Assembly (NCBI GenBank): GCA_965215195.1
Contig: CBDCDC010000002.1
Coordinates: 2,112,001 to 2,176,000 of the forward strand
DNA from: Candidatus Latescibacterota bacterium
GTDB taxonomy: Bacteria; Latescibacterota; UBA2968; UBA8231
Reading direction: 5' to 3'
DNA length: 64,000 nt
In this document: in pieces, positions 1-64,000 of the stretch
How the letters are laid out: each line of letters begins with the position of its first letter
Position numbering within the stretch: the stretch's first letter is position 1
Made by a program: the position numbers and the translations under genes
The notes under the pieces: generated by a model
Told to the model about the DNA's origin: nothing
The model's database searches: none
The model's input: the letters and a program-made list of their open reading frames with translations, nothing else

Positions 1-1
1 G

Positions 2-391
2 CACACCCTGCGCCGACGCGGCAAAGCCCACCAAGGCGAGTTTCACCTGCATCCTTGGGAGAAGCAACAGTTCGTCCCGCTCTTTGAAGCGGCGCAAGGG
101 CAAAAAATCGGCGCACTCATCGGCCCCATCGCCGTGGAGGTCCCCGCGGCCGAGGTCCTGAGCACCGAGCCGGTCAGCGGCCCGTACTACGCCATTTTCC
201 GCTTGCTCGATTCGACGATCAACGCCGCCCCGAGGCCCTTCGCGCAGGCCGAGCACCGCGCACGGGCGCTGGTGCGCCGCCAAAAGCAGGAGCGGCTCTT
301 TGGGCAGTTCATCATCCAACTGCGCCACCAATACGCAGCGCAAATCGAGGTTTTCCGCGAGCAGGTGGAGGCCCTCGTCCGCAGCACTTAA
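2..391 (+). CDS. 3' part of a PpiC/PpiD-like foldase (peptidyl-prolyl isomerase), truncated by the window edge
   Basis: Frame is open from base 2 (HTLRRRGKAHQGEFHL...IGALIGPI...YAIFRLL...RPFAQAEHRARALVRRQKQERLF), the typical tail of parvulin/SurA-like proteins. Confidence 0.5.
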   Translation, partial: HTLRRRGKAHQGEFHLHPWEKQQFVPLFEAAQGQKIGALIGPIAVEVPAAEVLSTEPVSGPYYAIFRLLDSTINAAPRPFAQAEHRARALVRRQKQERLFGQFIIQLRHQYAAQIEVFREQVEALVRST

Positions 392-657
392 CTGACGTTA
401 CGCATCGTCGGAGCCTGTGCGCTAGACGCTGATCGAGGTTTTGATCCGTTGCGGCCATCAGGCGTATAAGGCCGCTCAGGCGGGTCCGGTAGAGAATAAA
501 GATCGTTATTCCCTATACCGCGCCCACTAAGTCAGCACATGGAATTTTAAGGAGGCTTCCTAAGTACACGACACTACGGTTCCAGCCGGGCGATCTGGCG
601 TCCCGCCCTCCCAAGACGCTCGAAAAGACGCGCACTCAACGTTTAAGGAGACTAAAA

Positions 658-2556
658 ATGGTGAGAATCGAAGCGAACATACCGTTTGTCGAGCCGCCCC
701 AGTGGGCCGTTCTCGAGCGCAGCCTAATCGACCTGATGAACGCATCCATCGAACCGGTCGTGGAACGCTACATGCGCCCAGACGGCTCGGTGCTGTGGCC
801 CACGAGCGACGACTTCAGCAGCATCGACGGCCTAGACGACGCGTACGAGAGCTTCCACAACTGGCCGCTCTTTTACTTGCTGGGCGGCGGCGATCCCGTG
901 CTCGAACATTCCCACCGCGCTTGGGAGGGCATCACCCGGCAGTTTTCCCGCTACGACACCGGCCACGGCCACCCCATGGTCGTCAAAGAATACGAGCAAG
1001 GGTACGACTGGATGCACCAAGGCGAGGGGTACTTGTTTTTCTATTTGCTGTGCCTCGCCGATCCAACGCACCAAAAGAACGCCGAGCGCGCCAAGCGCTA
1101 TGCCGGCTTCTATCTCAACGAAGACCCTGCGGCCCCCAATTACGACGCCGAGAAGAAGCTCATCCGCTGCGCCCACAACGGCAGCATGGGCCCGGCGCAC
1201 CGCAACTTTGCCAAGCACTACACGACCTATCGCTACGCCCAGTGGAAACCTTGGCCCTTGCCCTTTCACGACATTCCCGGCATTGAGACGGTCGAGGACT
1301 TGCAAAAGCCGGGCATGGAAGAGAAGATGGGCCAAGCCCTCGTCGAGCGCATGAGCCGCGGCGATGTGGCCTGCAACCTCGCGGTTACCAGCATGGTGAC
1401 CAACGCCTATCTGTGCAGCGGCGACGACCAGTACCGAGCTTGGGTCGAGGAATACACCAACGCGTGGATTGAGCGCACCCGGCAAAACAACGGCATCCTG
1501 CCCGACAACATCGGCCTCTCCGGCACCATCGGCGAATACCTCGACGGCAAGTGGTACGGCGGCTACTACGGCTGGACTTGGCCGCACGGCTGGCACCACC
1601 TGAGCGACGCCTGCATTGCGGCCGCGGAAAACGCGACCTTGCTCTCCGGCGACTTGCGCTACATGGACTTTCCGCGCTCGCAAATCGACGTGCTAATGCA
1701 GCAGGGGGACATGCGGGGACAAACCCTGTACGCGCCGCACTTCTACCACGACAAAGGCTGGGATGGATACAGCCCCATGCAGGCCCATCCCACGACCCAC
1801 CTCTGGTGCATGAGCATGCAGCGAGAGGACATGGCGCGGCTCAAACAGCAGCGCAACCACGACGCGGACAACTGGCGGCAGGTAAGCTCGCACTCTTCCA
1901 AGCACGGCGGCGGCCACGAAGCCGCTTGGACCGCGTATTTAGCAGGCGAATACCCGCAGTACCCAGTCGATATCCTGCGGCACAACCACGCGCAACTATA
2001 TCAGCGCCTAGCCTTTATGCGCGACGACCAGCAAGACCCTTCCACCTACGGCGACTGGTATCTGCAAGTGCGCAACCCCATCACGGTCGAGGGCTTGGTG
2101 CAACTAACGATGGGTGCCCCGCTCTTCATGTACAACGGCGGCCTGCTCATGGCTCGCCTGCGCTACTTCGACCCGCAACGCGGCCGACCGGGCTTGCCGC
2201 CAGACGTGGCTGCCTTGGTAGAATCGCTCGCCCACGAGCGGGCCGTCCTGCACTTGGTCAACCTGCACCCGACGCAAGAGCGCGAGGTCTTGGTACAGGC
2301 CGGTGCCTTTGGCGAGCATAGCTTCACCCGCGTTGCCTTTCAGCAGCGCGTGCCCATCTCGGCTGAAGAAGCCGGCGTTGGGCACACGCACGCCGCCCAA
2401 TATCAGCAGACCGTTCAGGGGCAGCTAGAGGACCAAATAGCTACCGTACAGAATCGCCACTTCACCGTCTGCCTCCAAGCTGGCGCGGCCATTCGGCTCA
2501 ACTTGGGAATGGAGCGTTTCGTCAATAAGCCCTCGTACGCCCGGCCGTGGGATTAG
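658..2556 (+). CDS. Conserved hypothetical protein, 632 aa, possibly an alpha/alpha-barrel glycosidase- or lyase-like fold
   Basis: AAGGAG SD before ATG; long ORF with host-like codon usage, rich in aromatic residues; first gene of a catabolic operon. Confidence 0.75.
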   Translation: MVRIEANIPFVEPPQWAVLERSLIDLMNASIEPVVERYMRPDGSVLWPTSDDFSSIDGLDDAYESFHNWPLFYLLGGGDPVLEHSHRAWEGITRQFSRYDTGHGHPMVVKEYEQGYDWMHQGEGYLFFYLLCLADPTHQKNAERAKRYAGFYLNEDPAAPNYDAEKKLIRCAHNGSMGPAHRNFAKHYTTYRYAQWKPWPLPFHDIPGIETVEDLQKPGMEEKMGQALVERMSRGDVACNLAVTSMVTNAYLCSGDDQYRAWVEEYTNAWIERTRQNNGILPDNIGLSGTIGEYLDGKWYGGYYGWTWPHGWHHLSDACIAAAENATLLSGDLRYMDFPRSQIDVLMQQGDMRGQTLYAPHFYHDKGWDGYSPMQAHPTTHLWCMSMQREDMARLKQQRNHDADNWRQVSSHSSKHGGGHEAAWTAYLAGEYPQYPVDILRHNHAQLYQRLAFMRDDQQDPSTYGDWYLQVRNPITVEGLVQLTMGAPLFMYNGGLLMARLRYFDPQRGRPGLPPDVAALVESLAHERAVLHLVNLHPTQEREVLVQAGAFGEHSFTRVAFQQRVPISAEEAGVGHTHAAQYQQTVQGQLEDQIATVQNRHFTVCLQAGAAIRLNLGMERFVNKPSYARPWD

Positions 2557-2564
2557 GAGGCCAC

Positions 2565-3341
2565 ATGCCCAACCGCATCAAAGACCAACTCGCCGCGGAC
2601 AAGCCCGCTTTCGGTGCCCAGCTCCGCTTTGGCTCTCCGGCCATTGCCGAACTCTTTGGCCATTCGGGTTTCGACTTTCTCGTCATCGACTCGGAACACG
2701 CGCCGCAAACCCCCACTGGCATCCAAGCGCAATTGCAGGCCATCGGCAATACCCCGGCCACACCCATCGTCCGCCTGCCGCGCATTGACGAGGAGCAGAT
2801 CCGCCTCTACCTCGACATGGGTGCGCTGGGCATCCTCGCCCCGTTCGTAAGCACGGCCGCCCAAGCCGCAGAAGGCGCTCGCGCCTGCCGCTATCCGCCC
2901 GTTGGGGTCCGTGGTTTCGGACCGCATCGGGCCGCCCAGTACGGGTTGCGCACCGACGAGTACTTCGCAAAAATAAACGACTTGGTGATATTCATCGCGC
3001 TGATCGAGACGGCCGAGGCGGTCGCCAACATCGACGAAATTCTCGCCGTGGAAGGCGTTGATGCGTTCGTCATTGGCCCGGTCGATCTGTCCATTTCGCT
3101 GGGTGTGCCCTTCAACTACGAGGGCTCCGTCTTCCAAGACGCCCAAGCCCAGCTCGCTGCGGCCGCGCGCTGCGCCGGCAAGCCCGCCGGCATTGGGGTC
3201 TATCGCCCGGCCAGCGACCCGCGTGCACTCCAACGCGCCATGGACGACGGCTTCTCCCTGATCTTAGCTGGCGGCGACGAGCCTTTCTTGGCGGCAGGGT
3301 GCCAACAGATGGCGCGGGTTCGGGCGGAGTTGGGCTACTAA
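2565..3341 (+). CDS. HpcH/HpaI aldolase/citrate lyase family protein
   Basis: GFDFLVIDSEH, RYPPVGVRG, IETAEAVANIDEILAVEGVD..IGPVDL motifs; AGGAGG SD. Confidence 0.9.
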   Translation: MPNRIKDQLAADKPAFGAQLRFGSPAIAELFGHSGFDFLVIDSEHAPQTPTGIQAQLQAIGNTPATPIVRLPRIDEEQIRLYLDMGALGILAPFVSTAAQAAEGARACRYPPVGVRGFGPHRAAQYGLRTDEYFAKINDLVIFIALIETAEAVANIDEILAVEGVDAFVIGPVDLSISLGVPFNYEGSVFQDAQAQLAAAARCAGKPAGIGVYRPASDPRALQRAMDDGFSLILAGGDEPFLAAGCQQMARVRAELGY

Positions 3342-4357
3342 TGCGCCGGCTCGAAGTCCTCTTTCTGCCCCACCCGGTCGCCGCGCTCGCCGCGCCTTGG
3401 GCGACCGACGTCATCGAGGCCGTACGCGCCCGCCACAATCTCCGCATCTTCGACCACACCCAGCCGGCCGCACCCCAACTGGCGGGCATTGAAGCCATCG
3501 TCGATTTAGGCGGCAATAGTGTCGCCAATGCTGGCGACAGGAAGCGCACCCCGGACCTGCTGGCTGCTGCGGCCGCCGCTGGCGTCAAATTCCTCCAAGT
3601 CCAGACCACCGGCCTCGACCACATTGACGTCGAAGGCATTCTCAACGCCGGGCTGCTTTTGGCGCATTGCCCCGGGCAGCTCAGCAGCGCGGCGTTGGCC
3701 CAGAGCGCGATGATGTTCATCCTCCTGCATGCCCACCGCTACGGAGAGGCGCGGCGGAATTTTGACGCTCGCAAGCTATACGCGCCTACGGGCATTGAGC
3801 TGGAGGGTCTGACGCTCGGCCTGATCGGCTTTGGCGCGAGCGCCCAAGACTTGGCGCGCCGGACCAGAGCCTTTGGCCTGCGGCTCGCGGCCATCGACAT
3901 CCGCCCTATTGCAGAGGAAATCCTCGCTGAAATCCAACCCGAATTTCTCGGCGGCCCGGCCGACACGGACCGCGTGGTGGCCGAAAGCGACTACCTATCG
4001 CTGCACCTGCACCTGACCCCGACAACCCGGCACACCATGGACGCCCGGCGCATCGGCCTGATGAAGGAAACCGCCTGCCTAATCAACGTCGCCCGCGGCG
4101 AGTTGGTCGATGAGGACGCCCTCTACCGGGCGCTGTTGGACGGTCGCTTGGGCGGGGCCGGGCTCGATGTTTTCGCCGAGGAGCCGCCCGACCGCGGATT
4201 GCCCGTTTACCAGCTACCCAACGTCTTTGTCATGCCCCACACGGCCGGTTCCACCAACGGCACCTCGCGCAAGCGGGCGCGTCTGGCCGCCGACAACCTC
4301 GACCGCTATGCTCGGGGCGAGGCGCTCGTGGGGCAGATCACGTCTAGATTTATCTAA
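3341..4357 (+). CDS. D-isomer-specific 2-hydroxyacid dehydrogenase (NAD-binding)
   Basis: TTGLDHID, GLIGFG, LINVARGELVDE, GAGLDVF.EEP, MPHTAG motifs; stop/start overlap TAATG. Confidence 0.9.
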   Translation: MRRLEVLFLPHPVAALAAPWATDVIEAVRARHNLRIFDHTQPAAPQLAGIEAIVDLGGNSVANAGDRKRTPDLLAAAAAAGVKFLQVQTTGLDHIDVEGILNAGLLLAHCPGQLSSAALAQSAMMFILLHAHRYGEARRNFDARKLYAPTGIELEGLTLGLIGFGASAQDLARRTRAFGLRLAAIDIRPIAEEILAEIQPEFLGGPADTDRVVAESDYLSLHLHLTPTTRHTMDARRIGLMKETACLINVARGELVDEDALYRALLDGRLGGAGLDVFAEEPPDRGLPVYQLPNVFVMPHTAGSTNGTSRKRARLAADNLDRYARGEALVGQITSRFI

Positions 4358-4395
4358 GTTTTCGCCCGAAAAGAAGAGATAGGAGATTTCTCACC

Positions 4396-4476
4396 GTGAA
4401 CGCGCTTATTGCGGGTGCCAGTTCTGGCATTGGCGAGACCAGCGCTCGGCGGCTGGCGGCGGCTCAATGTCGATGA
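4396..4476 (+). pseudogene. N-terminal remnant of an SDR oxidoreductase
   Basis: AGGAG SD then GTG-NALIAGASSGIGETSARRLAA (Rossmann GxxxGIG), cut off where the higA region begins. Confidence 0.6.
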
Positions 4477-4802
4477 ACTAGTGCTGACGCCGCTGGGGCA
4501 GCAGTGGTAGGGCAGGTGGATGCCTTGACGAGCGGCTCAATGGTGCTGATGTCGGTCGAGGCACGGGCGAGGTTGAGGTCGTACATTCGCTGGAGGTTCA
4601 GCCAGAACTCGGGAGTCATCCCTAGGGCCTGTCCAATTCGCAGCACCGTGTCCGCTGTAATTGATCTGCGGCGGTGGACGATTTCGTTGATGCGTATCGG
4701 GGCCACTCCGATGGCTTTGGCCAGACGGTACTGGCTGATGCCGAGTTCGTCCAGAATCTCGGCCAGATGTTCTCCTGGGTGGATCAGGGCAGTTGTAGTC
4801 AT
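4464..4802 (-). CDS. higA: HigA-family antitoxin (HTH)
   Basis: IHPGEHLAEILDELGISQYRLAKAIGV...RINEIV...ITADT..R..GMTPEFWLNLQ; GGAGG SD. Confidence 0.9.
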   Translation of the reverse strand: MTTTALIHPGEHLAEILDELGISQYRLAKAIGVAPIRINEIVHRRRSITADTVLRIGQALGMTPEFWLNLQRMYDLNLARASTDISTIEPLVKASTCPTTAAPAASALVHRH

Positions 4803-5326
4803 AAAAACCTCCTGGGATACTGACGTTTTGAAACGTCAGAGGGATAAGGATTTCTTCCGCGACGGGCGGGCAACGCACCCGGCGTTGTCTGCCCCCGAGT
4901 GGAAGAAAAACTACCATAGATTATCTCTATGACTACGGGGTTATGTCATAGGGAAATTTGATTTCACGCGGAACAAAACGGTAGCGATCTTTCTGTTAGG
5001 TTGAGCACCCAACCTTCAGAGCCTGTCGGGGCTACCTCTGGGCCGGTGGTACGCTGCAACTCGTTTGCGGCCTCTGGCACTGCTGGCGTTTCCTCGACAG
5101 TACCAACCCGAAAGCCTGATGGTGCTGCGGCCGGGTTGGGAGCGGGTCAGCCGATAGACGCTGATGCTATCGGTGCCAAGCAGCCAGTGCGGTTGTAATG
5201 GGTCCGGGATACTCCTGTTAGTGGCGTAGGAAACCACGTTCCTCGATGGATGCTGCACAGCGGCGGTAGAGGGCAGAGGGTAAAGCTGACTTCTTTAGAG
5301 GTCAGTGGCATTACTGGATCTTCTCC

Positions 5327-5563
5327 TCAGTGATAGTCGGTGATTTCGATTTCCATAGCACCTTGGTCTGTCCAGTGAAAGCACACGCGCCATTGGTCAT
5401 TGATGCGAATGCTGTGCTGGCCTGTCCGGTCCCCGCGCAGCGATTTGAGGCGATGGGAGGGCGGCACCCGAAGGTCGGCCAGTACGGTCGCCGCAACCAC
5501 TCGCTGCAACCTCATTCGCGCCCGATACAACGATCCATCGCCGCTCGTCCTGTAATCTTGCAT
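5327..5563 (-). CDS. higB: HigB/RelE-family toxin with a degenerate N-terminus
   Basis: DLRVPPSHRLKSLRGDRTGQHSIRINDQWRVCF.W....EIEITDYH is the canonical HigB C-terminal half. Confidence 0.7.
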   Translation of the reverse strand: MQDYRTSGDGSLYRARMRLQRVVAATVLADLRVPPSHRLKSLRGDRTGQHSIRINDQWRVCFHWTDQGAMEIEITDYH

Positions 5564-5628
5564 TGTTTTTTTACGGTTATTCTGTAAGTTTACATTGTAT
5601 TCTTACAGTTATTCCGTAAATTTGCAAT

Positions 5629-6810
5629 ATGCACAATTCCTCAATAGAGCGCCTGCTCAAATTGCCCGCGCACTCCTTCTTTCTCTTCGGTCCGCGCGGG
5701 GTCGGCAAAAGCACTTGGCTGCGCCAAGCCTTGCCCAAGGCCGCCTTATTCGACCTACTCGACGCGGCTCTCCATCTAGAGCTATCCCGCAATCCCCATG
5801 ACCTAGAGGCACTAGCCGGCGATAGGGCGGCGGATTCGTGGATCGTGCTCGACGAAATCCAGAAAGTACCCGCCCTCTTAGACGAGGTGCATCGCCTGCT
5901 GGAAACGCGGCGCTGGCACTTTGCCCTCTGCGGCTCATCGGCGCGCACGTTGCGGCGCGGGGGCGTCAACCTGCTCGGCGGACGCGCCCTGACCCGCTTT
6001 ATGGCACCGTTTTCCCAGCGGGAGTTGGGTGCCGACTTCGACGCCAACTTCTCCCTGCAATGGGGCCTTTTGCCCCTCGTGCAAGCGGACCGACGGTACG
6101 CCGCCGACCTGCTGCAGGCTTACGTCCACACGTATATCAAAGAAGAAATCAGCGAAGAGGGCTTGGTGCGCCGACTGCCTCCTTTTCTCCGCTTTCTCGA
6201 AGTCGCCGGTCTGCTTAATGGCCAAGTAGTAAACGGCCAGAACATCGCCCGCGATGCCGCCATCCCGCGCAGCAGCGTCGATGGGTATTTCTCCATCCTC
6301 CAAGACACCTTGCTCGGCCACTTCCTACCCTCCTACCGACCTCAGCTCAAAGTGCGCGAAAAGGCCCGCCCTAAGTTCTACTGGTTCGACGCTGGGGTGG
6401 CCCGGGCCGCGGCCGGCCTCGCCTATGACCCGCCCGATCGCCTGTGGCTGGGCACGGCCCTAGAGACTTTGGTCTATCACGAATTGCGCGTCTATAACCA
6501 TGTGTACAACAAGTACCGCCCGATCGCCTTTTACCGCACCCCGGCTGGCGCGGAAATCGACTTTGTCATTGAAACGCGCAAGCGCACGACTTCCTCGCCA
6601 CCGCACGTCGCCTGTTTGGAGATCAAGTTGGCTGAAAAATGGAACCGGAGTTGGGAGCGCCCCATGCGCTCCTTGCACAAGGCCGAGGGCATTGAGGTGG
6701 AGCGCATGATCGGCGTCTATACCGGCGAGCGGGCCTACCACTACGACGGCCTAGACGTGTGGCCGCTGGAGGAGTTTTTGCGCCGACTGTACGAGGGCGA
6801 GGTCTTTTAG
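5629..6810 (+). CDS. AAA+ ATPase with DUF4143 domain (AAA_14 family)
   Basis: Walker A GPRGVGKST, Walker B LDEIQK, CGSS, GRA, PKFYWFDAG, FYRT..GAEIDFV. Confidence 0.9.
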   Translation: MHNSSIERLLKLPAHSFFLFGPRGVGKSTWLRQALPKAALFDLLDAALHLELSRNPHDLEALAGDRAADSWIVLDEIQKVPALLDEVHRLLETRRWHFALCGSSARTLRRGGVNLLGGRALTRFMAPFSQRELGADFDANFSLQWGLLPLVQADRRYAADLLQAYVHTYIKEEISEEGLVRRLPPFLRFLEVAGLLNGQVVNGQNIARDAAIPRSSVDGYFSILQDTLLGHFLPSYRPQLKVREKARPKFYWFDAGVARAAAGLAYDPPDRLWLGTALETLVYHELRVYNHVYNKYRPIAFYRTPAGAEIDFVIETRKRTTSSPPHVACLEIKLAEKWNRSWERPMRSLHKAEGIEVERMIGVYTGERAYHYDGLDVWPLEEFLRRLYEGEVF

Positions 6811-6823
6811 CTCCCCAACCGCC

Positions 6824-7837
6824 TCAAGCCGCGACCGGAGTGGGCAATTCCGGCACGTATTCGTATCCTGGCTCGGCCTTTTGTCGCTCGAGGATGGCCG
6901 CGATCTCCGTCCACGCCTCGTACAGCCCCCGCGGGCAATGCGGCAGATCGCTTTTGATCGTTGCGTGCAGCTTGCCGAGCCGGTAGCACGGCACGGCCGC
7001 GTACATGTGGTGTTCGATGTGGTAGTTCATGTGCCAGTAGAGAAAGCGGAAAAACGGGTTCAAGATGACCGTGCGGGTGCAGAGCCGAAAATCTGGCACG
7101 TCGTCCTGCAAGCCGATGTGCTGGGTATTGTTGCACAAAAACAGCAGCCAGCCGCCGTAGAACGGGGCCAGCGTAATGAGCACCGGCACCAACCACAGGC
7201 CGAAGTACAAGGATACCCCCACGATTAGAGCGTGTCCCACCAGCAGGAAGCGATCCCAGCGAATGAGCCGCCGCCGCTTGTGCGGTGCCGATTCGGGGAA
7301 GAGCGCCAGCTCCCATTCGCCCTCTAATTTCCCGAATGCCCGCCGCGCCGTTGTCTTGTAGCGGGCGTACAAGCCCCACGGATTTACAACGGCACTCTTA
7401 AAAAAATCCACGAGTCGCAATTGGGCTGGCAGGACCACTTCGAGATCGTCGGGCGGGTGCAGGGTGTACTTGTGGTGCTCGGTGTGACTGGTCCAGAAGT
7501 GGATGTGATTGTACGCGCCCAAAAAGCTGAACAGGCGCAAGAAGAAGTAGTTGAGGAACTTGCTCTTGAAGACCGTGGAGTGACACAATTCGTGGAAGCC
7601 GTTCAGCAAAAAGGCGTAGAACGTGCCGTGCAAAAAGAGGATCAGCAGCAACCACGGCAGGGACCAATGCTCGGCCGCGTACCAAGCCCCCGCGCCCGTC
7701 GCCGCCAGCAAACCCAAATGCCCCAGCGTTTGCAGCAGCCCCCAAAAGTTGCTGCGCTGGTTGAGCGCGTTGAGCGTGGCGCGCGGCAAGGGGCAGCGAT
7801 ACCAGTTTATTTTGCGCTGGTTCTTTGTCATTTTCAC
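6824..7837 (-). CDS. Fatty-acid desaturase family membrane di-iron enzyme
   Basis: Three His boxes HELCH, HTEHH, HIEHH plus hydrophobic segments. Confidence 0.9.
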   Translation of the reverse strand: MKMTKNQRKINWYRCPLPRATLNALNQRSNFWGLLQTLGHLGLLAATGAGAWYAAEHWSLPWLLLILFLHGTFYAFLLNGFHELCHSTVFKSKFLNYFFLRLFSFLGAYNHIHFWTSHTEHHKYTLHPPDDLEVVLPAQLRLVDFFKSAVVNPWGLYARYKTTARRAFGKLEGEWELALFPESAPHKRRRLIRWDRFLLVGHALIVGVSLYFGLWLVPVLITLAPFYGGWLLFLCNNTQHIGLQDDVPDFRLCTRTVILNPFFRFLYWHMNYHIEHHMYAAVPCYRLGKLHATIKSDLPHCPRGLYEAWTEIAAILERQKAEPGYEYVPELPTPVAA

Positions 7838-7919
7838 GTCGCAATCCTCCGCTAAAAGAAAACCCGCCTTATTGTCGCAACTTGGCGCTGGCCGGGCAAG
7901 TTATATCCATCAGTCCGCA

Positions 7920-8654
7920 CTACAAGCGCCCCTCCCTTATATCCCCGACGATGCGGACCAGCACCTCAACCGCGGCGCGGATGAAGCGCTCCCCCTTTTC
8001 GGCAGAGCCAAAGGTGGGGTCGCCGTAGGTGCCTTGGTCGGTCGCTTCGTGGATCCAGCGGTAGCGAGCGACTTGGCCGGCGCGCTCCGACTGCGGCGGA
8101 TGGCCGTCCTTTTGCAAGCGGTCTACTTTGACCCACTCGGGATGCAGGGCCATCATCACCGAAGTCTCCATTTCGCCGGCATGCCCCCAGCCATGAGGCC
8201 CGGCCTCCCTTATCGGACCCAACTCGTCGTAGGCAAACCAAGAGGTCCCATAGACTTTCGCGTCTGGGCACTGCTCCATCAGGCGCTGCAAGGCGACGTT
8301 CATATTGGGGACATTGCCGCCGTGGCCATTTACTATGGCGATCTTGTCGAAGTCGGCGTGTACCATGCTGCTTACGGTATCGACGATCACGTTGATGTGG
8401 GTCTCGGATTGGGCTGTTATCGTGCCCTTAAACCGCAAGTGGTGCGGAGAATAGCCCAGCCACTGCGCCGGGAGACAGAGGACCTGATCGGGAATCTCCG
8501 CGTCGAGGCGATCGACGATAGCGGCGACCTCGGCCGTGTCCGTTATAAACGGCAGGTGCGGCCCGTGCTGCTCAAACGCCGCGATGGGATATACTACCAC
8601 TGTATCTCTGGACACCTGCTCTAAGTCGGGCCAAGTGAGTTCAGCTAGTTTCAC
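7920..8654 (-). CDS. Creatininase/creatinine amidohydrolase family protein
   Basis: EQHGPHLP..TD, GYSPHH, VNGHGGN, HAGEMETS motifs. Confidence 0.92.
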   Translation of the reverse strand: MKLAELTWPDLEQVSRDTVVVYPIAAFEQHGPHLPFITDTAEVAAIVDRLDAEIPDQVLCLPAQWLGYSPHHLRFKGTITAQSETHINVIVDTVSSMVHADFDKIAIVNGHGGNVPNMNVALQRLMEQCPDAKVYGTSWFAYDELGPIREAGPHGWGHAGEMETSVMMALHPEWVKVDRLQKDGHPPQSERAGQVARYRWIHEATDQGTYGDPTFGSAEKGERFIRAAVEVLVRIVGDIREGRL

Positions 8655-8703
8655 GATGCGCTCCTTTCGTCAGACCTACCCCCTAGTTCCTTCCTGACCG
8701 GCA

Positions 8704-9579
8704 TCAGTCTCCCCAGCGGTCTGGATTGATGCCCGGGGCATCGCGCTGCATGCCTTGGGGTTTGTGTACCTGTTTCCACTCCTTGCCGGTGGTATTGCGG
8801 CTTTGCAGAAAAGGTTTGGCCGCTGCCGGCGCGTTCTCCACCCATTCCGGGTCCCACTCGTCCATCGGCTGAACCGGCCCTGCCCAAGCCGGCCGGTAGC
8901 CGAACTGCACCAGCTCCCGAGGGGCCAAATCCTTGTTGGGATGGGTGCCGTGGAAGAGGAGGGCGGGTATCATGACGACCGAACCAGCCTTGGGACAGAG
9001 CGTGATTTCCTGCGGGTGCGAGACATAGCGCACGTACGGGTTGGCTTGAGCGTGGAATGAGAGATGAGAGCGCGGGATGAGCCGGAAGGGCGCGCGCTCG
9101 GGCCGCAGGTCGTCGAGGTAGTAGAGCACCCGCAAAAGGCGCGGCGAAGAGCCTTCAAAACCAAAGATCGACGAGCCGAAAGGTTGACCGTCGGTGTGCA
9201 TTGAAATCCCCGGCGAGCCGGAGAGGGTGCGGGTAAAAAGCCCGTGCGTGAATACGATGTCCGGCCCCATCAGGGCTTTGAGAAATTCCGCGATCGGCGG
9301 ATAGCCGATCAGCTCGGCCACCGCTCGGCTCGCGCATTGGGGTTCGTGGTGGAAGGTTTGGGCCTCGCTGTAGTCCTTGTGCCCCATCGGCAGGTCTTTT
9401 AGCTCGGCTTTCAGAGCTGCAATATGCTCGGCGTTGAGCACATCCGGCAGGAGCACATAGCCCTCCACTTCGAGATGGCGAATCTGCTCGCTCAGAGAAA
9501 AAGCGGCAAAGTCGGTCTCATTGACCGTCATAAAGCCGATTTCTTCTTTGGGATCAATTTTTACTGTGGTAGCATCCAT
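8704..9579 (-). CDS. Phytanoyl-CoA dioxygenase (PhyH) family protein
   Basis: EGYVLLPDVL, HxD (HTDG), YYLDDL...FRLIPRSH, distal His (LFHG). Confidence 0.85.
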   Translation of the reverse strand: MDATTVKIDPKEEIGFMTVNETDFAAFSLSEQIRHLEVEGYVLLPDVLNAEHIAALKAELKDLPMGHKDYSEAQTFHHEPQCASRAVAELIGYPPIAEFLKALMGPDIVFTHGLFTRTLSGSPGISMHTDGQPFGSSIFGFEGSSPRLLRVLYYLDDLRPERAPFRLIPRSHLSFHAQANPYVRYVSHPQEITLCPKAGSVVMIPALLFHGTHPNKDLAPRELVQFGYRPAWAGPVQPMDEWDPEWVENAPAAAKPFLQSRNTTGKEWKQVHKPQGMQRDAPGINPDRWGD

Positions 9580-9612
9580 GCTGTCCTCCTTCGGGCGGCG
9601 ATGAGGGGTGCC

Positions 9613-10275
9613 CTACGTGCGGGATTCTCGCCACTTGGCGAGGGAAAAGTCGTCCGAATCGTACAGTGCAAAAATTTTCGCTTCTTTGGCCCGCACCTCT
9701 GCCGCCAATTCCAACACTTCCTCGGCGTGCTCCAGCGGAATGCGCACGCATCCGTCGCCATCGCCAAAGATCAGGTCCCCCGGCCGAATCCGCACGGACC
9801 CTACGGAAACCGGCGCGTTGACCCGCGTTGCGTTGAAGACTCCGTGCCCTGGCACCGTCCCCCAAGCGAAGACCGGCAGCCCGACCCGGCGGATCCCCGC
9901 TAAGTCGCGCACCGTTCCATCGACAAGGGCACCCACCGCACCTAGCCGCTGGTGCAGCCGCGCCATGCCGTCGCCAAAACTGGCCCCGCGTCCGGGGCGC
10001 GAATCCACGTCCTTGACCACCCCGATCACTGGCCCCTCCACAGCGTCGATCGCCTCGTAGTACCCTTCCCAAGGGACCGCCACCGAGTCCGGGTCGTTGG
10101 TCGTTACTTCCACCGTCACCGCATAGCCGATGACCGGCCCCAATTCCGGCAGCAGATAGCGGATCGAGTGGTTGGTGTACTCTTCGTTGGGCAGGCCGCA
10201 CTTTAACACGATGGCGTTGAAAATCGTCGGCGCGTCAAATTCCTTAAAGGCTGCTAGCACTTCGGGTTTGACCAT
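9613..10275 (-). CDS. RraA/HMG-aldolase family protein
   Basis: GYAVT, ASFGDGMA...GAVGALVDGTVRD, GLPVFA, IRPGDLIFGDGDG motifs; start refined to MVKPEV after a GGAG SD. Confidence 0.88.
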   Translation of the reverse strand: MVKPEVLAAFKEFDAPTIFNAIVLKCGLPNEEYTNHSIRYLLPELGPVIGYAVTVEVTTNDPDSVAVPWEGYYEAIDAVEGPVIGVVKDVDSRPGRGASFGDGMARLHQRLGAVGALVDGTVRDLAGIRRVGLPVFAWGTVPGHGVFNATRVNAPVSVGSVRIRPGDLIFGDGDGCVRIPLEHAEEVLELAAEVRAKEAKIFALYDSDDFSLAKWRESRT

Positions 10276-10558
10276 GGAAAATTTGCTCCTTTTTAGCCGC
10301 CGATCCCAAGCAGAGCGCAGGCATTGCGCCCGAAAATATGGGTCTGGCAGTCTATGCACATGGGCTTGTTGGAATGCGAATTAGAGGGAATAGAGCGCAT
10401 TAGCACGGCGGTTGTCAATCCGCGCCGCTCTCGGCGACAGGCCGTTGGGACTCTCTTGGGCAAGAGACGAGGGTTGCCCCTACGGGTGGCTTGTTCTCGG
10501 TGCATACCCTATACTTTGCGCTGCCATAGCGACCACCCACCAACCAGAGGTCCATCCC

Positions 10559-12106
10559 ATGACTGCCGCGCCCGACTACACTTCAAAGGTCCCCTACTAC
10601 ACCTTCCCCAACACCTTGGCCGAACAAGAGCAGGCGCTGGCCGCCAACCCGCTGATGCAGCGCCTGCTCGCAGCGCGTCGCTCGTACGCCGGCGACCCAC
10701 ACCGCCCCATTTACCACTACATCAACCCGGAAGCCAATCTCAACGACCCCAACGGACTGTGCTTCTGGCAGGGCCGCTACCATCTCTTCTACCAAGCCTA
10801 CCCACCGGAGGATACCCGCCAGCACTGGGGCCACGCCGTAAGCGACGACCTCGTCCACTGGCGCGACCTGCCGTACTGCATTTATCCGCACCCGGAGCGC
10901 TGCTGCTTTTCCGGGGCCGCGCTGGTTGAGGATGACCGGGTCATCGCCATGTACCACGGCACCGAGGTCGGCAACATGGTCGCCACTTCTTCGGACCCGC
11001 TGTTGCTGAACTGGAAAAAGGTCGCCAACAAGGCCGTAATCCCCATCCAGCCCGGCCAGCCCTACCGAGTCTTCGACCCCTGCATCTGGAAGCAGGGCGA
11101 CGCGTACTACGCCCTGTCGGCGGGCACCAAGGCCGAAGGCCCGGCCGGCAAGCCCGTGCGCGCCAACTTCCTCTTCAAGTCGAGCGATCTCGAACACTGG
11201 GAGTACCTCCACCCCTTCGTCGAAGACGACGGGTACACGCTCGTCGGCGACGACGGGGCCTGCCCCTATTTCTGGCCGATTGGCGACCGCCACATCCTCC
11301 TCTTCTTTAGCCATCGAAGCGGCGGCCAGTACCTGCTCGGGGACTACGACACCGCGCGCGACAAATTCGTGGTGACCTACGGGGCCAAATTCAACTTTGG
11401 CGCGGCCGTGCCCGCTGGCGTCCACGCCCCTTCGGCCACCCCCGATGGCCAAGGCGGAGTCTTGGTCATCTTCAACATGAACCCGGGCAAACCGACCAAG
11501 GGCTGGAACCAGATTATGACCTTGCCCCGTCGGCTGACCGCCGTTGGCGACGAGCTGGCCATGACGCCTGCTGGCAACCTTGCATCCCTGCGGCAGGACC
11601 ACCAGCGCGTCGGCAAAACCACCCTCCCGGCCAACGAAGAGCTCGTCCTCGATGCGGTGCGGGGCAACGCCGTGGAAATCGTCGCTGAAATCGATCCCCA
11701 AGACGCGCCCATGGTCGAACTCAACGTCCTACGCGCTCCCGGGCGGGAGGAGTTCACGCGCATTGCCTTTTTCAAAAACCGGGGCTTCAGCGACCGCGTC
11801 TTTGGCCGCGACCGCCACCAGAGCCTGATCTCGCTCGACACCTCGTATGCTTCTGTCGCGCCCGACGTGCTCTCCCGCGCCTCGGAGACCGCCCCGGTCG
11901 TCCTCGCCCCGGGCGAGACGCTCAAGCTGCGGGTTTTTGTGGATAAGAGCGTGGTCGAAGTTTTTGCCAACGACCAGCAATGCGTGGCCGCACGGGTCTA
12001 TCCCGACCGCGCCGACAGCGTCGGGGTCTCGCTGCGGGCACAGGGCCAGAGCGCCGAGTTGGTCTCGCTCGACGCCTATCAGATGCAGGACATTTACGCG
12101 GACTAG
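10559..12106 (+). CDS. Glycoside hydrolase family 32 (beta-fructofuranosidase-like)
   Basis: NDPNG, WGHAVSDDLVHW, FSG, RVFDP, and C-terminal LRVFVDKSVVEVFAN. Confidence 0.9.
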   Translation: MTAAPDYTSKVPYYTFPNTLAEQEQALAANPLMQRLLAARRSYAGDPHRPIYHYINPEANLNDPNGLCFWQGRYHLFYQAYPPEDTRQHWGHAVSDDLVHWRDLPYCIYPHPERCCFSGAALVEDDRVIAMYHGTEVGNMVATSSDPLLLNWKKVANKAVIPIQPGQPYRVFDPCIWKQGDAYYALSAGTKAEGPAGKPVRANFLFKSSDLEHWEYLHPFVEDDGYTLVGDDGACPYFWPIGDRHILLFFSHRSGGQYLLGDYDTARDKFVVTYGAKFNFGAAVPAGVHAPSATPDGQGGVLVIFNMNPGKPTKGWNQIMTLPRRLTAVGDELAMTPAGNLASLRQDHQRVGKTTLPANEELVLDAVRGNAVEIVAEIDPQDAPMVELNVLRAPGREEFTRIAFFKNRGFSDRVFGRDRHQSLISLDTSYASVAPDVLSRASETAPVVLAPGETLKLRVFVDKSVVEVFANDQQCVAARVYPDRADSVGVSLRAQGQSAELVSLDAYQMQDIYAD

Positions 12107-12120
12107 CAAAGGAGCATACC

Positions 12121-12855
12121 ATGAACGAAGAAGAAAAATTCGCCTTTGACTTGGAGGGGTATCTGGTCATCAAAAACGTCCTCAGCGCACAGGAGCTGGA
12201 CGATCTCAACGCGCTCGTAGATCAGCACCTCGCCGGCTGGGACAATCACCCCCGCAACGACCTGAACAAGGTCAGCAACTGGGGCCAAGCCAGCAAAAAC
12301 CTGATCGACCACCGCAAAATTTTGCCCTACTTAATCGAACTCATCGGCCCCAAGGTCCGCATCGATCACGACTACGCCATTATCATGAATCGCGGCGACA
12401 CCCGCGGCCGTCTCCACGGCGGCCCTAGCCAAGATACCGACCACTGGTTTAGCTACCGCGACGGCCAGATGCGCAATGGCCTGAGCGTGGTGACCTTTTT
12501 TCTCGCCGATGCCAATGCGGGCGACGGCGGCTTTGCCTGTGTGCCGGGCAGCCACAAGACCAATTACCCCGGCAACCTGCCCCAAGATGTCAGGTGCTTT
12601 GAGCGCAGCGCGCATTACGTCGTCCAACCCACGGCCAAGGCCGGGGATGCGCTGTTCTTTACCGAGGCCCTCATCCACGGCACCATGCCGTGGCGCGCCG
12701 AGCACCAGCGCCGCACGTTGCTCTACAAATACAGCCCCGGCTACTCAACGTGGGCCAAGGAGTTTTACAACCTCGAAGAATACGGCGAGCTGACCGAGCG
12801 CCAAAAGCGCATCATGGCTACCCCCTCAATGCACGAACACCCCGAAATCGTTTAG
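12121..12855 (+). CDS. Phytanoyl-CoA dioxygenase family protein
   Basis: FDLEGYLVIKNVL, LHGG, GGFACVPGSHK, KAGDALFFTEALIHGT; AAGGAG SD. Confidence 0.88.
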   Translation: MNEEEKFAFDLEGYLVIKNVLSAQELDDLNALVDQHLAGWDNHPRNDLNKVSNWGQASKNLIDHRKILPYLIELIGPKVRIDHDYAIIMNRGDTRGRLHGGPSQDTDHWFSYRDGQMRNGLSVVTFFLADANAGDGGFACVPGSHKTNYPGNLPQDVRCFERSAHYVVQPTAKAGDALFFTEALIHGTMPWRAEHQRRTLLYKYSPGYSTWAKEFYNLEEYGELTERQKRIMATPSMHEHPEIV

Positions 12856-12869
12856 CTAAGGAGCACACC

Positions 12870-13655
12870 ATGTCCAACCCATATTTGCTACGCGGAAAGA
12901 AAGCCTTTGTCACCGGCGGCAAGCGCCGCATTGGTCGCGGCATTGCCCTCGCTTTAGCCGAAGCTGGCTGCGACGTGGGGATCAACGACCTGCACGACGA
13001 CGAGGATGCCGGCCAAACCCTAAGCCTGATCCGCGCCATGGGCCGCGAGGCCGAATTCTTCGCTGGCGACATTTCCGCTAGCGACCAAGTTGAGGCGATG
13101 TTCGCGGCCTTTCTCGCACAGTTTGGCCGCATTGACATCTTGGTCAACAACCCCTACGGCGGCACGGGCGAGCCCTTCCTCGAACTCAGGGAGGAGAATT
13201 GGGACCAAAACCTCGACGTGGGCCTCAAGGGCTTTTTCCTGTGCTCGCAGCAGGCGGCGCGCGCCATGGTGGCGCAGGGCGACGGAGGAGCCATCGTCAG
13301 CACTTCCTCGGTGCATGGGCGGCGGGCGTGGAAAAACGACACGGCCTACGGGGCCGCCAAAGCCGGCGTCTTGCGCCTGACCGAAAGCATGGCCGTTGAC
13401 TTGGGCGAATACGGAATTCGCTGCAACGCCATCATGCCCGGATACATGGACACGGCTCACGCCTTCAACGAACCGCCTCCGGCGCTGGGCATTCTCGATG
13501 AACAGTACCACGACATAGTTCCCCTGCGTCGTCCGGGAACTCCCGAAGACATTGGCCGGGCCGTGGCCTTTCTCTGCTCGCCGGCCGCCGGCTGCATCAC
13601 CGGGGCGTCCCTGCCGGTCGATGGGGGGCTTTTGGCTGCCTCGGCCGCGGAGTAG
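12870..13655 (+). CDS. SDR family oxidoreductase
   Basis: TGGKRRIGRG, DILVNN, YGAAK catalytic motif, ITGASLPVDGG. Confidence 0.92.
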   Translation: MSNPYLLRGKKAFVTGGKRRIGRGIALALAEAGCDVGINDLHDDEDAGQTLSLIRAMGREAEFFAGDISASDQVEAMFAAFLAQFGRIDILVNNPYGGTGEPFLELREENWDQNLDVGLKGFFLCSQQAARAMVAQGDGGAIVSTSSVHGRRAWKNDTAYGAAKAGVLRLTESMAVDLGEYGIRCNAIMPGYMDTAHAFNEPPPALGILDEQYHDIVPLRRPGTPEDIGRAVAFLCSPAAGCITGASLPVDGGLLAASAAE

Positions 13656-13686
13656 CTGATTTTACGCACGGTACGACCCCCACCTC

Positions 13687-13712
13687 TAGACTCCCGCTTT
13701 CGCGGCAATGAC
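13687..13712. repeat. REP-like palindrome (GTCATT.CCGCGAAAGCGGGA.TC type)
   Basis: Reverse complement reads gtcattgccgcgaaagcgggagtcta; a related degenerate copy lies at about 30033-30069. Confidence 0.55.
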
Positions 13713-13766
13713 GCGCCCCAAGCATGCCCCAGCTTGACTGGGGTGAGTAAGCTCGTCAACCCGGAC

Positions 13767-15686
13767 ATGTCTAAATCGCCTTTCAGCATCAAGGGACTGC
13801 TAACCGGCATAGCCCTCGCCCTAGCAGTGGGCCTGCTCGCCCCGTATGGGGTCGTGTTCAATTACTACTGGGTCGGCTTCAATCCCTCTTCGCCGGGGGC
13901 CCTCTTTTTCTTTTTTGTCCTGACCTTTGCCGTCAATGGGTTCGTGGCCCTGATTGGCCGCCATTTTGCCCTGTCTAAAGCCGATCTCGTCCTGATCTAC
14001 TGCATGTTGCTGATGGCGGTCACCGTGCCGACTTGGGGCCTGATGTTCTTCCTCATTGGCACCATCGTCTATCCCTTTTACTACGCCACTCCCGAAAACA
14101 ACTACGCCGAGCTGTTCTACGACTTTATCCCCGCGTGGATCGCGCCGCAGGACTTTGAGGCCATCAAGAATTACTACGAGGGCCTGCCGCAGGGTGAGGC
14201 CGTCCCGTGGGGCGTCTGGGCGGAGCCGATGGCCTATTGGCTGGCCTTGATCGCGGCCATGAGCTTCATGCTGATCTGCCTGAGCACCCTCCTCCACCGC
14301 CAGTGGTCGGTACACGAGCGGCTGACCTATCCCATGGTTCAGCTACCGCAGAACATGATTGAGAAGGACGCCAACGCCTGCGTGGCTTCTTTTTTCAAGG
14401 ATCAGCGGATGTGGCTGGGGTTTGCCGTGCCCTTCCTCCTGCTCAGTCTCAACGCCCTCAATCACTACTTTCCACTCGTCCCCGAATACAACCCTCGCGG
14501 CCGTTTTTCCTTTTTTAACCATACCTTGCACCTGCCGATTGCGCTCAACTTGGCTTGGGTCGGCTTCTTCTACTTGGTCAATCTCGAGATCACGTTCAGC
14601 ATCTGGTTCTTCTACGTGTTCTCCAAGGTGGAGGAAGGGGTCTTCAAAACCCTCGGCATCGCCAGCACCGAGCGTCTGAGCGCGTATGAGTACTCCCAAC
14701 CGGCCGACTTGACCCATCAAGCCACCGGCGCAGTCATTGTCCTAGTGCTATTTGGACTGTGGACCGCCCGGCCCCACCTCAAAGAGGTCGGGCGCAAACT
14801 CTGGAACCCGCACGGCGGCGTTGATGACAGCGAGGAGTTGCTCAGCTATCGCACGGCAGTCTGCGGCTTTTTGGGCAGCCTGCTCTTTGTCGCCGTTTGG
14901 CTCTGGCGCTCGGGGGTGCCCATTGCGGTGCTCCCGATCTTGCTCGTCGTCAGCCTGCTCTTCTTCATCTTGGTCGCGCGCGTAGTAGCCACCGGCGGCG
15001 TGGCCACCGCCCGCAGCCCCATTGTCCCGGCCTACTTCATCATTTCGGGCTTGGGCACCTCGGTCCTCGGGGCCAAGGGCTTGGTCGCTCTCAACTTCAC
15101 CTTTATTTGGCAAGGCGAATCGCGCACCTCGCCCATGGTCGCCTGCGCCAACGGCCTCAAGCTCGCCGAGCTGATTCCCGGCCCCAAGACGCGGCTGTTT
15201 TGGGGCCTGATGCTGGCACTGGTGTGCAGCCTCTTGGGCGCGGCCTACATGACCTTGAACTTGGCCTACACCTATGGAGCGATTAATCTGTCGCTGATCA
15301 ATTGGGCTGGTGCCCACGGCTGGCCCTACATCGGCCCGACCATCCTCAACATGCCCGAGGCCAACATGCGCGGCTGGCTTTTCAAGGGAATCGGCGCGGC
15401 CGTGGAGGGCTTTTTGATGTGGGCGCAACACCGGTGGTTTTGGTGGCCCTTCCACCCGGTCGGCTTTGCCATTGCCGTGGGCTGGCTGACGAGTCAGATC
15501 TGGTTCTCGGCGCTGATCGCTTGGCTCTTGAAGCTGGTCATCGTCCGCTTTGGCGGTGTGCGCCTGTTCCAGAACGCCAAGCCGTTCTTTTTGGGGCTGA
15601 TTTTGGGCGAGGTTTTTGTCTCGGGGGTATGGGGCGCGATCTATGCGCTGACCGCGGAAAAAGGACGCTTGCTAACGAATATGTAA
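13767..15686 (+). CDS. Polytopic membrane protein (DUF6785/DUF6784-like, OPT-related putative transporter)
   Basis: About 640 aa, many TM segments, RQWSVHERLTYPMVQLP and WWPFHPVGF motifs, PFFLGLILGE near the C-terminus. Confidence 0.7.
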   Translation: MSKSPFSIKGLLTGIALALAVGLLAPYGVVFNYYWVGFNPSSPGALFFFFVLTFAVNGFVALIGRHFALSKADLVLIYCMLLMAVTVPTWGLMFFLIGTIVYPFYYATPENNYAELFYDFIPAWIAPQDFEAIKNYYEGLPQGEAVPWGVWAEPMAYWLALIAAMSFMLICLSTLLHRQWSVHERLTYPMVQLPQNMIEKDANACVASFFKDQRMWLGFAVPFLLLSLNALNHYFPLVPEYNPRGRFSFFNHTLHLPIALNLAWVGFFYLVNLEITFSIWFFYVFSKVEEGVFKTLGIASTERLSAYEYSQPADLTHQATGAVIVLVLFGLWTARPHLKEVGRKLWNPHGGVDDSEELLSYRTAVCGFLGSLLFVAVWLWRSGVPIAVLPILLVVSLLFFILVARVVATGGVATARSPIVPAYFIISGLGTSVLGAKGLVALNFTFIWQGESRTSPMVACANGLKLAELIPGPKTRLFWGLMLALVCSLLGAAYMTLNLAYTYGAINLSLINWAGAHGWPYIGPTILNMPEANMRGWLFKGIGAAVEGFLMWAQHRWFWWPFHPVGFAIAVGWLTSQIWFSALIAWLLKLVIVRFGGVRLFQNAKPFFLGLILGEVFVSGVWGAIYALTAEKGRLLTNM

Positions 15687-15776
15687 CACGGCCGCACCCA
15701 ATGGCGCAGTAGCGGCTTCACCTCTTCGGGCGATAGTAGGGGGCTTACTACACGACACCAGCCCTCAGCCTGCCAA

Positions 15777-15878
15777 GGATCGCGGGCATCTTGCCCTCGT
15801 CAAGGGCGGGACGCCCGCGATCCCGGACCCAGCGGAAACCGCAGAAAAGGCGTACTCAAAGTAAGGGTCGCCTACTTT
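15777..15878. repeat. REP-doublet/MITE-like repeat, same family as the spacers in the 33-60 kb array (inverted orientation)
   Basis: Palindrome ggatcgcgggcatcttgccct..agggcgggacgcccgcgatcc followed by cagaaaaggcgtactcaaagtaagggtcgcctactt, the reverse complement of aagtacgcgacccttactttgagtacg at 33876. Confidence 0.75.
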
Positions 15879-16114
15879 AGGGGTCGTGTACTAAGGTAGG
15901 GGGGTACGAAATGAGGCCGGGAGACTATGGGGCACCATCGCGCTCTGCCGTTGGTGCATGAGCCGCTGCGGGGGGTTTACTTTAGGTGGCGTGTACTAAG
16001 GTAGGGGGGTACGAAATGAGGCCGGGAGACTGCCTCGCCACGGGCATGGGGCACCATCGCGATCTGCCGTTGGTGCATGAGCCGCTGCGGGGGTTTACTT
16101 TGAAACGACCCTAG
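15879..16114. mobile_element. Putative MITE containing an approximately 100-bp tandem duplication
   Basis: Ends agggGTCGTGTAC...GAAACGACCCTAG form an imperfect inverted repeat; internal unit gtgtactaaggtagggggtacgaaatgaggccgggagact...gagccgctgcgggggtttacttt occurs at about 15887-15983 and 15992-16101. Confidence 0.55.
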
Positions 16115-16404
16115 AAGGCCAGAAGCGGCCGGGACATTTGTGGAACCATACCCACGGCCAAGCCCAACCCAAGCCGAACGTTAGCTGCTGATTTTGATAA
16201 TTTTCGGCAAAGTCGATGAACAAAAACTGATTCAGTTTATTCAACGAATAAAGAATCGTTTAACACAAACAAAGTGTTGTTCAAATGATGAGCAACAAGG
16301 GCTGAGCGGCGAAGCGTAGAAAACCTCCTCCTACAATTTTAAGTCTCATGTTTTTCAATCCTTTAGGGCATTCCTGAAGGATTTTTTTGTGCGTGGTCGG
16401 ATCG

Positions 16405-16422
16405 TTGGCACGAAATGTGCAT
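16405..16422 (+). promoter_or_regulatory. Sigma-54 (-24/-12) promoter
   Basis: TTGGCACGAAATGTGCAT has GG and GC at the correct spacing; the region 16330-16425 is homologous to the promoter region at 53688-53782. Confidence 0.65.
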
Positions 16423-16642
16423 ATAGCTACTTGACGTTGGAGCCGATGCGGACAAGGAGGCCGCACTCAATGGCGGCGTTCGTTGCTCCAAACCTTCGCG
16501 TCTTACACTGGATGTTAGGCAGGGCACCAAGTCTGTGTGTCAAGGAGACCTTGATTCGATGAAGAAAATCGGAGATTATAGAAAGCCACGGGACCGCGTC
16601 GTCCCGATCTATCACGCTATGCTACCTGAAGGAGGTAGAGCT

Positions 16643-17248
16643 ATGCACAGCATCTTAGGCTTTCTTGGTATGATGATTTTGCTTCTCGCAACAGAGATGC
16701 TGACTGCTCTGTGGCAGTCTGCGTCGGCGGAGACGATCACGGTAGCGCAAACGGGAACCGCCGATACTCAGTCCATAGATGAGGCCACCCTCATAGCGAG
16801 TGCCGGCGATACGATCCATGTTTCTGCTGGAACCTATTATGGGATTGGTCTCCTTATCGACAAGGGTCTTACCTTAATCGGTGCTGGCCCAGACAGTACG
16901 ATCTTTGTCTATGGATGGGAAACCAGTATAGGCATTGCAGCAGATGTGACCATGTGACCATTGAAGGATTTATTCGAGGTTCGATTTACCGGTGCTTTTG
17001 CTGCACTCGAGCTTGTAGGGAATGCCCAGCCGACCGTTCAGTATAATGAGTTCCTGACCCCAGTGGGCATTCGCTTGCGAGATAATCCCAATGCCATCGA
17101 CGCCCGCTTCAATGCTTGGGGCAGCGAAATACGATCCGAAATAGAGGATAAGATCGTGAGAGAAAACAGCAACGGGACCATTCGTTTAGACGGTTGGTTA
17201 AGACGAGACAATGCATACCAACGATTCCAGGCTGAGAAAGGAGAATAA
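16643..17248 (+). pseudogene. Disrupted secreted right-handed beta-helix (pectin-lyase-fold) protein
   Basis: GGAGGT SD, signal peptide, ETITV...SIDEA...ASAGDTIHVSAGTY, KGLTLIGAGPDST; an 8-bp duplication (atgtgacc x2 at about 16944-16959) breaks DVTIEGF; downstream IDARFNAWG fragment. Confidence 0.65.
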
Positions 17249-17401
17249 ATATGAAATTTCTATCTACATTGATCGCTTTAGGTGCTCTGCTGACAACAAA
17301 CACGACTTCTGTTCAGGCGACGAAATTTTCCACAGAATGTTAGACGAGAATATGATATTACAGGCAGGTGTAAAAGTGGAACTGATGTCATCAATACCAC
17401 G

Positions 17402-17710
17402 ATGCGCGAAACCATGGTTGATAACCTGACGAGAACGGACAGATGGGCCGCTTCGGGCAAAGATCATGACAACTTTCTCGGATGGTGTGCTCTGGACGAG
17501 CCTCTGTGGCAATGGCAACCAAATGCTACCTACGCGTACAGTACGGGTGATATCGAAAATAGATATAACAATATCATTGATCCGATTTACAAAAAAATAA
17601 AAAGACAAGATCCAGATCATCTTGTCTTTATGAATTTTGCCTTCGCCCACGCAACGGCTTTCGGCAATAATGGCATGCTGTATTCCAGTCCGTCCGTCCG
17701 CTATGTATGA
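17402..17710 (+). pseudogene. Fragment of a TIM-barrel glycoside-hydrolase-like gene
   Basis: NFLGW...DEP...IYKKIKRQDPDHLVFMN; AT-richer than the surroundings; no complete gene. Confidence 0.45.
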
Positions 17711-17719
17711 TGCCATCTC

Positions 17720-17980
17720 GCCTTTGACGCCGGGTAGCATCGACTTAGACTGGGACGCCCCGGACAGGGGCGATACGCCCACCGGCTACCGCGTTGAGTA
17801 CCGCTTCGCAAGCGGTAGCTGGCTGTTGGGGGCGACGCCGGCCCTGACGAATGCGTCTCTTGTACTTGATCGTGCCGACGCCCTCTACCAGTTCCGTGTG
17901 TGCGCCGAAAACAGCGCCGGAACCAGCGGCTGGGTTGAGGCGACCGGCACGACCAGCGAGCCGATCCCCGAGACGCAGTC
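17720..17980 (+). pseudogene. Fibronectin type III domain fragment
   Basis: SIDLDWDAPDRGDTPTGYRVEYR...YQFRVCAENSAGTSGW. Confidence 0.65.
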
Positions 17981-18684
17981 GGCGTATCGGCTGCACACGT
18001 CGGGCACGACCACTCCGACGTTCACCGCCACCGCGAGTGGGGTCCCCACCGGGTGCCGTCGGCCGCCCCAGCTCCTCATGTTCACGGCCTGCTGGAGCGA
18101 CAGGATGCCTCCACTCCTTCAGTTGGAGGCTCCCGACCGAGGGGTTTCACCATACTTTGAGACCGCTAGCGGTATCGCGACAGCTTCCAACGGCTCGGCC
18201 CCCTTTGCGCTGCGTATGTTCGTCAATGAGCCTTAGTACCGCTCTGCGCGCCCGGTCTCTCGACGAACCGACTCGAAATACGGCTTGATGAATCGCAGAA
18301 CCGGCGGCACGGAGGTCTCAGAAACCTTCGTGCCGTCGATATAAAACACAAGCACACAGCAGGCTCGGTTTCGGCCTAACCGAAACGAATACGCTACGCG
18401 GGCTTGCCTCCCGTGTCGATTCGATAGCTCATCATCCGAGATCCCCACCACCCCTTTGCTCCCCAAGCGTTGCTGTTGACCCATACGTAAATGGATAAAG
18501 TCGAGCTTCGTTGGTTGACCCTCCCAACGCGCATTGATACGTTTTGGCGGCCCCCGCAAACCGACTTTCCGCGGCTGAGGCGTTACACCGCCCAAGTCGA
18601 GGACTTTGCAACCAACGCGAGGCTAAATGAGACGGTTTGATCGCGCTCAATCGCCTCTCACTCGAAATCAATGCGAGGTCTAAT

Positions 18685-19257
18685 ATGAAACGCAGCATTT
18701 GCACCTTGCTCAGCGCGTGGCTGCTCAGCGGCTGCGGCGATAGCCCTTCCGACCAAGCAACCAGCCAGCGCACGGACGCCGCGGAATCGGCGCTTATACA
18801 GGTCCCGCGAAACCGCACTCTAATCATGGATTGCGCCGAAAGCGGCACCTGCGCCGGGCAGATCCAAGACTACAATTCGTTCAACCCCTATCTGCCGGAA
18901 ACCACCTCGCGCACCGGATACAATTTCGCTTTTGAGCCCCTGTACTTTTACAATGCCTTCGAGGGCAAGCTGATTCCCTGGATCGCCACCGATCACCGCT
19001 TCAACGACGCCTATACCCAAGTGGAAATCACCCTTCGGACGGGCAGCCGTGGACAGCGCACGACGTGGTCTTTACGATCAATATGCTCAAGGACAACGCG
19101 CCTTTGTTGTCCTATTCAACCGACATGAAAAACTGGGTCCGAGAGGCCGTGGCGGTCGATAGCCTGACGGCGCGCATCGCCCTGACGGCCCCCAATCCGC
19201 GCTTTGTCTTTTCGTATTTCACCCACAACTTCGGCAATGGGGTGCCGATTGTGCCCG
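18685..19257 (+). pseudogene. Truncated, frameshifted ABC peptide-binding lipoprotein (SBP family 5)
   Basis: Lipobox LLSGC, FEPLYFYN...LIPWIAT; frame switch near 19035 to DVVFTINML...VDSLT.RIAL.APNPRF; stops abruptly at the convergent gene. Confidence 0.7.
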
Positions 19258-19326
19258 GCCAAAGCGCATTGCCTGCGCTGCCAACTGCCACACCCATTTG
19301 CCCAGAGCAAGCCCTGAACATAAGCA

Positions 19327-20698
19327 TCAGACGATCTCCACTCCCCAGAAGCCCAACATCGGCAAAAAGCGTTCCATATCGGCCGGCACGGTCGCCGGAT
19401 CTTTGCCGTAGCCGCCGTGGACTCTAGCCGCCCCCTGCAAGGGCCGCTTCAAGACCAGCTCGACGCGATGGTCCTGAGGATAGCTCACCGCCGCGATTGG
19501 CACCCTCGCCGGCCGCATCCTCAACCCGGAAGCTGTTGGCCTCTGCGTCAATGCTGTCCATGCGGCTCTCGACAGCTACAAACTCCAGCTCGACGCGGTC
19601 TCCCCGCCGCCGAGCCGCCACCAAATCCGGTGCCTTCCAAGCCACCGTCTGGCCGTAGACCAACCCCAAAGCGGCCTGCGCCAACCGCTCGCCCAAGAGC
19701 ATATTGCCAGCGGGACTGGTGTGGATCAGATCCGAAAGCGGCAAGTCGAGCGCCGGTACCACGCCTACCCCCGGCGTTTGCCGCGCCACCTGCCGCTGCG
19801 CCTCGCGCACCTGACTCCAGCGGCGATCAACATCTGGGTCTGCGGGTTGGTACACGCGGTTTAGCTGCACGGTGAGCACCGGCAACTCCGCGTCTGCAAG
19901 GGCCGCCCGCCAAGCGGCGACCGCTCGCTGGAACCGCTCCGCATAACTGGTCGCGTCCGCGTCGGTTCCGGTATCGCTTTCCCCCTGATACCACACAATC
20001 CCCCGGACCTTTCCCCCTACCTTCTCCACGCACTGCACCATATTGTCAAACAAATCCGCCGCCCCAGTCCACCGCGTGAGCGGAGAGCCTCCCAACGACG
20101 TCTGCACCAAACCCACTGGGTGCGAGAGCGTCCTTTTAAGCGTGCGCCCAAATTGCAGATAGGGCGAGTGCCCTGGATTGGCGGCCTCTCGGTTCACTGT
20201 GTGTTGGGTATCCGTCGATTCGTTCAGCGGATGCGCCGCCAGCGCCCAGCGCTCGCTATTTCTAAACAGATGCACCCCCAGCTCCGCTGGATCCTCGTAC
20301 GGCCCGCGTCCGTATCCAGCCGAATTGCTCTGCCCGGCAATCACCCACAAATCGCCTACCCCCAAGAAGTGCCGCATGTCTCCCCGCGGCGACCACTCCC
20401 CGGCCGGATTCTCCGCCAGCCGCAACCGCGTCTCCAGCCGATAAAGCCCTCCCGCCGGTATGTGTTCCAAAGCACCCTTCCAAGTACCATCTTCTTCTGT
20501 CGGCACAGCCTGCCAGTCCAAACCGGCCGCAACAGCCACCCCCGTATCCTCCCACACCAAGCGCACCTCCACTTGTCCGGGAGTCTCGAATTTCCACTTC
20601 CCCTCCAGTTCAATCCGCCCCTTCCCGCGCTCGTCCTGCTGCGCGATCTGCCAATCCGCCGGCCCCTGCTCGATAATTACACCAATCTGCTCTTCCAT
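19327..20698 (-). CDS. Sialate O-acetylesterase (SASA/DUF303) family, with an apparent 1-nt frameshift near 19505
   Basis: VGDLWVIAGQSN, WYQGESD, DLIH motifs; the natural C-terminus (VPIAAVSYPQDHRVELVL...LPMLGFWGVEIV) lies in the adjacent frame ending at 19327. Confidence 0.8.
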
Positions 20699-21008
20699 TT
20701 TATTCCTCGTTTCGACGGGGAAGCGGATTGCAACTAAATCAAATCATCTACTGCGAGATTGAGCGTCGTCGCGATGCGCTTCATTGCTTTGATCGATCCG
20801 GATCGGACAAATAAGAGGCCGCGATGATGCTATGCAAGCGGCCCCTTGCACACAGTAGCGGCAAAGACTACAAATTATCGCACCAGCCAGCGCCGCCCGG
20901 CCACCACAAGCGGCTTGCCCACGGCTTGACTATTGGACAGATTTTAGCCGGTTATTTCGGTCTTCGGGATATTCGCACTGATCAACCACACCTTCCATCT
21001 TTCTTTCA

Positions 21009-22544
21009 TTGATCACTACAATCCAAATCGTCGCCAGCGCTGCGCTGGGGGCACTAATCGGTTTTGGCACCAATTGGCTGGCCATCAAGTCGCTGTTCCG
21101 TCCGCTGCGACCGCGCTGGTACAGCTTAGGCTGGCAAGGGGTTATTCCGCGCAATAAGGAGAAACTAGCCAACAATATCTCCAAGGTTGTAGGGACCGAT
21201 TTATTGGCCAGAGACTATTTGTTAGAGCAATTGCAGAACGCGACTTTGCAGAAGAGTTTGCATCGCTTTGTCGCCACTCAGATAGATCGGTTATTAAGTG
21301 CCAATCTGGCTGCTGCTTTCGCTCAATTGCCGCCGGACTGGCGCGAAGAGGGCTTGGACAAAACAACGCGACGGTTGCTCGAATGGATGGCCGACTGGAG
21401 CGAAAGCGAGTCGGGACTCAAGTTAAAGCGGTGGCTTTTGGATGCCCTAGAAGCACGTTTGGGTGCGCTGCAAGTCGGACAGGTGCTGTCGGCAAAGCAG
21501 CTCGACGAATTTATCGACATGGTCAGCGGCGTACTAGCCAAGCAGGAAACGCGAGAGCACTTGACGCGTATCCTACAGGAGCGATTGGAGGGCTACCTTG
21601 GATCGGATACGCCGCTGGAGAAAGTCGTCCCGGCGGAATTGCGCCATGCCTTGCACGACCGTTTGCAGCGCGAAATTCCGCAAATACTGCTGCGTATAGC
21701 CCGCTGGCTGAAGGATCCTGAAAATGTGGAGTCTCTAGTCGAGCGCATCTTGAAAGCGCTTGAAGCATACGCCGGACAAGCGAATTGGCTCAAGAGTCTG
21801 ATCGCCAGCTTGGGATTGCACTTTTTCCGGGCAGAGATCACCGAGGCATTGCGCCAGCGCATTCCCCAATTGGCCCGAGAGTTTTTGCATAGCGAGGAAG
21901 TGCGCGAGAAGTTCGCCAAACAGCTAATCGCTAGCGTCAACGACTTATTGCGCAAGCCAGTAGCAGAGGTGGTGGGAGATCATCGCCATGTTTTGGCCCA
22001 GCGCGTCGGTTCTATTGCCGCGACTTGGATTTCGAGCACAGAGGCGCAGGAGGCACTGGGGAGCTTTTTGCGCCACCAGTACCGCCAGCACCGCAAGCGT
22101 CAACTCAGCGAGGTCGTGCCAAAGAGGGTGCGGCACACCGTGCGCCAGCGCTTGTCGGAGGCGTTGCGCTTGCCCCGCGATAAAATTGAACCCTGGAGTA
22201 TACAGTTGAGTGCTTTCTTGCGGGAACACCTACAGCGCAGTCGCACGCCGTTGCGGGAGTGGACCGACCTGAAACGAGATGACGAGAAAGCACTAGTTCA
22301 GTGGGCGCAGGACAAAGCGACAAAAGCGCTGGAGACGCAAGTACCCGTACTGATTGCACAGTTCGATATCCAAAGCATGGTGTACGCCAAAATTATGAAG
22401 TTCGATCTGTTGCGGGTGGAGCGTCTGATCAAGGGTATCATCAGCGACCAATTGCGCTATATCAATTTGCTGGGGGCGGTACTAGGGGGATTGGTAGGTG
22501 TGCTCTTGCCGTTTCTCAATGCCTTTATCGCCAGCCTACATTGA
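21009..22544 (+). CDS. DUF445 family membrane-anchored protein
   Basis: GALIGFGTNWLAIKSLFRP...GVIPRNK at the N-terminus; ERLI......LRYINLLGAVLGGLVG at the C-terminus. Confidence 0.9.
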   Translation: MITTIQIVASAALGALIGFGTNWLAIKSLFRPLRPRWYSLGWQGVIPRNKEKLANNISKVVGTDLLARDYLLEQLQNATLQKSLHRFVATQIDRLLSANLAAAFAQLPPDWREEGLDKTTRRLLEWMADWSESESGLKLKRWLLDALEARLGALQVGQVLSAKQLDEFIDMVSGVLAKQETREHLTRILQERLEGYLGSDTPLEKVVPAELRHALHDRLQREIPQILLRIARWLKDPENVESLVERILKALEAYAGQANWLKSLIASLGLHFFRAEITEALRQRIPQLAREFLHSEEVREKFAKQLIASVNDLLRKPVAEVVGDHRHVLAQRVGSIAATWISSTEAQEALGSFLRHQYRQHRKRQLSEVVPKRVRHTVRQRLSEALRLPRDKIEPWSIQLSAFLREHLQRSRTPLREWTDLKRDDEKALVQWAQDKATKALETQVPVLIAQFDIQSMVYAKIMKFDLLRVERLIKGIISDQLRYINLLGAVLGGLVGVLLPFLNAFIASLH

Positions 22545-22670
22545 TGGGGCCGTTGCGCGAAGGGGCCTGCTCCGGCAATTCCCGTTTAGCCATACCGGCC
22601 ACCGATGCCGATTGATGCGGCCTAAAGTTCTGAAAATCCCTCGTGCGGTCCTCTGCGGCCCATCGATGGC

Positions 22671-22728
22671 TTGGGTGCGAGGGCAGCTTGCCCGCGCAGA
22701 GTGGAGGGCGAGACGCCCTCCGTCCTAG
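22671..22728. repeat. REP doublet between convergent genes
   Basis: ttgggtgcgagggcagcttgccc...gagggcgagacgccctc; same family as the array spacers. Confidence 0.6.
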
Positions 22729-22781
22729 GACCCTAACAGCCATTTGCTTGGTTTCATGGAGCAGTCGCTGAAGCACCCCAT

Positions 22782-23675
22782 TCAACCCCACAGTGCCCTG
22801 AGCCGAGGCAGCAGGATGTCCGCGTCGCGGTCGGGGATGTGACCCTCCCAGACCCGGTTCGCCTCAGGCGTTGAGCGGTCGTAGGACTTTTGCAACAGAT
22901 CGGGCAAGCTGAGCGTGTGGAAGCGCGTCTTAAAAAAGCCATCGTCAGAGAGCACCACGCAGCGATACCCCAAGGGGAAGCCGATCAGACAAGCCGTATC
23001 AACGACTAGGTAGTCGCGCTGGGCGGTGATGCGGTTGATGTGGCGGTGGCCGGTGAAGGCCGCGACGATAGCAGGGCTTTCGTCGAGCGTTTTGACCAGC
23101 CGCGGTGCGCCTTCGACCACGCCGCGGTCCCAGTGGAAATCCGGCAGAATCCAAGTGTGGAGGACGAGCAGCAGGGCGCAGCCATCGGCTAGGGCTTGGG
23201 CCGCGGCAGCGCACAGGGCCTCGTCGAGCGCGTCGGTCCAGACGCCAGCCCCTTGCTCAAAGACATTGCAGTCGTGGAAGACGTTGGCCAGTGCCAAGCG
23301 CAGGCGCGGGGCGGCATTGACGACGGTTAGCGGGTCGGGATAGGGGAAGCGGGCGGCGAAGCCGGCGAAGGAACCGCTCTGGGCGTCGCAGTCGTGATTG
23401 CCGGGAATTGCGTAGAAAGGGGCTTCAATCCGTGCAAAGGCCGCAGCCGCCTCGTCAATTGAGCGCAAATAGGTCTCGGTGGGCAGGTCAAAGGACGATC
23501 CGCCGCAGAGGAAGTCGCCGCCGTGGACGACAAAATCGAAAGCCTGCGCGTTGAGGGCGGGGGGTATTGCGTCGAGCACCTCTTGGCTGCGGGTGAGCAT
23601 CTTGGGAGCGCCGTAGTCTTCGGGGGCGTCCGGGTAGTGGTGGGTGTCGGTGAGGAAGGCGAAGCGGACGGACAT
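22782..23675 (-). CDS. Metallophosphoesterase (calcineurin-like)
   Basis: TDTH, HGGDF, PGNHD, TGHRH motifs. Confidence 0.9.
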   Translation of the reverse strand: MSVRFAFLTDTHHYPDAPEDYGAPKMLTRSQEVLDAIPPALNAQAFDFVVHGGDFLCGGSSFDLPTETYLRSIDEAAAAFARIEAPFYAIPGNHDCDAQSGSFAGFAARFPYPDPLTVVNAAPRLRLALANVFHDCNVFEQGAGVWTDALDEALCAAAAQALADGCALLLVLHTWILPDFHWDRGVVEGAPRLVKTLDESPAIVAAFTGHRHINRITAQRDYLVVDTACLIGFPLGYRCVVLSDDGFFKTRFHTLSLPDLLQKSYDRSTPEANRVWEGHIPDRDADILLPRLRALWG

Positions 23676-23822
23676 GGAAACGGCTCCTGTACGGGGGATA
23701 TTCATACGGCGCACTGTTGCGCTAGGTGGCGTTGCGCCCCTTTTTCGACGCGGTAGTAGAGCTAAAAACCCGCAACAATATCGCAAGTTTTGCCGTCGGC
23801 AGCCAGCAGAGGTAATTAGAAA

Positions 23823-24425
23823 ATGCCCTATATAGACATCGTGCCCCTAAAACGGGCCACTGGCCTGCTCAAAAAGCAATACGAAGCCGCCCTCGCTCGG
23901 GCCGGGCGCATTTGGGGCATTGTCTCCATTATGAGCCTCAACCCCCGGGCCATGAAGACCTCACTAAATTTTTACCAAGCCCTCATGTACGGCCCCTCGC
24001 CCCTGAGCCGGGGCCGCCGCGAAATGCTGGCCGTAGTCGTTTCGGCCGCGAATCACTGCGCGTACTGAATACGCGCCCACGCCCACGACCTCCGGGCCGA
24101 GGTCGCTCGCGATTTTGCCGTTGCAGAAGGAGCCCCGGCCGACCGGCTGGTGCATCAATTGTCCGCGAATTGGCGTCAAGCCGCTTTGCCCCCGGCCGAC
24201 CGTGCCCTATGCGCCTTTGCCGAAAAACTGACCCGGCGACCCCAAGACTCAACCGCTGAGGACATCAACCAATTGCGTCAGCACGGCTTTGACGAGCGCG
24301 GCATCCACGACGCCGTCCAAGTCATCGGCTATTTCAACTACATCAATCGCGTGGCAGAGGCCTTGGGCGTTGAGCCTGAATCCTTTATCCGGCCTTGGGA
24401 AAAATCCGCGGCCGCTCCCGACTAG
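23823..24425 (+). CDS. AhpD/CMD-family peroxidase-related selenoprotein (UGA at 24066-24068 read as Sec; CxxU)
   Basis: ORFs 23823-24068 and 24150-24425 are in the same frame and joined by one TGA: REMLAVVVSAANHCAY-U-IRAHAHDLR...ALCAFAEKLT...FNYINRVAEALG; hairpin immediately downstream. Confidence 0.85.
24069..24111 (+). promoter_or_regulatory. Putative bacterial SECIS element
   Basis: Perfect 7-bp stem CGACCTC(24086-92)/GAGGTCG(24099-105) with G-containing loop CGGGCC; 24 nt separate the UGA from the loop. Confidence 0.7.
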
Positions 24426-24551
24426 TCCGCAAAAAATGGCTCCTGTTAAACTAGTATTCGTTATTAGTACCTGACGTTGCGCCCAGGTGCCTTGGATTCG
24501 ACCTGCCCAACCAAGACGCCCAGATACAGTTCGCTAAAAGAATCGCCATCC

Positions 24552-25544
24552 ATGAGCCAGCCCGCGCCCCAGATCGCCGTTGAAAACTTGGTCAAAACCT
24601 ATCGCATTGCCGAGCGCCGCCCCGGCCTTTGGGGTGCCTTGCGGGGCGTTGTGCAGCGCTCGCATCGCACAATTCGGGCGTTGGACGGCATCTCTTTCTC
24701 ACTCGAAGCCGGCGAACTGGTGGGCTATATCGGCCCCAATGGCGCTGGCAAATCCACTACGGTCAAAATCCTCTCCGGCATCGTCGTGCCCGACTCCGGG
24801 CGCTGCGAGGTCCAAGGCCGCGTCCCTTGGCAGGACCGCATTGGCCACGTCAGTCGCATTGGCGTGGTCTTTGGCCAGCGCACCCAATTGTGGTGGGACT
24901 TGCCGGCCATTGAGTCCTTTGATCTGCTGCGCGACATCTACAAAGTGCCCCCCACCGCCTACCGCCGGCGGCGCGACGCGCTCATCGCCATGTTGGAACT
25001 TTCTTCCTTTCTCGACGTGCCCGTGCGCCAGCTCAGCTTGGGCCAGCGCATGCGCTGCGATTTAGTGGCGGCCCTGCTGCACGGCCCGGGCCTGCTCTTT
25101 TTGGACGAGCCGACCATTGGCCTCGACGCGGTCTCCAAATTGGCGGTGCGCGATTTCATCAAAGAACTCAACCGCCAAGAGGGCACTACCGTCATCCTGA
25201 CCACCCACGACATGGACGATATCGAAGCCCTGTGCAATCGGGTCATGGTCATTGGCGACGGCACCATCCTCTCCGACGGCAGCCTCGCCGATTTGCGCGC
25301 CCGCGTCTCGTCCGAGCGCCGCCTCATCGTCGATCTGGTCGATGCCGCAGCGACCATTGACGACGAGGCCGCCCGCGTCGTGCAGCGCGATGGCCCCCGA
25401 GTGCATCTCAGCTTTGCGCCCGAACGCATTTCGGCCCCGGCCCTCATCAGCCGCATCACGGCCCGCCACGAGGTGCGCGACCTCTTTGTGGAAAACCCGC
25501 CCATTGAGGAAGTCATCGCCCAACTCTACCGGGACCGCCCTTGA
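24552..25544 (+). CDS. ABC-2 type exporter ATP-binding protein
   Basis: [47 protein letters not shown]. Confidence 0.93.
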
Positions 25545-26335
25545 TGCGGCCCTATCTGTCCGTCCTCAGCGCCCGCATCCGCATGTTGCTGCAGTACCGG
25601 GCCGCGGCCCTAGCCGGCATGAGCACGCAGCTATTTTGGGGACTCATTCGGGTGATGATCTTCGAAGCCTTCTACCGCACTTCGACTCAGGCGCAGCCCA
25701 TGACCTACGCCGAAGTGGTCAATTACGTCTGGCTCGGTCAGGCCCTGTTCGCCCTCTTGCCTTGGAATCCCGACAACGACATCCGCGCCATGGTGCGCAC
25801 GGGCACCGTGGCCTACGAGTTGGTGCGCCCGGTCGATCTATACGCCTTTTGGTACAGCCGCGCCCTCGCCAACCGCATCGCCCCCACCCTGCTGCGCTCG
25901 GTGCCGTTGTTCTGCGTGGCCTTCCTCTTCTTCGGCTTGCAAGCTCCCGCGTCCCCGGCTGCGGCTGCGGCTTGGGCTTTGGCCACGGTGGGCGCGGTCC
26001 TGTTGGGCGGTGCTCTATCCAATTTGGTCAACGTCTCCTTGTTGTGGACCATCGCCGGAGAGGGGACCATTCAAATGCTGGGGGTGTGCATCTACGTTTT
26101 TTCGGGCATGGTGATTCCCTTGCCGCTGTTTCCCGATGGATTCCAACCCATACTCGACTTCATGCCTTTCCGCGGCTTGGCCGATACCCCTTTCCGCCTC
26201 TACATGGGGCACATTCCCGCGTCCCAAGTCTGGTCGGTGGTGGGGCATCAGCTCGCGTGGACTGTGGCCCTAATGGGGTTGGGCCGCTTCCTCCTCTATC
26301 GCGGCACCCGCCGCTTGGTCGTCCAAGGAGGCTGA
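25541..26335 (+). CDS. ABC-2 family permease (DUF990-like)
   Basis: [26 protein letters not shown], ends VVQGG; six TM segments. Confidence 0.88.
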
Positions 26336-26339
26336 AGCC

Positions 26340-27143
26340 GTGCTCGATGGACTGCGCCTGTACGGCCGCTACATCGGTATCTCCTTCCGCAGCCAAATGC
26401 AGTACCGGGCCTCTTTTGTCATGCTGTCCGTGGGCCAGGGCCTGATGACCGGCCTAGAATTCTTGGGCATCTGGGTGCTCTTCGACCGCTTTGCCGCGCT
26501 CGACACTTGGAGTCTGCCCGAAGTGGCCTTCTTTTACGGCCTCATCAACATCGCCTTTGCCCTGTGCGACGCGTTCTCGCGCGGCTTTGACTTGTTCGCC
26601 GCCACGGTCAAAAGCGGCGACTTCGACCGCCTGCTGCTGCGCCCCCGCAGCACGGCCCTGCAATTGGCCGGACAAGAACTGACCCTCAAACGCATCGGCC
26701 GCCTCACCCAAGGCTTGGCTGTCCTGCTGTGGGCCGCACATGCCCTAGACTTGGCTTGGACGCCGGACAAGCTGGTCCTCGCCGTGCTCACCATTCTCGG
26801 CGGCGCTTGCCTGTTTTACGGCCTCATAGTGCTGCAGGCGACACTCGCTTTTTGGACCATCGAGAGCTTGGAAATCGTCAATACCGTAACCTACGGCGGC
26901 GTGGAGACAGCTCAGTACCCACTGGCTATCTACCGCGAGTGGTTCCGCCGCTTTTTCACCTACGTCATCCCCCTCGCCTGCGTCAGCTATTATCCGGCGC
27001 TGGGGATTTTGGAGCGCCCCGATCCTTTGGGTTCAGGCCCGTTATTCCAATGGCTGGCCCCGGTCGTGGGCCTGCTCTTTTTCGTGCTCTGTCTGCACAT
27101 CTGGCAAGTAGGCGTGCGGCACTACCGCTCTACGGGAAGCTGA
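26340..27143 (+). CDS. ABC-2 family permease (DUF990-like)
   Basis: MQYRASF, GDFDRLLLRP, YPLAIY, ends HYRSTGS. Confidence 0.88.
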   Translation: MLDGLRLYGRYIGISFRSQMQYRASFVMLSVGQGLMTGLEFLGIWVLFDRFAALDTWSLPEVAFFYGLINIAFALCDAFSRGFDLFAATVKSGDFDRLLLRPRSTALQLAGQELTLKRIGRLTQGLAVLLWAAHALDLAWTPDKLVLAVLTILGGACLFYGLIVLQATLAFWTIESLEIVNTVTYGGVETAQYPLAIYREWFRRFFTYVIPLACVSYYPALGILERPDPLGSGPLFQWLAPVVGLLFFVLCLHIWQVGVRHYRSTGS

Positions 27144-27194
27144 TGGGAACGCTCTCGTCCGCGAACAGTCCGTCTTGCCCTTCGGCTTCTCATG

Positions 27195-27213
27195 GGATAT
27201 ACTTCGGATATAC
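27195..27213. promoter_or_regulatory. Putative mazEF operator (GGATATAC direct repeat)
   Basis: ggatatac-ttc-ggatatac just upstream of the GAGGAGG SD of mazE. Confidence 0.4.
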
Positions 27214-27239
27214 ATCACCTTATGAGGAGGTCGGCCAAG

Positions 27240-27485
27240 TTGAGTACAATACAGAAATGGGGAAACAGCCAAGGGCTTCGGTTGGCCAAGGCCATTCTCC
27301 AAGAAGCGCAGCTAAACGTGGGCGACGAAGTGGATATTTCCGTCGAAAACGGGCGAATCATAATTGAGCCTGCGACTAAAATTCGCGGGAGATACGACTT
27401 GCAGGAGTTGTTGGCAAAGATGCCTAAAGAGTACCGAGTTGAAGAACCGGATTGGGGCGGACCTATTGGGAAAGAAGTCTGGTAA
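27240..27485 (+). CDS. mazE: AbrB/MazE-family antitoxin
   Basis: TIQKWGNSQGLRL...YDLQELLA...DWGGPIGKEVW; TTG start after GAGGAGG. Confidence 0.9.
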   Translation: MSTIQKWGNSQGLRLAKAILQEAQLNVGDEVDISVENGRIIIEPATKIRGRYDLQELLAKMPKEYRVEEPDWGGPIGKEVW

Positions 27486-27833
27486 ATGCCCCGTTATATT
27501 CCCCAGAAAGGGGATTTTGTGATTTTGACCTTTGATCCCCAAGCAGGACACGAGCAAAAAGGGCGTCGTCCCGCATTGGTAGTAAGCAACACCCTGTTCA
27601 ATAGGCACACCGGACTTGCCATGGTGTGCCCGATAACTAAGACAAAAAGGAATATCCCTTTTCACGTGGAAGTTCCAAGCGAATCATCCCTTGCGGGGTA
27701 TATCGTGGTCGAACAGATCAAATCCGTTGATTGCGCAAGTCGCAAAGTAACGTTCGTTGGGAAAGCCCCCGGATCAGTACTCGACGAAGTTTTAAGCCTC
27801 CTAGACGCCTGCCTATACAATCCGCTCCAATAA
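27486..27833 (+). CDS. mazF: PemK/MazF-family endoribonuclease toxin
   Basis: FDPQAGHEQKGRRPALVVS..FN..TGLAMVCPIT, QIKSVD. Confidence 0.92.
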   Translation: MPRYIPQKGDFVILTFDPQAGHEQKGRRPALVVSNTLFNRHTGLAMVCPITKTKRNIPFHVEVPSESSLAGYIVVEQIKSVDCASRKVTFVGKAPGSVLDEVLSLLDACLYNPLQ

Positions 27834-27854
27834 AAGCGCATCGTCCACGCCGAG

Positions 27855-28111
27855 ACGGCCACAGCCCGTACATGGATTTCACCGTCACCATCTCCGACTC
27901 CGCTCACCCCAAGACTTTGCCGTGACCGACGAGCCGCTCGCATCACCTCATGCACACCTATGACCCCGGCCGCGACGAGACCCACACCATGGCCTATCAT
28001 CAGGGCCGAGTGTTCTTCTTTGCCTTGGGCCACGATAAGGCCGTGCTGGAAAACCCCTCCTTCCAAGAAGTGGTGCGCCGCGGTGCCCTGTGGGTGGGCA
28101 AGCGGTTGTAA
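27855..28111 (+). pseudogene. ThuA-like domain remnant
   Basis: GHSPYMDFTVTISDSAHP, then in another frame HTMAYHQGRVFFFALGHDKAVLENPSFQEVVRRGALWV*; the 5' part is missing. Confidence 0.6.
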
Positions 28112-28150
28112 TTGTGCCGCGCAGACACTCTCTAAGTAGAAAGACAATCA

Positions 28151-28858
28151 ATGACTGAAATACGGGGAGTTTTCTTCGACCTATACGGTACGCTATTGCG
28201 CTATGGCGATATGGAGGCCGCGGGCGACAGTTGGTTCCGCTGCATACGCCGCGAACTGATCGCTTGCGGCCGTGCGTTTGATGGCGAAACACTGATCCGG
28301 GTGTGCGAGGAATTCCTGATCCAACCCGAGCCGCCGGTACAGGACGACGGGCTAACCGTGTACGAGCGCCGCATCCGCGAGTTGGTCGGGGAGTTGGGCT
28401 TGGCGTTAGGCTTGGAGGAATTGCGGCGAATCAGCGCGGCGAGCGTGGCGGCGTGGCACGCACATACGCCGCTCGATCCAGAGGCCAAAGGCGTGCTCGG
28501 CGAGTTGCAAGGCCGCTACAAGCTGGCGCTGATCTCCAATTTCGACCATCCGCCGCACGTGCATCGCTTGCTGGACGAACTGGCCTTGCGCCCCTTTTTC
28601 GACGCGGTGGTCGTCTCCGGCGATGTCGGCGTCAAAAAGCCCGACCCGGCGATCTTTGCCCCAGCCCTAAAGCAGACCGGACTGGCGACGGACGAGGCGC
28701 TCTTCGTCGGCGATTCACCGGAAGACGACGTAGCCGGGGCTAGGGCGGCGGGGCTGCGGCCGGTGTTGATTCGGCGTTCGCTTGGCGCGGACGGATGGAC
28801 AGAGGACGGGGTGCGAGTGGTGACGGGGTTGAGGGAAGTGGTCAGGTTAGTTGGTTAA
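28151..28858 (+). CDS. HAD-family hydrolase
   Basis: FFDLYGTL, ISNFD, KKPDPAIF, FVGDSPEDDVAGA. Confidence 0.92.
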   Translation: MTEIRGVFFDLYGTLLRYGDMEAAGDSWFRCIRRELIACGRAFDGETLIRVCEEFLIQPEPPVQDDGLTVYERRIRELVGELGLALGLEELRRISAASVAAWHAHTPLDPEAKGVLGELQGRYKLALISNFDHPPHVHRLLDELALRPFFDAVVVSGDVGVKKPDPAIFAPALKQTGLATDEALFVGDSPEDDVAGARAAGLRPVLIRRSLGADGWTEDGVRVVTGLREVVRLVG

Positions 28859-28892
28859 TGTTGTGCCTCATATCCTAAAGAAAGGAAACGCG

Positions 28893-30005
28893 ATGGCAAC
28901 GGACGGAACGGTTTTGCAAACGGGCGACCCAGCGGCTGTCGGCATGTCGGCCACCCAACTCGAACGGGCCTTTGGCCTGCTCGCGGCCGCTACCCAAGCA
29001 GGCCAGATCAGCGCGGCCTCCCTGACAGTGGCGCGGCACGGCCAGGAGATCTTCGCACGAGGGACTGGCCAGCGCAAACCCAACACAGGCCAGCCGGTCG
29101 ATGCGGATTCGATCTTTCTCCTCGCGTCGATCACCAAGCCGGTCACAGCTTGCGCCCTGATGATCCTCGTTGACCGCGGGCTAATCTCGCTCGACGACCC
29201 GGCTGCCGACTACCTGCCCGAGTTCACAGGCGGCGACCGGCCCGCCGTCAAGGTCCGCCACCTGCTGTCGCACATATCGGGTATGCCCGACATGCTGCCG
29301 GAGAACGTCAGCCTGCGGCGGGCGCACGAGCCAGTAGAAGTCTTTGTCGAGCGCGCCATGCAGACGCCCCTGCTCTACAAACCAGCGACCGATTTCCGCT
29401 ACCAGAGCAAGGGCATCCTGCTGGCAGCCGCGATCGTCGAGCGCGTCAGCGGCCAGCGGTTGCGCGACTTTGAACGCGAGGAAATTTTCGCGCCGTTGGG
29501 CATGGGGCGCAGCGCGTTGGGCATGGGCGCTTGGGCGCTTGAAGATACGGTGTGGTGCGGGACGGACACCCAAGAGGACGAAGAACTGCGGAGCTGGGGG
29601 TGGAATTCCCCGTACTGGCGCGATTTCGGGGCGCCGTGGGGCGGCATGCACAGCACCGGGCGCGACTTGGCGATCCTCTTGCAAACCATGCTCAACGGCG
29701 GCGCATACGGCGACCAGCGCATCTTCAGCCGAGCTGCGGTCGCGGCCATGACGCGGGACCAGAACGGCGCACTCGACGCGCCGTGGGGCCTTGGATGGGG
29801 CGTATGCGGGGCGCGGGTGTGGGCCTTTTGGGGCGATCTGGTGTCGTCGCGCACCTTCGGCCACACCGGGGCGACTGGCACGGTGGCGTGGGCGGACGCA
29901 GAGCGCCAGCTAAGCTGCGTGGTGCTGACCAACCAAATGGTCGCCAACGGGAGCTTGCTGCGGCGGGTTTCCAACGCGGTATCCGCGGCCGTGGAAGAAG
30001 GCTAG
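28893..30005 (+). CDS. Serine hydrolase, beta-lactamase (class C-like) family
   Basis: FLLASITK (SxxK), LLSHISG, FRY, FGHTGATG. Confidence 0.9.
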   Translation: MATDGTVLQTGDPAAVGMSATQLERAFGLLAAATQAGQISAASLTVARHGQEIFARGTGQRKPNTGQPVDADSIFLLASITKPVTACALMILVDRGLISLDDPAADYLPEFTGGDRPAVKVRHLLSHISGMPDMLPENVSLRRAHEPVEVFVERAMQTPLLYKPATDFRYQSKGILLAAAIVERVSGQRLRDFEREEIFAPLGMGRSALGMGAWALEDTVWCGTDTQEDEELRSWGWNSPYWRDFGAPWGGMHSTGRDLAILLQTMLNGGAYGDQRIFSRAAVAAMTRDQNGALDAPWGLGWGVCGARVWAFWGDLVSSRTFGHTGATGTVAWADAERQLSCVVLTNQMVANGSLLRRVSNAVSAAVEEG

Positions 30006-30218
30006 TGGGCTGTCAAAGTTTATTGCTTAGCTGTCATTCCCGCGCACAGCCTTTTAGGCGGGACATCCACTCTATCAGATAGCAAACTTTTTGCAGGACC
30101 ACTAGTGCCCAAATCCTCTCCGAGTCCTGAGAAAAATTAATTTTGTCAATTTTATTATTGATTTTATTAAATAATATCGCTATTCTATTTGCAAATACAA
30201 TTATTTGGAGGTCTAATC

Positions 30219-30581
30219 ATCAAGGACTGGAAAGAGCTAACCGATCTGACGAAGGGGGCGCGCATCGTGGTGGAGCGGGTTTCCCTGCCGGACAGCGACA
30301 TCGCAATCGAAGGGCAATTCGAGCCGCCTGTGTTGGCGCGTCTCTCGGCCGAAGACCAAGTATTCGTAATGGCCTTCGTCCACGTCCACGGCTCGATCAA
30401 GGAGATGGAGCGCATATTTGGCATTAGCTACCCGACGGTCAAAAACCGGCTGAACGCCATTGCAGAGCAGCTCCAGTTCGTCGAGACAGTGCCTCGCTCA
30501 AATCCCCAATCAGCGACAGTACTCGACAGCTTGGAGAGCGGCGAGATCGACGTCGAAGAGGCACTGCGGAGGCTCTCCTGA
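30219..30581 (+). CDS. DUF2089 family protein
   Basis: LSAEDQVFV..FV..HGSIKEMERIFGISYPTVKNRL; the GGAGG SD points to an ATC codon at 30219 (alternative TTG at 30189). Confidence 0.8.
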   Translation: MKDWKELTDLTKGARIVVERVSLPDSDIAIEGQFEPPVLARLSAEDQVFVMAFVHVHGSIKEMERIFGISYPTVKNRLNAIAEQLQFVETVPRSNPQSATVLDSLESGEIDVEEALRRLS

Positions 30582-30853
30582 TGCTGCCACCTGTGTTCCT
30601 AAGACTACGGGTTCAGGATGACAAGCGCCGCATTCGGCTGTGGATCCCGCTCATAGTGCTATGGCCGCTCATTGCCGTTGTGGTGCTGCTGGGGACGCCT
30701 GTTGCACTAGTAGCAGTGCGCTCGGGACACCGCCTGCGAGGTCGTTCCGTCCTGCTGGCCGGACCCTTGCTTCTCTACGTGCTTGCCTCGCTGCGCGGCC
30801 TGCGCTGCGACGTAATCTCCGGCGAGGACCGCGTATTCATTTCAATTGACTAG
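30581..30853 (+). CDS. Small membrane protein of the DUF2089 operon
   Basis: TGATG overlap; IRLWIPLIVLWPL TM segment. Confidence 0.7.
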   Translation: MLPPVFLRLRVQDDKRRIRLWIPLIVLWPLIAVVVLLGTPVALVAVRSGHRLRGRSVLLAGPLLLYVLASLRGLRCDVISGEDRVFISID

Positions 30854-30862
30854 GAGGCTGTG

Positions 30863-31822
30863 ATGACTGAACAGCGACGCAAAGTTCTCGACATGCTCTC
30901 GGAGGAGAAGATAACTGTAGAGGAGGCCGAGCGTCTCTTGCAGGCGCTGACCCGCAAGGGGCGCGGAATTGATGCCCCGCTATCTCCGATACCTAACGTT
31001 GGGGCAACCCTATCCGGGTGGTCGGAAAGCGACAAGGGCGGCAAGACGTCCAGGCGCGACGACACTTTCGCAGTGGGTGCCAACCCGCGCCTCGTGGTGC
31101 GCGGCTTCAACGGCCGCATCCGCGTCCATGCCGGCGAACCCGGCTCAATTCGCGTGCGGGCGCGGCTGAAGAATCCCCACTGCATCGAGTACAGCGCCGT
31201 GCAGGAAGGCGACATGGTCACGGTCGAGGCTAAGCCAGATCAGCAATCCAAGGAATTCCCGCCCGGACTCGGACTTTCCCGCCAGCTTGGGGCAAACATT
31301 GAGGTGACTGTGCCCGTCACCACTAGCGTTGACTTGGCGACTAGCAACGGGCCGGTGGAGCTCCGGGGAACAGAGGGCGAAGGGACGGTGCAGACCGAGA
31401 ACGGACCCATAAGGGTCGAAAAATTCAAGGGCGACCTGAACGCGACGACCAAGAACGCCCCCATCTCGGTCAAGACGCTCTCAGGCGTGGCCCAGCTCTC
31501 TACCTCGAACAGCCGCGTATCCATCAAAGACGGGCGCGGCCGGTTTGAGGTGCGGACGATCAACGGGCCGATAAAGTTTCAGGGGAGCATGGAGCCTAAA
31601 AGCCACAACAGACTATCCACCTTGAACGGCAACATCAAAGTAGCCCTAGACGCCGAACCAAGCCTCAAGCTGACGGCTGCGACGACCAACGGGCGAGTCC
31701 GCTGCGAGGTGCCGGGCTTTGTCGCAGCGGTCGAGAAGCGCCACAAGCTCGAGGGGACGCTGGGCACCGGCGAGGCCGAGCTGATCGCCGAGACCAAAAA
31801 CGGCTCCATTGTAGTTCAGTAG
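30863..31822 (+). CDS. SHOCT-like plus DUF4097 (adhesin-like beta-solenoid) protein
   Basis: EQRRKVLDMLSEEKITVEEAERLL, then repeated TSNGPV/TENGPI/TINGPI/TTNGRV motifs. Confidence 0.85.
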   Translation: MTEQRRKVLDMLSEEKITVEEAERLLQALTRKGRGIDAPLSPIPNVGATLSGWSESDKGGKTSRRDDTFAVGANPRLVVRGFNGRIRVHAGEPGSIRVRARLKNPHCIEYSAVQEGDMVTVEAKPDQQSKEFPPGLGLSRQLGANIEVTVPVTTSVDLATSNGPVELRGTEGEGTVQTENGPIRVEKFKGDLNATTKNAPISVKTLSGVAQLSTSNSRVSIKDGRGRFEVRTINGPIKFQGSMEPKSHNRLSTLNGNIKVALDAEPSLKLTAATTNGRVRCEVPGFVAAVEKRHKLEGTLGTGEAELIAETKNGSIVVQ

Positions 31823-31846
31823 CCAATCACGAATAAGAGGCCAGCC

Positions 31847-32266
31847 ATGAGCGAAAACAGCAGACGCGTACTGGAGATGCTATCCGAAGGCAAGGTGTCG
31901 GTTGATGAGGCCGAGCGCCTGCTCTCCCTCGTCGATGAGGAACCCGAAGCGACCGCAGAGGTGCAGCCGCTAGCCCCCCCACGCACGGGAGCGGCCCGGT
32001 ATCTGAGGGTGACCGTCGACTCGGACGGAGAGGAGCACGTCGATGTCCGGGTGCCGCTGGCACTGATCAAGGCCGGAGTCAAGCTGCGCACCCTGCTTCC
32101 AGAGCAGGCGGCGCAGGGAATCAATACGGCTCTACAGGACAACGGCATCAACGTTGACATTCACAACCTGCGAACCGAGGATCTAGAGCAGCTCGTAGAT
32201 GCACTGAGCGAGGTCGAGGTCAACGTCCACGACGCGGAAAACAAGGTCCGAGTTTACTGTGAGTAG
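31847..32266 (+). CDS. SHOCT-like (YvlB/LiaX N-terminal-type) protein
   Basis: RRVLEMLSEGKVSVDEAERLL...RYLRVTV...VDVRVPLALIKAG. Confidence 0.8.
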   Translation: MSENSRRVLEMLSEGKVSVDEAERLLSLVDEEPEATAEVQPLAPPRTGAARYLRVTVDSDGEEHVDVRVPLALIKAGVKLRTLLPEQAAQGINTALQDNGINVDIHNLRTEDLEQLVDALSEVEVNVHDAENKVRVYCE

Positions 32267-32395
32267 GGAATAACGATCGTTACGCGCCACCCGTTTTCAC
32301 GGGCGCAGGCTTTTAGGCGTGAACAGCCTCTCCGGCTCCTATCGACAACGCGGAACGTCAAGGTGTTAATGCGTATCAGGCGGTGTCCTCCCAGC

Positions 32396-33742
32396 TCAGT
32401 CCACCTCGACTAATTGCCGCGCCAGCGATCCCTCGCGCGTCAGGGCGTACACCAAGAGATTCACCCCTAAATTATACACCAACGGCTCCTCGGCACTGGC
32501 CAGAATCGAGTGGTTGATGACGCCATTCGCCGAAGACCAATCCATCAACTCCCGACCGATGCCCGCCCAGAAATCGGCATAGCCGCGCATTGAATACACC
32601 CCCACCAACTGCTCCCCAACTACGATGCCCTCCAAATAGTCCGGGGTACGGGGCGGGTAGTCTTGTCCGTCAACGACAAAGTTCATATCGCGCATCCCCC
32701 GCGGCAGGCTGTTTACATCGTAGAAGCAATGATAGAGCGGATGGGTTAGCTCTAGGCGAGTAAACTTCCAGTCCTTCCATTCTTGATAACCCACCGCTTG
32801 GAAGCTGGCGCGAATGAGGGAACGCACCGCCGGAATATCCAATTCGTCATCGCTGTAATTGGGCCACAAAAAGCGCACAATGTCCGCAAACAGGAAGCCG
32901 CCGCCGGTCAAATACGTCCCTAAATTGGCCGCCTCGCTGTCCGTAAACTCAAAGGGGGTATCGACGGTCAGGAGGACGAAGGGGACTTGCAAAAGCTGCG
33001 GATCGTCGAGCCGAACCGCGTCGCGCACCTCAACGTGAACCTGCGTCGTGGCGGTCATTTTATCGGCCAACCCTTGCAGCATCCGCCGTTCTACCATCTG
33101 GCGCGGCATCTGGTGATACCAGCGCACTTGTATGTTTTCGGCCTGTTCACTGTATTCCGCCCGTTCGATGGAAGGGCTATAAAGGCCGGACATATAAAGG
33201 AAGCCCTTGAGCTTGCGCCGATCTTTGGGATCAACCACCACCATTGCCCGGTGCCGACCCGTATCCAGCGCCTGCACATCCATCAGTTCCAACGCCAAGT
33301 CAATCTCGTCGGCCCCCTGCCGCGTCCCTTCCAGTGCCCCAGCCTGCATCTGCGGACCAATGTGCCGAGCGGGAAAATCCGGCACCGGCAGCACCAGCCG
33401 ATCCGGCAGCGATGCCGACGGCAGCCGCAGAGCCGATGTTTTGAATACCGGCAGGGGGCGCGATGCCGACGGTGCCGGCCGCATCGCCACGACCGGGGCC
33501 GCTTGCAGGGCGGGGCGGCGCACCAACGGGCGCTGTTGCGGTCGTTGCCGACGGGCGAGGGTGCGTGGCAGCGGGCGCTTCTTGGTAAACTTCACCATGA
33601 TCGGCGGTTGCACGGGAAAGTGCGTGACCCGCTCATGGCGCGGAATTCCGAAGATCACCAGCAGATGCAAGGCCAGCGACACCGCCAAGCAGCTTTGCAG
33701 CTTTCTATTGCTTCGGAATGGGACTTTCCACGGTCGTTTCAT
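32396..33742 (-). CDS. DUF4159-domain protein with TonB-like N-terminal anchor, copy 1
   Basis: TM SLALH, Pro/Arg linker, [46 protein letters not shown]. Confidence 0.8.
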   Translation of the reverse strand: MKRPWKVPFRSNRKLQSCLAVSLALHLLVIFGIPRHERVTHFPVQPPIMVKFTKKRPLPRTLARRQRPQQRPLVRRPALQAAPVVAMRPAPSASRPLPVFKTSALRLPSASLPDRLVLPVPDFPARHIGPQMQAGALEGTRQGADEIDLALELMDVQALDTGRHRAMVVVDPKDRRKLKGFLYMSGLYSPSIERAEYSEQAENIQVRWYHQMPRQMVERRMLQGLADKMTATTQVHVEVRDAVRLDDPQLLQVPFVLLTVDTPFEFTDSEAANLGTYLTGGGFLFADIVRFLWPNYSDDELDIPAVRSLIRASFQAVGYQEWKDWKFTRLELTHPLYHCFYDVNSLPRGMRDMNFVVDGQDYPPRTPDYLEGIVVGEQLVGVYSMRGYADFWAGIGRELMDWSSANGVINHSILASAEEPLVYNLGVNLLVYALTREGSLARQLVEVD

Positions 33743-33793
33743 CGGCTCACGTCCCTTCGCAAGGCAGGATTAAACCGGCGTAAATCCAGTATA

Positions 33794-34080
33794 ATGGATG
33801 CTTGGGCGGTCCCATGCCGTCTTATCCTCGTTTGCGTCAAATAGCTCAACGCAATGGCCTCTTAGAAGCGGTCCTAAGTACGCGACCCTTACTTTGAGTA
33901 CGCATTTTCTGCTGTGTCCGATGGGTCCGGGATCGAGGGCAAGATGCCCTCGCACCCAAGCCTCTGCTGTTTCCGAGGTGTCTAGGATCGAGGGCGTCCC
34001 GCCCTCGCACCCAAGCCTCTGGGGCCACAGAGGACGGTTTGGCACACCTCTTCACCGCGCCTGGTGAAGCAGACAACTCC
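33794..34080. repeat. Array spacer: conserved ~80-bp block plus REP/MITE-like unit
   Basis: atggatgcttgggcggtcccatgcc...gaagcggtcct followed by aagtacgcgacccttactttgagtacg...gagggcgtcccgccctcg...gcagacaactcc; recurs at 55083, 57427 and 59257. Confidence 0.85.
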
Positions 34081-36210
34081 TTACGGCAGCTTCGTCGTCT
34101 TTTTCGCTTCCACCCGCCCATCCACTTCGACCTGATAGACGTACACCCCAGCGGCCACATCCTTGCCCGTCGCGTCGCGGCCATCCCACACGAACCGATG
34201 ACTGCCCGCCTGAAGCGGCCCCTGCCACAACTGGCGCACCCGACGACCCAACACGTCGTACACCGCCAGCGACACCTCTGCTGCGTCCTTTGCCAAGTCA
34301 AGGGGCAGCACCACGGCCGGATTGAACGGATTGGGATAGCTGTCGCCGAGCCGATGTTGCACGGGTCGCGCTATCGCTGGCGTCATCACCGCCGTCGCCT
34401 GCTCGGCCAGCGAACTCTTGAGCACATGTACCCCACCCAAGATCGGATCTAACACGACCAAATCGAGGTCGCCGTCCCCATCCATATCCCCGGACAGCAC
34501 GGTGGTCGCACTGCCCTCCAGCCGATGCCGCTCCCCGGCTTGGGTAGGATTGACACGCCCACCCCATTCGACAAAGACCCCAAAGCCCGAAGCGCGGTCT
34601 CCGCCGATAAACACCCAGTCGTCCACCCCATCGGCGTTGAGGTCGCGCACCAGCATCGGCGAGCGCAGAAACAGCCGATCATCATACAGCACTGCCGCTT
34701 CGAGGCGGTCGCCGGTCCCCTTTCTCTGCAAGACGATCCCCTTGCTCCCTTCTATTAGATCGGAGGTGAACTCGGTGAGGAAATCCACCTGTCCATCGCC
34801 ATCAAAATCGCCCACCCCTAACAGCCGCTTCCCTTCGTCGAATTCAAAGGGCTCGCCGCGTGGAAGCTCCTCGCCCAAGGCCCCCACAATCCACGTGTTC
34901 ACCCGCCCGGCGATCGGTACCCACAACACATCTAGTACTCTATCGCCGGTAAAGTCGCCGATATGAGCGGGCGCATGGTTTTGGGACATCCCCACCTCCT
35001 CGGAAGTCCACACGTCCTGCTCTACATCCCAGACTTCTAACGTGCTTCCTTCAAACGTAACATCCCGTACAAATAGTTCGCTCCGGCCGTCACCATCCCA
35101 ATCCGCTGCATCCGCGATCCATCGGTCCTCGATCTGCACGAGCACCTCGACTTGGAGTTCCGGCCCGATAGACCACACTTCGGTCACCTGCCCACTGTTG
35201 CTTTGAGATATCGCGATTTCGTCTTGCCCATCGCCGGTTAAATCAGCCCCCATCGCCTCTAAGACCACCCCGGCGGTGGTCGTCCGACCCGTTGCCGCAT
35301 CGGTACTAGTCTCCCCGGCGGCCGTTACTGCTTCTATGCGCCTCAATTCCAAGGCCCCCTGCCCGTCATTGAGGGCCATCAGCCAGCCCGCTATAGACCC
35401 CCACACCTCCCTTTTTTCCTGGTGCTCATAGAGAGCGAACAGGTCTAAGTCGCCATCGCCCTCCAAGTCCGTCAACACGCCAGCCCCTCTAATCTCCGCC
35501 CCTATGCCCGGGGCAATCGGATAGAACACCGGCCGCGCAAAAAGCCCCTCATCAAAGCGAAAGTACTCCACCTGCGGCGGGGACAGTTCCCCCTCTAATA
35601 ACTCCTCCACGCCGGTCAACTCGATCCAATCAACCTCAAACCACGCCACCACATCGGATGCCGGCGGCTCTTGCTCTGTATCCAGTAGAAAAATGAGTTG
35701 AATATCTTTTAACAGGCCGTCCCATATCTTCTCGTCGTGACCCGCCAAGGAGATCGTTACTTCCTGCCACTGGGTGGTATAGGTTGTAGCTTGTGGAAGA
35801 ATGCCAAACCGGCTTCCAGACGGCGGGTCTTCGGGATCCCAACCGGAAGACCGGGCGTTGTGCTCGTTGGTCCACTCCATTGAAACATTACCCTCCGTAG
35901 GGCGATGGTGGACGGTGCGGCAGCGGATGCGGACGTGGTCGAACAGAGCCGAATCGTACCCGATGGTCGAAGAAATCAATTCGACACTCGGCTTGGGATA
36001 ATGACTTTTGACGACCGAGGGTGCGACCGTGATCCGCCACACGCCGTCTTCGACCACACTTGGGAACAGGTGCAATTCGCGCTTCCCACCCCATATAAGC
36101 GCTTCTTTGGCAGACCACCCTTGCGTCGTCCCATCGTCGAAATCCCACTTGATCGCCTCGGCGGGGACGCTCCACAGCACAAGCCATACAACAACGGCAA
36201 ATCGCAACAT
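34081..36210 (-). CDS. Secreted FG-GAP repeat protein with FlgD-Ig/T9SS-type C-terminal domain, paralog 1
   Basis: Signal peptide [16 protein letters not shown], repeated DxDGDGxxD motifs, YPNPFNP...VWDGRD...AAGVY...KKTTKLP. Confidence 0.88.
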   Translation of the reverse strand: MLRFAVVVWLVLWSVPAEAIKWDFDDGTTQGWSAKEALIWGGKRELHLFPSVVEDGVWRITVAPSVVKSHYPKPSVELISSTIGYDSALFDHVRIRCRTVHHRPTEGNVSMEWTNEHNARSSGWDPEDPPSGSRFGILPQATTYTTQWQEVTISLAGHDEKIWDGLLKDIQLIFLLDTEQEPPASDVVAWFEVDWIELTGVEELLEGELSPPQVEYFRFDEGLFARPVFYPIAPGIGAEIRGAGVLTDLEGDGDLDLFALYEHQEKREVWGSIAGWLMALNDGQGALELRRIEAVTAAGETSTDAATGRTTTAGVVLEAMGADLTGDGQDEIAISQSNSGQVTEVWSIGPELQVEVLVQIEDRWIADAADWDGDGRSELFVRDVTFEGSTLEVWDVEQDVWTSEEVGMSQNHAPAHIGDFTGDRVLDVLWVPIAGRVNTWIVGALGEELPRGEPFEFDEGKRLLGVGDFDGDGQVDFLTEFTSDLIEGSKGIVLQRKGTGDRLEAAVLYDDRLFLRSPMLVRDLNADGVDDWVFIGGDRASGFGVFVEWGGRVNPTQAGERHRLEGSATTVLSGDMDGDGDLDLVVLDPILGGVHVLKSSLAEQATAVMTPAIARPVQHRLGDSYPNPFNPAVVLPLDLAKDAAEVSLAVYDVLGRRVRQLWQGPLQAGSHRFVWDGRDATGKDVAAGVYVYQVEVDGRVEAKKTTKLP

Positions 36211-36222
36211 GATACCACCTCC

Positions 36223-36276
36223 TCACGGCAGCTTCGTCGTCTTTTTCGCTTCCACCTGTCCGTCGATTTCGACCTG
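36223..36276 (-). pseudogene. Orphan tip of the constant C-terminal domain
   Basis: [17 protein letters not shown] joined directly to the spacer repeat. Confidence 0.75.
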
Positions 36277-36500
36277 AAGTACGCGACCCTTACTTTGAGT
36301 ACGCATTTTCTGCTGTGTCCGATGTGTCCAGGATCGAGGGCGTCCCGCCCTCAACGCCCCTCGCACCCAAGCCTCTGCGGTTTCCGATGGGTCCGGGATC
36401 GAGGGCGTCCCGCCCTCGCCCCCAAGCCTCTGGGGCCGCAGAGGACAGCACGAGGAGTTTGTCACGCCTCTTCACCGCGCCTGGTGTAGCAGACAACTCC
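36277..36500. repeat. REP/MITE-like array spacer
   Basis: aagtacgcgacccttactttgagtacg...gcagacaactcc. Confidence 0.8.
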
Positions 36501-38729
36501 TCACGGCAGCTTCGTCGTCTTTTTCGCTTCCACCCGCCCATCAATTTCAACCTGATAGACATACACCCCGGCGGCCACCGCCTTGCCCCCCTCGTCGCGC
36601 CCATCCCACACAAACCGATGGCTACCCGCCGCCAGCGACCCGTCCCATACCTGCCGCACCCGACGACCCAACACATCGTACACCGTCAGCGACACTCCCG
36701 CCGCGTCCGTCGCCAAATCGAGGGGCAGCACCACCGCTGGATTAAACGGATTGGGATAGCTGTCGCCCAACCGATGTTGCACCGGCCGCGCTGCCGCTGG
36801 CGTCTGCACCGCTGTCGCCTGACCGCCCAGCGAACTCTTGAGTACATGCACCCCGCCCAAGATCGGATCTAACACCACCAAATCGAGATCGCCGTCGTTA
36901 TCCATATCCCCGCAGAGCACGTCTCGCCCTGTGCCCTCCAGCCGATGCCGCTCCCCGGCTTGAGTAGGATTGACACGCCCGCCCCATTCGACAAACACCC
37001 CAAAGCCCGAAGCGCGATCTCCGCCGATAAATACCCAGTCGTCCACCCCATCGGCATTCAGATCGCGCACCACCACCGGCGAGCGTCGCAACAGCCGATC
37101 ATCATACAGCACCGCCGCTTCGAGGCGGTCCCCGGCTCCCTTTCTCTGCAAAACCAGCCCCTTGCTACCTTCTATATCGACTGTGAATTCGGTGAAGAAA
37201 TCCACCTGCCCATCGCCATCAAAGGGTGTGAACAAGGATGTGAACTCGGTGAGGAAATCCACCTGTCCATCGCCATCAAAATCGCCCACCCCTAACGGCC
37301 TCACCCCTTCATCGAATTCAAAGATCTCGCCGCTCGGAAACGCCGCGGTCTCGCTTGTCTGCAACGCCTCGCTCAAGTCCCCCACAATCCACGTGCTCGC
37401 CCGCCCGGGGATCAGCGCCCACAACGCGTTGAGGACCCCATCGCCGGTAAAGTCGCCGATATAAGGGGGGGTATAGTCTTGGACCGCGGCTACCTCCTCG
37501 GACGTCCACACGCCCTGTTCTACATCCCACACCGCTAACGTGCTAAAGAACGTCACCGTACCCGCGATCGCCTCCTCTAAAGTGCCTTCATACGTAGTCC
37601 TCCCGACAAACAACTCAACCCTCCCGTCGCCATCCCAATCGGCCACACTACGGACCAATCGGTCGATCTGCACCAGCACCTCGACTTGGAGGTCCGGCCC
37701 AATAGACCACACTTCGGTCCCGTGCCCCCAGTTGCTTTGAGATATCGCGATTTCGTCTTGCCCATCGCCGGTCAAATCCGCACCAAGCACTCTTGAGACC
37801 ACTCCACCTTCAGCTATTTCCTCTATAACAGGCCCCCGTTCCAAGACCCCGCGCCCGTCATTGACGGCCATCAGCCAGCCCGCTTTAGTCTGAGGAGGCC
37901 CATACTTATCCTCTGTTTGCGTTTCCCACAGGCCAAACAGGTCTAAGTCGCCATCGCCATCCAAGTCCGTCAACACACCGCCCCCCCTATCCCCTAGATA
38001 CCTACCTCCAATAGGTGCTTCCCCTAGGCCCGGCGCAATCGGATAGAACACCGGCGGCGCAAACAGGCCGGTCCCCGCAAAGCGAAAGTAGGACGCTACC
38101 GGCGGCGGCGGCCGTTCCCCCTGGAGCATCTCTTCCACGCCGGTCAACTCGATCCAGTCGATCTCAAACGCCTCAACCACCCCAGGCTTGGTATCCGAAT
38201 CAAAATCCAGTATAAAACTGAGCTTGATATTTTTTAACAGGCCCTCCCATCCCCTGTGCCCATCCAACGAGACCACCACTTCCTGCCACTCGGTCGTATA
38301 GACGATTTGTTGGATGAGGTCGCGGTCTTCTTCGGCTGCTTCTAGCTCAGAACCGACATCAAAAAAACCAAAACCTGAAGAGCTTTTCCACTCGATCCAA
38401 AAAGTACCCTCCGTAGGGCGGTCATGGACGCTGCGGAACCGGACGCGGACTTGGTCGAACAGAGCCGAATCGTACCCGATGGTCGAAGAAACCACTTCGA
38501 CACCCGGACGGGAGGCGTACAAACTATTGGTGACGGCGGGATCGACCCGGATCCGCCACACGCCCTCGTCGACCTCTCCGGGGAACTGGTTAAATTCACG
38601 CGTACCCCCCCATACAAGTGCTTCTTTGGGCGTCCACCCTTGCGTCGTCCCATCGTCGAAATCCCATTTGATCGCCTCGGCGAGGCTGCTCCACAGCATA
38701 ACGCAGATAACAACGGCCAATAGCAACAT
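36501..38729 (-). CDS. Secreted FG-GAP/FlgD-CTD protein, paralog 2
   Basis: Same architecture; internal duplication [11 protein letters not shown]. Confidence 0.88.
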   Translation of the reverse strand: MLLLAVVICVMLWSSLAEAIKWDFDDGTTQGWTPKEALVWGGTREFNQFPGEVDEGVWRIRVDPAVTNSLYASRPGVEVVSSTIGYDSALFDQVRVRFRSVHDRPTEGTFWIEWKSSSGFGFFDVGSELEAAEEDRDLIQQIVYTTEWQEVVVSLDGHRGWEGLLKNIKLSFILDFDSDTKPGVVEAFEIDWIELTGVEEMLQGERPPPPVASYFRFAGTGLFAPPVFYPIAPGLGEAPIGGRYLGDRGGGVLTDLDGDGDLDLFGLWETQTEDKYGPPQTKAGWLMAVNDGRGVLERGPVIEEIAEGGVVSRVLGADLTGDGQDEIAISQSNWGHGTEVWSIGPDLQVEVLVQIDRLVRSVADWDGDGRVELFVGRTTYEGTLEEAIAGTVTFFSTLAVWDVEQGVWTSEEVAAVQDYTPPYIGDFTGDGVLNALWALIPGRASTWIVGDLSEALQTSETAAFPSGEIFEFDEGVRPLGVGDFDGDGQVDFLTEFTSLFTPFDGDGQVDFFTEFTVDIEGSKGLVLQRKGAGDRLEAAVLYDDRLLRRSPVVVRDLNADGVDDWVFIGGDRASGFGVFVEWGGRVNPTQAGERHRLEGTGRDVLCGDMDNDGDLDLVVLDPILGGVHVLKSSLGGQATAVQTPAAARPVQHRLGDSYPNPFNPAVVLPLDLATDAAGVSLTVYDVLGRRVRQVWDGSLAAGSHRFVWDGRDEGGKAVAAGVYVYQVEIDGRVEAKKTTKLP

Positions 38730-38741
38730 GATACCACCTCC

Positions 38742-39509
38742 TTACGGCAGCTTCGTCGTCTTTTTCGCTTGCACCTGTCCACCTATGTTGACCTTATAGA
38801 CATACACCCCGGCGGCCACGTCTCTGCCCGCCGCGTCGCGCCCATCCCACACAAACCGATGGCTCCCCGCCGCCAGCGGCCCCTGCCACACCTGCCGCAC
38901 CCGACGACCCAACACGTCGTAGAGTGCCAAGTGGACCCGTGCCTCGTCCGTCGCCAACGCAAGGGGAATCACCATCGCCGGATTAAACGGATTGGGATAG
39001 GCATTGCCCAGCCGATGTTGCGCCGGCCGCGCTGCCGCCGACGTCTGCACGGCGGTCGCGGTCGGTTGCTCCGCTTCCGAACAGGGCGTGGAGGAACACG
39101 CGCATTGCCAATAATCAAGGTCACCGTCCGCGTCATAGTAAAAAGTGCAGTACCGGTACGGCTTGGTCGAGTTAGAAGACCTCGCGCAACCACCAAAGTA
39201 GCTGCACTCCGTCTTTGGAGGGGGGCCGAGGAAAGCGCCGGCCTGCTCGGCCTCCGAGCGGGAGATGCAGTGGTACTCAAAGCTGCAGTCAAGGTGCTCT
39301 GTGCGGCACCGGATCGGCGTGTTCTCGTTCCGAGACTCGCATGAAACGTTGTACTCGCAGTCTTCATAAGCACTATCCCCGCACTTGTCGGCTTGGGCTT
39401 CCTTGTCCCCGAGCAGGACCACAAGCCCCGCAAGGGCGATGATAACCCACCCCTGCCGCATTGGGGCCAAGCCACTGGACGAGCCGATAAATTCACGCAA
39501 ACTGTTCAT
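38742..39509 (-). CDS. Secreted Cys-rich protein (two 6-Cys modules) with FlgD-CTD
   Basis: Leader MNSLREFIGSSSGLAPMRQGW...AQA/D, 12 Cys, SSTPCSEA linker, YPNPFNP...KKTTKLP; GGAGGTG SD. Confidence 0.85.
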   Translation of the reverse strand: MNSLREFIGSSSGLAPMRQGWVIIALAGLVVLLGDKEAQADKCGDSAYEDCEYNVSCESRNENTPIRCRTEHLDCSFEYHCISRSEAEQAGAFLGPPPKTECSYFGGCARSSNSTKPYRYCTFYYDADGDLDYWQCACSSTPCSEAEQPTATAVQTSAAARPAQHRLGNAYPNPFNPAMVIPLALATDEARVHLALYDVLGRRVRQVWQGPLAAGSHRFVWDGRDAAGRDVAAGVYVYKVNIGGQVQAKKTTKLP

Positions 39510-39527
39510 AATTCACCTCCCCTTCCC

Positions 39528-40334
39528 TCACGGCAGCTTCGTCGTCTTCTTGGCTTCTACCCATCTGTCGATTTCGACCTTGTAGATATACACCCCGGCG
39601 GCCACGTCTCTGCCCGCCGCGTCGCGACCATCCCACACAAACCGATGGCTCCCCGCCGCCAGCGGACCGTCCCAGACCTGCCGCACCCGACGACCCAACA
39701 CGTCGTAGAGTGCCAAGTGGACCCGTGCCTCGTCCGTTGCCAACGCAAGGGGAATCACCATCGCCGGATTAAACGGATTGGGATAGCTGTCGCCCAGCCG
39801 ATGCTGCACCGGCCGGCCCGCTGCCGACGTCAGAACCGCGGTCGGCGTTGGCACGGCCTCCGAACAGGGCGTGGACGAGCAGAGGCAACTTTCCCAAGTG
39901 TCGTTGTTAAAATGGTACGTGGTGCAGTGCCGGTACGGCTCGGTTGAGTTAAACTCCGCGCACTCGTCGTAATATCTGCAATAAGTCGTTTGGTCGGTTG
40001 CGGTCGTCGGCACGGCCTCCGAACAGGGCGTGGACGAGTACCAGCAATCTACTATGCCGAAGTCGCAGAGCATGTCCAAGGCATAGGTGCAGTAGAGGTA
40101 TTTCGCCTCCGGCTCGGCTGGATCTGCATCCGCCCGCGCACAAATTGGATGCTCGGAGTTGAAGCTACAGTCGAAACAATGGGTCCAGCTATCGTCACAG
40201 TAGGTCCGGGCGGGGTCGGCGTCGGCTCTGTTGATCCCGAACAGGACCACAAGCCCCGGGAGGGCGATTGCGACCCACTTCCGTAGCGGAGCCAAGCCGC
40301 TGGACGAGCCAATAAATGCACGCAACCTGTTCAT
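39528..40334 (-). CDS. Secreted Cys-rich protein (8+6 Cys modules) with FlgD-CTD
   Basis: Leader MNRLRAFIGSSSGLAPLRKW...ADA/D, 14 Cys, SSTPCSEAVPT twice, CTD. Confidence 0.85.
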   Translation of the reverse strand: MNRLRAFIGSSSGLAPLRKWVAIALPGLVVLFGINRADADPARTYCDDSWTHCFDCSFNSEHPICARADADPAEPEAKYLYCTYALDMLCDFGIVDCWYSSTPCSEAVPTTATDQTTYCRYYDECAEFNSTEPYRHCTTYHFNNDTWESCLCSSTPCSEAVPTPTAVLTSAAGRPVQHRLGDSYPNPFNPAMVIPLALATDEARVHLALYDVLGRRVRQVWDGPLAAGSHRFVWDGRDAAGRDVAAGVYIYKVEIDRWVEAKKTTKLP

Positions 40335-40346
40335 GGCTTCGTCTCC

Positions 40347-41375
40347 TTAATTGCCAGTCTGCTCTTGCAAATGGCGCTTGATCTGCCCCCACGAGGGCTC
40401 GGCCACGGCGGTCGGCTCCTCGCCGATATAAGACGCGAGGTCCCAGAACCGCACCAAGTAGGAGTGACTCGTGGCACTCGCCAGCGTACCTCCATCCGGC
40501 GAATACGCCACATCCGAGACGACATCCGTGTGCCCTTCGAGCGTGGTGAGCAGTTCCCCTGTCGCTACATCCCAAAGACGTATCGCGTTGCCATGCGCAC
40601 TAGCCAACGTGTGCCCATCCGGTGAATACGCCAAACCACCACCGCATCTACCTAGTCGTCCTTCAAGCGTGTTGGAGACTTCACCGGTCTCCACATCCCA
40701 AAGACGTATCGTTTGATCCCGACTCCCACTGACCAACGTGCGACCATCCGGTGAATACGATACATGAACGACCCCATCCGCGTGCCCTTCGAGCGTGGTG
40801 AGCAGTTCACCGGTCGCCGCGTCCCAAAGACGTATCGTCCGGTCGAAGCCCCCACTGGCCAGCGTACTGCCATCCGGTGAATACGATACATGAATGATAC
40901 CCTCCGTATGCCCTGTGAGTGTGTTGAGATGTTCACCCGTCGCCACATCCCAAAGGCGAATCGTTTGATCCCGACTCGCACTGGCTACCGCAGCCCCATC
41001 CGGTGAATACGAGACGCTAAAGACATCCTCCCTGTGCCCTCTCAGCGTAGTGCGGACTTCACCTGTGGTCGCGTCCCAAAGACGCACGGTTTCGTCGAAA
41101 CTCCCACTGGCCAGCGTGCGACCATCCGGTGAATACGCCACATCCCAGACCAGATCCGTGTGCCCTACGAGCGTGGTGCGGACTTTACCTGTCGCTGCAT
41201 CCCAAAGACGCACGGTTTCGTCGAAACTCGCACTGGCTACCGCGGCCCCGTCCGGCGAATACGCCACACTAGTAGTCCAGCTCGGTGCCCGGGCATAGCT
41301 GCCATCCGGCAAGCCCAAAGCGATCAAGCAGGCGACTAACACGAGACGGAATTGATGTACAACTCGCGTTTTCAT
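40347..41375 (-). CDS. Secreted WD40-repeat protein with C-terminal SWGxIK motif
   Basis: Signal peptide MKTRVV..., about 7 repeats of YSPDG.TLAS...D.TIRLWD..TG, tail PTAVAEPSWGQIK; AAGGAG SD. Confidence 0.9.
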   Translation of the reverse strand: MKTRVVHQFRLVLVACLIALGLPDGSYARAPSWTTSVAYSPDGAAVASASFDETVRLWDAATGKVRTTLVGHTDLVWDVAYSPDGRTLASGSFDETVRLWDATTGEVRTTLRGHREDVFSVSYSPDGAAVASASRDQTIRLWDVATGEHLNTLTGHTEGIIHVSYSPDGSTLASGGFDRTIRLWDAATGELLTTLEGHADGVVHVSYSPDGRTLVSGSRDQTIRLWDVETGEVSNTLEGRLGRCGGGLAYSPDGHTLASAHGNAIRLWDVATGELLTTLEGHTDVVSDVAYSPDGGTLASATSHSYLVRFWDLASYIGEEPTAVAEPSWGQIKRHLQEQTGN

Positions 41376-41433
41376 AAGAAACTCCTTTCGGTGCGTTTTG
41401 AGGACTTTTTCACACGCCATTTTCAAACACTCC

Positions 41434-43611
41434 TTACGGCAGCTTCGTCGTCTTTTTCGCTTCCACCCGCCCATCCACTTCGACCTGATAGACATACACC
41501 CCGGCGGCCACCGCCTTGCCCGCCGCGTCGCGGCCATCCCACACAAACCGATGACTCCCCGCCCCCAACGGCCCCTGCCACACCTGCCGCACCCGACGAC
41601 CCAACACATCGTACACCGTCAGCGACACTCCCGCCGCGTCCGTTGCCAAGTCGAGGGGGATCACGACCGCCGGATTAAACGGATTGGGATAGCTGTCGCC
41701 CAGCCGATACTGCGCCGGCCGCCCGGCTGCGGTCGTCATCACCGCGGTCGCCTGCTCGCCCAACGAACTCTTGAGCAGATGCACCCCGCCCAAGATCGGA
41801 TCTAACACGACCAAATCGAGATCGCCATCGTTATCCATATCCCCGGACAGCACGTATCGCCCAGTACCCTCCAGACGATGCTTCTCTCCTTCTTGGGTAG
41901 GGTTGACACGCCCGCCCCATTCGACAAACACTCCAAAGCCCGAAGCGCGGTCTCCACCGATAAACACCCAGTCGTCCACCCCATCGGCGTTCAGATCGCG
42001 CATCAGCACCGGCGAGCGACGCAACAGCCGATCATCATACAGCACCTCCGCTTCTAAGCGGTCCCCGACGCTCTTCCGCTGCAAGACCAGCCCCTTGCTC
42101 CCTTCTATACCGACTGTGAGCTCGGTGAACAAATCCACCTGCCCATCGCCGTCAAAGGATGTGAGCTCGGTGAGGAAATCCACCTGCCCATCGCCATCAA
42201 AATCGCCCACCCCTAACAGCTTCACTCTCTCATCGAATTCAAAGATCTCGCCGCTCGGAACCTCGCCCAAGGCCCCCACAATCCACGTGCTCGCCCGCCC
42301 GGGGATCAGCCTCCACAACGCGTCAAGGACCCCATCGCCGGTAAAGTCGCCGATATGAGGGGGGGTATAGTCTTGGACTGCGGCTACCTCCTCAGAAGTC
42401 CACACGCCCTGTTCTACATCCCACACCGCTAACGTGCTAAAGAACGTCGCCGTACCCGCAATCGCCTCCTCGCGAGAGCCTTCAAACGTAGTCCTCCCGA
42501 CAAACAACTCAACCCGGCCATCGCCATCCCAATCCGCCACACTATGGATCGATCGGTCGATCTGCGCGAGCACCTCAACTTGGAGATCCGGCCCGATAGA
42601 CCACACTTCGGTCGAGGGCTCCCGGTTGCTTCTTGATAGCGCGATTTCGTCTTGCCCATCGCCCGTCAAATCAGCACCAAGCACCTTTAAGACCCCCCCT
42701 AAGACCCCCACTTCTTCTATAACAGGCCCGCGTTCCAAGGCCCCTCGTCCGTCATTGACGGCCATCAGCCAACCCGCTTTAGACTCACGCCCCTGCGGTA
42801 TTTCCGTTTCCGTTTTCCAGAGACCAAACAGGTCTAAGTCGCCATCGCCATCCAAGTCCGTCAACACGCCGCCCCCCCTATCCCCTAGATACCTATTCCC
42901 TCCAATAGGTGCTTCCCCTATCCCCGGCGCAATCGGATAGAACGCCGGCGGGGCAAAAAGGCCGGCTCCAGCAAAGCCAAAGTAAGACTCTACGGATGGC
43001 GGCGGCCGTTCCCCCTCAAGCATCTCTTCCACGCCGGTCAACTCGATCCAGTCAATCTCAAACGACTCGACCACCCTAGGCGCGGTATCCTTACCAAAAT
43101 CCAGTACAAAACCTAGCCGCATATTTTTTAACAGGCCCTCCCATCTGCTGTGACCCGCCAAGGACAGCACCATTTCCTGCCACTCGGTGGTATAGACTAG
43201 TTGTTTTATGGTGTTTTCTTCTGTATCAAGATCAGTAGCAATATTAAGATAAAAACCTGAAGCGTTCTCCCACTCAATGGAAAAAACACCTTCTGTCGGG
43301 CGGTCATGGATGGTGCGGAACCGGACGCGGACTTGATCGAACAGACCCGAATCGTACCCGATGGTCGAAGAAACCACCTCGACACCCGGACTGGAGGCGT
43401 ACAAACTATTAGTGACGGCGGGATCGACCCGGATCCGCCACACGCCGTCTTCAACCACCCCCGGAAACTGGTGAAATTCACGCGTACCACCCCATATAAG
43501 AGCTTCTTTAGTGGTCCACCCTTGCGTCGTCCCATCGTCGAAATCCCACCGGATCGCCTCGGCGGAACCGCTCCATAGCACAACGCCTGCAACAACGGCG
43601 AACCTCAGCAT
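41434..43611 (-). CDS. Secreted FG-GAP/FlgD-CTD protein, paralog 3
   Basis: Same architecture. Confidence 0.88.
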   Translation of the reverse strand: MLRFAVVAGVVLWSGSAEAIRWDFDDGTTQGWTTKEALIWGGTREFHQFPGVVEDGVWRIRVDPAVTNSLYASSPGVEVVSSTIGYDSGLFDQVRVRFRTIHDRPTEGVFSIEWENASGFYLNIATDLDTEENTIKQLVYTTEWQEMVLSLAGHSRWEGLLKNMRLGFVLDFGKDTAPRVVESFEIDWIELTGVEEMLEGERPPPSVESYFGFAGAGLFAPPAFYPIAPGIGEAPIGGNRYLGDRGGGVLTDLDGDGDLDLFGLWKTETEIPQGRESKAGWLMAVNDGRGALERGPVIEEVGVLGGVLKVLGADLTGDGQDEIALSRSNREPSTEVWSIGPDLQVEVLAQIDRSIHSVADWDGDGRVELFVGRTTFEGSREEAIAGTATFFSTLAVWDVEQGVWTSEEVAAVQDYTPPHIGDFTGDGVLDALWRLIPGRASTWIVGALGEVPSGEIFEFDERVKLLGVGDFDGDGQVDFLTELTSFDGDGQVDLFTELTVGIEGSKGLVLQRKSVGDRLEAEVLYDDRLLRRSPVLMRDLNADGVDDWVFIGGDRASGFGVFVEWGGRVNPTQEGEKHRLEGTGRYVLSGDMDNDGDLDLVVLDPILGGVHLLKSSLGEQATAVMTTAAGRPAQYRLGDSYPNPFNPAVVIPLDLATDAAGVSLTVYDVLGRRVRQVWQGPLGAGSHRFVWDGRDAAGKAVAAGVYVYQVEVDGRVEAKKTTKLP

Positions 43612-43623
43612 GATACCACCTCC

Positions 43624-45795
43624 TCACGGCAGCTTCGTCGTCTTTTTCGCTTCCACCTGCCCATCCACTTCGACCTTATAGACATACACCCCAGCGGCCA
43701 CGTCTCTGCCCACCGCGTCGCGACCATCCCACACAAACCGATGACTGCCCGCCGCCAGCGGCCCCCGCCACACCTGCCGCACCCGACGACCCAACACGTC
43801 GTACACCGTCAGCGACACCTCTGCCGCGTCCGTCGCCAAATCGAGGGGCAGCACCACCGCCGGATTGAACGGATTGGGATAGCTGTCGCCCAGCCGATGT
43901 TGCACCGGCCGCGCTGCCGCTGGCGTCATCACCGCCGTCGCCTGCTCGCCCAGCGAACTCTTGAGCAGATGCACTCCACCCAAGATCGGATCCAACACCA
44001 CCAAGTCGAGATCGCCGTCGCCATCCATATCCCCGCAGAGCACGTATCGCCCAGTACCCTCCAGCCGATGCCGCTCCCCGGCTTGAGTAGGATTGACACG
44101 CCCGCCCCATTCGACAAACACCCCAAAGCCTGAGACGCGATCCCCACCGATAAACACCCAGTCGTCCACCCCATCGGCGTTGAGGTCGCGCACCAGCACC
44201 GGCGAGCGCCGCAACAGCCGATCATCATACAGCACCTCCGCTTCGAGGCGGTCCCCGACGCTCTTCCGCTGCAAGACCAGCCCCTTGCTCCCTTCGATTA
44301 GATGTGGATCTGATATGAACTCCGTGAGGAAATCCACCTGCCCATCGCCGTCAAAATCGCCCACCTCTAACAGCTTCGGCTCCCCCCCTTCATCGAACTC
44401 AAACAGCTCGCCGCTCTGCAACTCCCCACCCAAGGCCCCCACAATCCACCTATCATTCGCCCACCTTCCGAGCGACTTCCATAACACGTCTAAGGTCCCA
44501 TCCCCAGTAAAGTCGCCGATGTGACGGGGCGTATAGTCTTTGGAAGCCGCCACCTCCTCGGCGGTCCACATGCCCTGTTTGACCTCCCAGACCACTAACG
44601 TGCTTGAAAGCTCCGCCGTACCCGCGATCATGTCCTCGAAAGAGCCTTCATGCGTAACCCCCCCGACAAATAATTCGACCCGGCCATCACCATCCCAATC
44701 CGCCACACTATGGACCGCTTTATCGATCTGCACGAGTACCTCGACTTGGAGGTCCGGCCCGATAGACCAAATCTCCGTCAAGTGGTGGCCTCTTGATATT
44801 GCGATCTCGTCTTTACCATCGCCGGTCAAATCAGCACCCATCACCGATAAAACCACCCCTGGGACGATCGTCCTGCCAGTTTCCGAATCTGTACTAGACC
44901 CCTCTGGGGGAGCTACCACCTCTAGGCGTCTCAGTTCCAAGGCCCCGCGCCCGTCATTGAGGGCCATCAGCCAGCCCACCACGTCAGCCCGCCCCAACTC
45001 GTCTGTGTCTGGAGCGTACTCCCAGAGGCCAAAAAGGTCTAAGTCGCTATCGCCATCCAAGTCCGTCAACACGTGGCCCCCGACCTCCCCTAGATACCCT
45101 GCTCTACGAGTTTCCCCGATCCCCGGCGCAATCGGATAGAACACCGGCCGGGCAAAAAGGCCGGCCCCAGCAAAGCTGAAGTAGTACTCTACCGGCGGCG
45201 GCGGCCGTTCCCCCGCTATCATCTCTTCCACGCCGGTCAACTCGATCCAGTCGATCTCAAACCACTCAACCATCTCGGTATCCAAATCAAAACCGAGTAC
45301 AAAACCGAGCTGAATGTTTTTTAACAGGCCCTCCCAGCCGTCTTGACCCGTCAAGGAGAACCCCACTTCCTGCCATTTGGTGGTATAGATTATTTTTTGG
45401 GGGAACACTTTAAATAAATTTTCTGGATCATCGGGATCGAAATAGGAAGAGTTTTCCCAATTGATCACAAAATTACCATACGTAGGGCGGTCATGGACGG
45501 TACGGAACCGAATGCGGACGTGGTCGAACAGAGCCGAATCGTACCCGATGGGAGAAGAAACCACTTCGACACTCGGCATGGAATGACGACTTTTGGTGAC
45601 GGAGGGAGAGACTGTGATCCGCCACACACCGTCTTCGACCACCCCCGGAAACTGGTGAAATTCACGCGTACCTCCCCATATAGTAGCTTCTTTAGCGGTC
45701 CACCCTTGCGTCGTCCCATCGTCGAAATCCCACTTGATCGCCTCGGCGGGGACGCTCCATAGCACAACGCCTGCAACAACGGCGAACCTCAGCAT
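43624..45795 (-). CDS. Secreted FG-GAP/FlgD-CTD protein, paralog 4
   Basis: Same architecture. Confidence 0.88.
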   Translation of the reverse strand: MLRFAVVAGVVLWSVPAEAIKWDFDDGTTQGWTAKEATIWGGTREFHQFPGVVEDGVWRITVSPSVTKSRHSMPSVEVVSSPIGYDSALFDHVRIRFRTVHDRPTYGNFVINWENSSYFDPDDPENLFKVFPQKIIYTTKWQEVGFSLTGQDGWEGLLKNIQLGFVLGFDLDTEMVEWFEIDWIELTGVEEMIAGERPPPPVEYYFSFAGAGLFARPVFYPIAPGIGETRRAGYLGEVGGHVLTDLDGDSDLDLFGLWEYAPDTDELGRADVVGWLMALNDGRGALELRRLEVVAPPEGSSTDSETGRTIVPGVVLSVMGADLTGDGKDEIAISRGHHLTEIWSIGPDLQVEVLVQIDKAVHSVADWDGDGRVELFVGGVTHEGSFEDMIAGTAELSSTLVVWEVKQGMWTAEEVAASKDYTPRHIGDFTGDGTLDVLWKSLGRWANDRWIVGALGGELQSGELFEFDEGGEPKLLEVGDFDGDGQVDFLTEFISDPHLIEGSKGLVLQRKSVGDRLEAEVLYDDRLLRRSPVLVRDLNADGVDDWVFIGGDRVSGFGVFVEWGGRVNPTQAGERHRLEGTGRYVLCGDMDGDGDLDLVVLDPILGGVHLLKSSLGEQATAVMTPAAARPVQHRLGDSYPNPFNPAVVLPLDLATDAAEVSLTVYDVLGRRVRQVWRGPLAAGSHRFVWDGRDAVGRDVAAGVYVYKVEVDGQVEAKKTTKLP

Positions 45796-45807
45796 GATAC
45801 CACCTCC

Positions 45808-47994
45808 TCAAGGCAGCTTCGTCGTCTTCTTCGCTTCCACTCGCCCATCCACTTCGACCCGATAGACATACACCCCAGCGGCCACGTCTCTGCCCGCCGC
45901 GTCGCGGCCATCCCACACGAACCGATGGCTCCCCGCGCGCAGCGGCCCCTGCCACACCGGCCGCACCCGACGACCTAACACGTCGTACACCGTCAGCGAC
46001 ACCCCGGCCGCGTCCGTCGCCAAGTCGAGGGGCAGCACCACCGCCGGATTAAACGGATTGGGATAGCTGTCGCCCAGCCAATGTCGCGCCGGCCGCGCTG
46101 CCGCTGGCGTCATCACCGCGGTCCTCTGCTCGTCCAGCGAACTCTTGAGCAGATGCACTCCACCCAAGATCGGATCCAACACCACCAAATCGAGATCGCC
46201 GTCGCCATCCATATCCCCGCAGAGCACGTCTCGCCCTGTGCCCGCCAGCCGATGCCGCTCTCCTCCTTGGGTCGGGTTGACACGCCCACCCCATTCGACG
46301 AACACCCCAAAGCCCGAAACGCGGTCCCCGCCGATAAACACCCAGTCGTCCACCCCATCGGCATTCAGATCGCGCACCACCAACGGCGAGCGTCGCAACA
46401 GCCGATCATCATACAGCACCTCCGCTTCTAAGCGGTCCCCGGTCCCCTTTCTCTGCAAGACGATCCCCTTGCTCCCTTCGATCAGATCAGATGCGAACTC
46501 GGTGAGGAAATCCACCTGTCCATCGCCGTCAAAATCGCCCACCCCTAACGGCTTCATCCCTTCGTCGAATTCAAAGGGCTCGCCGCTCGGAAACGCCGCG
46601 GTCTCGCTTGTCTGCAACGCCTTGCTCAAGTCCCCCACAATCCACCCTTTCGCCAGATCTCGGATCGGCGTCCAGAACACGTCTAAGGTCCCATCGCCGG
46701 TAAAGTCGCCGATATGAAGGGGCACATAGTCTTTGGAAGCCGCCATCTCCTCAGAAGTCCACACGCCCTGTTCGACCTCCCACATCGCTAACGTGCTTGA
46801 AAGCACCGCCGTACCCGCGATCATCTCCTCTAAAGTGCCTTCATACCTAGCCCCCCCGACAAATAATTCGACCCGGCCATCGCCATCCCAATCCGCCACA
46901 CTATGGACCGCTTTATCGATCTGCACGAGCACCTCGATTTGGAGATCCGCATCGATAGACCATACTTCGGTCGTGGGCTCCCGGTTGCTTCTTGATAGCG
47001 CGATCTCGTCTTGACCATCGCCGGTAAAATCAGCACTCATCGCCTCTAATCTCAACCGTGGGATGATAGCGGTACTACTCTCTGTGGGGGCTACTTCCTC
47101 TATGATAGGTCCCCGTTCCAAGGCCCCGCGCCCGTCATTGACGGCCATCAGCCAGCCACTTTTAGGCTCAAGCCCACGTTTCGTGCGCGTGTACGTATCC
47201 CAGAGGCCGAAAAGATCCAAGTCGCCATCGCCATCCAAATCCGTCAACGTGCTGCCCTCCCGCTCCCCTAGATACCCTCCGCCGAATCCTGCGGCGGCGG
47301 CTTCCCCTAAGCCCGGCGCAATCGGATAGAACACCGGCGGCGCAAACAGGCCAGTCGACTCAAAGCCAAAGTAGTACTCGACCAGCGGCGGCCGTTCTCC
47401 CTGGAGCATCTCCTCCACGCCGGTCAACTCGATCCAGTCGATCTCAAACCACTCGACAACCCCAGACTCGGTCGCCGGATCAATACCCAGATAAAAATCT
47501 AGCCGAATATTTTTTAACTGGCCTTCCCATCTCCTATGATCAGCCAAGGAGACCACCATTTCCTGCCACTCGGTGGTATAGACTATTCGTTGGATGAGCA
47601 TTTCTTCTGAATCAGTATCATCATCAAGATTAGAATAAAAACCTGAAGCGTTTTCCCACTCGATCCAAAGAGAACCCTCCGTAGGGCGATCATGGACGGT
47701 GCGAAACCGGATGCGGATGTGGTCGAACAAGCTCGAATCGTACCCGATGGTCGAAGAAACCAATCCGACACTCGAATTAGAGGACAAACTCTTGGTGACG
47801 GCGGGAGAGACCGCGATTCGCCACACGCCGTCTTCAACTACCCCTAAGAACTGGTTAAACTCACGCGTACGACCCCTTGTATTCGTTTCTTTGGTGGTCC
47901 ATCCCTGCGTCGTCCCATCGTCGAAATCCCACTTGATCGCCTCGGCGGGATCGCCCCATAGCACCACGCATACAATAACGGCTAGCTTCAACAT
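45808..47994 (-). CDS. Secreted FG-GAP/FlgD-CTD protein, paralog 5
   Basis: Same architecture; start refined to MLKLAV after AGGAG. Confidence 0.88.
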
Positions 47995-48112
47995 GAGACC
48001 ACATCTCCTGTCCAACAGGTAAAATTCCGACCGACCGCGTACTATCCGTGCAGAAAAAAAAGAGCACCGGCTTAATCACTGACGTTACGCAGTTTTCCAG
48101 AAAATGCTGCCT

Positions 48113-48220
48113 TTCGTCCAAAAAGAGGGTGCCGCCATCAGCCAGTTCAAAGCACCCGATCTGGCGGGTCGTTGCGCTGGTAAAAGCCCCTTTCTTGTGG
48201 CCGAACAATTCGCTCTCGAA
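48113..48220 (-). pseudogene. Internal fragment of a sigma-54-dependent activator (NtrC-type AAA+)
   Basis: [16 protein letters not shown]...[15 protein letters not shown] (GAFTGA-like loop through Walker B) with no flanking parts. Confidence 0.85.
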
Positions 48221-48228
48221 TGTAAACC

Positions 48229-49578
48229 TCACTCCGCATCAACTAATTGCCGTGCCAGCGATCCCTCCCGCGTCAGGGCGTACACCAAGAGATTCACCCC
48301 TAAATTATACACCAACGGCTCCTCGGCACCGGCCAGAATCGAGTGGTTGCTCGCGCCATACCTCAAAGACCAATTCATCATCTCCTGACCGATACCCGCC
48401 CAAAAATCCGCATAGCCGCGCATCGAATACACTCCCACCAACTGATCCCCAACGACGATGCCCTCCAAATAGTCCGGGGTACGGGGCGGGTAGTCTTGTC
48501 CGCCATTTACAAAGTGCATATCGCGGGCCCCCCGCGGCAGGCTGTTTATATCGTAGAAGCAGTGATAGAGCGGATGGCTTAGCTCCAGCCGGGTGAACCG
48601 CCAGTCCTTCCATTCTTGATAGCCCACCGCTTGCAAGCTGGCGCGAATGAGCGAACGCACCGTCGGCAGGTCTAATTCGGCGTCGCTGTAATCAGGCCGC
48701 AAGGGGCGGAGAATATCCACATACAGGAAGCCGCCGCCGGTCAAATACCCCCCTAAATTGGCCGCCTCGCTGTCGGTAAACTCAAAGGGGAGGTTGACGG
48801 TCAGCAGTACGAAAGGCACCTGCAAAAGCTGGGGATCATCCAGCGGAACCGCGTCGCGTACCTCAACGTGAACCTGCGTCTTGGCGATCATCTCATCGGC
48901 CAACCCTTGCAGCATCCGCCGCTCAACCATTTGGTGCGGCATCTGGTGATACCACCAGCGCACTTGCATATTTCTGGCCAGTCTGCTGTTTTCAGCTTGG
49001 TTGATGGACGGGCTGTAGAGGCCGGACATATAGAGGAACCCCTTGAGCTTGCGCCGGTCTTGGGGATCGACGACCACCATCGCCCGGTGCTGGCCGGTGT
49101 CCATCGCCTGCACATCCATCAGCTCCAACGCCAAGTCAATCTCATCGGCCCCTTGCCGCGTCCCTTCCAACGCCCCAGCCTGCATCTGCGGACCAATGTG
49201 CCGAGCGGGGAAGTCCGGCACGGGCAGCACCAGCCGATCCGGCAGCGATGCCGACGGCAGCCGCAGAGCCGATGTTTTGAACACCGGCAGGGGACGCGAT
49301 GCCGAGGGGGCCGGCCGCATCGCTACGACCGGAGCCGCTTGCAGGGCGGCGCGGCGCACCAACGGACGCTGTTGGGGCCGCTGCCGCCGGGCGAGGGTGC
49401 GTGGCAGCGGGCGCTTCTTGGTAAACTTCACCATGATCGGCGGTTGCACGGGAAAGTGAGTGACCCGCTCATGGCGTGGGAGTCCGAAGATCACCAGCAG
49501 ATGCAAGGCCAGCGACAAGGCCAAGCAGCTTTGCAGCTTTCTATTTCTTTGGAATGGGACTTTCCACGGCCGTTTCAT
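48229..49578 (-). CDS. DUF4159-domain protein with TonB-like anchor, copy 2
   Basis: Paralog of 32396-33742; ATGA overlap with GT2. Confidence 0.8.
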
Positions 49579-50624
49579 CGGCTCCCGTCCTTTCGCAAAG
49601 GATGGAGATCGAGCATTAACGTCCGCTCCGCCATTTCTTCGCTCGAAATGGTCTGATGCGTTTCGTGAAACGCCATCAGGCTAGGGAGGCGCATCTCCTC
49701 TGGAATCAGGCGGTCCGGCCATATAGAGGCAAACCAAAATTCAATCAGGTATAGTCGCGGATCCTCGTTCTTCTCCACCATGTGGGCGATAGCCCTACGC
49801 CGTTTTTGCGATTCTGCGAACGCATTTTGGGGGCTAAAAAAATCGTGATGATGATACAGGTGATAGCTCTGCGCCTTGGTGGCAAAGCGCATGTTGCAGC
49901 CATTCCGCATGAGGCGATAGGCCAAATCCCATCCTTCAGAATGGAGCATCTCTTCGTCAAACCCACCGACCTCCTCAAGAGCAACACGCGGAGCCGAAGC
50001 ATTGTGCGGATAAAAACTGATCCAACCGATCGGCGAATCAGGCACTTGGTTAAAGAGCAGTTGTACTTGGTCTTGCATTAGTTTTAATTCTGGGAAGGGA
50101 TATCCTCCCTCTTCGGCTAGTGGATCAATCGCGCCGAAATCAGACTGTACCATGGTCTCTGACACCCGAAATTCGTCTGGGTGCGTCCGCATAATCTGAG
50201 CAACCGAGGCCGGAACGTCCTCCCAAGGAAGGCCACTGTGCGGGTCTTGGACGTATTCCAAGCGGGGCAAGCAATACTGGAACCCGCTCGTTACGCCGGT
50301 GTAGCGCTGAAATAGGTGCCAATGTTGGGCTAACCAATCGGGACCCGGTAGCGCGTCGCCATCCAAGAAAGCAACTATGTCTCCCCGCGCTTCCGCTATA
50401 CCGATATTCCGCGCTCGACAGCGTCCGACATTCGTATGCAAGGGAATGACTTTTATGGGCATGTGCTCATACTCACGCAGAAAGTCCCCTGTTCCGTCCG
50501 TGCTGCCATCGTCCACCACGATAACCTCAAACGGGCCGGAGAATGTCTGAACAGCCAAGCCGCTTAAAACAAGCCGCAACCGATCGCGCTGATTGTGTGC
50601 GGCGATGACGACAGAAATATCCAT
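49575..50624 (-). CDS. Glycosyltransferase family 2, copy 1
   Basis: ISVVIAAHN, VIVVDDGSTDGT, ARNIGI, FLDGD, GGFDE. Confidence 0.9.
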   Translation of the reverse strand: MDISVVIAAHNQRDRLRLVLSGLAVQTFSGPFEVIVVDDGSTDGTGDFLREYEHMPIKVIPLHTNVGRCRARNIGIAEARGDIVAFLDGDALPGPDWLAQHWHLFQRYTGVTSGFQYCLPRLEYVQDPHSGLPWEDVPASVAQIMRTHPDEFRVSETMVQSDFGAIDPLAEEGGYPFPELKLMQDQVQLLFNQVPDSPIGWISFYPHNASAPRVALEEVGGFDEEMLHSEGWDLAYRLMRNGCNMRFATKAQSYHLYHHHDFFSPQNAFAESQKRRRAIAHMVEKNEDPRLYLIEFWFASIWPDRLIPEEMRLPSLMAFHETHQTISSEEMAERTLMLDLHPLRKDGSR

Positions 50625-50637
50625 TGAACTAGCTCCC

Positions 50638-50806
50638 TTATATACATTCAAAAATTAAGCGGCACTCTTCTCTCAGAGAGTCCGGTCGATGAATGTGGGG
50701 AAGCCCACTATCCGTCTCTTCATACACCATGGCTTGTGGCACTTCCTTGACAGCGTTGGAGCATACAATGTGGAAGCAGTCCAAGTGGCCAAAGAAAAAG
50801 TCAAAA
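50638..50806 (-). pseudogene. 3' remnant of the GT-B/transglutaminase gene
   Basis: FFGHLDCFHIVCSNAVKEVPQAMVYEETDSGLPHIHRPDSLREECRLIFECI* matches the C-terminus of 62089-64000. Confidence 0.85.
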
Positions 50807-50809
50807 ATA

Positions 50810-50880
50810 ATGGATGCTTAGGCTATCCCATGCCGTCTTATCCTCGTTCGAGTCAAATAGCTCAAAAGAATGTCCTCTTA
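50810..50880. repeat. Diverged copy of the conserved ~70-bp block, without the REP/MITE insert
   Basis: atggatgcttaggctatcccatgccgtcttatcctcgttcgagtcaaatagctcaa directly abutting the KKTTKLP stop. Confidence 0.75.
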
Positions 50881-52983
50881 CGGCAGCTTGGTCGTCTTTT
50901 TTGTTTGCACCTGTCCGTCGATGTCGACCCGATAGACATACACCCCGGCGGCCACGTCTTTGCCCGCCGCGTCGCGGCCATCCCATACAAACCGATGACT
51001 CCCCGCCCCCAGCGGACCGTCCCATACCTGCCGCACCCGACGACCCAACACATCGTACACCGTCAGCGACACCTCCGCCGCGTCCTTTGCCAAATCAAGG
51101 GGCAGCACCACCGCTGGATTAAACGGATTGGGATAGCTGTCGCCCAGCCGATGTTGCACCGGCCGCGCTGCCGCAGGCGTCATCACCGCCGTCGCCTGCT
51201 CGTCCAGCGAATTCTTGAGCAGATGCACTCCACCCAAGATCGGATCTAACACGACCAAATCGAGATCGCCGTCGCCATCCATATCCCCCGACAGCACGTG
51301 GCTCCCACTGCCCTCCAAACGATGCCGCTCCCCGGCTTGAGTCGGGTTGACACTCCCTCCCCATTCGACAAACACCCCAAAGCCCGAAGCCCGGTCTCCG
51401 CCGATAAACACCCAGTCGTCCACCCCATCGGCGTTGAGGTCGCGCACCACCAACGGCGAGCGCAGAAACAGCCGATCATCATACAGCACCGCCGCTCCTA
51501 CGCGGTCCCCGGCCTTCTTGCTATACAAGGCTAGCCCTTTGCTCCCTTCGATTTGGTTATATATGAACTCGGTGAGAAAATCCACCTGTCCATCGCCATC
51601 AAAGTCGCCCACCCCTAACAGCCACCGCTTCCATTCATTGAATTCAAACATCTCGTTTCTCGGAAGGTCCTCGCCCAAGACGCCCACAGCCCACGTGTTC
51701 GCCCGCCCGAATATCGGCGTCCACACCACGTCGAGGATCCCATCGCCGGTAAAGTCGCCGATGGCGCGGGGCACATGGCGTTCGGCCGCTGCCACCTCCT
51801 CGGAGCTCCACACGCCCTGTTCGACATCCCAGACCGCTAACGTGCTTCCTTCTTCCAACGAAGACACTCCGACAAATAGTTCGACCCGGCCGTCGCCATC
51901 CCAATCCGCCACATCTCTGAGCCATCGGTTCTCAATCTGCACGAGCACCTCGACTTGAAGTTCCGGATCAATAGACCACACTTCTATCACCGTCTCAGCA
52001 CTGCTTACATACATCACGATTTCGTCTTGCCCATCGCCCGTCAAATCAGCCCCCATCGCCTCTAAGGTCACTGTTGGTCTAGTTGTGGCAACTACCTCCT
52101 CTATGCGCCCCAGTTCCAAGGTCCCGTGCCCGTCATTGAGGGCCACCAGCCAGCCCGCTATAGGCCCCCACACCTCCCTTTTTTGCAGGTGCTCATAGAG
52201 AGCGAACAGGTCTAAGTCGCCATCGCCCTCCAAGTCCGTCAACACGCCGGACCCAGCACTGGAGCGGATCCCTAAACCCGGGCTAATCGGATAGAACACC
52301 GGCGGCGCAAAAAGCCCGGCCCCCGCAAAGCCAAAGTACGCTACGTGCGGCGGGGGCAGTTCCCCCTCTAACAACTCTTCCACCCCGGTCAACTCGATCC
52401 AGTCCACCTCAAACCACCCCACCTCCTCGCCCGCCACCGGGGTTTCCTCTCGATCCAGTCCAAAATTGAGCTGAATATCTTTTAACAGGCCGTCCCATAT
52501 CTTCTCGTCTTGATCGGCCAAGGAGATCGTTACTTCCTGCCACTCGGTGGTATAGACTATGTCTTGGGAGAGAATGCCAAACCGGCTTCCAGACGGCGGC
52601 TCTTCGGGATCCCAACCGGAAGACAGGGCGTTGTGTTCATTGGTCCACTCCATCGAAAAAACGCCGACCGTAGGGCGATCATGGACGGTGCGGCAGCGGA
52701 TGCGGACGTGGTCGAACAGAGCCGAATCGTATCCAATGATCGAAGAAATCAATTCGACACTCGGCGTGAGATAATGACTTTTGACGACCGAGGGTGCAAC
52801 CGTGATCCGCCACACGCCGTCTTCGACCACACTTGGGAACAGGTATGCTTCACGCGGACCACCCCATATATAAGCTTCTTTGGCTGCCCACCCTTGCGTC
52901 GTCCCATCGTCGAAATCCCACTTGATCGCCTCGGCGGGGACGCTCCACAGCACAAGCCATACAACAACGGCGAATAGCAACAT
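50878..52983 (-). CDS. Secreted FG-GAP/FlgD-CTD protein, paralog 6
   Basis: Same architecture; 5' flank shared with paralog 5. Confidence 0.88.
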   Translation of the reverse strand: MLLFAVVVWLVLWSVPAEAIKWDFDDGTTQGWAAKEAYIWGGPREAYLFPSVVEDGVWRITVAPSVVKSHYLTPSVELISSIIGYDSALFDHVRIRCRTVHDRPTVGVFSMEWTNEHNALSSGWDPEEPPSGSRFGILSQDIVYTTEWQEVTISLADQDEKIWDGLLKDIQLNFGLDREETPVAGEEVGWFEVDWIELTGVEELLEGELPPPHVAYFGFAGAGLFAPPVFYPISPGLGIRSSAGSGVLTDLEGDGDLDLFALYEHLQKREVWGPIAGWLVALNDGHGTLELGRIEEVVATTRPTVTLEAMGADLTGDGQDEIVMYVSSAETVIEVWSIDPELQVEVLVQIENRWLRDVADWDGDGRVELFVGVSSLEEGSTLAVWDVEQGVWSSEEVAAAERHVPRAIGDFTGDGILDVVWTPIFGRANTWAVGVLGEDLPRNEMFEFNEWKRWLLGVGDFDGDGQVDFLTEFIYNQIEGSKGLALYSKKAGDRVGAAVLYDDRLFLRSPLVVRDLNADGVDDWVFIGGDRASGFGVFVEWGGSVNPTQAGERHRLEGSGSHVLSGDMDGDGDLDLVVLDPILGGVHLLKNSLDEQATAVMTPAAARPVQHRLGDSYPNPFNPAVVLPLDLAKDAAEVSLTVYDVLGRRVRQVWDGPLGAGSHRFVWDGRDAAGKDVAAGVYVYRVDIDGQVQTKKTTKLP

Positions 52984-53046
52984 GAGATCACAGTTCCTTT
53001 CCAACAGGTAAAATTCCGACCAGACCGTGTACTATCCGTGAAGTAC

Positions 53047-53094
53047 GAAAGGAAAAGAGGGCCGGCTTAATCGCTATGATTAAACCGGCCTCTT
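53047..53094 (-). terminator. Putative intrinsic terminator downstream of the Cys-rich peptide
   Basis: Imperfect stem aagagggccggcttaatc/gattaaaccggcctctt followed on the minus strand by a pyrimidine/T-rich tract. Confidence 0.5.
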
Positions 53095-53102
53095 ACACCT
53101 TA

Positions 53103-53247
53103 GAAGCTGTCTGAAAACCCCCGTCAGGCAACCTCAAGGGGCGTCAAGTGGCCTTCGCATCAAGCGTTTTTCATAGGGCGAGACGCTCTTGATCCTAGGC
53201 CTTTTTCTTCGCGCAAAGGACAGCACCCGGAGTTTTCAGACAGCTTC
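53103..53247. mobile_element. 145-bp MITE
   Basis: Perfect 16-bp TIR GAAGCTGTCTGAAAAC/GTTTTCAGACAGCTTC flanked on both sides by TTA (53100-102, 53248-250). Confidence 0.8.
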
Positions 53248-53259
53248 TTAGAACGGTTC

Positions 53260-53547
53260 TTAGGGAACACACTCGCAACGCAAAAAGAATAAGCTACAGT
53301 CTTCAAACTGTTCGTAATAGCAGCACCGGTTTGGTGCGTCACGATTCTTCCTTGCACATCCTGAGTTGTAGGGGCAATCATCGCTAAAAATGCGATGGTC
53401 GCACTCGTGATCGTCAGCTTTGACTTGCTTCGCCCCGAGCAGGATGGCGACCCCGGTGAGGGCGCTGATGACCCACCCGAGCCCCAACCCCTGCCGCATC
53501 GGAGCCAAGCCGCTCGACGACGTGAAGAATTCCCTCAAGCTATCCAT
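53260..53547 (-). CDS. Small secreted Cys-rich peptide (95 aa precursor, 8 Cys), no CTD
   Basis: AGGAGG SD; leader MDSLREFFTSSSGLAPMRQG...VKA/D homologous to 39509 and 40334; mature part DDHEC...CECVP. Confidence 0.8.
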   Translation of the reverse strand: MDSLREFFTSSSGLAPMRQGLGLGWVISALTGVAILLGAKQVKADDHECDHRIFSDDCPYNSGCARKNRDAPNRCCYYEQFEDCSLFFLRCECVP

Positions 53548-53690
53548 GCTTCTTTCCTCCTGATAACTCCAGTACCTCCGCGACCCCATGCCGCTACAAT
53601 ACTGGAAGTGAGCGTTGAGCAATGGCCGATACGAGTCCGTATTATCTCACCTCCTTTCGTCTGCATCGGCCTTGCCTTCGCGGAGTATAT

Positions 53691-53708
53691 ATGCAAGTTC
53701 CGTGCCAA
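53691..53708 (-). promoter_or_regulatory. Sigma-54 (-24/-12) promoter
   Basis: Minus strand TTGGCACGGAACTTGCAT matches TGGCACG-N4-TTGCW exactly. Confidence 0.85.
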
Positions 53709-53830
53709 CAAGCAGGCCACGCACAAAAAAATCCTTTAGGATGCACCTAAAGGATTGAAAAACATGATACTTAAAATTATGGAAAGGGTCTCTCTACGAT
53801 GCGCGGCCTCAGCCATTGGCGCAAGGCAGC

Positions 53831-53886
53831 ATACGATTTTCCGTATTTAATACGATTTTCCGTATCCTCAATACGATTTTCCGTAT
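53831..53886. promoter_or_regulatory. Three copies of the palindromic 16-mer ATACGATTTTCCGTAT (candidate enhancer/UAS)
   Basis: Identical copies at 53831, 53850 and 53871; ATACG-N6-CGTAT dyad; about 120-180 bp upstream of the sigma-54 site. Confidence 0.65.
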
Positions 53887-53960
53887 GCGCTGAGGCCCCA
53901 CCATCCCACTTTCGCTCCACAGCATTGAGGCGGGCGGAAGAAGCCGCGGGATAAACTTAT

Positions 53961-55078
53961 GGAATCTCTGATTAAGTTTTCTGGCGTATTCTTCCCTGAG
54001 CGGCTATTGTCTAAGGCAACGGAGCCGATGCGATGCACCAACTCCGTTGTTCCGATGAAGCCTATCCCCCTAAGAAGAAGACCACCCGTAAAGAACGCTT
54101 TCTGTCGGAGATGCATGACCTGTTACCGTGGCACGCTCTGCTCCAACCGATTGAGCAGAAGTATCCGAAACCGGGTAGGGGTCGGCGTCCGATTCCGGCG
54201 GCGGTGATGGGGCGGATTTACTTCCTGCAACAGTGGTATGGCTTGAGTGATCCGGCGATGGAAGACAGTCTGTATGATGTCGAAACGATGCGCCGCTTCG
54301 CGGGGGTGACGCTTGACCGCATTCCGGATGAGACGACGATCTGCAAGTTCCGCCACTTCTTGGAGAAGCATCGTTTGACGGAGGCCTTGTTTCAGCGTAC
54401 CGCACAGTATCTGTCGGCACGGGGTATGCTCGTCCGCGCGTGGACCCTCGTGGACGCGACGATCGTCCACGCGCCCACGTCGACGAAGAACCAAGCCCAG
54501 GCTCGGGACCCGCAGATGGGGTCTACGAAGCAGGGGACGACGTGGTATTTTGGCCTCAAAGCGCATGTGGGTAGTGATCTTCAGGGGCGGGTGCCTCGCG
54601 TCGTGGTGCCCTCGGCCTCGGGGCATGATTCGACGGGGATGGACGAGTGTTTGCATGGCCAAGAACAGGTCATCTATGGCGACAAAGCCCATGCCCGTGC
54701 CCAACGCCAAGCCGCCGCCGAATCGGATAGTATTCAGTGGCGGGTGCTTCGCAAAGCCCGCCGCCGCAAGAAGCTGACCGGGGCCGATCGTGCGTTCAAC
54801 CCAAAGAGCAACCGCGTCCGAGCCCGGGTCGAACATGCCTTTGGGGTCATCAAGCACCTGTGGGGCTATCGCAAAGTGCACTATCGCGGGTTGGCCAATT
54901 TCTATCTGGCGCGTAGCGCATTGGCCGCGAGGTAGGCCGCCGTCGGTCCCGAGGGGGGGATCGGGACGAGGAACGGGGAGAAAAACACCGGAAAAATAGA
55001 GCCCGGTGCCCATGTGGTACGGAATATAACACTCAGAGGTGGCTGTTAAATAAAAAAACTGACTTGATCAGAGGTTCC
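53961..55078 (+). mobile_element. IS5-family insertion sequence
   Basis: TIRs GGAATCTCTGATTAAGT (53961) and ACTTGATCAGAGGTTCC (55062-78); no matching target duplication. Confidence 0.88.
54033..54935 (+). CDS. IS5-family DDE transposase (probably degenerate C-terminus)
   Basis: TRKERFLSEM, IYFLQQWYGLSDPAMEDSLYD, IPDETTICKFRH, VDATI, WYFGLKAHVG, YGDKA, RARVEHAF. Confidence 0.9.
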   Translation: MHQLRCSDEAYPPKKKTTRKERFLSEMHDLLPWHALLQPIEQKYPKPGRGRRPIPAAVMGRIYFLQQWYGLSDPAMEDSLYDVETMRRFAGVTLDRIPDETTICKFRHFLEKHRLTEALFQRTAQYLSARGMLVRAWTLVDATIVHAPTSTKNQAQARDPQMGSTKQGTTWYFGLKAHVGSDLQGRVPRVVVPSASGHDSTGMDECLHGQEQVIYGDKAHARAQRQAAAESDSIQWRVLRKARRRKKLTGADRAFNPKSNRVRARVEHAFGVIKHLWGYRKVHYRGLANFYLARSALAAR

Positions 55079-55082
55079 TATA

Positions 55083-55323
55083 ATGGATGCTTGGGCGGTC
55101 CCATGCTGTCTTATCCTCGTTCGAGTCAAACAGCTCAACGCAATGGCCTCTTAGAAGCGGTCCTAAGTACGCGACCCTTACTTTGAGTACGCATTTTCTG
55201 CTGTGTCCGATATGTCCAGGATCGAGGGCGTCTCGCCCTCGCACCCAAGCCTCTGGGGCCGCAGAGGCCGGCACGAGAGGTTTGTCACGCCTCTTCACCG
55301 CGCCTGGTGCAGCAGACAACTCC
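55083..55323. repeat. Array spacer (conserved block plus REP/MITE unit)
   Basis: Near-identical to 33794-34080. Confidence 0.85.
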
Positions 55324-57408
55324 TCACGGCAGCTTCGTCGTCTTTTTCGCTTCCACTCGCCCATCCACTTCGACCCGATAGACATACACCCCGGCGGCCA
55401 CGTCTTTGCCCGCCGCGTCGCGGCCGTCCCACACAAACCGATGATTCCCCGCCCGCAGCGGACCATCCCACACCTGCCGCACCCGACGACCCAACACATC
55501 GTACACCGTCAGCGACACCCCCGCCGCGTCCGTCGCTAAATCAAGAGGGATCACCACCGCCGGATTGAACGGATTGGGATAGCTGTCGCCGAGCCGATGG
55601 CTCACCGGTCGGCCCGCTGCCGCTGGCGTCAGCACCGCGGTCATCTGTTCGCCCACCAGACTCTTGAGCACATGTACGCCGCCCAATACCGAATCCAACA
55701 CCACCAAGTCCAGATCGCCGTCGCCATCGACATCGCCGGAAAGCACCTGTACCCCATCGCCGGCCAAGCGATGGGTCTCTACTTCTTTAGTTGGGTTCGC
55801 ACCTCCGCCCCATTCGATAAACACGCCAAAACCCGAGGCGCGGTCCCCGCCGACAAACGCCCAATCATCTACCCCATCGGCGTCCAAGTCATGCACCATC
55901 ACCGGAGAGCGTAGAAACAGCCGTCCATCATACAGCACCTCCTCTTCTACACCGTCCCCAAGTCGATGGCTCCGCACAACGAGACCCTTGCGATGTTCGG
56001 GGCCTTCGTAGCGCAAGGCCGCCAGCAAATCGACTTGCCCATTGCCATCAAAATCGCCCGTTCGTAAAAAAGTGGCTGAATCGAGGCTCCGGGCGGGCTC
56101 GAAGACCAATAGGGAACCCTCCGTAAATTCACCTCTCAACCGAGACATAACCCATGTGTGGGCTTGGCCGAAGATGGGTGCCCACAGCACGTCCAACTCC
56201 CCATCGCCCGTAAGGTCGCCCACCTGAAAGGGACCATGATCCTCGGGGAGTGCCGCCAACCGCGAAGCAGTCCATACGCCACCCGCTACATCCCAGACTT
56301 CCAAATAGGAGTCGTCTTCAGAAAAAAGTTCGACATCGCCGTCGCCATCCCAATCCACGAGATCCACCATATAGCGATCGCTCATCTGCGCGAGCACCTC
56401 AATCTGGAGGGCTGGCCCCAGAGACCAAACCGCTGGTTTACCATTTATAACCAGCACAATCTCATCGGTCCCATCGCCGGTCAAGTCGCCCGCCTGCACA
56501 TTCAAGGAAGCCAATCCCGTCTCCTCGGTGAGGACGGATTCAAAGGCCCCTTCGCCATCGTTAAGGGCTATGACCCAACCGTCTGTGGACAATCCCTTGG
56601 GCGGGAAATGGTCCCAAACAGCAAAAAGGTCTAAGTCGCCATCGCCATCCAAATCCGTCAAGACGCCGGCCCTGCGGTCTCCTCTAACGAAGGAGTCCCC
56701 TAAACCTAGCACAATGGGATAGAAAACCGGCGGCGCAAAACGTCCAGCACCCTCAAAGTGAAAATACTCAGCTTGAGGAGGTGGCAATTCCCCCTGTAAG
56801 ATCTCTTCCACGCCGGCCAACTCAATCCAGTCGATCTCCAAGCCGCCCACCTTCGCCTCGGCCGGGCGCGGTACATTTATTTCGCCCTGATCCAAGTAAA
56901 AACTCAGCCGAATATCCCTCAACGCACCGTCCCATAGAATCTCATCCTGGTCTGCAATGGAGATTGCTACTTCTTGCCACTCGGTCGTGAAAACAAAATT
57001 CCGTGGACCCGGGATCCGAAAGCGTCGTTTAGTAGGAAACTCAGGATCGTGCCCCGGCAGCATGAGGTTGTGTTCATTGGTCCATTTGAAGTTAAAAAAA
57101 CCTAACGTGGGGATGTGATGGATCGTGCGGAACCGAATCTGCACCCGGTCGAAAAGGGCCGATTCGTAGCCTATCGTAGGAGAAATCACTTCGACACTCG
57201 GATTATCGTCATCCGAACGAAACGCCTCAATTGCCCACACGTCGTCTGCAACCACCCCAGACAATAGGTGAAACGAATGACGGCCGCCGGATGAAACGTC
57301 CTTTTTGGCGGACCACCCTTGGGTCGTCTCGCCATCGAAATCCCACCGAATCGCCTCAGTGGAGCTACCCCATAGCATCACGCATATAAAAACGAGGGGC
57401 TTCAACAT
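55324..57408 (-). CDS. Secreted FG-GAP/FlgD-CTD protein, paralog 7 (most divergent)
   Basis: TEA/IRWDFDGETTQGW, FG-GAP motifs, CTD KKTTKLP. Confidence 0.88.
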   Translation of the reverse strand: MLKPLVFICVMLWGSSTEAIRWDFDGETTQGWSAKKDVSSGGRHSFHLLSGVVADDVWAIEAFRSDDDNPSVEVISPTIGYESALFDRVQIRFRTIHHIPTLGFFNFKWTNEHNLMLPGHDPEFPTKRRFRIPGPRNFVFTTEWQEVAISIADQDEILWDGALRDIRLSFYLDQGEINVPRPAEAKVGGLEIDWIELAGVEEILQGELPPPQAEYFHFEGAGRFAPPVFYPIVLGLGDSFVRGDRRAGVLTDLDGDGDLDLFAVWDHFPPKGLSTDGWVIALNDGEGAFESVLTEETGLASLNVQAGDLTGDGTDEIVLVINGKPAVWSLGPALQIEVLAQMSDRYMVDLVDWDGDGDVELFSEDDSYLEVWDVAGGVWTASRLAALPEDHGPFQVGDLTGDGELDVLWAPIFGQAHTWVMSRLRGEFTEGSLLVFEPARSLDSATFLRTGDFDGNGQVDLLAALRYEGPEHRKGLVVRSHRLGDGVEEEVLYDGRLFLRSPVMVHDLDADGVDDWAFVGGDRASGFGVFIEWGGGANPTKEVETHRLAGDGVQVLSGDVDGDGDLDLVVLDSVLGGVHVLKSLVGEQMTAVLTPAAAGRPVSHRLGDSYPNPFNPAVVIPLDLATDAAGVSLTVYDVLGRRVRQVWDGPLRAGNHRFVWDGRDAAGKDVAAGVYVYRVEVDGRVEAKKTTKLP

Positions 57409-57426
57409 AATCACTCACTTTCTCAC

Positions 57427-57665
57427 ATGGATGCTTGGGCGGTCCCATGCCGTCTTATCCTCGTTTGCGTCAAATAGCTCAACGCAATGGCCTCTTAGAA
57501 GCGGTCCTAAGTACGCGACCCTCACTTTGAGTACGCATTTTCTGCTGTGTCCGATGGGTCCAGGATCGAGGGCGTCCCGCCCTCGACGAGGGCAAGATGC
57601 CCTCGCACCCAAGCCTCTGGGGTTTGTCACGCCTCTTCACCGCGCCTAGTGCAGCAGACAACTCC
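57427..57665. repeat. Array spacer (conserved block plus REP/MITE unit)
   Basis: Near-identical to 59257-59495. Confidence 0.85.
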
Positions 57666-57854
57666 TCACGGCAGCTTCGTCGTCTTTTTCGCTTCCACCC
57701 GCCCGTCGATTTCGACCCGATAGACATACACCCCAGCGGCCACCGCCTTACCTTCCCCGTCGCGCCCATCCCACACAAACCGATGGCTCCCCGCCGCCAG
57801 CGACCCGTCCCACACCTGCCGCACCCGACGACCCAACACTTCGTACACCGTCAA
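57666..57854 (-). pseudogene. Orphan 3' half of the FlgD-CTD
   Basis: LTVYEVLGRRVRQVW...KKTTKLP* begins a few bases after the DUF4159 stop, with no N-terminal partner. Confidence 0.8.
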
Positions 57855-57858
57855 TCCC

Positions 57859-59205
57859 TCACTCCGCATCAACTAATTGCCGTGCCAGCGATCCCTCCCG
57901 CGTCAACGCATACACCACGACATTGACGCCCAAATTATACACCAACGGCTCCTCGGCACTGAAGAGAGACGAGTGGTTGATTACGTTATTCGCCAAAGAC
58001 CAATCCATCAACTCCCGACCGATGCCCGCCCAGAAATCGGCATAGCCGCGCATTGAATACACCCCCACCAACTGCTCCCCAACTACGATGCCCTCCAAAT
58101 AGTCCGGGGTACGGGGCGGGTAGTCTTGTCCGTCAACGACAAAGTTCATATCGCGCATCCCCCGCGGCAGACTGTTTACATCGTAGAAGCAATGATAGAG
58201 CGGATGGGTTAGCTCTAGGCGAGTAAACTTCCAGTCCTTCCATTCTTGATAGCCCACCGCTTGGAAGCTGGCGCGAATGAGGGAACGCACCGCCGGAATA
58301 TCCAATTCGTCATCGCTGTAATTGGGCCACAAAAAGCGCACAATGTCCGCAAACAGGAAGCCGCCGCCGGTCAAATACGTCCCTAAATTGGCCGCCTCGC
58401 TGTCCGTAAACTCAAAGGGGGTATCGGCGGTCAGGAGGACGAAGGGGACTTGCAAAAGCTGCGGATCGTCGAGCCGAACCGCGTCGCGCACCTCAACGTG
58501 AACCTGCGTTGTGGCGACCATCTTGTCGGCCAACCCTTGCAGCATCCGCCGTTCCACCAAGCGGCGCGGCATCTGGTGATACCAGCGCACTTGTCTGTTT
58601 TCGGCCTGTTCACTGTATTCAGCCCGTTCGATGGAAGGGCTGTAAATGCCGGACATATAGAGAAAGCCCTTGAGCTTGCGCCGGTCTTGGGGATCAACGA
58701 CCACCATCGCCCGGTGCTGACCCGTGTCCATCGCCTGCACATCCATCAGTTCCAACGCCAAGTCAATCTCGTCGGCCCCCTGCCGCACTCCTTCCAATGC
58801 CCCAACCCGTAGGGACGGACCAATGTGCCGAGCGGGGAAGTCCGGCACCGGCAGCACCAGCCGTGCCGGCAACGACGCCGTCGGCAGCCGGAGCGCCGAG
58901 GTCTGGAACAGGGGCAACGGCCGCGTCGCCGACGGTGCCGGCCGCATGGCCACCACCGGGGCCGCTTGCAGGGCGGAGCGGCGCACTAAGGGACGCTGTT
59001 GGGGCCTCTGCCGGCGGGCGAGGGTGCGTGGCAGCGGGCGCTTCTTGGTAAACTTCACCATGATCGGCGGTTGCACGGGAAAGTGAGTAGCCCGCTCATG
59101 GCGCGGAATTCCGAAGATCACCAGCAGATGCAAAGCCAGCGACAGCGCCAAGCAGCTTTGCAGCTTTCTATTTTTTCTGAATGGGACTTTCCACGGTCGT
59201 TTCAT
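57859..59205 (-). CDS. DUF4159-domain protein with TonB-like anchor, copy 3
   Basis: Paralog; the DUF4159 half is almost identical to copy 1. Confidence 0.8.
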   Translation of the reverse strand: MKRPWKVPFRKNRKLQSCLALSLALHLLVIFGIPRHERATHFPVQPPIMVKFTKKRPLPRTLARRQRPQQRPLVRRSALQAAPVVAMRPAPSATRPLPLFQTSALRLPTASLPARLVLPVPDFPARHIGPSLRVGALEGVRQGADEIDLALELMDVQAMDTGQHRAMVVVDPQDRRKLKGFLYMSGIYSPSIERAEYSEQAENRQVRWYHQMPRRLVERRMLQGLADKMVATTQVHVEVRDAVRLDDPQLLQVPFVLLTADTPFEFTDSEAANLGTYLTGGGFLFADIVRFLWPNYSDDELDIPAVRSLIRASFQAVGYQEWKDWKFTRLELTHPLYHCFYDVNSLPRGMRDMNFVVDGQDYPPRTPDYLEGIVVGEQLVGVYSMRGYADFWAGIGRELMDWSLANNVINHSSLFSAEEPLVYNLGVNVVVYALTREGSLARQLVDAE

Positions 59206-59256
59206 CGGCTCACCTCCCTTCGCAAAGCAGGATTAAACCGGCGTAAATCCAGTATA

Positions 59257-59495
59257 ATGGATGCTTGGGCGGTCTCATGCCGTCTTATCCTCGTTCGAGT
59301 CAAACAGCTCAACGCAATGGCCTCTTAGAAGCGGCCCTAAGTACGCGACCCTCACTTTGAGTACGCATTTTCTGCTGTGTCCGATGGGTCCGGGATCGAG
59401 GGCGTCCCGCCCTCGACGAGGGCAAGATGCCCTCGCACCCAAGCCTCTGGGGTTTGTCACACCTCTTCACCGCGCCTAGTGAAGCAGACAACTCC
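59257..59495. repeat. Array spacer (conserved block plus REP/MITE unit)
   Basis: Same family as 33794, 55083 and 57427. Confidence 0.85.
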
Positions 59496-59684
59496 TCACG
59501 GCAGCTTCGTCGTCTTTTTCGCTTCCACTCGCCCATCCACTTCGACCCGATAGACATACACCCCGGCGGCCACGTCTCTGCCCGCCGCGTCGCGGCCATC
59601 CCACACAAAACGATGGCTCCCCGCCCGCAGCGGCCCCTGCCACACTGGCCGCACCCGACGACCCAACACTTCGTACACCGTCAA
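59496..59684 (-). pseudogene. Orphan 3' half of the FlgD-CTD
   Basis: [15 protein letters not shown]...KKTTKLP*, same junction as 57666-57854. Confidence 0.8.
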
Positions 59685-59688
59685 TCCC

Positions 59689-61026
59689 TCACTCCGCATC
59701 GACTAGTTGCCGTGCCAGTGATCCCTCGCGCGTCAGGGCATACACCAAGAGATTCACCCCCAAATCATACACCAACGGCTCTTCGGCACTAGCGAAAGAC
59801 GGGCTGTTCATTGCGTTCTCCGCCAAAGACCAATCCAGCAACTCCTTACCTTTTCCCCCAAAAAAATCGGCGTAGCCCTTCATCGAGTACACCCCGACCA
59901 ACTGCTCCCCAACTACGATGCCCTCCAAATAGTCCGGGGTGCGCGGCGGGTATTCTCCAACGGTAAAGTGCATATCGCGCATCCCGCGCGGCAGGCTATT
60001 TACATCGTAGAAGCAATGATAGAGCGGATGGGTTAGCCCCAAGCGGGTAAACTGCCAGTCCTTCCATTCTTGATAACCCACCGCTTGGAAGCTGGCGCGA
60101 ATGAGGGAACGCACCGCCGGAATGTCTAATTCATCGTCGCTGTATTTGGGTCGCAAAAAGCGCACAATCTCGGCAAACAGGAAGCCGCCGCTGGTCAAAT
60201 ACCCCCCTAAATTGGCTGCCTCGCTGTCCGTAAACTCAAAGGGGGTAGCGAAGGTCATGAGGACGAAGGGGACTTGCAAAAGCTGGGGATCGTCGAGCCG
60301 GACCGCGTCGCGCACTTCGACGTGAACCTGCGTCTTGGCGACCATCTTATCGGCCAACCCGTGCAGCATCCGCCGTTCTATCACTTGGCGCGGCATCTCA
60401 TAATAGAAGCGCCCTTGTGAGGAGTTGGTCTGTTCGGACTCAGCCCGTTCAATAGAAGGGCTATAAACACCGGACATATAGAGGAAGCCCTTGAGCTTGC
60501 GCCGGTCTTGGGGATCGACCACCACCATCGCCCGGTGCCGACCCGTGTCCATCGCCTGCACATCCAGCAACTCCAAGCCCAAGTCAATCTCATCGGCCCC
60601 TTGCCGCGTCCCTTCCAACGCTCCAGCCCGCAGTTGCGGACCAATGTGCCGCGCCGGGAAATCCGGCACCGGCAGCACCAGCCGATTCGGCAGCGATGCC
60701 GACGGCAGCCGAAGCGCCGATGTTTTGAACACCGGCAGGGGACGCGACGCCGACGGTGCCGGCCGCATGGCCACGACCGGGGCGGCTTGCAGGGCGGCGC
60801 GGCGCACCAACGGGCGCTCGCGGGGCCGTTGCCGCCGGCTGAGGGTGCGCGGCAGCGGCCGCTTCTTGGTAAACTTCACCATGATCGGCGGTTGCACGGG
60901 AAAGTGCGTGACCCGCTCATGGCGTGGGAGTCCGAAGATCACCAGCAGATGCAAAGCCAGCGACAACGCCAAGCAGCTTTGCAGCTTTCTATTGCTTCGG
61001 AACGGGACTTTCCACGGCCGTTTCAT
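59689..61026 (-). CDS. DUF4159-domain protein with TonB-like anchor, copy 4
   Basis: Paralog; ATGA overlap with GT2. Confidence 0.8.
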   Translation of the reverse strand: MKRPWKVPFRSNRKLQSCLALSLALHLLVIFGLPRHERVTHFPVQPPIMVKFTKKRPLPRTLSRRQRPRERPLVRRAALQAAPVVAMRPAPSASRPLPVFKTSALRLPSASLPNRLVLPVPDFPARHIGPQLRAGALEGTRQGADEIDLGLELLDVQAMDTGRHRAMVVVDPQDRRKLKGFLYMSGVYSPSIERAESEQTNSSQGRFYYEMPRQVIERRMLHGLADKMVAKTQVHVEVRDAVRLDDPQLLQVPFVLMTFATPFEFTDSEAANLGGYLTSGGFLFAEIVRFLRPKYSDDELDIPAVRSLIRASFQAVGYQEWKDWQFTRLGLTHPLYHCFYDVNSLPRGMRDMHFTVGEYPPRTPDYLEGIVVGEQLVGVYSMKGYADFFGGKGKELLDWSLAENAMNSPSFASAEEPLVYDLGVNLLVYALTREGSLARQLVDAE

Positions 61027-62075
61027 CGGCTCCCGTCCTTTCGCAAAGGATGGAGATCGAGCATTAACGTACGCTCCGCCATTTCGCCGCTCGATATGGT
61101 CTGATGCGTTTCGTGAAACGCCATCAGGCTAGGGAGGCGCATCTCCTCTGGAATTAGGCGATCCGGCCATAGAGCAGCGAGCCAAAATTCGATCAGGCAT
61201 AGCTTGGGATCCTCGTTCTTCTCCACCATGTGGGCTATAGATCTATGCCGTTTTTGCGATTCTGCGAACGCATTTTGGGGGCTGAAAAAGTCGTGGTGAT
61301 GATACAGGTGATAGCTCTGCGCCTTGGCTGCAAAGCGCATGTTGCAGCCATTCCGCATGAGGCGATAGGCCAAATCCCATCCCTCAGAGTGGGGCATCTC
61401 TTCGTCAAACCCACCGACTTCCTCAAGGGCGACGCGCGGGGCCGAAGCATTGTGTGGATAAAAACTGATCCAACCGATCGGCGAATCGGGCACGTTGTCA
61501 AAGAGTACTTGTACTTGGTCTTGCATTAATTTTATCTCCGGGAACGGATATATCCCTTCTCGGGCTAATGGGGTGATCGCAGCGAAATCGGACTGTATCA
61601 TCGCCTCGGTCACCCGAAATTTTTCTGGGTACATACGTATAATATGAGCAACCGATGCCGGAGCGTCCTCCCAAGGAAGGCCACTATGCGGGTCTTGGAC
61701 ATATTCCAAGCGAGGTAAGCAATAGTGGAATCCGCTCGTTACGCCGTTGTAGCGCTGAAATAGGTGCCAATGTTGGGCTAACCAATCGGGACCCGGTAGC
61801 GCGTCGCCATCTAAAAAGGCGACTACCTCTCCCCGCGCTTCCGCGATACCGATATTCCGCGCTCGACAGCGTCCTACATTGGTACGCAAGGGAATGACTT
61901 TTATGGGCATGTGCTCATACTCACGCAGAAAATCCCCTGTTCCGTCCGTGCTGCCATCGTCCACCACGATAACCTCAAACTGGCCTTCGGGGAGTGTTTG
62001 AACGGCCAAGCCGCTTAAAACAAGCCGCAACCGATCGCGCTGATTGTGTGCGGCAATGACGACAGAAATATCCAT
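61023..62075 (-). CDS. Glycosyltransferase family 2, copy 2
   Basis: Close paralog of 49575-50624. Confidence 0.9.
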   Translation of the reverse strand: MDISVVIAAHNQRDRLRLVLSGLAVQTLPEGQFEVIVVDDGSTDGTGDFLREYEHMPIKVIPLRTNVGRCRARNIGIAEARGEVVAFLDGDALPGPDWLAQHWHLFQRYNGVTSGFHYCLPRLEYVQDPHSGLPWEDAPASVAHIIRMYPEKFRVTEAMIQSDFAAITPLAREGIYPFPEIKLMQDQVQVLFDNVPDSPIGWISFYPHNASAPRVALEEVGGFDEEMPHSEGWDLAYRLMRNGCNMRFAAKAQSYHLYHHHDFFSPQNAFAESQKRHRSIAHMVEKNEDPKLCLIEFWLAALWPDRLIPEEMRLPSLMAFHETHQTISSGEMAERTLMLDLHPLRKDGSR

Positions 62076-62088
62076 TTCGCTAGCTCCC

Positions 62089-64000
62089 TTATATACATTC
62101 AAAGACCAAGCGGCTCTCTTCCCTCAGAGAATCCGGCCAATGCATACGAGACAAGCCATTATCCGTTTCTTCATATACAATGGCTTGTGGCACTTCTTTG
62201 GCCGCAGTGTTTGAGCATACGATGTGAAAGCAGTCCAAATGACCAAAGAAAAAGTCAAAATAGGGCTCGCTATTCTCCAAGACCGTATGGCGCAACGCCT
62301 CACTTTGCACATTGGCCTCCGTTAGTGCTGGCGTACCAGTGCTGATACCGTGAAATTCCACGGGAATCCATCCGAGATCTGAGATGAAAATCTCAGCCCA
62401 TGTGTGCCCAAATACCACTTCATTATACATTCGGTTCTCGTATATACTCGGCCCCAGCGGATTGACCGCTATGGCTCCGGTCTGCTCACGGGCGGGTATT
62501 TTTTGCAGGCGACAAAGGGCAATAAAAGCACGAGCCAACGTAATACAATGTCCGCCGTCGTCCGTCAGTGCTTTTAGGGTGCTACACCGATAGCATTGGC
62601 AGCTATCTTTGGTTTTCTTGAAATGCTTGTTTCTGGCTAAATAGTAGTATAACGAACGAGCTTTTTCTACGTCGCTCGATCCTCGGTCTATGCCCGCATC
62701 CTCCCAACAACGGCGGACGAGTGAGTGTTCTACCAAGGATTCATCGACGGTAGTATAGCACTCGAATTGTTCGGGTGTGAGCACCTCTGTTGCTCGACCC
62801 ATCGCTCTCGCATAAACCGTCAATTCGCACACATAAGAAAACGTATATGCCTCATCGGAGCTAAAATCACAAACCGCAGGATAGCCATAGAAAAAACCCG
62901 CGTGTGGCAAAAAATAGCTCTGTATTTCCGCCGGGCTGCAAGACAGCAGCTTTATATCCTTCTGAAAGTCAGTGGATGTTGGGTACGGCAGAAATATCCG
63001 CGCATGGTGTGTTGTATCCTCGGCCGCAGACAGAGTGAAGGTATAAGTCAGCCGCAATCGCTGGCTTTCCGTAGCGGGACGAAGCGCACCATTTTTTTTA
63101 TTAATGAAGAACGAACGCATTTCCTCACGCGCCTCGTAATCACACTCAAAAAAGCGAGCGTCGTTGTCGTACAGCCAGTTCCACGAATCGAAACGATCGT
63201 ACCAGATGCCGTCTTGTCTCACTTCATGCGGCATCTGGTGCTTTCGCCCGTTTTCAAGCATCTCTTCAACCTGCTCGTCGCTGAGCACCGTACTCAACGA
63301 CAACTGCCGGGCAAAATCGCGGTGGCTCATCTCGTACTGCGGATCGAGCTGGTCTTCTTCAGCGCGATTCATCCAGTACCCATCAACTATATCCGCGACG
63401 CGATTCGCGCCCTGCCATTCCCGTATATCACCGGCGAAGGCGCGGCATCGTCTGGAGAACATCGCATAGTGATTTAGCAGTCCCTCGACACTTTGCACGA
63501 GAGACGTCGATCGGGTGAAGTCTCGGTAGCTCAACTTGAGACCCAGTCCCAAGGCTTGCAGGCGGTCGATGAAATGCTCTTGCGTACCATTCGTGGGCAG
63601 CCCGATAAGCGGTATACCCTTGAACAGAGCTTGGTAAAAGAAATCGTGATCTCCGCCGCCGGCAAAGACGGCCGCTTGGGAGGCGGCCTGCGGCAAAAAA
63701 TTAGGATCGACGAGCTCGCCGCACTCTATTAGGTCAATACGCACTCCAACAGGTGGAACCACCCACTGCCGAATCCCTTTCATCCCCAGCTTTTGCAGGG
63801 CCTCTTGAATGGAAGGCCAATCGGCTCCCAGCGTTCTGAGATCCCAGTACACCCCCTCCCGCTCCACCTCGCCTTGCGCCTCTGCATCAAGCCCCTCAAG
63901 CAGCGGTCCGACAAAGGAGTAGTTGGCAGGCATCTCCGGTCTCAGTGGATGAACCGCTGGAATATCGCAGAGCAGATACATCTCCCCAAATGTCGTCCCA
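62089..64000 (-). CDS. GT-B (UDP-glycosyltransferase-like) plus transglutaminase-like fusion, probably 5'-truncated by the window edge
   Basis: N-part ANYSFVGPL...ALFKGIPLIGLP...QEH...LQALGLG; C-part GHCITLARAFIALCRLQKIPAR, GHTWAEIF..LGWIPVE; frame is open to the window end. Confidence 0.75.
   Translation of the reverse strand, partial: GTTFGEMYLLCDIPAVHPLRPEMPANYSFVGPLLEGLDAEAQGEVEREGVYWDLRTLGADWPSIQEALQKLGMKGIRQWVVPPVGVRIDLIECGELVDPNFLPQAASQAAVFAGGGDHDFFYQALFKGIPLIGLPTNGTQEHFIDRLQALGLGLKLSYRDFTRSTSLVQSVEGLLNHYAMFSRRCRAFAGDIREWQGANRVADIVDGYWMNRAEEDQLDPQYEMSHRDFARQLSLSTVLSDEQVEEMLENGRKHQMPHEVRQDGIWYDRFDSWNWLYDNDARFFECDYEAREEMRSFFINKKNGALRPATESQRLRLTYTFTLSAAEDTTHHARIFLPYPTSTDFQKDIKLLSCSPAEIQSYFLPHAGFFYGYPAVCDFSSDEAYTFSYVCELTVYARAMGRATEVLTPEQFECYTTVDESLVEHSLVRRCWEDAGIDRGSSDVEKARSLYYYLARNKHFKKTKDSCQCYRCSTLKALTDDGGHCITLARAFIALCRLQKIPAREQTGAIAVNPLGPSIYENRMYNEVVFGHTWAEIFISDLGWIPVEFHGISTGTPALTEANVQSEALRHTVLENSEPYFDFFFGHLDCFHIVCSNTAAKEVPQAIVYEETDNGLSRMHWPDSLREESRLVFECI

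Follow-up and report, generated by a model that had tools for sequence, protein, structure and literature searches.

In type IX secretion (T9SS), cargo whose C-terminal domain (CTD) is of type B has a dedicated PorP/SprF-like partner gene downstream. Type A cargo of Bacteroidota (model TIGR04183) combines an N-terminal signal peptide with a tag at the extreme C-terminus that ends in a Lys-rich last strand; one tag is placed on unrelated passengers, and the genes occur as tandem paralogues. The last strand holds a conserved lysine, and the phyla named as possible T9SS holders in the accessible text do not include Latescibacterota (PMC11285876). Glycocin clusters (sublancin, pallidocin), as the accessible part of PMC6405829 presents them, encode a small leader-bearing Cys-rich precursor, the GT2-type glycosyltransferase SunS, thioredoxin-like proteins and a peptidase/ABC exporter. 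Elements resembling each of these are present in a gene array from a Latescibacterota lineage, located within a stretch of 64,000 nucleotides (the window).

ORF listing combined with Pfam and NCBIfam searches delineated a minus-strand array at positions 32396-64000 that contains seven FG-GAP propeller genes, two tag-bearing Cys-rich genes, a WD40 gene, four DUF4159 genes, two GT2 genes, three tag stubs and a GT-B/transglutaminase (TGase) gene cut at the window edge, together with a 56-aa TGase remnant (Table 1). The sole plus-strand gene encodes an IS5-family transposase. An earlier sequence-only reading had claimed a single-strand array except for the insertion sequence, as well as the same numbers of FG-GAP, DUF4159, GT2 and GT-B/TGase genes, and the searches bear out both statements. 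It had also listed three Cys-rich genes; two carry the sorting domain, but the third is a complete 95-aa gene and not a truncated remnant. Its interpretation is supported in part, namely for the constant tag, T9SS likeness, recombination and co-occurrence of the families.

Table 1. Positions of genes, gene remnants and control elements in the array (window coordinates)
Feature	Position	Strand	Evidence or remark
DUF4159 copy 1, array end	32396..33742	-	Pfam 71.2 bits
FG-GAP propeller + sorting domain, copy 1	34081..36210	-	Pfam, NCBIfam, identity comparison
Degenerate sorting-domain stub	36226..36363	-	Tail intact, only last ~17 aa in frame, upstream out of frame
FG-GAP propeller + sorting domain, copy 2	36501..38729	-	Pfam, NCBIfam, identity comparison
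Cys-rich protein + sorting domain	38742..39509	-	Pfam, NCBIfam, sequence comparison
Cys-rich protein + sorting domain	39528..40334	-	Pfam, NCBIfam; leader as in short form
WD40 propeller protein, hydrophobic N-terminus, without sorting domain	40347..41375	-	Pfam WD40 237 bits; ORF 40347-41609
FG-GAP propeller + sorting domain, copy 3	41434..43611	-	Pfam, NCBIfam, identity comparison
FG-GAP propeller + sorting domain, copy 4	43624..45795	-	Pfam, NCBIfam, identity comparison
FG-GAP propeller + sorting domain, copy 5	45808..47994	-	Pfam, NCBIfam, identity comparison
Sigma-54 activator gene remnant, 35-73 aa	48026..48238	-	tblastn with 11 activator ORFs of related loci
DUF4159 copy 2	48229..49578	-	Pfam 70.0 bits
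GT2 copy 1	49575..50651	-	Pfam 97.5 bits
GT-B/TGase remnant, last 56 aa	50641..50805	-	82% identical to C-terminus of GT-B/TGase
FG-GAP propeller + sorting domain, copy 6	50878..52983	-	Pfam, NCBIfam, identity comparison
Strong hairpin, 13-bp stem, between short gene and propeller gene	53060..53090	-	Candidate attenuator
Short Cys-rich protein, 95 aa, without sorting domain	53260..53547	-	Complete gene of conserved short family; ORF within 53260-53622
Sigma-54-type promoter, TGGCACGGAACTTGC	53693..53707	-	Only exact consensus match in window
Terminator-like hairpin + T-run, just 5' of promoter	53730..53756	-	Conserved in alignment A6
Three tandem palindromes ATACGGAAAATCGTAT, candidate activator sites	53831..53886	-	Starts 19 and 21 bp apart
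IS5-family insertion sequence	53961..55078	+	Transposase 54033-54935; NF033581 277.9 bits vs cutoff 140
FG-GAP propeller + sorting domain, copy 7	55324..57408	-	FG-GAP_3 77.5, FlgD_ig 44.3, TIGR04183 27.1 bits
Sorting-domain stub, last 62 aa	57669..57854	-	Tail count
DUF4159 copy 3	57859..59205	-	Pfam 69.4 bits; inside 1.83-kb tandem duplication
Sorting-domain stub, last 62 aa, without start codon	59499..59684	-	Tail count
DUF4159 copy 4	59689..61026	-	PF13709 59.5 bits
GT2 copy 2	61023..62102	-	Pfam Glycos_transf_2 97.3 bits
GT-B (UDPGT-like)/TGase fusion	62089..64000	-	Transglut_core 50.5 bits, weak UDPGT; ORF 62089-63999, open at window edge

A common domain of about 80-100 aa with the tail KKTTKLP ends all nine tagged proteins (seven propellers, two Cys-rich); a divergent type of tag has the similarly Lys-rich end RKMVKLE. 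Exact KKTTKLP-stop tails occur 12 times on the minus strand and never on the plus strand, nine in full genes and three in stubs, the total already counted in the sequence-only reading. TIGR04183 ("T9SS type A sorting domain") was reached at or above its 23-bit cutoff by eight of the nine proteins, in line with the T9SS likeness noted earlier, and the passengers thus belong to a known kind, type-IX-style cargo. All nine matched the PorU model in its C-terminal (CTD) part (E 2e-8 to 1.9e-6), and relatives are entered at NCBI as 'T9SS type A sorting domain-containing protein'. The Pfam T9SS model PF18962 remained below its 27-bit cutoff in all nine (best 21.4), whereas FlgD_ig passed in every one, and the closest solved sequences in the PDB belong to Ig domains of flagellar FlgD and not to T9SS cargo. 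These matches are what would be expected if the tag were a FlgD-like Ig domain with a role outside type IX secretion, for example to attach its carriers to the envelope or the DUF4159 protein, with the propellers periplasmic or otherwise exported. DUF4159 does lie directly 3' of the last tag-bearing gene in most related loci, and neither the window nor 41 representative unassigned ORFs of 28 related loci showed any T9SS machinery gene. We nevertheless consider such a role improbable given the TIGR04183 and PorU matches and the Lys-rich end at the extreme C-terminus, as in known cargo. Moreover, the tag is found on unrelated passengers (propeller, Cys-rich and F5/8C proteins), which is how a sorting signal behaves. 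Passengers vary on a constant tag, as had been proposed, with a mean dN of 0.28 versus 0.066 in the tag.

The array shares with type A cargo the features listed at the outset. It differs in its lineage, which is absent from T9SS discussion in the literature searched, in its sub-cutoff Pfam score and unseen machinery, and in the ties of its cargo to DUF4159, GT2, GT-B/TGase and sigma-54 cassettes with Cys-rich peptide genes; no report of T9SS cargo with such ties was found in the literature searched. As for type B cargo, a conserved partner gene lies directly 3' of the cargo and has multiplied alongside it, but this partner, DUF4159, is not an outer-membrane barrel and the tag is of type A.

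The seven propellers are 52-81% identical to one another, copy 7 being the most divergent and sister to L007_18834 in the tree. D-x-D/N/T-x-D-G motifs, which resemble calcium sites, number seven at even spacing in four of the propellers and five to eight in the others; the N-terminal domain of the propellers matched no family. For the WD40 gene, Met79 of the ORF is the most likely start: it gives the protein a hydrophobic N-terminus, and the 78 codons ahead of it are the adjoining C-terminal domain read out of frame. The order WD40 then Cys-rich is kept in L012, L015, L016 and L018.

Repeats within the array agree with the earlier view that recombination shaped it. The recurrence of a TGase-GT2-DUF4159 unit, also noticed from the sequence alone, corresponds to an 87% match over 2.59 kb (48227-50806 and 59687-62260). 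Another unit, in which a spacer joins the tag's final 190 bp to DUF4159, is repeated at 90% identity, and 57427-59227 and 59257-61048 form a 1.83-kb tandem duplication. The value of dS is 0.28 in the tag versus 0.78 in the N-terminal domain. All four DUF4159 copies of the window group in a single clade (support 0.997), and the seven propellers are dispersed among orthologues of other genomes. Five stubs are present: three derive from the tag, and the TGase and the activator account for one each. The IS5 element, which by eye has terminal inverted repeats of the form GGAAyCTCTGATyAAGT at both ends, occupies the position held in related loci by DUF4159 and the activator gene. As DNA comparison shows, the present order and the stubs arose when the conserved tag and DUF4159 sequences underwent unequal crossing-over and gene conversion, together with deletions and a single IS5 insertion. 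Because the window also lacks an intact activator gene and A24, thioredoxin and TPR genes, part of the array may be poorly expressed or decaying.

Many tandem paralogues, from a source that is probably a metagenome-type assembly, might also reflect an assembly artefact in which strain variants of one or two genes were stacked. This is extremely unlikely: the copies diverge by 5-48%, with repeat pairs at most 95% identical, propeller copies of the window cluster with different orthologues of other genomes, and like arrays are present in chromosome-level assemblies of 11 other genomes. In addition, the DUF4159 copy 1 protein is 100% identical to P0001 on a contig of 4,862,218 bp, and this 4.86-Mb context, together with co-occurrence of the families in all related loci, argues against a chimera. 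A lack of such co-occurrence had been named in the sequence-only reading as grounds for refutation. Among 28 related loci from 15 genomes (13 titled Latescibacterota), FG-GAP and tag matches lie beside DUF4159 and co-directional with it in every locus, with 92 FG-GAP matches on the gene strand and none on the opposite strand. GT2 is present in 13 and GT-B/TGase in 12 of these loci. The core order is kept in L002, L003, L007, L019, L022 and L024, and a second version of the core, 30-50% identical, has equal content. In one other genome the loci jointly span ~47 kb, including an unread gap of ~4 kb between them. What the window shows is only part of a larger conserved cluster, a point that escaped the sequence-only reading; related loci have in it, besides, an A24-type peptidase, a pair of thioredoxin-like proteins and a TPR protein.

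DUF4159 proteins consist of an N-terminal membrane helix, a basic/Pro-rich stretch and the DUF4159 domain, and the four window copies are 82-93% identical. Their domain belongs to PF13709 (59-71 bits), and a profile of 55 relatives matches PDB 4i66 (uncharacterised protein Hoch_4089) at E 4e-16. Relative to the known family, the array subfamily is distinguished by a conserved histidine in the membrane helix (53/55), a conserved basic/Pro motif and multiple copies next to T9SS-type cargo. The GT2 copies are 89% identical, and the end of GT2 and the start of DUF4159 share 4 nt, so that the two genes would be translationally coupled. About 188 N-terminal residues of the GT-B/TGase fall outside the window, as estimated from its paralogue P0425 (824 aa, 84% identical), which lies on the same contig. 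PDB sequence matches to GT1 glycosyltransferases run from chain position ~197 onward, and 17 sequences keep the TGase motifs GHC, GHTW and W-x-P-x-E without variation. Conserved synteny and the GT2/DUF4159 overlap suggest that GT2, GT-B/TGase and DUF4159 may be modifiers or partners of the cargo.

Control elements are clustered around the short Cys-rich gene; the sigma-54 promoter, three palindromes, hairpins and activator stub had been overlooked in the sequence-only reading. The exact motif TGGCAC-N5-TTGC occurs once in the window and 19 times in 13 of the 28 loci. All 20 sites are in gene orientation, 11 before a short Cys gene, four before an A24-like gene, four before a propeller gene and one before DUF4159. 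The palindrome ATACGGAAAATCGTAT has three exact matches, a number reached by none of 100 shuffles, and in related loci its arms are altered yet still palindromic. By eye, a hairpin similar to that downstream of the short gene is present in most of 13 intergenic regions between short and propeller genes; CCGG and CTAG variants of the stem occur. Upstream in related loci lie eleven activator ORFs (1045-1083 aa) with Reg_prop, Y_Y_Y, Sigma54_activat and HTH_8 domains. The arrangement matches sigma-54/enhancer-binding-protein regulons in its exact -24/-12 consensus, its three tandem palindromes about 125-180 bp upstream and, in related loci, an adjacent activator with Sigma54_activat and HTH_8. 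It differs in that the sensor is a Reg_prop/Y_Y_Y double propeller and that only a stub of the activator remains in the window. Such double-propeller sensors are known in Bacteroides hybrid two-component systems.

The short Cys-rich family has a conserved 44-aa leader, shared with the tag-bearing Cys-rich protein at 39528-40334, and a hypervariable core with mostly eight cysteines; a propeller gene follows within 500 nt 3' of 20 of 23 short genes. Substitution rates in the leader (dN 0.15, dS 0.91; dN/dS about 0.16) indicate that it is under purifying selection. The core has dN of about 1.0, with omega 1.09-1.97 in the four least-diverged pairs, and the two L026 copies combine a leader dS of 0.045 with cores at dN about 1.0 and saturated dS. 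A hydrophobic stretch followed by small-x-small was found in 14 of 14 leaders, and directly before this stretch the motif R-x-G-L-x-L-G-W is kept in both leader types.

The conserved leader and the swappable Cys-rich cores raise the possibility that small peptides are the main products and that the cluster matures and exports disulfide-rich, possibly glycosylated ribosomal peptides, loosely as in glycocin systems. GT2 and GT-B would then glycosylate the peptide, the thioredoxin-like pair would set disulfides, the papain-fold TGase-like domain or the A24 peptidase would remove the leader, and propellers would be carriers, receptors or immunity partners. A promoter 5' and a strong hairpin 3' of the short gene suggest excess peptide transcript, the core cluster keeps GT2 along with a Cys-His-acid TGase domain and a pair of ResA/TlpA-like proteins, and in some loci genes for MacA/MacB-like exporters are found repeatedly close to arrays. 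Glycocin clusters, in the accessible text of PMC6405829, are of like make-up, with a small precursor of conserved leader and Cys-rich core, a GT2-family enzyme and thioredoxin-like proteins. They differ from the array, as far as that text goes, in having a peptidase-ABC exporter and five rather than eight core cysteines, whereas the array has a Sec-like leader, propeller cargo, DUF4159 and a GT-B/TGase fusion in a presumably Gram-negative lineage. We judge a primarily peptide-making cluster unlikely. The leader resembles an ordinary Sec signal peptide rather than a double-glycine leader, and no C39 peptidase/ABC exporter is present in the window or core cluster. The best NCBIfam matches of GT2 (EpsD, MftF) are far below cutoff, with no SunS-type model among its matches, and only one of the seven window propeller genes has such a peptide gene. 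Both glycosyltransferases seem by eye to lack signal peptides, so that enzyme and Sec-exported substrate could meet only before export.

A pilin-like role for the short proteins, cut by the A24 (prepilin-type) peptidase and built into a surface fibre with propellers as tip or accessory adhesins, appears very unlikely. In the core cluster, the A24-like membrane protein scores above its Pfam cutoff (31.1 vs 26.5 bits) with weak matches to archaeal FlaK and A24 C-terminal models, and the conserved R-x-G-L-x-L-G-W motif lies just before the hydrophobic stretch. In many pilin genes, too, activator sites accompany a sigma-54 promoter and a terminator lies 3' of the gene, a layout like that seen here. 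However, no G|F..E-type class III site was found by eye, the small-x-small signal-peptidase-I site is conserved, the core cluster and flanks yielded no assembly ATPase, platform protein or secretin, and the A24 gene is absent from the window.

With moderate confidence, we favour the explanation that this region belongs to an envelope gene system specific to the lineage, found in Latescibacterota-titled genomes and here shuffled by recombination, whose products are secreted or surface propeller and Cys-rich proteins with an Ig-like tag of the T9SS type A kind. Tagged proteins would cross the inner membrane through Sec by their N-terminal signal peptides; at the outer membrane, a type-IX-like route would recognise the constant tag. 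An ancestral cassette is suggested by related loci: first a propeller-sensor sigma-54 activator, next a terminator followed by three activator sites and the sigma-54 promoter, then a short leader/8-Cys protein and an attenuating hairpin, and last the propeller cargo and membrane-anchored DUF4159. The conserved core cluster further comprises GT-B/TGase, GT2 and DUF4159, accompanied outside the window by the A24-type peptidase, the thioredoxin-like pair and the TPR protein. Judged by their synteny, the core-cluster proteins probably act on the Cys-rich products or the envelope by processing or modifying them.

The tag is of a known kind; the gene set, as the sequence-only reading had supposed, and the small Cys-rich peptides with their control were not found described in the literature searched. 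Taken together, these results confirm that the array of duplicated tagged propeller genes and accompanying enzymes is real and is conserved within one little-studied phylum.

All large open reading frames (ORFs) of the array lie on the minus strand except that of one transposase, as shown by the ORF listing. Pfam and NCBIfam searches assigned them to four DUF4159 genes, seven FG-GAP genes, two long Cys-rich genes, one WD40 gene, two GT2 genes, one gene in which a GT-B (UDPGT-like) domain is fused to a transglutaminase-like (TGase) domain, and one IS5 element. The FG-GAP proteins are 696–742 aa long and the long Cys-rich proteins 255 and 268 aa; the GT-B/TGase gene runs past the window edge and thereby lacks ~188 residues. 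All-against-all BLAST gave identities of 82–93% for the DUF4159 copies, 89% for the GT2 copies, 52–81% for the FG-GAP proteins and 59% for the two long Cys-rich proteins. Searching the window with family members by tblastn, together with a motif scan, recovered KKTTKLP-stop tails at 12 places, none of them on the plus strand (nine in full genes, three as stubs), and tblastn located a 56-aa remnant of a TGase end. Because the 12 tails and the remnant were recovered along with these families, the gene inventory of the sequence-only reading was correct, except that it had taken the third Cys-rich ORF to be truncated; a search with that ORF instead revealed a complete short gene with its own family. 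The initial 78 codons of the WD40 ORF represent the adjacent C-terminal domain in another frame, and the gene probably starts further in, giving a hydrophobic N-terminus.

Coordinates of features in the window and in related loci
Feature	Sequence	Coordinates	Strand
Array	window	32396–64000	-
Ordinary metabolic genes of the left flank	window	8704–9579, 11980–12855; 7920–8654; 10412–12106; 19424–20698	
Inverted copy of the short Cys promoter block	window	16296–16460	+
One-mismatch sigma-54 element within that copy	window	16406–16420	+
ORF (140 aa) after that copy	window	16535–16957	
DUF2089 and SHOCT-like ORFs abutting the array end	window	30189–32266	+
Repeat unit (tail end, spacer, DUF4159), two copies	window	32395–34268; 57858–59683	
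Long Cys-rich genes	window	38742–39509; 39528–40334	
Probable start of WD40 gene	window	41375	
Activator gene remnant	window	48026–48238	
GT2-DUF4159 block including TGase end, two copies	window	48227–50806; 59687–62260	
TGase remnant	window	50641–50805	
Hairpin between short Cys gene and propeller gene	window	53060–53090	
Short Cys gene	window	53260–53547	-
5' leader	window	53548–53692	-
TGGCAC-N5-TTGC promoter element	window	53693–53707	-
Three palindromes	window	53831–53886	
IS5 (terminal inverted repeats)	window	~53961–~55078	
Tandem duplication, 1.83 kb	window	57427–59227; 59257–61048	
876-aa gene	L002	14933–17563	
HerA-like ATPase and adenine DNA methyltransferase genes	L005	15731–18282	
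Insertion between short Cys gene and propeller gene	L007	14995–16400	
MacA-like/MacB-like genes	L013; L023	12653–16981; 4671–5918	
Propeller ORF with fused leader piece	L018	4859–7069	

All seven FG-GAP proteins (hereafter propellers) matched the FG-GAP model PF13517 at 51–77.5 bits in Pfam. Each contains 5–8 Ca-site-like D-x-D-x-D-G motifs, with seven evenly spaced in four of the seven proteins, and in the PDB their profile matches CRTAC1, PL11 lyases and integrin alpha-V. For the N-terminal domain of the propellers, residues 1–217 of DUF4159 and the Cys-rich parts, Pfam searched to E 1 gave nothing usable, the best match being to CBM_17_28 (E 0.086). The transposase scored 277.9 bits against the NCBIfam model NF033581 (cutoff 140) and, with terminal inverted repeats readable at both ends, the element has the DDE transposase and repeats of the IS5 family. 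No Rfam model matched within the window at gathering scores. A reading as a defence island was dropped: PADLOC had no defence-system model for nine of 10 proteins, and the WD40 protein matched only a repeat model. The left 32 kb of the window carries ordinary metabolic genes, including two PhyH-family dioxygenases, a creatininase, a GH32 hydrolase and a SASA-type esterase; the G+C content of the array (0.52–0.60) overlaps that of the flank (0.51–0.64), with the right-hand half of the array tending lower.

The seven propellers and two long Cys-rich proteins share a C-terminal domain of ~100 aa, the tag, which had been likened to T9SS-type sorting domains before any database search. In NCBIfam this likeness stood: eight of the nine tag proteins scored 24.2–30.6 bits against TIGR04183 (T9SS type A sorting domain; curated cutoff 23 bits), the ninth (39528–40334) scored 22.8 bits, just under that cutoff, and the C-terminal part of the PorU model was matched by all nine. 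It did not stand in Pfam, where none of the nine reached the 27-bit gathering score of PF18962 (Por_Secre_tail; best 21.4) and all passed the cutoff of PF13860 (FlgD_ig) at 40.7–49.6 bits; FlgD Ig domains are also the nearest solved sequences in the PDB. Relatives are already named "T9SS type A sorting domain-containing protein" by NCBI. The available sections of one paper describe the C-terminal domain of T9SS cargo as a 3+4 Ig-like sandwich with a conserved lysine in its C-terminal strand (motif C-t; KLIKK in Tannerella), and list several FCB phyla as possible holders of T9SS, Latescibacterota not being among those listed there (PMC11285876). All nine tag proteins end in KKTTKLP-stop and a divergent type ends in RKM[VI]K[LI]E, e.g., RKMVKLE; if these residues are assumed to form the last strand, both endings fit the conserved-lysine strand of that account (PMC11285876). 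The array proteins resemble T9SS type A cargo in carrying, at the extreme C-terminus, a domain with lysine in the assumed last strand, but differ in that their tags fall under the Pfam T9SS cutoff and pass FlgD_ig instead. At the other end, inspection pointed to an N-terminal Sec signal peptide on the propellers (for example MLRFAVVVWLVLWSVPAEA|IKW) and, on the long and short Cys-rich proteins, a signal-peptide-like hydrophobic stretch with small-x-small. No model for T9SS machinery matched in the window or among 41 representative ORFs of the related loci. By HMM the array passengers appear to be T9SS-type cargo, and we provisionally count the tag-bearing proteins as further members of the T9SS type A cargo already so named in public databases.

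The co-occurrence of the array families was checked by a scan of a genome collection, which returned 28 related loci (handles of the form L002) from 15 genomes, 13 of them titled Latescibacterota or Latescibacteria and two Gemmatimonadetes/ota. The families occur together in related genomes, contrary to a refuting condition named by the sequence-only reading. FG-GAP and tail matches were found in 28/28 loci (92 matches on the gene strand and 0 on the opposite strand for FG-GAP; 108 and 3 for the tail), GT2 in 13/28 (15 and 0) and GT-B/TGase in 12/28 (12 and 0); the order WD40 then Cys-rich was seen again in four loci. Six loci (L002, L003, L007, L019, L022, L024) share one core gene order: cargo genes, a protein of 196 aa matching FMN_bind weakly, a 387-aa membrane protein that clears the Peptidase_A24 cutoff with a score of 31.1 bits, two ResA/TlpA-like thioredoxin-fold proteins, a TPR protein, GT-B/TGase, GT2, DUF4159, a 105-aa protein, an F5/8-type-C protein whose tail is of the same kind, a signal-peptide-bearing protein of 876 aa, and a TPR protein resembling YbgF/BamD. 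This core has a second version, equal in content at only 30–50% identity, in L010, L011, L014, L017, L025 and L027. Since related loci carry this 12-step order, the window represents one part of a larger system, and by synteny the upstream core genes missing from it should lie just past coordinate 64000.

Several genes were seen around the arrays of the related loci. The 876-aa gene lies downstream of the DUF4159 and F5/8C genes and is strongly conserved, with homologues 90–95% identical in L003, L005, L006, L015, L016, L019 and L025; it is absent from the window. Its product has Asp-rich repeats besides the signal peptide and a weak SlpA_C beta-barrel match (E 0.0016), and could belong to the system as an outer-membrane component. 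Where related loci have the 105-aa, F5/8C and 876-aa genes, the array end in the window is abutted by a DUF2089 HTH protein, a SHOCT-like/DUF4097 "toastrack" protein and another SHOCT-like ORF. Genes for a MacA-like adaptor and for a MacB-like ATPase and permease lie on the opposite strand near arrays in related loci such as L013 and L023, and form clusters of 6, 3 and 3 members among representative ORFs of the loci. In L005 a HerA-like ATPase and an adenine DNA methyltransferase adjoin the DUF4159 locus; this pair is probably an unrelated defence or restriction island.

All four window copies of DUF4159 matched PF13709 at 59.5–71.2 bits (cutoff 25.9; Pfam), as did the whole family alignment of 55 sequences, made up of 54 relatives and a window copy. 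In the N-terminal membrane helix a histidine is conserved in 53 of 55 relatives, and a conserved basic/Pro motif follows the helix. To the eye, the small-x3-His pattern followed by a basic/Pro stretch recalls TonB/TolA anchors; Pfam at E up to 1 contained no HMM supporting a TonB-like reading. In both GT2-DUF4159 copies the DUF4159 start codon overlaps the GT2 stop. Clusters representing DUF4159 proteins of the full architecture number 606 (E up to 1e-3); the sole solved relative, 4i66, is uncharacterised, and a protein-mode search of a plasmid collection gave no DUF4159 match. Copy 1 is identical to a database protein on a 4,862,218-bp contig, which holds further paralogues outside the window. 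The same contig carries a second GT-B/TGase, also outside the window and 84% identical. This fusion is narrowly distributed (47 of its 49 clusters are at ≥72% identity), and across 17 sequences, down to 38% identity, the Cys, His and acidic residues do not vary.

The short Cys family comprises 23 genes of 79–109 aa, 22 of them in related loci. A propeller gene follows within 500 nt in 20 of 23 cases; the three exceptions are a 1.4-kb insertion (L007), a next propeller match starting late, and a broken copy. The first 44 residues form a near-constant leader, MxxLREFFTSSSGLAPxRQGLGLGWVISALTGVAILLGAKEAxA, to which the leader on short Cys genes of the divergent cluster type is related; the two long Cys-rich window proteins carry the same leader plus the sorting tail. 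In all 14 leaders the hydrophobic stretch is followed by small-x-small, as expected of a signal peptidase I site. The core behind the leader is hypervariable, with eight cysteines in 10 of 14 type-1 sequences, and the Cys-rich cores had no relative in Pfam (to E 1) or in the PDB (profile and sequence searches). Across 78 pairs of short Cys genes the leader gave dN 0.15 and dS 0.91, and the core dN ~1.0 with dS saturated in 45 pairs. Core omega was 1.09–1.97 in the four least-diverged pairs; the difference counts are small (e.g., 34.2 non-synonymous vs 4.8 synonymous), so these values do not amount to a formal test. In L026, two copies within a single genome combine near-identical leaders (dS 0.045) with cores at dN ~1.0 and saturated dS, which points to exchange of cores behind a constant leader.

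Two known systems invite comparison. In glycocin-type RiPP clusters the peptide is paired with a SunT-like peptidase-ABC exporter, which is found neither in the window nor in the core cluster; the short Cys leader consists of a hydrophobic stretch with small-x-small and not of a double-glycine leader. A counterpart of the SunS peptide glycosyltransferase might be the array GT2, which matches general GT2 models only; its best NCBIfam matches, EpsD and MftF, are far under cutoff. With type IV pilus systems the related loci, and only these, share the A24 peptidase (31.1 bits), whereas inspection by eye revealed no class III site and the core cluster and examined flanks contain no assembly ATPase or secretin.

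DNA alignment upstream of 13 short Cys genes revealed a common order of elements: three tandem palindromes, an AT-rich stretch, a hairpin with a T-run, a promoter element and a ~150-nt leader. The promoter element is TGGCACGGAACTTGC, the sigma-54 -24/-12 consensus. In the window TGGCAC-N5-TTGC occurs exactly only once, ~146 nt ahead of the short Cys gene; with one mismatch the pattern occurs four times vs 5.5 expected, not above chance, and a sigma-70 consensus scan also stayed at chance level. The palindromes, ATACGGAAAATCGTAT, are present in three exact copies, a number reached in 0 of 100 shuffles; their arms vary among genomes while their palindromic nature is kept. Related loci contain 19 further exact promoter matches, and all 20 are in gene orientation: 11 precede a short Cys gene, four the A24-like gene of the divergent core, four a propeller gene and one DUF4159. 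A scan for GAFTGA-type motifs gave 14 matches, 11 of which lie in co-directional ORFs of 1045–1083 aa just upstream of the promoters in nine related loci; the two examined by Pfam contain Reg_prop repeats, Y_Y_Y, Sigma54_activat and HTH_8. In the window only a remnant of 35–73 aa is left of this activator gene. The cassettes would be activated via sigma-54 by ligand-sensing activators. A strong hairpin separates the short Cys gene from the propeller gene, and by eye a like hairpin with CCGG or CTAG stem variants is present in most of 13 folded intergenic regions; it would reduce read-through into the propeller gene. The 5' leader is conserved in the window and 10 loci, with two predicted stem-loops, one ~15–25 nt ahead of the ribosome-binding site; compensatory change is found in just four of 22 pairs, so covariation is weak and a structured RNA is not established.

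A copy of the short Cys promoter block, inverted, 165 bp long and 78% identical, lies in the left part of the window and includes a one-mismatch sigma-54 element. The ORF that follows it encodes a hydrophobic N-terminus and has no Pfam match. Around this copy (16–19 kb) the G+C content is low (0.51) and the ORFs are fragmentary, one with an fn3 match.

DNA self-comparison uncovered several repeat relationships within the array. The repeat unit combines the terminal 190 bp of the tail with a spacer of ~300 bp and DUF4159, and its two listed copies match at 90%; a tandem duplication and a second copy of the GT2-DUF4159 block with the TGase end, a recurrence the sequence-only reading had noticed, were also recovered. 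Both 62-aa tail stubs start immediately after a DUF4159 stop codon, and old crossovers therefore joined a DUF4159 end to mid-tail. The IS5 lies between a tail-plus-spacer segment and the palindromes, a position occupied in related loci by DUF4159 and the activator gene. All repeat pairs are at or below 95% identity. The possibility that the array is a chimeric assembly of strain variants is unlikely given this divergence, the size of the contig, and the related contigs, 12 of 16 of which are chromosome-scale (4.2–7.3 Mb; 11 of those titled "chromosome"). In relatives, the L018 propeller ORF that begins with a fused piece of the Cys-protein leader and the L007 insertion are read as more traces of rearrangement.

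Constant and variable parts have different histories. Mean dN was 0.066 in the tail vs 0.28 in the passengers, and dS was 0.28 in the tail, roughly one third of the 0.78 obtained for the N-terminal domain. The four window DUF4159 copies form one clade (support 0.997; FastTree, midpoint root), whereas the seven window propellers are scattered among orthologues of other genomes, with only two being sisters and two having a single foreign sister (support 0.94–0.99). The low tail dS and the single DUF4159 clade suggest that tail and DUF4159 evolve in concert, the constant parts being homogenised. Segment by segment, propeller omega was about 0.2–0.45, rising to ~1.0 in a single 30-codon window, and this analysis found no positive selection; because they are spread among foreign orthologues, the passengers are regarded as old, maintained paralogues under purifying selection. 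The proposal of variable passengers on a constant tag, diversified by recombination, thus agrees with the dN values, the repeat units and the stubs.

Gene content, tag HMM identity, the conserved gene set, promoter architecture and recombination traces are observed; the function most likely served by them is inferred. Propellers and Cys-rich proteins would pass through Sec export and then a T9SS-like route, the short peptides would be produced in surplus and undergo oxidation in the periplasm, and the A24 peptidase, the thioredoxins, GT2, GT-B/TGase and DUF4159 would act in their maturation or anchoring. A further-reaching reading is, as a whole, rather doubtful: a cassette-built Latescibacterota envelope system, not described before, in which each cassette would combine a ligand-sensing sigma-54 activator with a surface propeller on a T9SS-type tag and, matched to that propeller, a hypervariable peptide rich in disulfides. 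The A24 peptidase, two thioredoxins, GT2, GT-B/TGase and a TonB-like anchored DUF4159 protein would form the shared core that matures them. The outcome would be a diversified peptide/propeller repertoire (ligand-receptor or toxin-carrier), its variety maintained by recombination while leaders and tags stay constant.

The accessory system has a fair chance of being new. What seems not to have been described is the association: DUF4159, GT2 and GT-B/TGase with T9SS-type cargo, sigma-54 cassettes with a propeller-sensor activator, and conserved-leader Cys peptides. The literature searched, outside subscription journals, holds no description of the gene set, in keeping with the lack of precedent claimed earlier. 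It returned nothing for Latescibacter with type IX secretion, T9SS or sigma-54, and nothing related, by title and start of abstract, for Latescibacter with cysteine-rich proteins; for DUF4159 it yielded only the Pfam database paper. FG-GAP is merely named as a domain of one tested protein in the accessible text of one paper (PMC13747020), and WD40 and TPR proteins, but not secretion, VCBS or transglutaminase, come up in the available part of a study of sponge-associated Latescibacterota MAGs (PMC12993501).

The array is a clear case of two evolution modes together, DUF4159 and tag evolving in concert and the passengers being old maintained paralogues. The families are large, with at least 708 propeller clusters and at least 306 DUF4159 clusters at 90% identity, and DUF4159, a domain without a known role, gains a testable context, always beside this cargo and in translational coupling with a glycosyltransferase. 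Should the tag prove to be a genuine type-IX signal, export of the T9SS type would reach a phylum without mention of it in the searched literature. A conserved leader, a hypervariable eight-Cys core, sigma-54 control and an adjoining propeller make up the pattern of families directed at other organisms, such as those of toxins, ligands and antigens, and as sponge-associated lineages (according to papers) are among the related records, these genes could bear on interactions with hosts or neighbours.

Follow-up and report, generated by a model that had tools for sequence, protein, structure and literature searches.

The Cys-rich peptide genes of the window (the whole stretch of 64,000 nucleotides analysed, from a Candidatus Latescibacterota genome) are members of an extensive, unnamed Latescibacterota family of small secreted proteins rich in disulfides, in which the Cys-rich core was shown to be swapped cassette-wise behind a near-invariant leader. 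The preferred reading, to which a probability of about 55% is attached, is that the product is a Sec-exported, protease-processed, oxidatively folded miniprotein and serves a T9SS propeller at the cell surface as a variable subunit or ligand. The features concerned are given in Table 1.

Table 1. Features of the window and of the cassette just past its end (window positions, except for the protease)
Feature	Position	Strand	Basis
Two further FG-GAP + T9SS sorting-domain paralogues	34081-36210, 36501-38729	-	Pfam
Tethered form, 255 aa, 12 Cys	38742..39509	-	ORF list, alignment, BLASTP, Pfam/NCBIfam
Its leader, residues 1-40	nt 39390-39509	-	
Tethered form, 268 aa, 14 Cys	39528..40334	-	ORF list, alignment, Pfam
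Its leader, residues 1-39	nt 40218-40334	-	
WD40 repeat protein between FG-GAP genes and tethered peptides	40347..41609	-	ORF list, Pfam
Three further FG-GAP + T9SS sorting-domain paralogues	41434-43611, 43624-45795, 45808-48015	-	Pfam
DUF4159 protein	48229-49578	-	Pfam; recurs in wider island
Family-2 glycosyltransferase (GT2)	49575-50651	-	Pfam; recurs in wider island
FG-GAP beta-propeller with T9SS sorting domain, predicted free-peptide partner	50878..53004	-	Pfam, adjacency, complex prediction
Free precursor, 95 aa, 8 Cys	53260..53547	-	ORF list, N-terminal alignment
Its leader, residues 1-44, last residues VKA	nt 53416-53547	-	
Its 8-Cys core, residues 45-95	nt 53263-53415	-	
Conserved 5' untranslated region, covarying stem-loop right before Shine-Dalgarno box	53548..53680	-	
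Sigma-54 -24/-12 element, TGGCACGGAACTTGC	53693..53707	-	Exact match
IS transposase (DDE_Tnp_1 / DUF772), inserted 5' of free-peptide promoter	54033..54935	+	Pfam
FG-GAP + sorting domain	55324-57414	-	
Two DUF4159 proteins	57859-59205, 59689-61026	-	
GT2	61023-62102	-	
Transglutaminase-like protein	62089-63981	-	
A24-like protease, canonical cassette just past window end	G000:C2:2180122-2181276		

The three open reading frames described in the initial annotation were all present, and the common leader that it had proposed for them was borne out by N-terminal alignment. Invariant positions were M1, L4, R5, F7, S10-S12, G13, L14, A15, P16, R18, and W21, and the leader measured 39-44 aa; the Gly before the hydrophobic stretch is missing in the 268-aa form. 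The leader was deduced to be translated because conservation among the three genes begins precisely at the ATG, the DNA further 5' being unrelated, because every ATG has a separate Shine-Dalgarno box, and because nucleotide differences within the leader are mostly synonymous, with a leader dN/dS of 0.19 (pooled over 171 pairs of 19 relatives) versus 0.54 for the core. The start of the free precursor is the ATG at 53547, internal to a longer ORF. Behind the leader, the 255-aa form has two Cys-rich modules and then a T9SS type A sorting domain at approximately residues 171-250 (TIGR04183, 29.9 bits versus a cut-off of 23), while the 268-aa form has Cys-rich modules with the SSTPCSEA end followed by a T9SS sorting domain. 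FlgD_ig matched the two tethered genes at 43.1 and 40.7 bits (cut-off, 27). Domain matches and family members thus agree with the earlier claim that both free forms and forms fused to a T9SS sorting domain exist. The Cys counts were even, as noted before, and the reported similarity of the free core to module 1 of the 255-aa form was reproduced (BLASTP E 2e-4), with a further match to its module 2 (E 3e-4). The common second-module motif with the CSSTPCSEA end was likewise recovered in the alignment.

A leader-HMM search of the genome and databases, suggested in the initial annotation, showed a family far larger than three genes, which clearly contradicts the refuting case of no further members named there. 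At E<0.01, the HMM matched 13 of the 87,985 ORFs from six-frame translation of the genome, corresponding to 12 genes and one 5' fragment, a recurrence far above chance. Database proteins with the leader numbered 390 at E<=0.01 (out of 8000 scored candidates), and 172 clusters at 50% identity were found at E<=1e-3 out of 1.84 billion representatives. No Pfam or NCBIfam model matches the leader-peptide family, in keeping with its description as new. Across the family the leader comprises the N-terminal 39-57 residues and combines a cytoplasmic segment of conserved sequence (..EF..S-S/E-S-G...P-R-x-G-L..W) with a following hydrophobic stretch and a site of the small-x-small (AxA) type; its C-terminal triplet is AEA, AAA, or AKA for sub1 and AQA, TQA, or GQA for sub2, and the Arg of PRxG is absent in some distant members. 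None of 161 leaders contains Cys. The claimed pairing of a conserved leader with a variable core held, with identities of 79-84% and 32-36%, respectively. The swapping of cores was evident from two paralogous loci 20 kb apart: their identity is 97-100% between -315 and about +115 and then drops, precisely where leader meets core, to about 45%.

The sigma-54 promoter reported ahead of the free peptide was confirmed as a perfect element. It lies ~145 nt upstream of the ATG and is the sole exact match within the window; of 22 related loci of the sub1 type, 21 carry the identical element 5' of their first free peptide. At the level of sequence, sigma-54 promoters were thereby shown to drive the peptide genes. 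The 5' untranslated region between the element and the ATG matches no Rfam family, and the IS transposase is outside the peptide system. The listed ATG of the WD40 gene probably lies upstream of its true start.

The stretch 55324..63981 runs on into the canonical cassette just past the window end, which holds the protease together with a thioredoxin, an FMN_bind-like protein, a sigma-54 activator, and one peptide each of the tethered and free types. The protease was shown to be of the FlaK type, an intramembrane aspartyl enzyme of the GxGD (A24) group that retains both catalytic Asp motifs. Pfam Peptidase_A24 scored 30.7-35 bits (cut-off, 26.5), and all 19 orthologues compared across distant genera have D33, G92, and D93. 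A structure modelled with AlphaFold (mean pLDDT of 74.8) aligned to FlaK (3s0x) with a Z of 12.5 and an rmsd of 3.8 A over 172 residues; among 48,161 chains FlaK alone gave a Z of at least 8, the runner-up reaching 7.3. In 168 genomes of the phylum, peptides were found in 37 and the protease in 31, all 31 of which have peptides, and both are confined to the identical 7 of 49 genera. An A24-like gene at E<=1e-20 is missing in 6 of the 37 peptide-positive genomes (one 75% complete, five 94-98%). Outside the window's genus, 16 of 25 protease genes have a leader-type ORF on the same strand within 500 nt downstream. Because release of Sec substrates does not require a protease at the cytoplasmic face, we infer the role of this protease from linkage only.

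The other genes tracking the peptides across genera, besides the protease, are two CxxC thioredoxins and the FMN_bind-like protein. The thioredoxin-fold proteins are membrane anchored and match ResA-like and AhpC/Redoxin models, the FMN_bind-like protein also has a CxxC motif, and the CSAC, CPYC, and CDAC motifs sit behind single N-terminal membrane anchors. The FMN_bind-like assignment was obtained in 5 of 5 orthologues, all below the Pfam cut-off (14.7-18.6 bits versus 22). One cassette thioredoxin weakly matches TIGR01295 PedC_BrcD (E 0.0039), and class IIa bacteriocin operons (PedC/BrcD) similarly place a ribosomal disulfide peptide beside a dedicated thioredoxin-fold protein; unlike those operons, the cassettes have no double-glycine leader, C39-ABC exporter, or recognised immunity gene, and export would be by Sec and T9SS. 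The T9SS components SprA and PorU were found in the genome.

The linkage to a FlaK-type protease recalls class III (prepilin/archaellin-type) signal peptides, where A24 GxGD proteases (FlaK, PibD, TadV, PilD) are also dedicated to small precursors. As there, a basic residue and a Gly close the conserved N-terminal segment directly ahead of the hydrophobic stretch, here of ~19 residues. The peptides could accordingly be pilin-like or archaellin-like subunits, with the N-terminus trimmed by the protease, the hydrophobic stretch retained, and a Cys-rich head carried on a membrane-anchored or filament stalk, and the protease is indeed the gene most tightly linked to them. This was deemed unlikely, as Glu at +5 is absent, every subfamily has a small-x-small site behind the hydrophobic stretch, and the annotated neighbours included no assembly ATPase, platform, or secretin. 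The leader also heads proteins with T9SS sorting domains, which require a soluble periplasmic intermediate. It differs further from class III signal peptides in being much longer, with 20-35 conserved residues ahead of the Gly, in having an AxA-type signal-peptidase site, in its cargo, a miniprotein rich in disulfides to which a T9SS sorting domain is sometimes joined, and in the lack of filament-assembly genes in the cassettes. Eukaryotic signal peptide peptidase, a GxGD protease that clips remnant signal peptides, offers an analogy in its linkage to signal-peptide-like substrates, and a conserved N-terminal fragment released into the cytoplasm would be a further parallel; the eukaryotic enzyme belongs to family A22 rather than A24, and we know of no such role for bacterial A24 enzymes.

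The partner of the free peptides was sought in the FG-GAP propeller encoded directly downstream. An FG-GAP gene with a sorting domain lies within 500 nt downstream of 49 of the 58 free peptides in the window's genus. The core of the free precursor and residues 27-612 of the adjacent propeller gave a complex-prediction score of 0.78, versus 0.01 for the best of three controls. This passes a mark that 58 of 80 solved complexes attained, as against 2 of 110 mismatched pairs, counts that are only rough here because our own alignments were used. Runs shared at least 58% of contacts, with a partner pLDDT of at least 76, and about 40 of the 51 core residues were buried in the propeller protein. The 52 predicted contact residues of the propeller had a mean column entropy of 2.05 bits versus 0.86 for the other 534, a value attained by none of 5000 random sets, although propeller-face loops are often variable anyway. 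From the model, free peptides probably dock on the variable face of the adjacent propeller surface protein. Core similarity correlated with partner similarity at the interface (rho 0.63) and elsewhere (rho 0.68), the partial correlation being just 0.29 on non-independent pairs; joint duplication of peptide and partner as a unit explains much of this. The search for peptide-propeller fusions, weak evidence in itself, found none, the only two longer forms being sorting-domain fusions. The pairing is lineage specific, as none of 11 cassettes fetched from other genera or families has an FG-GAP gene.

The predicted burial also bears on the idea that the products are uncleaved type II membrane proteins, whose N-terminus would be a cytoplasmic tail signalling to a regulator and whose Cys-rich domain would be an extracytoplasmic sensor. 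That the cytoplasmic segment and the hydrophobic stretch are so extremely conserved fits such a tail, as does the adjoining sigma-54 activator, which is cytoplasmic, of propeller type, and without a hydrophobic segment. A core largely enclosed in a secreted partner does not, nor do the AxA-type site kept in all subfamilies and the sorting-domain fusions, and this arrangement was considered very improbable.

The proposal of the initial annotation that the peptides may be modified by the GT2 or transglutaminase-like enzymes encoded nearby was not borne out. Distance is the sole link: these genes recur in the island of the window's genus and occur in 0 of 11 cassettes of other genera, where the protease and thioredoxin set is retained. 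That the peptides are RiPP precursors with glycosylated or cross-linked cores is compatible with their leader/core logic and with the conserved E-x-N-S-T motif in the second module of the tethered forms. It was nevertheless judged very unlikely, since the leader has an apparent Sec-type hydrophobic stretch and cleavage site, no STT3/PglB gene was found in the genome (95% complete), and the scanned neighbours included no RiPP enzyme family, whether radical-SAM, YcaO, lanthipeptide, or other.

In other genera, cores of another type stand behind the same leader. The published regular expression for cysteine-stabilised alpha-beta defensins matched 38 of 150 representatives (shuffled mean 5.4, maximum 14), and with a profile of the defensin-like cores, all 60 PDB matches listed were defensins or scorpion toxins, the best being a gamma-thionin (E 3.6e-4) and plectasin also being among them. 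The window's cores share neither signature nor profile with these peptides: the signature was found in 0 of 3 window genes, 0 of 40 sub1 cores, and 0 of 123 sub2 cores, a PDB sequence search gave no match, and profile comparison with the defensin-like cores showed no similarity (probability 8.7%). The best fold match of the window peptide was the bacteriocin laterosporulin, at a weak Z of 3.1. Together with the lack of an FG-GAP gene in the defensin-like cassettes, the distant cores and this fold match would suit stand-alone secreted antimicrobial or signalling miniproteins (defensin-like bacteriocins), for which the leader would be no more than an elaborate export signal and FG-GAP adjacency would reflect co-regulation rather than binding. 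For the window-type peptides this is rather doubtful given the above negatives, the frequency with which free forms precede an FG-GAP gene, and the positive complex prediction, with its contacts at hypervariable propeller positions. The main text of a survey of bacterial cis-defensins describes five classes of cysteine-stabilised alpha-beta peptides, with 74 peptides in Proteobacteria, Acidobacteria, and Actinobacteria, and contains no mention of Latescibacter, prepilin, thioredoxin, or gene cluster (PMC11561630). The resemblance of the present family to these small secreted Cys-rich peptides lies in its distant members. Conotoxin superfamilies and plant NCR/defensin-like peptides similarly combine a conserved leader with a mature region that is hypervariable around a conserved even-Cys framework, and have many paralogues per genome. 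They are eukaryotic, ER-based, and without a dedicated intramembrane protease, whereas the present peptides are encoded in bacterial operons with their own maturation enzymes.

A toxin-, inhibitor-, or signal-like role, as suggested in the initial annotation, is still a candidate. The findings added here point towards the neighbouring FG-GAP propeller as a partner. In the proposed pathway to such a surface complex, Sec would insert the precursor, the dedicated protease would cleave the leader on the cytoplasmic side, close to the conserved G preceding the hydrophobic stretch, and signal peptidase I would cut at the AxA site to free the core. Formation of 3-5 disulfides would fall to the dedicated thioredoxins, the flavoprotein possibly reoxidising them. 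Like known T9SS cargo, both tethered genes and all FG-GAP neighbours carry a type A C-terminal sorting domain, and in the window's genus the tethered forms would reach the cell surface through their own. The free peptides, unlike such cargo, have none; they may bind the propeller encoded directly downstream and ride on it, leaving the cell or being displayed by means of its sorting domain, and to our knowledge partner-carried passage is no established T9SS route. Peptide and propeller face would diversify jointly, giving a polymorphic surface complex. Its role, the least certain part of the model, is likely to be recognition or adhesion.

The original observation is real and richer than first described. 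The three genes (A, B and C in the table) share a leader, that is, a conserved N-terminus, as the initial annotation had proposed: M1, L4, R5, F7, S10-S12, G13, L14, A15, P16, R18 and W21 were invariant in the N-terminal alignment. In the DNA comparison the likeness of the three genes started at the ATG, and the DNA 5' of it was unrelated. Each gene has a Shine-Dalgarno box of its own 6-9 nt before it, many of the nucleotide differences within the leader are synonymous, and the pooled dN/dS of the leader was 0.19 over 19 related genes. From these data it was concluded that the leader is translated and under purifying selection. The even Cys counts and the coexistence of free and tethered forms were also confirmed, as genes A and B carry a T9SS sorting domain and gene C does not. 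TIGR04183, the type A sorting domain, matched gene A at 29.9 bits (cut-off 23), and FlgD_ig matched genes A and B at 43.1 and 40.7 bits (cut-off 27); Pfam Por_Secre_tail stayed under its cut-off of 27, with 21.4 bits for gene A and 17.6 bits for gene B. The core of gene C, the Cys-rich part behind the leader, had been related to module 1 of gene A and was found to align with both module 1 (E 2e-4) and module 2 (E 3e-4); gene C itself had no family match in Pfam or NCBIfam. The second Cys modules of genes A and B share a conserved (E)-x-N-S-T-x-P-Y-R motif, also present at three other loci (L005, L029 and L037), that resembles the bacterial N-glycosylation sequon. No STT3/PglB gene was found in the genome.

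Features of the window and of related loci (plain numbers are window positions; L-numbers are individual loci of the own genome or of relatives)
Feature	Location	Strand	Description
Gene A, tethered peptide	38742-39509	minus	255 aa, 12 Cys, sorting domain
Gene B, tethered peptide	39528-40334	minus	268 aa, 14 Cys, sorting domain
Gene C, free peptide	53260-53547 (G000:C2:2165260-2165547)	minus	95 aa, 8 Cys; ATG at 53547 within a longer frame
Paralogue of gene C (L002/L017)	G000:C2:2185289-2185570		20 kb from gene C
FG-GAP propeller gene	50878-53004	minus	sorting domain
Sigma-54 -24/-12 element	53693-53707	minus	TGGCACGGAACTTGC, exact match
Palindrome, then T-run	53708-53760	minus	..CCTTTAGG-N5-CCTAAAGGATTTTTTTG
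Untranslated RNA	53548-53690	minus	~135 nt, promoter to start codon
WD40 repeat protein	40347-41609	minus	at least 6 repeats
DUF4159 proteins, four paralogues	32396-33742, 48229-49578, 57859-59205, 59689-61026		445-449 aa
IS transposase	54033-54935	plus	DDE_Tnp_1/DUF772
IS transposase, different	L017:2091-3214		HTH_32/DDE_3
Sigma-54 activator	L018:1874-5017, L017:10088-13252 (outside the window)		head of cassette; Reg_prop/Y_Y_Y propellers
Small membrane-anchored FMN_bind-like protein	L018:6446-7063, L017:5290-5880 and orthologues		CxxC and GISGAT(F/R)S
Tandem of three leader peptides (L061)	G089:C1:4016153-4017136		other family of the class

Further family members, which the leader HMM had been expected to reveal, were found in the own genome, in protein databases and across the phylum. 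Among 87,985 six-frame ORFs of the own genome (6.13 Mb, 2 contigs) the HMM matched 13, representing 12 genes and one 5' fragment; 7 of the genes encode free peptides (91-118 aa) and 5 are fused to a sorting domain. The leaders fall into two subfamilies, sub1, the window type (MxSLREFxxSSSGLAPxRQGLGLGW...), and sub2 (MxSLTFVxEATLLAPLVEFATSxSGHVEPRQGLALGW...). When 5.8 billion proteins were searched with a profile, 390 of the 8000 candidates scored were matches at E<=0.01; these matches had no Pfam domain, and the few named ones were 'hypothetical protein' entries from MAGs. With HMMER, 1.84 billion representatives were searched exhaustively, which yielded 172 clusters at E<=1e-3. Relatives were encoded at 39 loci of species-representative genomes, 38 of them titled Latescibacterota or Latescibacteria and 1 Gemmatimonadota, and a broad profile placed the family in 37 of 168 genomes and 7 of 49 genera of the phylum, with up to 20 copies per genome. 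Two unnamed ESM Atlas clusters, mostly labelled Candidatus Poribacteria (scores 0.86 and 0.83), are regarded as leads only.

The proposed pattern of a conserved leader and a hypervariable core was borne out in both subfamilies. Leader identity was 79% against 32% for the core among 40 free forms of sub1, where the commonest Cys count was 8 (26/40), and 84% against 36% among 121 free forms of sub2, with Cys counts of 6 (65), 4 (27) and 8 (21). The leaders of these free forms contained no Cys, and odd Cys counts were confined to 2/40 (sub1) and 8/121 (sub2), some of them in visibly truncated entries. A small-x-small site ends the leader, namely AEA, AAA or AKA in sub1 and AQA, TQA or GQA in sub2. 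The boundary between the two parts was also apparent from the comparison of gene C with its paralogue. These two were 97-100% identical from -315 to about +115, a stretch that takes in the promoter, the untranslated RNA before the leader and codons 1-38 of the leader itself; identity dropped to ~45% from the leader/core junction across the core and the spacer, and returned to a high level where the downstream FG-GAP gene begins. This mosaic implies that the cores behave as cassettes between conserved flanks and, judged from the sequences, resembles the outcome of cassette exchange or of gene conversion confined to the flanks.

Pfam and NCBIfam gave no matches for the peptides, and at E<=10 only faint rows appeared, such as Gamma-thionin (E 0.082, one distant member), nec1 and PHD_2. 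A defensin identity of the cores was assessed with the cis-defensin expression C-x(2,18)-C-x3-C-x(2,12)-C-x(4,17)-C-x-C (PMC11561630). This expression fitted 38 of 150 representatives of the wider family (shuffled mean 5.4, maximum 14), and a profile of 21 defensin-like cores from that wider family found only defensins and scorpion toxins among the PDB matches listed, the best being a gamma-thionin (E 3.6e-4). The Cys pattern was absent from the three window genes (0/3) and from the free forms of sub1 (0/40) and sub2 (0/123). The PDB profile search with window-class cores returned nothing relevant, the best match being a zinc-finger protein at E 0.63, and hhalign of these cores with the defensin-like cores found behind the same leader gave a probability of 8.7%. 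By Cys pattern and by profile similarity, the window cores thus do not match the cis-defensins. It was concluded that one leader carries several Cys frameworks of which only some are defensin-like, since wider members fit defensins and the window cores do not. The AlphaFold model of gene C (pLDDT 74-86 for residues 48-95) predicted short strands, a helix at 62-67 and a hairpin at 73-80/86-94; its best solved match by VIA-align, a weak one, was laterosporulin (Z 3.1, rmsd 4.3 A, 43 residues), and Foldseek gave nothing at E<=0.001. No solved structure resembled the core convincingly, and the window cores were given no fold assignment. The bacterial defensin paper describes 74 peptides in three other phyla, and its main text makes no mention of the cassette genes (PMC11561630). 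Identity as RiPP precursors, which calls for RiPP modifying enzymes beside the precursor, is considered unlikely: Pfam detected no such enzyme among 45 + 16 + 12 neighbouring proteins, and the scan gave only the protease, thioredoxins, FMN_bind-like, FG-GAP, GT2, TGase, TPR and DUF4159 proteins.

The cassette was defined by Pfam and NCBIfam scans of five own-genome loci together with the labelling of 39 related loci. Besides the peptide gene(s) and the FG-GAP plus sorting-domain genes, its recurrent members are a sigma-54 activator, a Peptidase_A24 protein of 372-385 aa, the FMN_bind-like protein, two membrane-anchored thioredoxin-fold proteins (ResA-like, with CSAC or CDAC and CPYC motifs), and transglutaminase-like, GT2, TPR and DUF4159 genes. 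The window covers the downstream portion of one such island, whose protease, thioredoxin, FMN_bind-like gene, one more tethered and one more free peptide and activator are found 4-13 kb past the right end of the window. FMN_bind matched all five orthologues of the small CxxC protein that were scanned, in each case below cut-off, and its GISGAT(F/R)S motif is likened to the covalent-flavin site of RnfG/NqrC. On these sequence features the protein is a candidate flavin-linked oxidant that would serve the adjacent thioredoxins in the periplasm. The cassettes examined from outside the window's genus kept the FMN_bind-like gene and the two thioredoxins, and none of 11 had an FG-GAP gene. Within the window, the four DUF4159 paralogues are interleaved with the FG-GAP genes, and their N-terminal halves had no family match. 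The gene of the WD40 protein separates the FG-GAP genes from the tethered peptides; its true start is probably a later Met before a signal-like stretch, since the listed start overlaps the end of the preceding gene in another frame.

The Peptidase_A24 protein was assigned to the FlaK type of GxGD membrane proteases. PF01478 matched at 30.7 and 35.0 bits (cut-off 26.5), the NCBIfam FlaK match was weak (31 bits against a cut-off of 330), and the catalytic Asp motifs, D33 (YTDI..R.IP) and G92-D93 (GDAKL), were invariant in 19/19 orthologues. When the AlphaFold model (mean pLDDT 74.8) was searched by VIA-align, FlaK (3s0x_B; Z 12.5, rmsd 3.8 A, 172 residues) was the sole chain with Z>=8 among 48,161, the runner-up having Z 7.3; Foldseek returned nothing at E<=0.001 and missed FlaK. 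The protease was present in 31 of the 168 phylum genomes, all 31 of which had the peptides, and in none of 131 peptide-negative genomes. Six peptide-positive genomes lacked it at E<=1e-20, one of them 75% and five 94-98% complete. Individual related genomes are non-independent, and at the genus level protease and peptides occurred in the same 7 of 49 genera. Of 25 protease genes in genera other than the window's, 16 were followed on the same strand, at no more than 500 nt, by a leader-type ORF. Leaders of these distant cassettes have diverged and keep ..F..S-E-S/T-G-x-V/A....G-L/F...W, the hydrophobic stretch and an AxA-type site; their cores are Cys-rich and usually end in CxC. At one such locus, of another family of the class, the three leader peptides of L061 lie in tandem directly downstream of an A24-like protease gene.

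Most members have a Gly just ahead of the hydrophobic stretch, gene B being without it, and the protease would act on the leader near this Gly at the cytoplasmic face, with the core presumably released by signal peptidase I. A type IV pilin-like identity of the peptides, which a protease of this type might suggest, is considered unlikely on two grounds. The Glu at +5 that marks type IV pilins was absent in every aligned member, and no pilus assembly ATPase or platform genes were among the annotated neighbours at 5 own-genome, 39 and 11 related loci, the related loci having been labelled only with a fixed query panel that other genes could have escaped.

The sigma-54 promoter reported before the free peptide was verified as an exact -24/-12 element. 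The same type of element preceded the first free peptide in 21 of 22 sub1-type loci; among sub2-type loci, 6 have it where the protease gene begins and 3 have it immediately before the peptide. Directly upstream of the element in the window lies the palindrome with its T-run, which recurs at the same place in L022, L024, L029, L035, L037, L049 and L058 and looks, by its sequence, like an intrinsic terminator belonging to the activator gene upstream of it. The untranslated RNA is conserved across species (L002, L003 and L021-L041). Its long stem-loop (CCAGTAC...GCGGC-loop-GCCGC...GTACTGG) ends close to the Shine-Dalgarno box, which it precedes, and shows compensatory changes in 4 of 25 predicted pairs, for which an Rfam search of 53000-54100 gave no family and nothing relevant. 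One IS transposase lies just upstream of this promoter, and a different one at L017 occupies the place where related loci have the second thioredoxin gene. Propellers of the Reg_prop/Y_Y_Y type are usually periplasmic sensors. No hydrophobic segment or signal peptide was detected in the activator, so the sensor is taken to be cytoplasmic and must read a cytoplasmic ligand.

A partnership between the free peptide and an FG-GAP propeller protein is supported by gene order, by a structure prediction and by the pattern of variability. Across the 39 loci, an FG-GAP plus sorting-domain gene followed the free peptide by 20-269 nt in 49 of 58 cases, and tethered forms mostly preceded the FMN_bind-like gene. 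Gene C obeys this adjacency rule, its next gene being 50878-53004. Complex prediction for the core of gene C with residues 27-612 of this neighbour gave a score of 0.78, compared to 0.01 for the best of 3 controls; among solved complexes 58 of 80 attained that mark, among mismatched pairs 2 of 110, a rough calibration only, since the alignments were self-made. The prediction runs shared at least 58% of contacts, with a partner pLDDT of at least 76; the predicted complex favours binding. In the model ~40 of the core's 51 residues are in contact with the partner, namely with its N-terminal domain and with one or two loops of successive propeller blades. Mean column entropy over 15 paralogues plus orthologues was 2.05 bits at the 52 contact residues versus 0.86 at the other 534, and 0 of 5000 random sets reached the value of the contact residues.

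Similarity of the cores was correlated with that of the partners about equally at the interface (rho 0.63) and elsewhere (0.68), with a partial correlation of 0.29 over non-independent pairs, and was attributed largely to duplication of peptide and partner as one unit. Longer fused forms of the peptide were represented by 2 matches only, both sorting-domain fusions, which carries little weight. The genome encodes SprA_N in a 1969-aa frame (51.5 and 42.3 bits, over cut-off) and PorU (NF033707, 628.6 bits, cut-off 420), and with these components present the sorting-domain partner could carry a bound free peptide out of the periplasm.

Support is strongest for the existence of the family, for its leader/core architecture, for control by sigma-54, and for linkage to the FlaK-type protease and the dedicated thiol-disulfide enzymes. 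Candidate roles are recognition or adhesion at the cell surface, or else antimicrobial activity retained from ancestors of the defensin-like kind. We hypothesized an undescribed ribosomal-peptide system of three linked parts, a protease-clipped leader, feedback by a leader fragment and a peptide-propeller code, and give the three jointly a probability of roughly one in eight. In the first part, the intramembrane protease would clip the extended, nearly invariant leader. In the second, the N-terminal fragment, once freed in the cytoplasm, would serve the membrane-less sigma-54 activator as its ligand, closing a feedback loop coupled to secretion. In the third, hypervariable peptides and FG-GAP faces would form a combinatorial surface lock-and-key by which self is told from non-self or a host is recognised. 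New variants would arise through exchange of cassettes between two conserved sequences, the leader and the beginning of the partner gene. No description of such a peptide-protease-propeller system was found in the literature, covered mostly at the level of titles and abstracts.

If the proposed protease processing and propeller partnership hold, proteases of the prepilin/preflagellin type would gain a class of substrates beyond pilins and archaellins, namely secreted disulfide-rich miniproteins. The family would be a bacterial counterpart to the logic of a conserved signal and a hypervariable core known from conotoxins and plant defensin-like peptides, and its distant cis-defensin-like members would extend the known bacterial range of that fold. 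The leader, the protease, the two thioredoxins and the flavoprotein would constitute a toolkit for disulfide-rich peptides in the Gram-negative periplasm, and the peptide-propeller pairs would represent a new polymorphic, T9SS-exported surface system in an uncultivated phylum.
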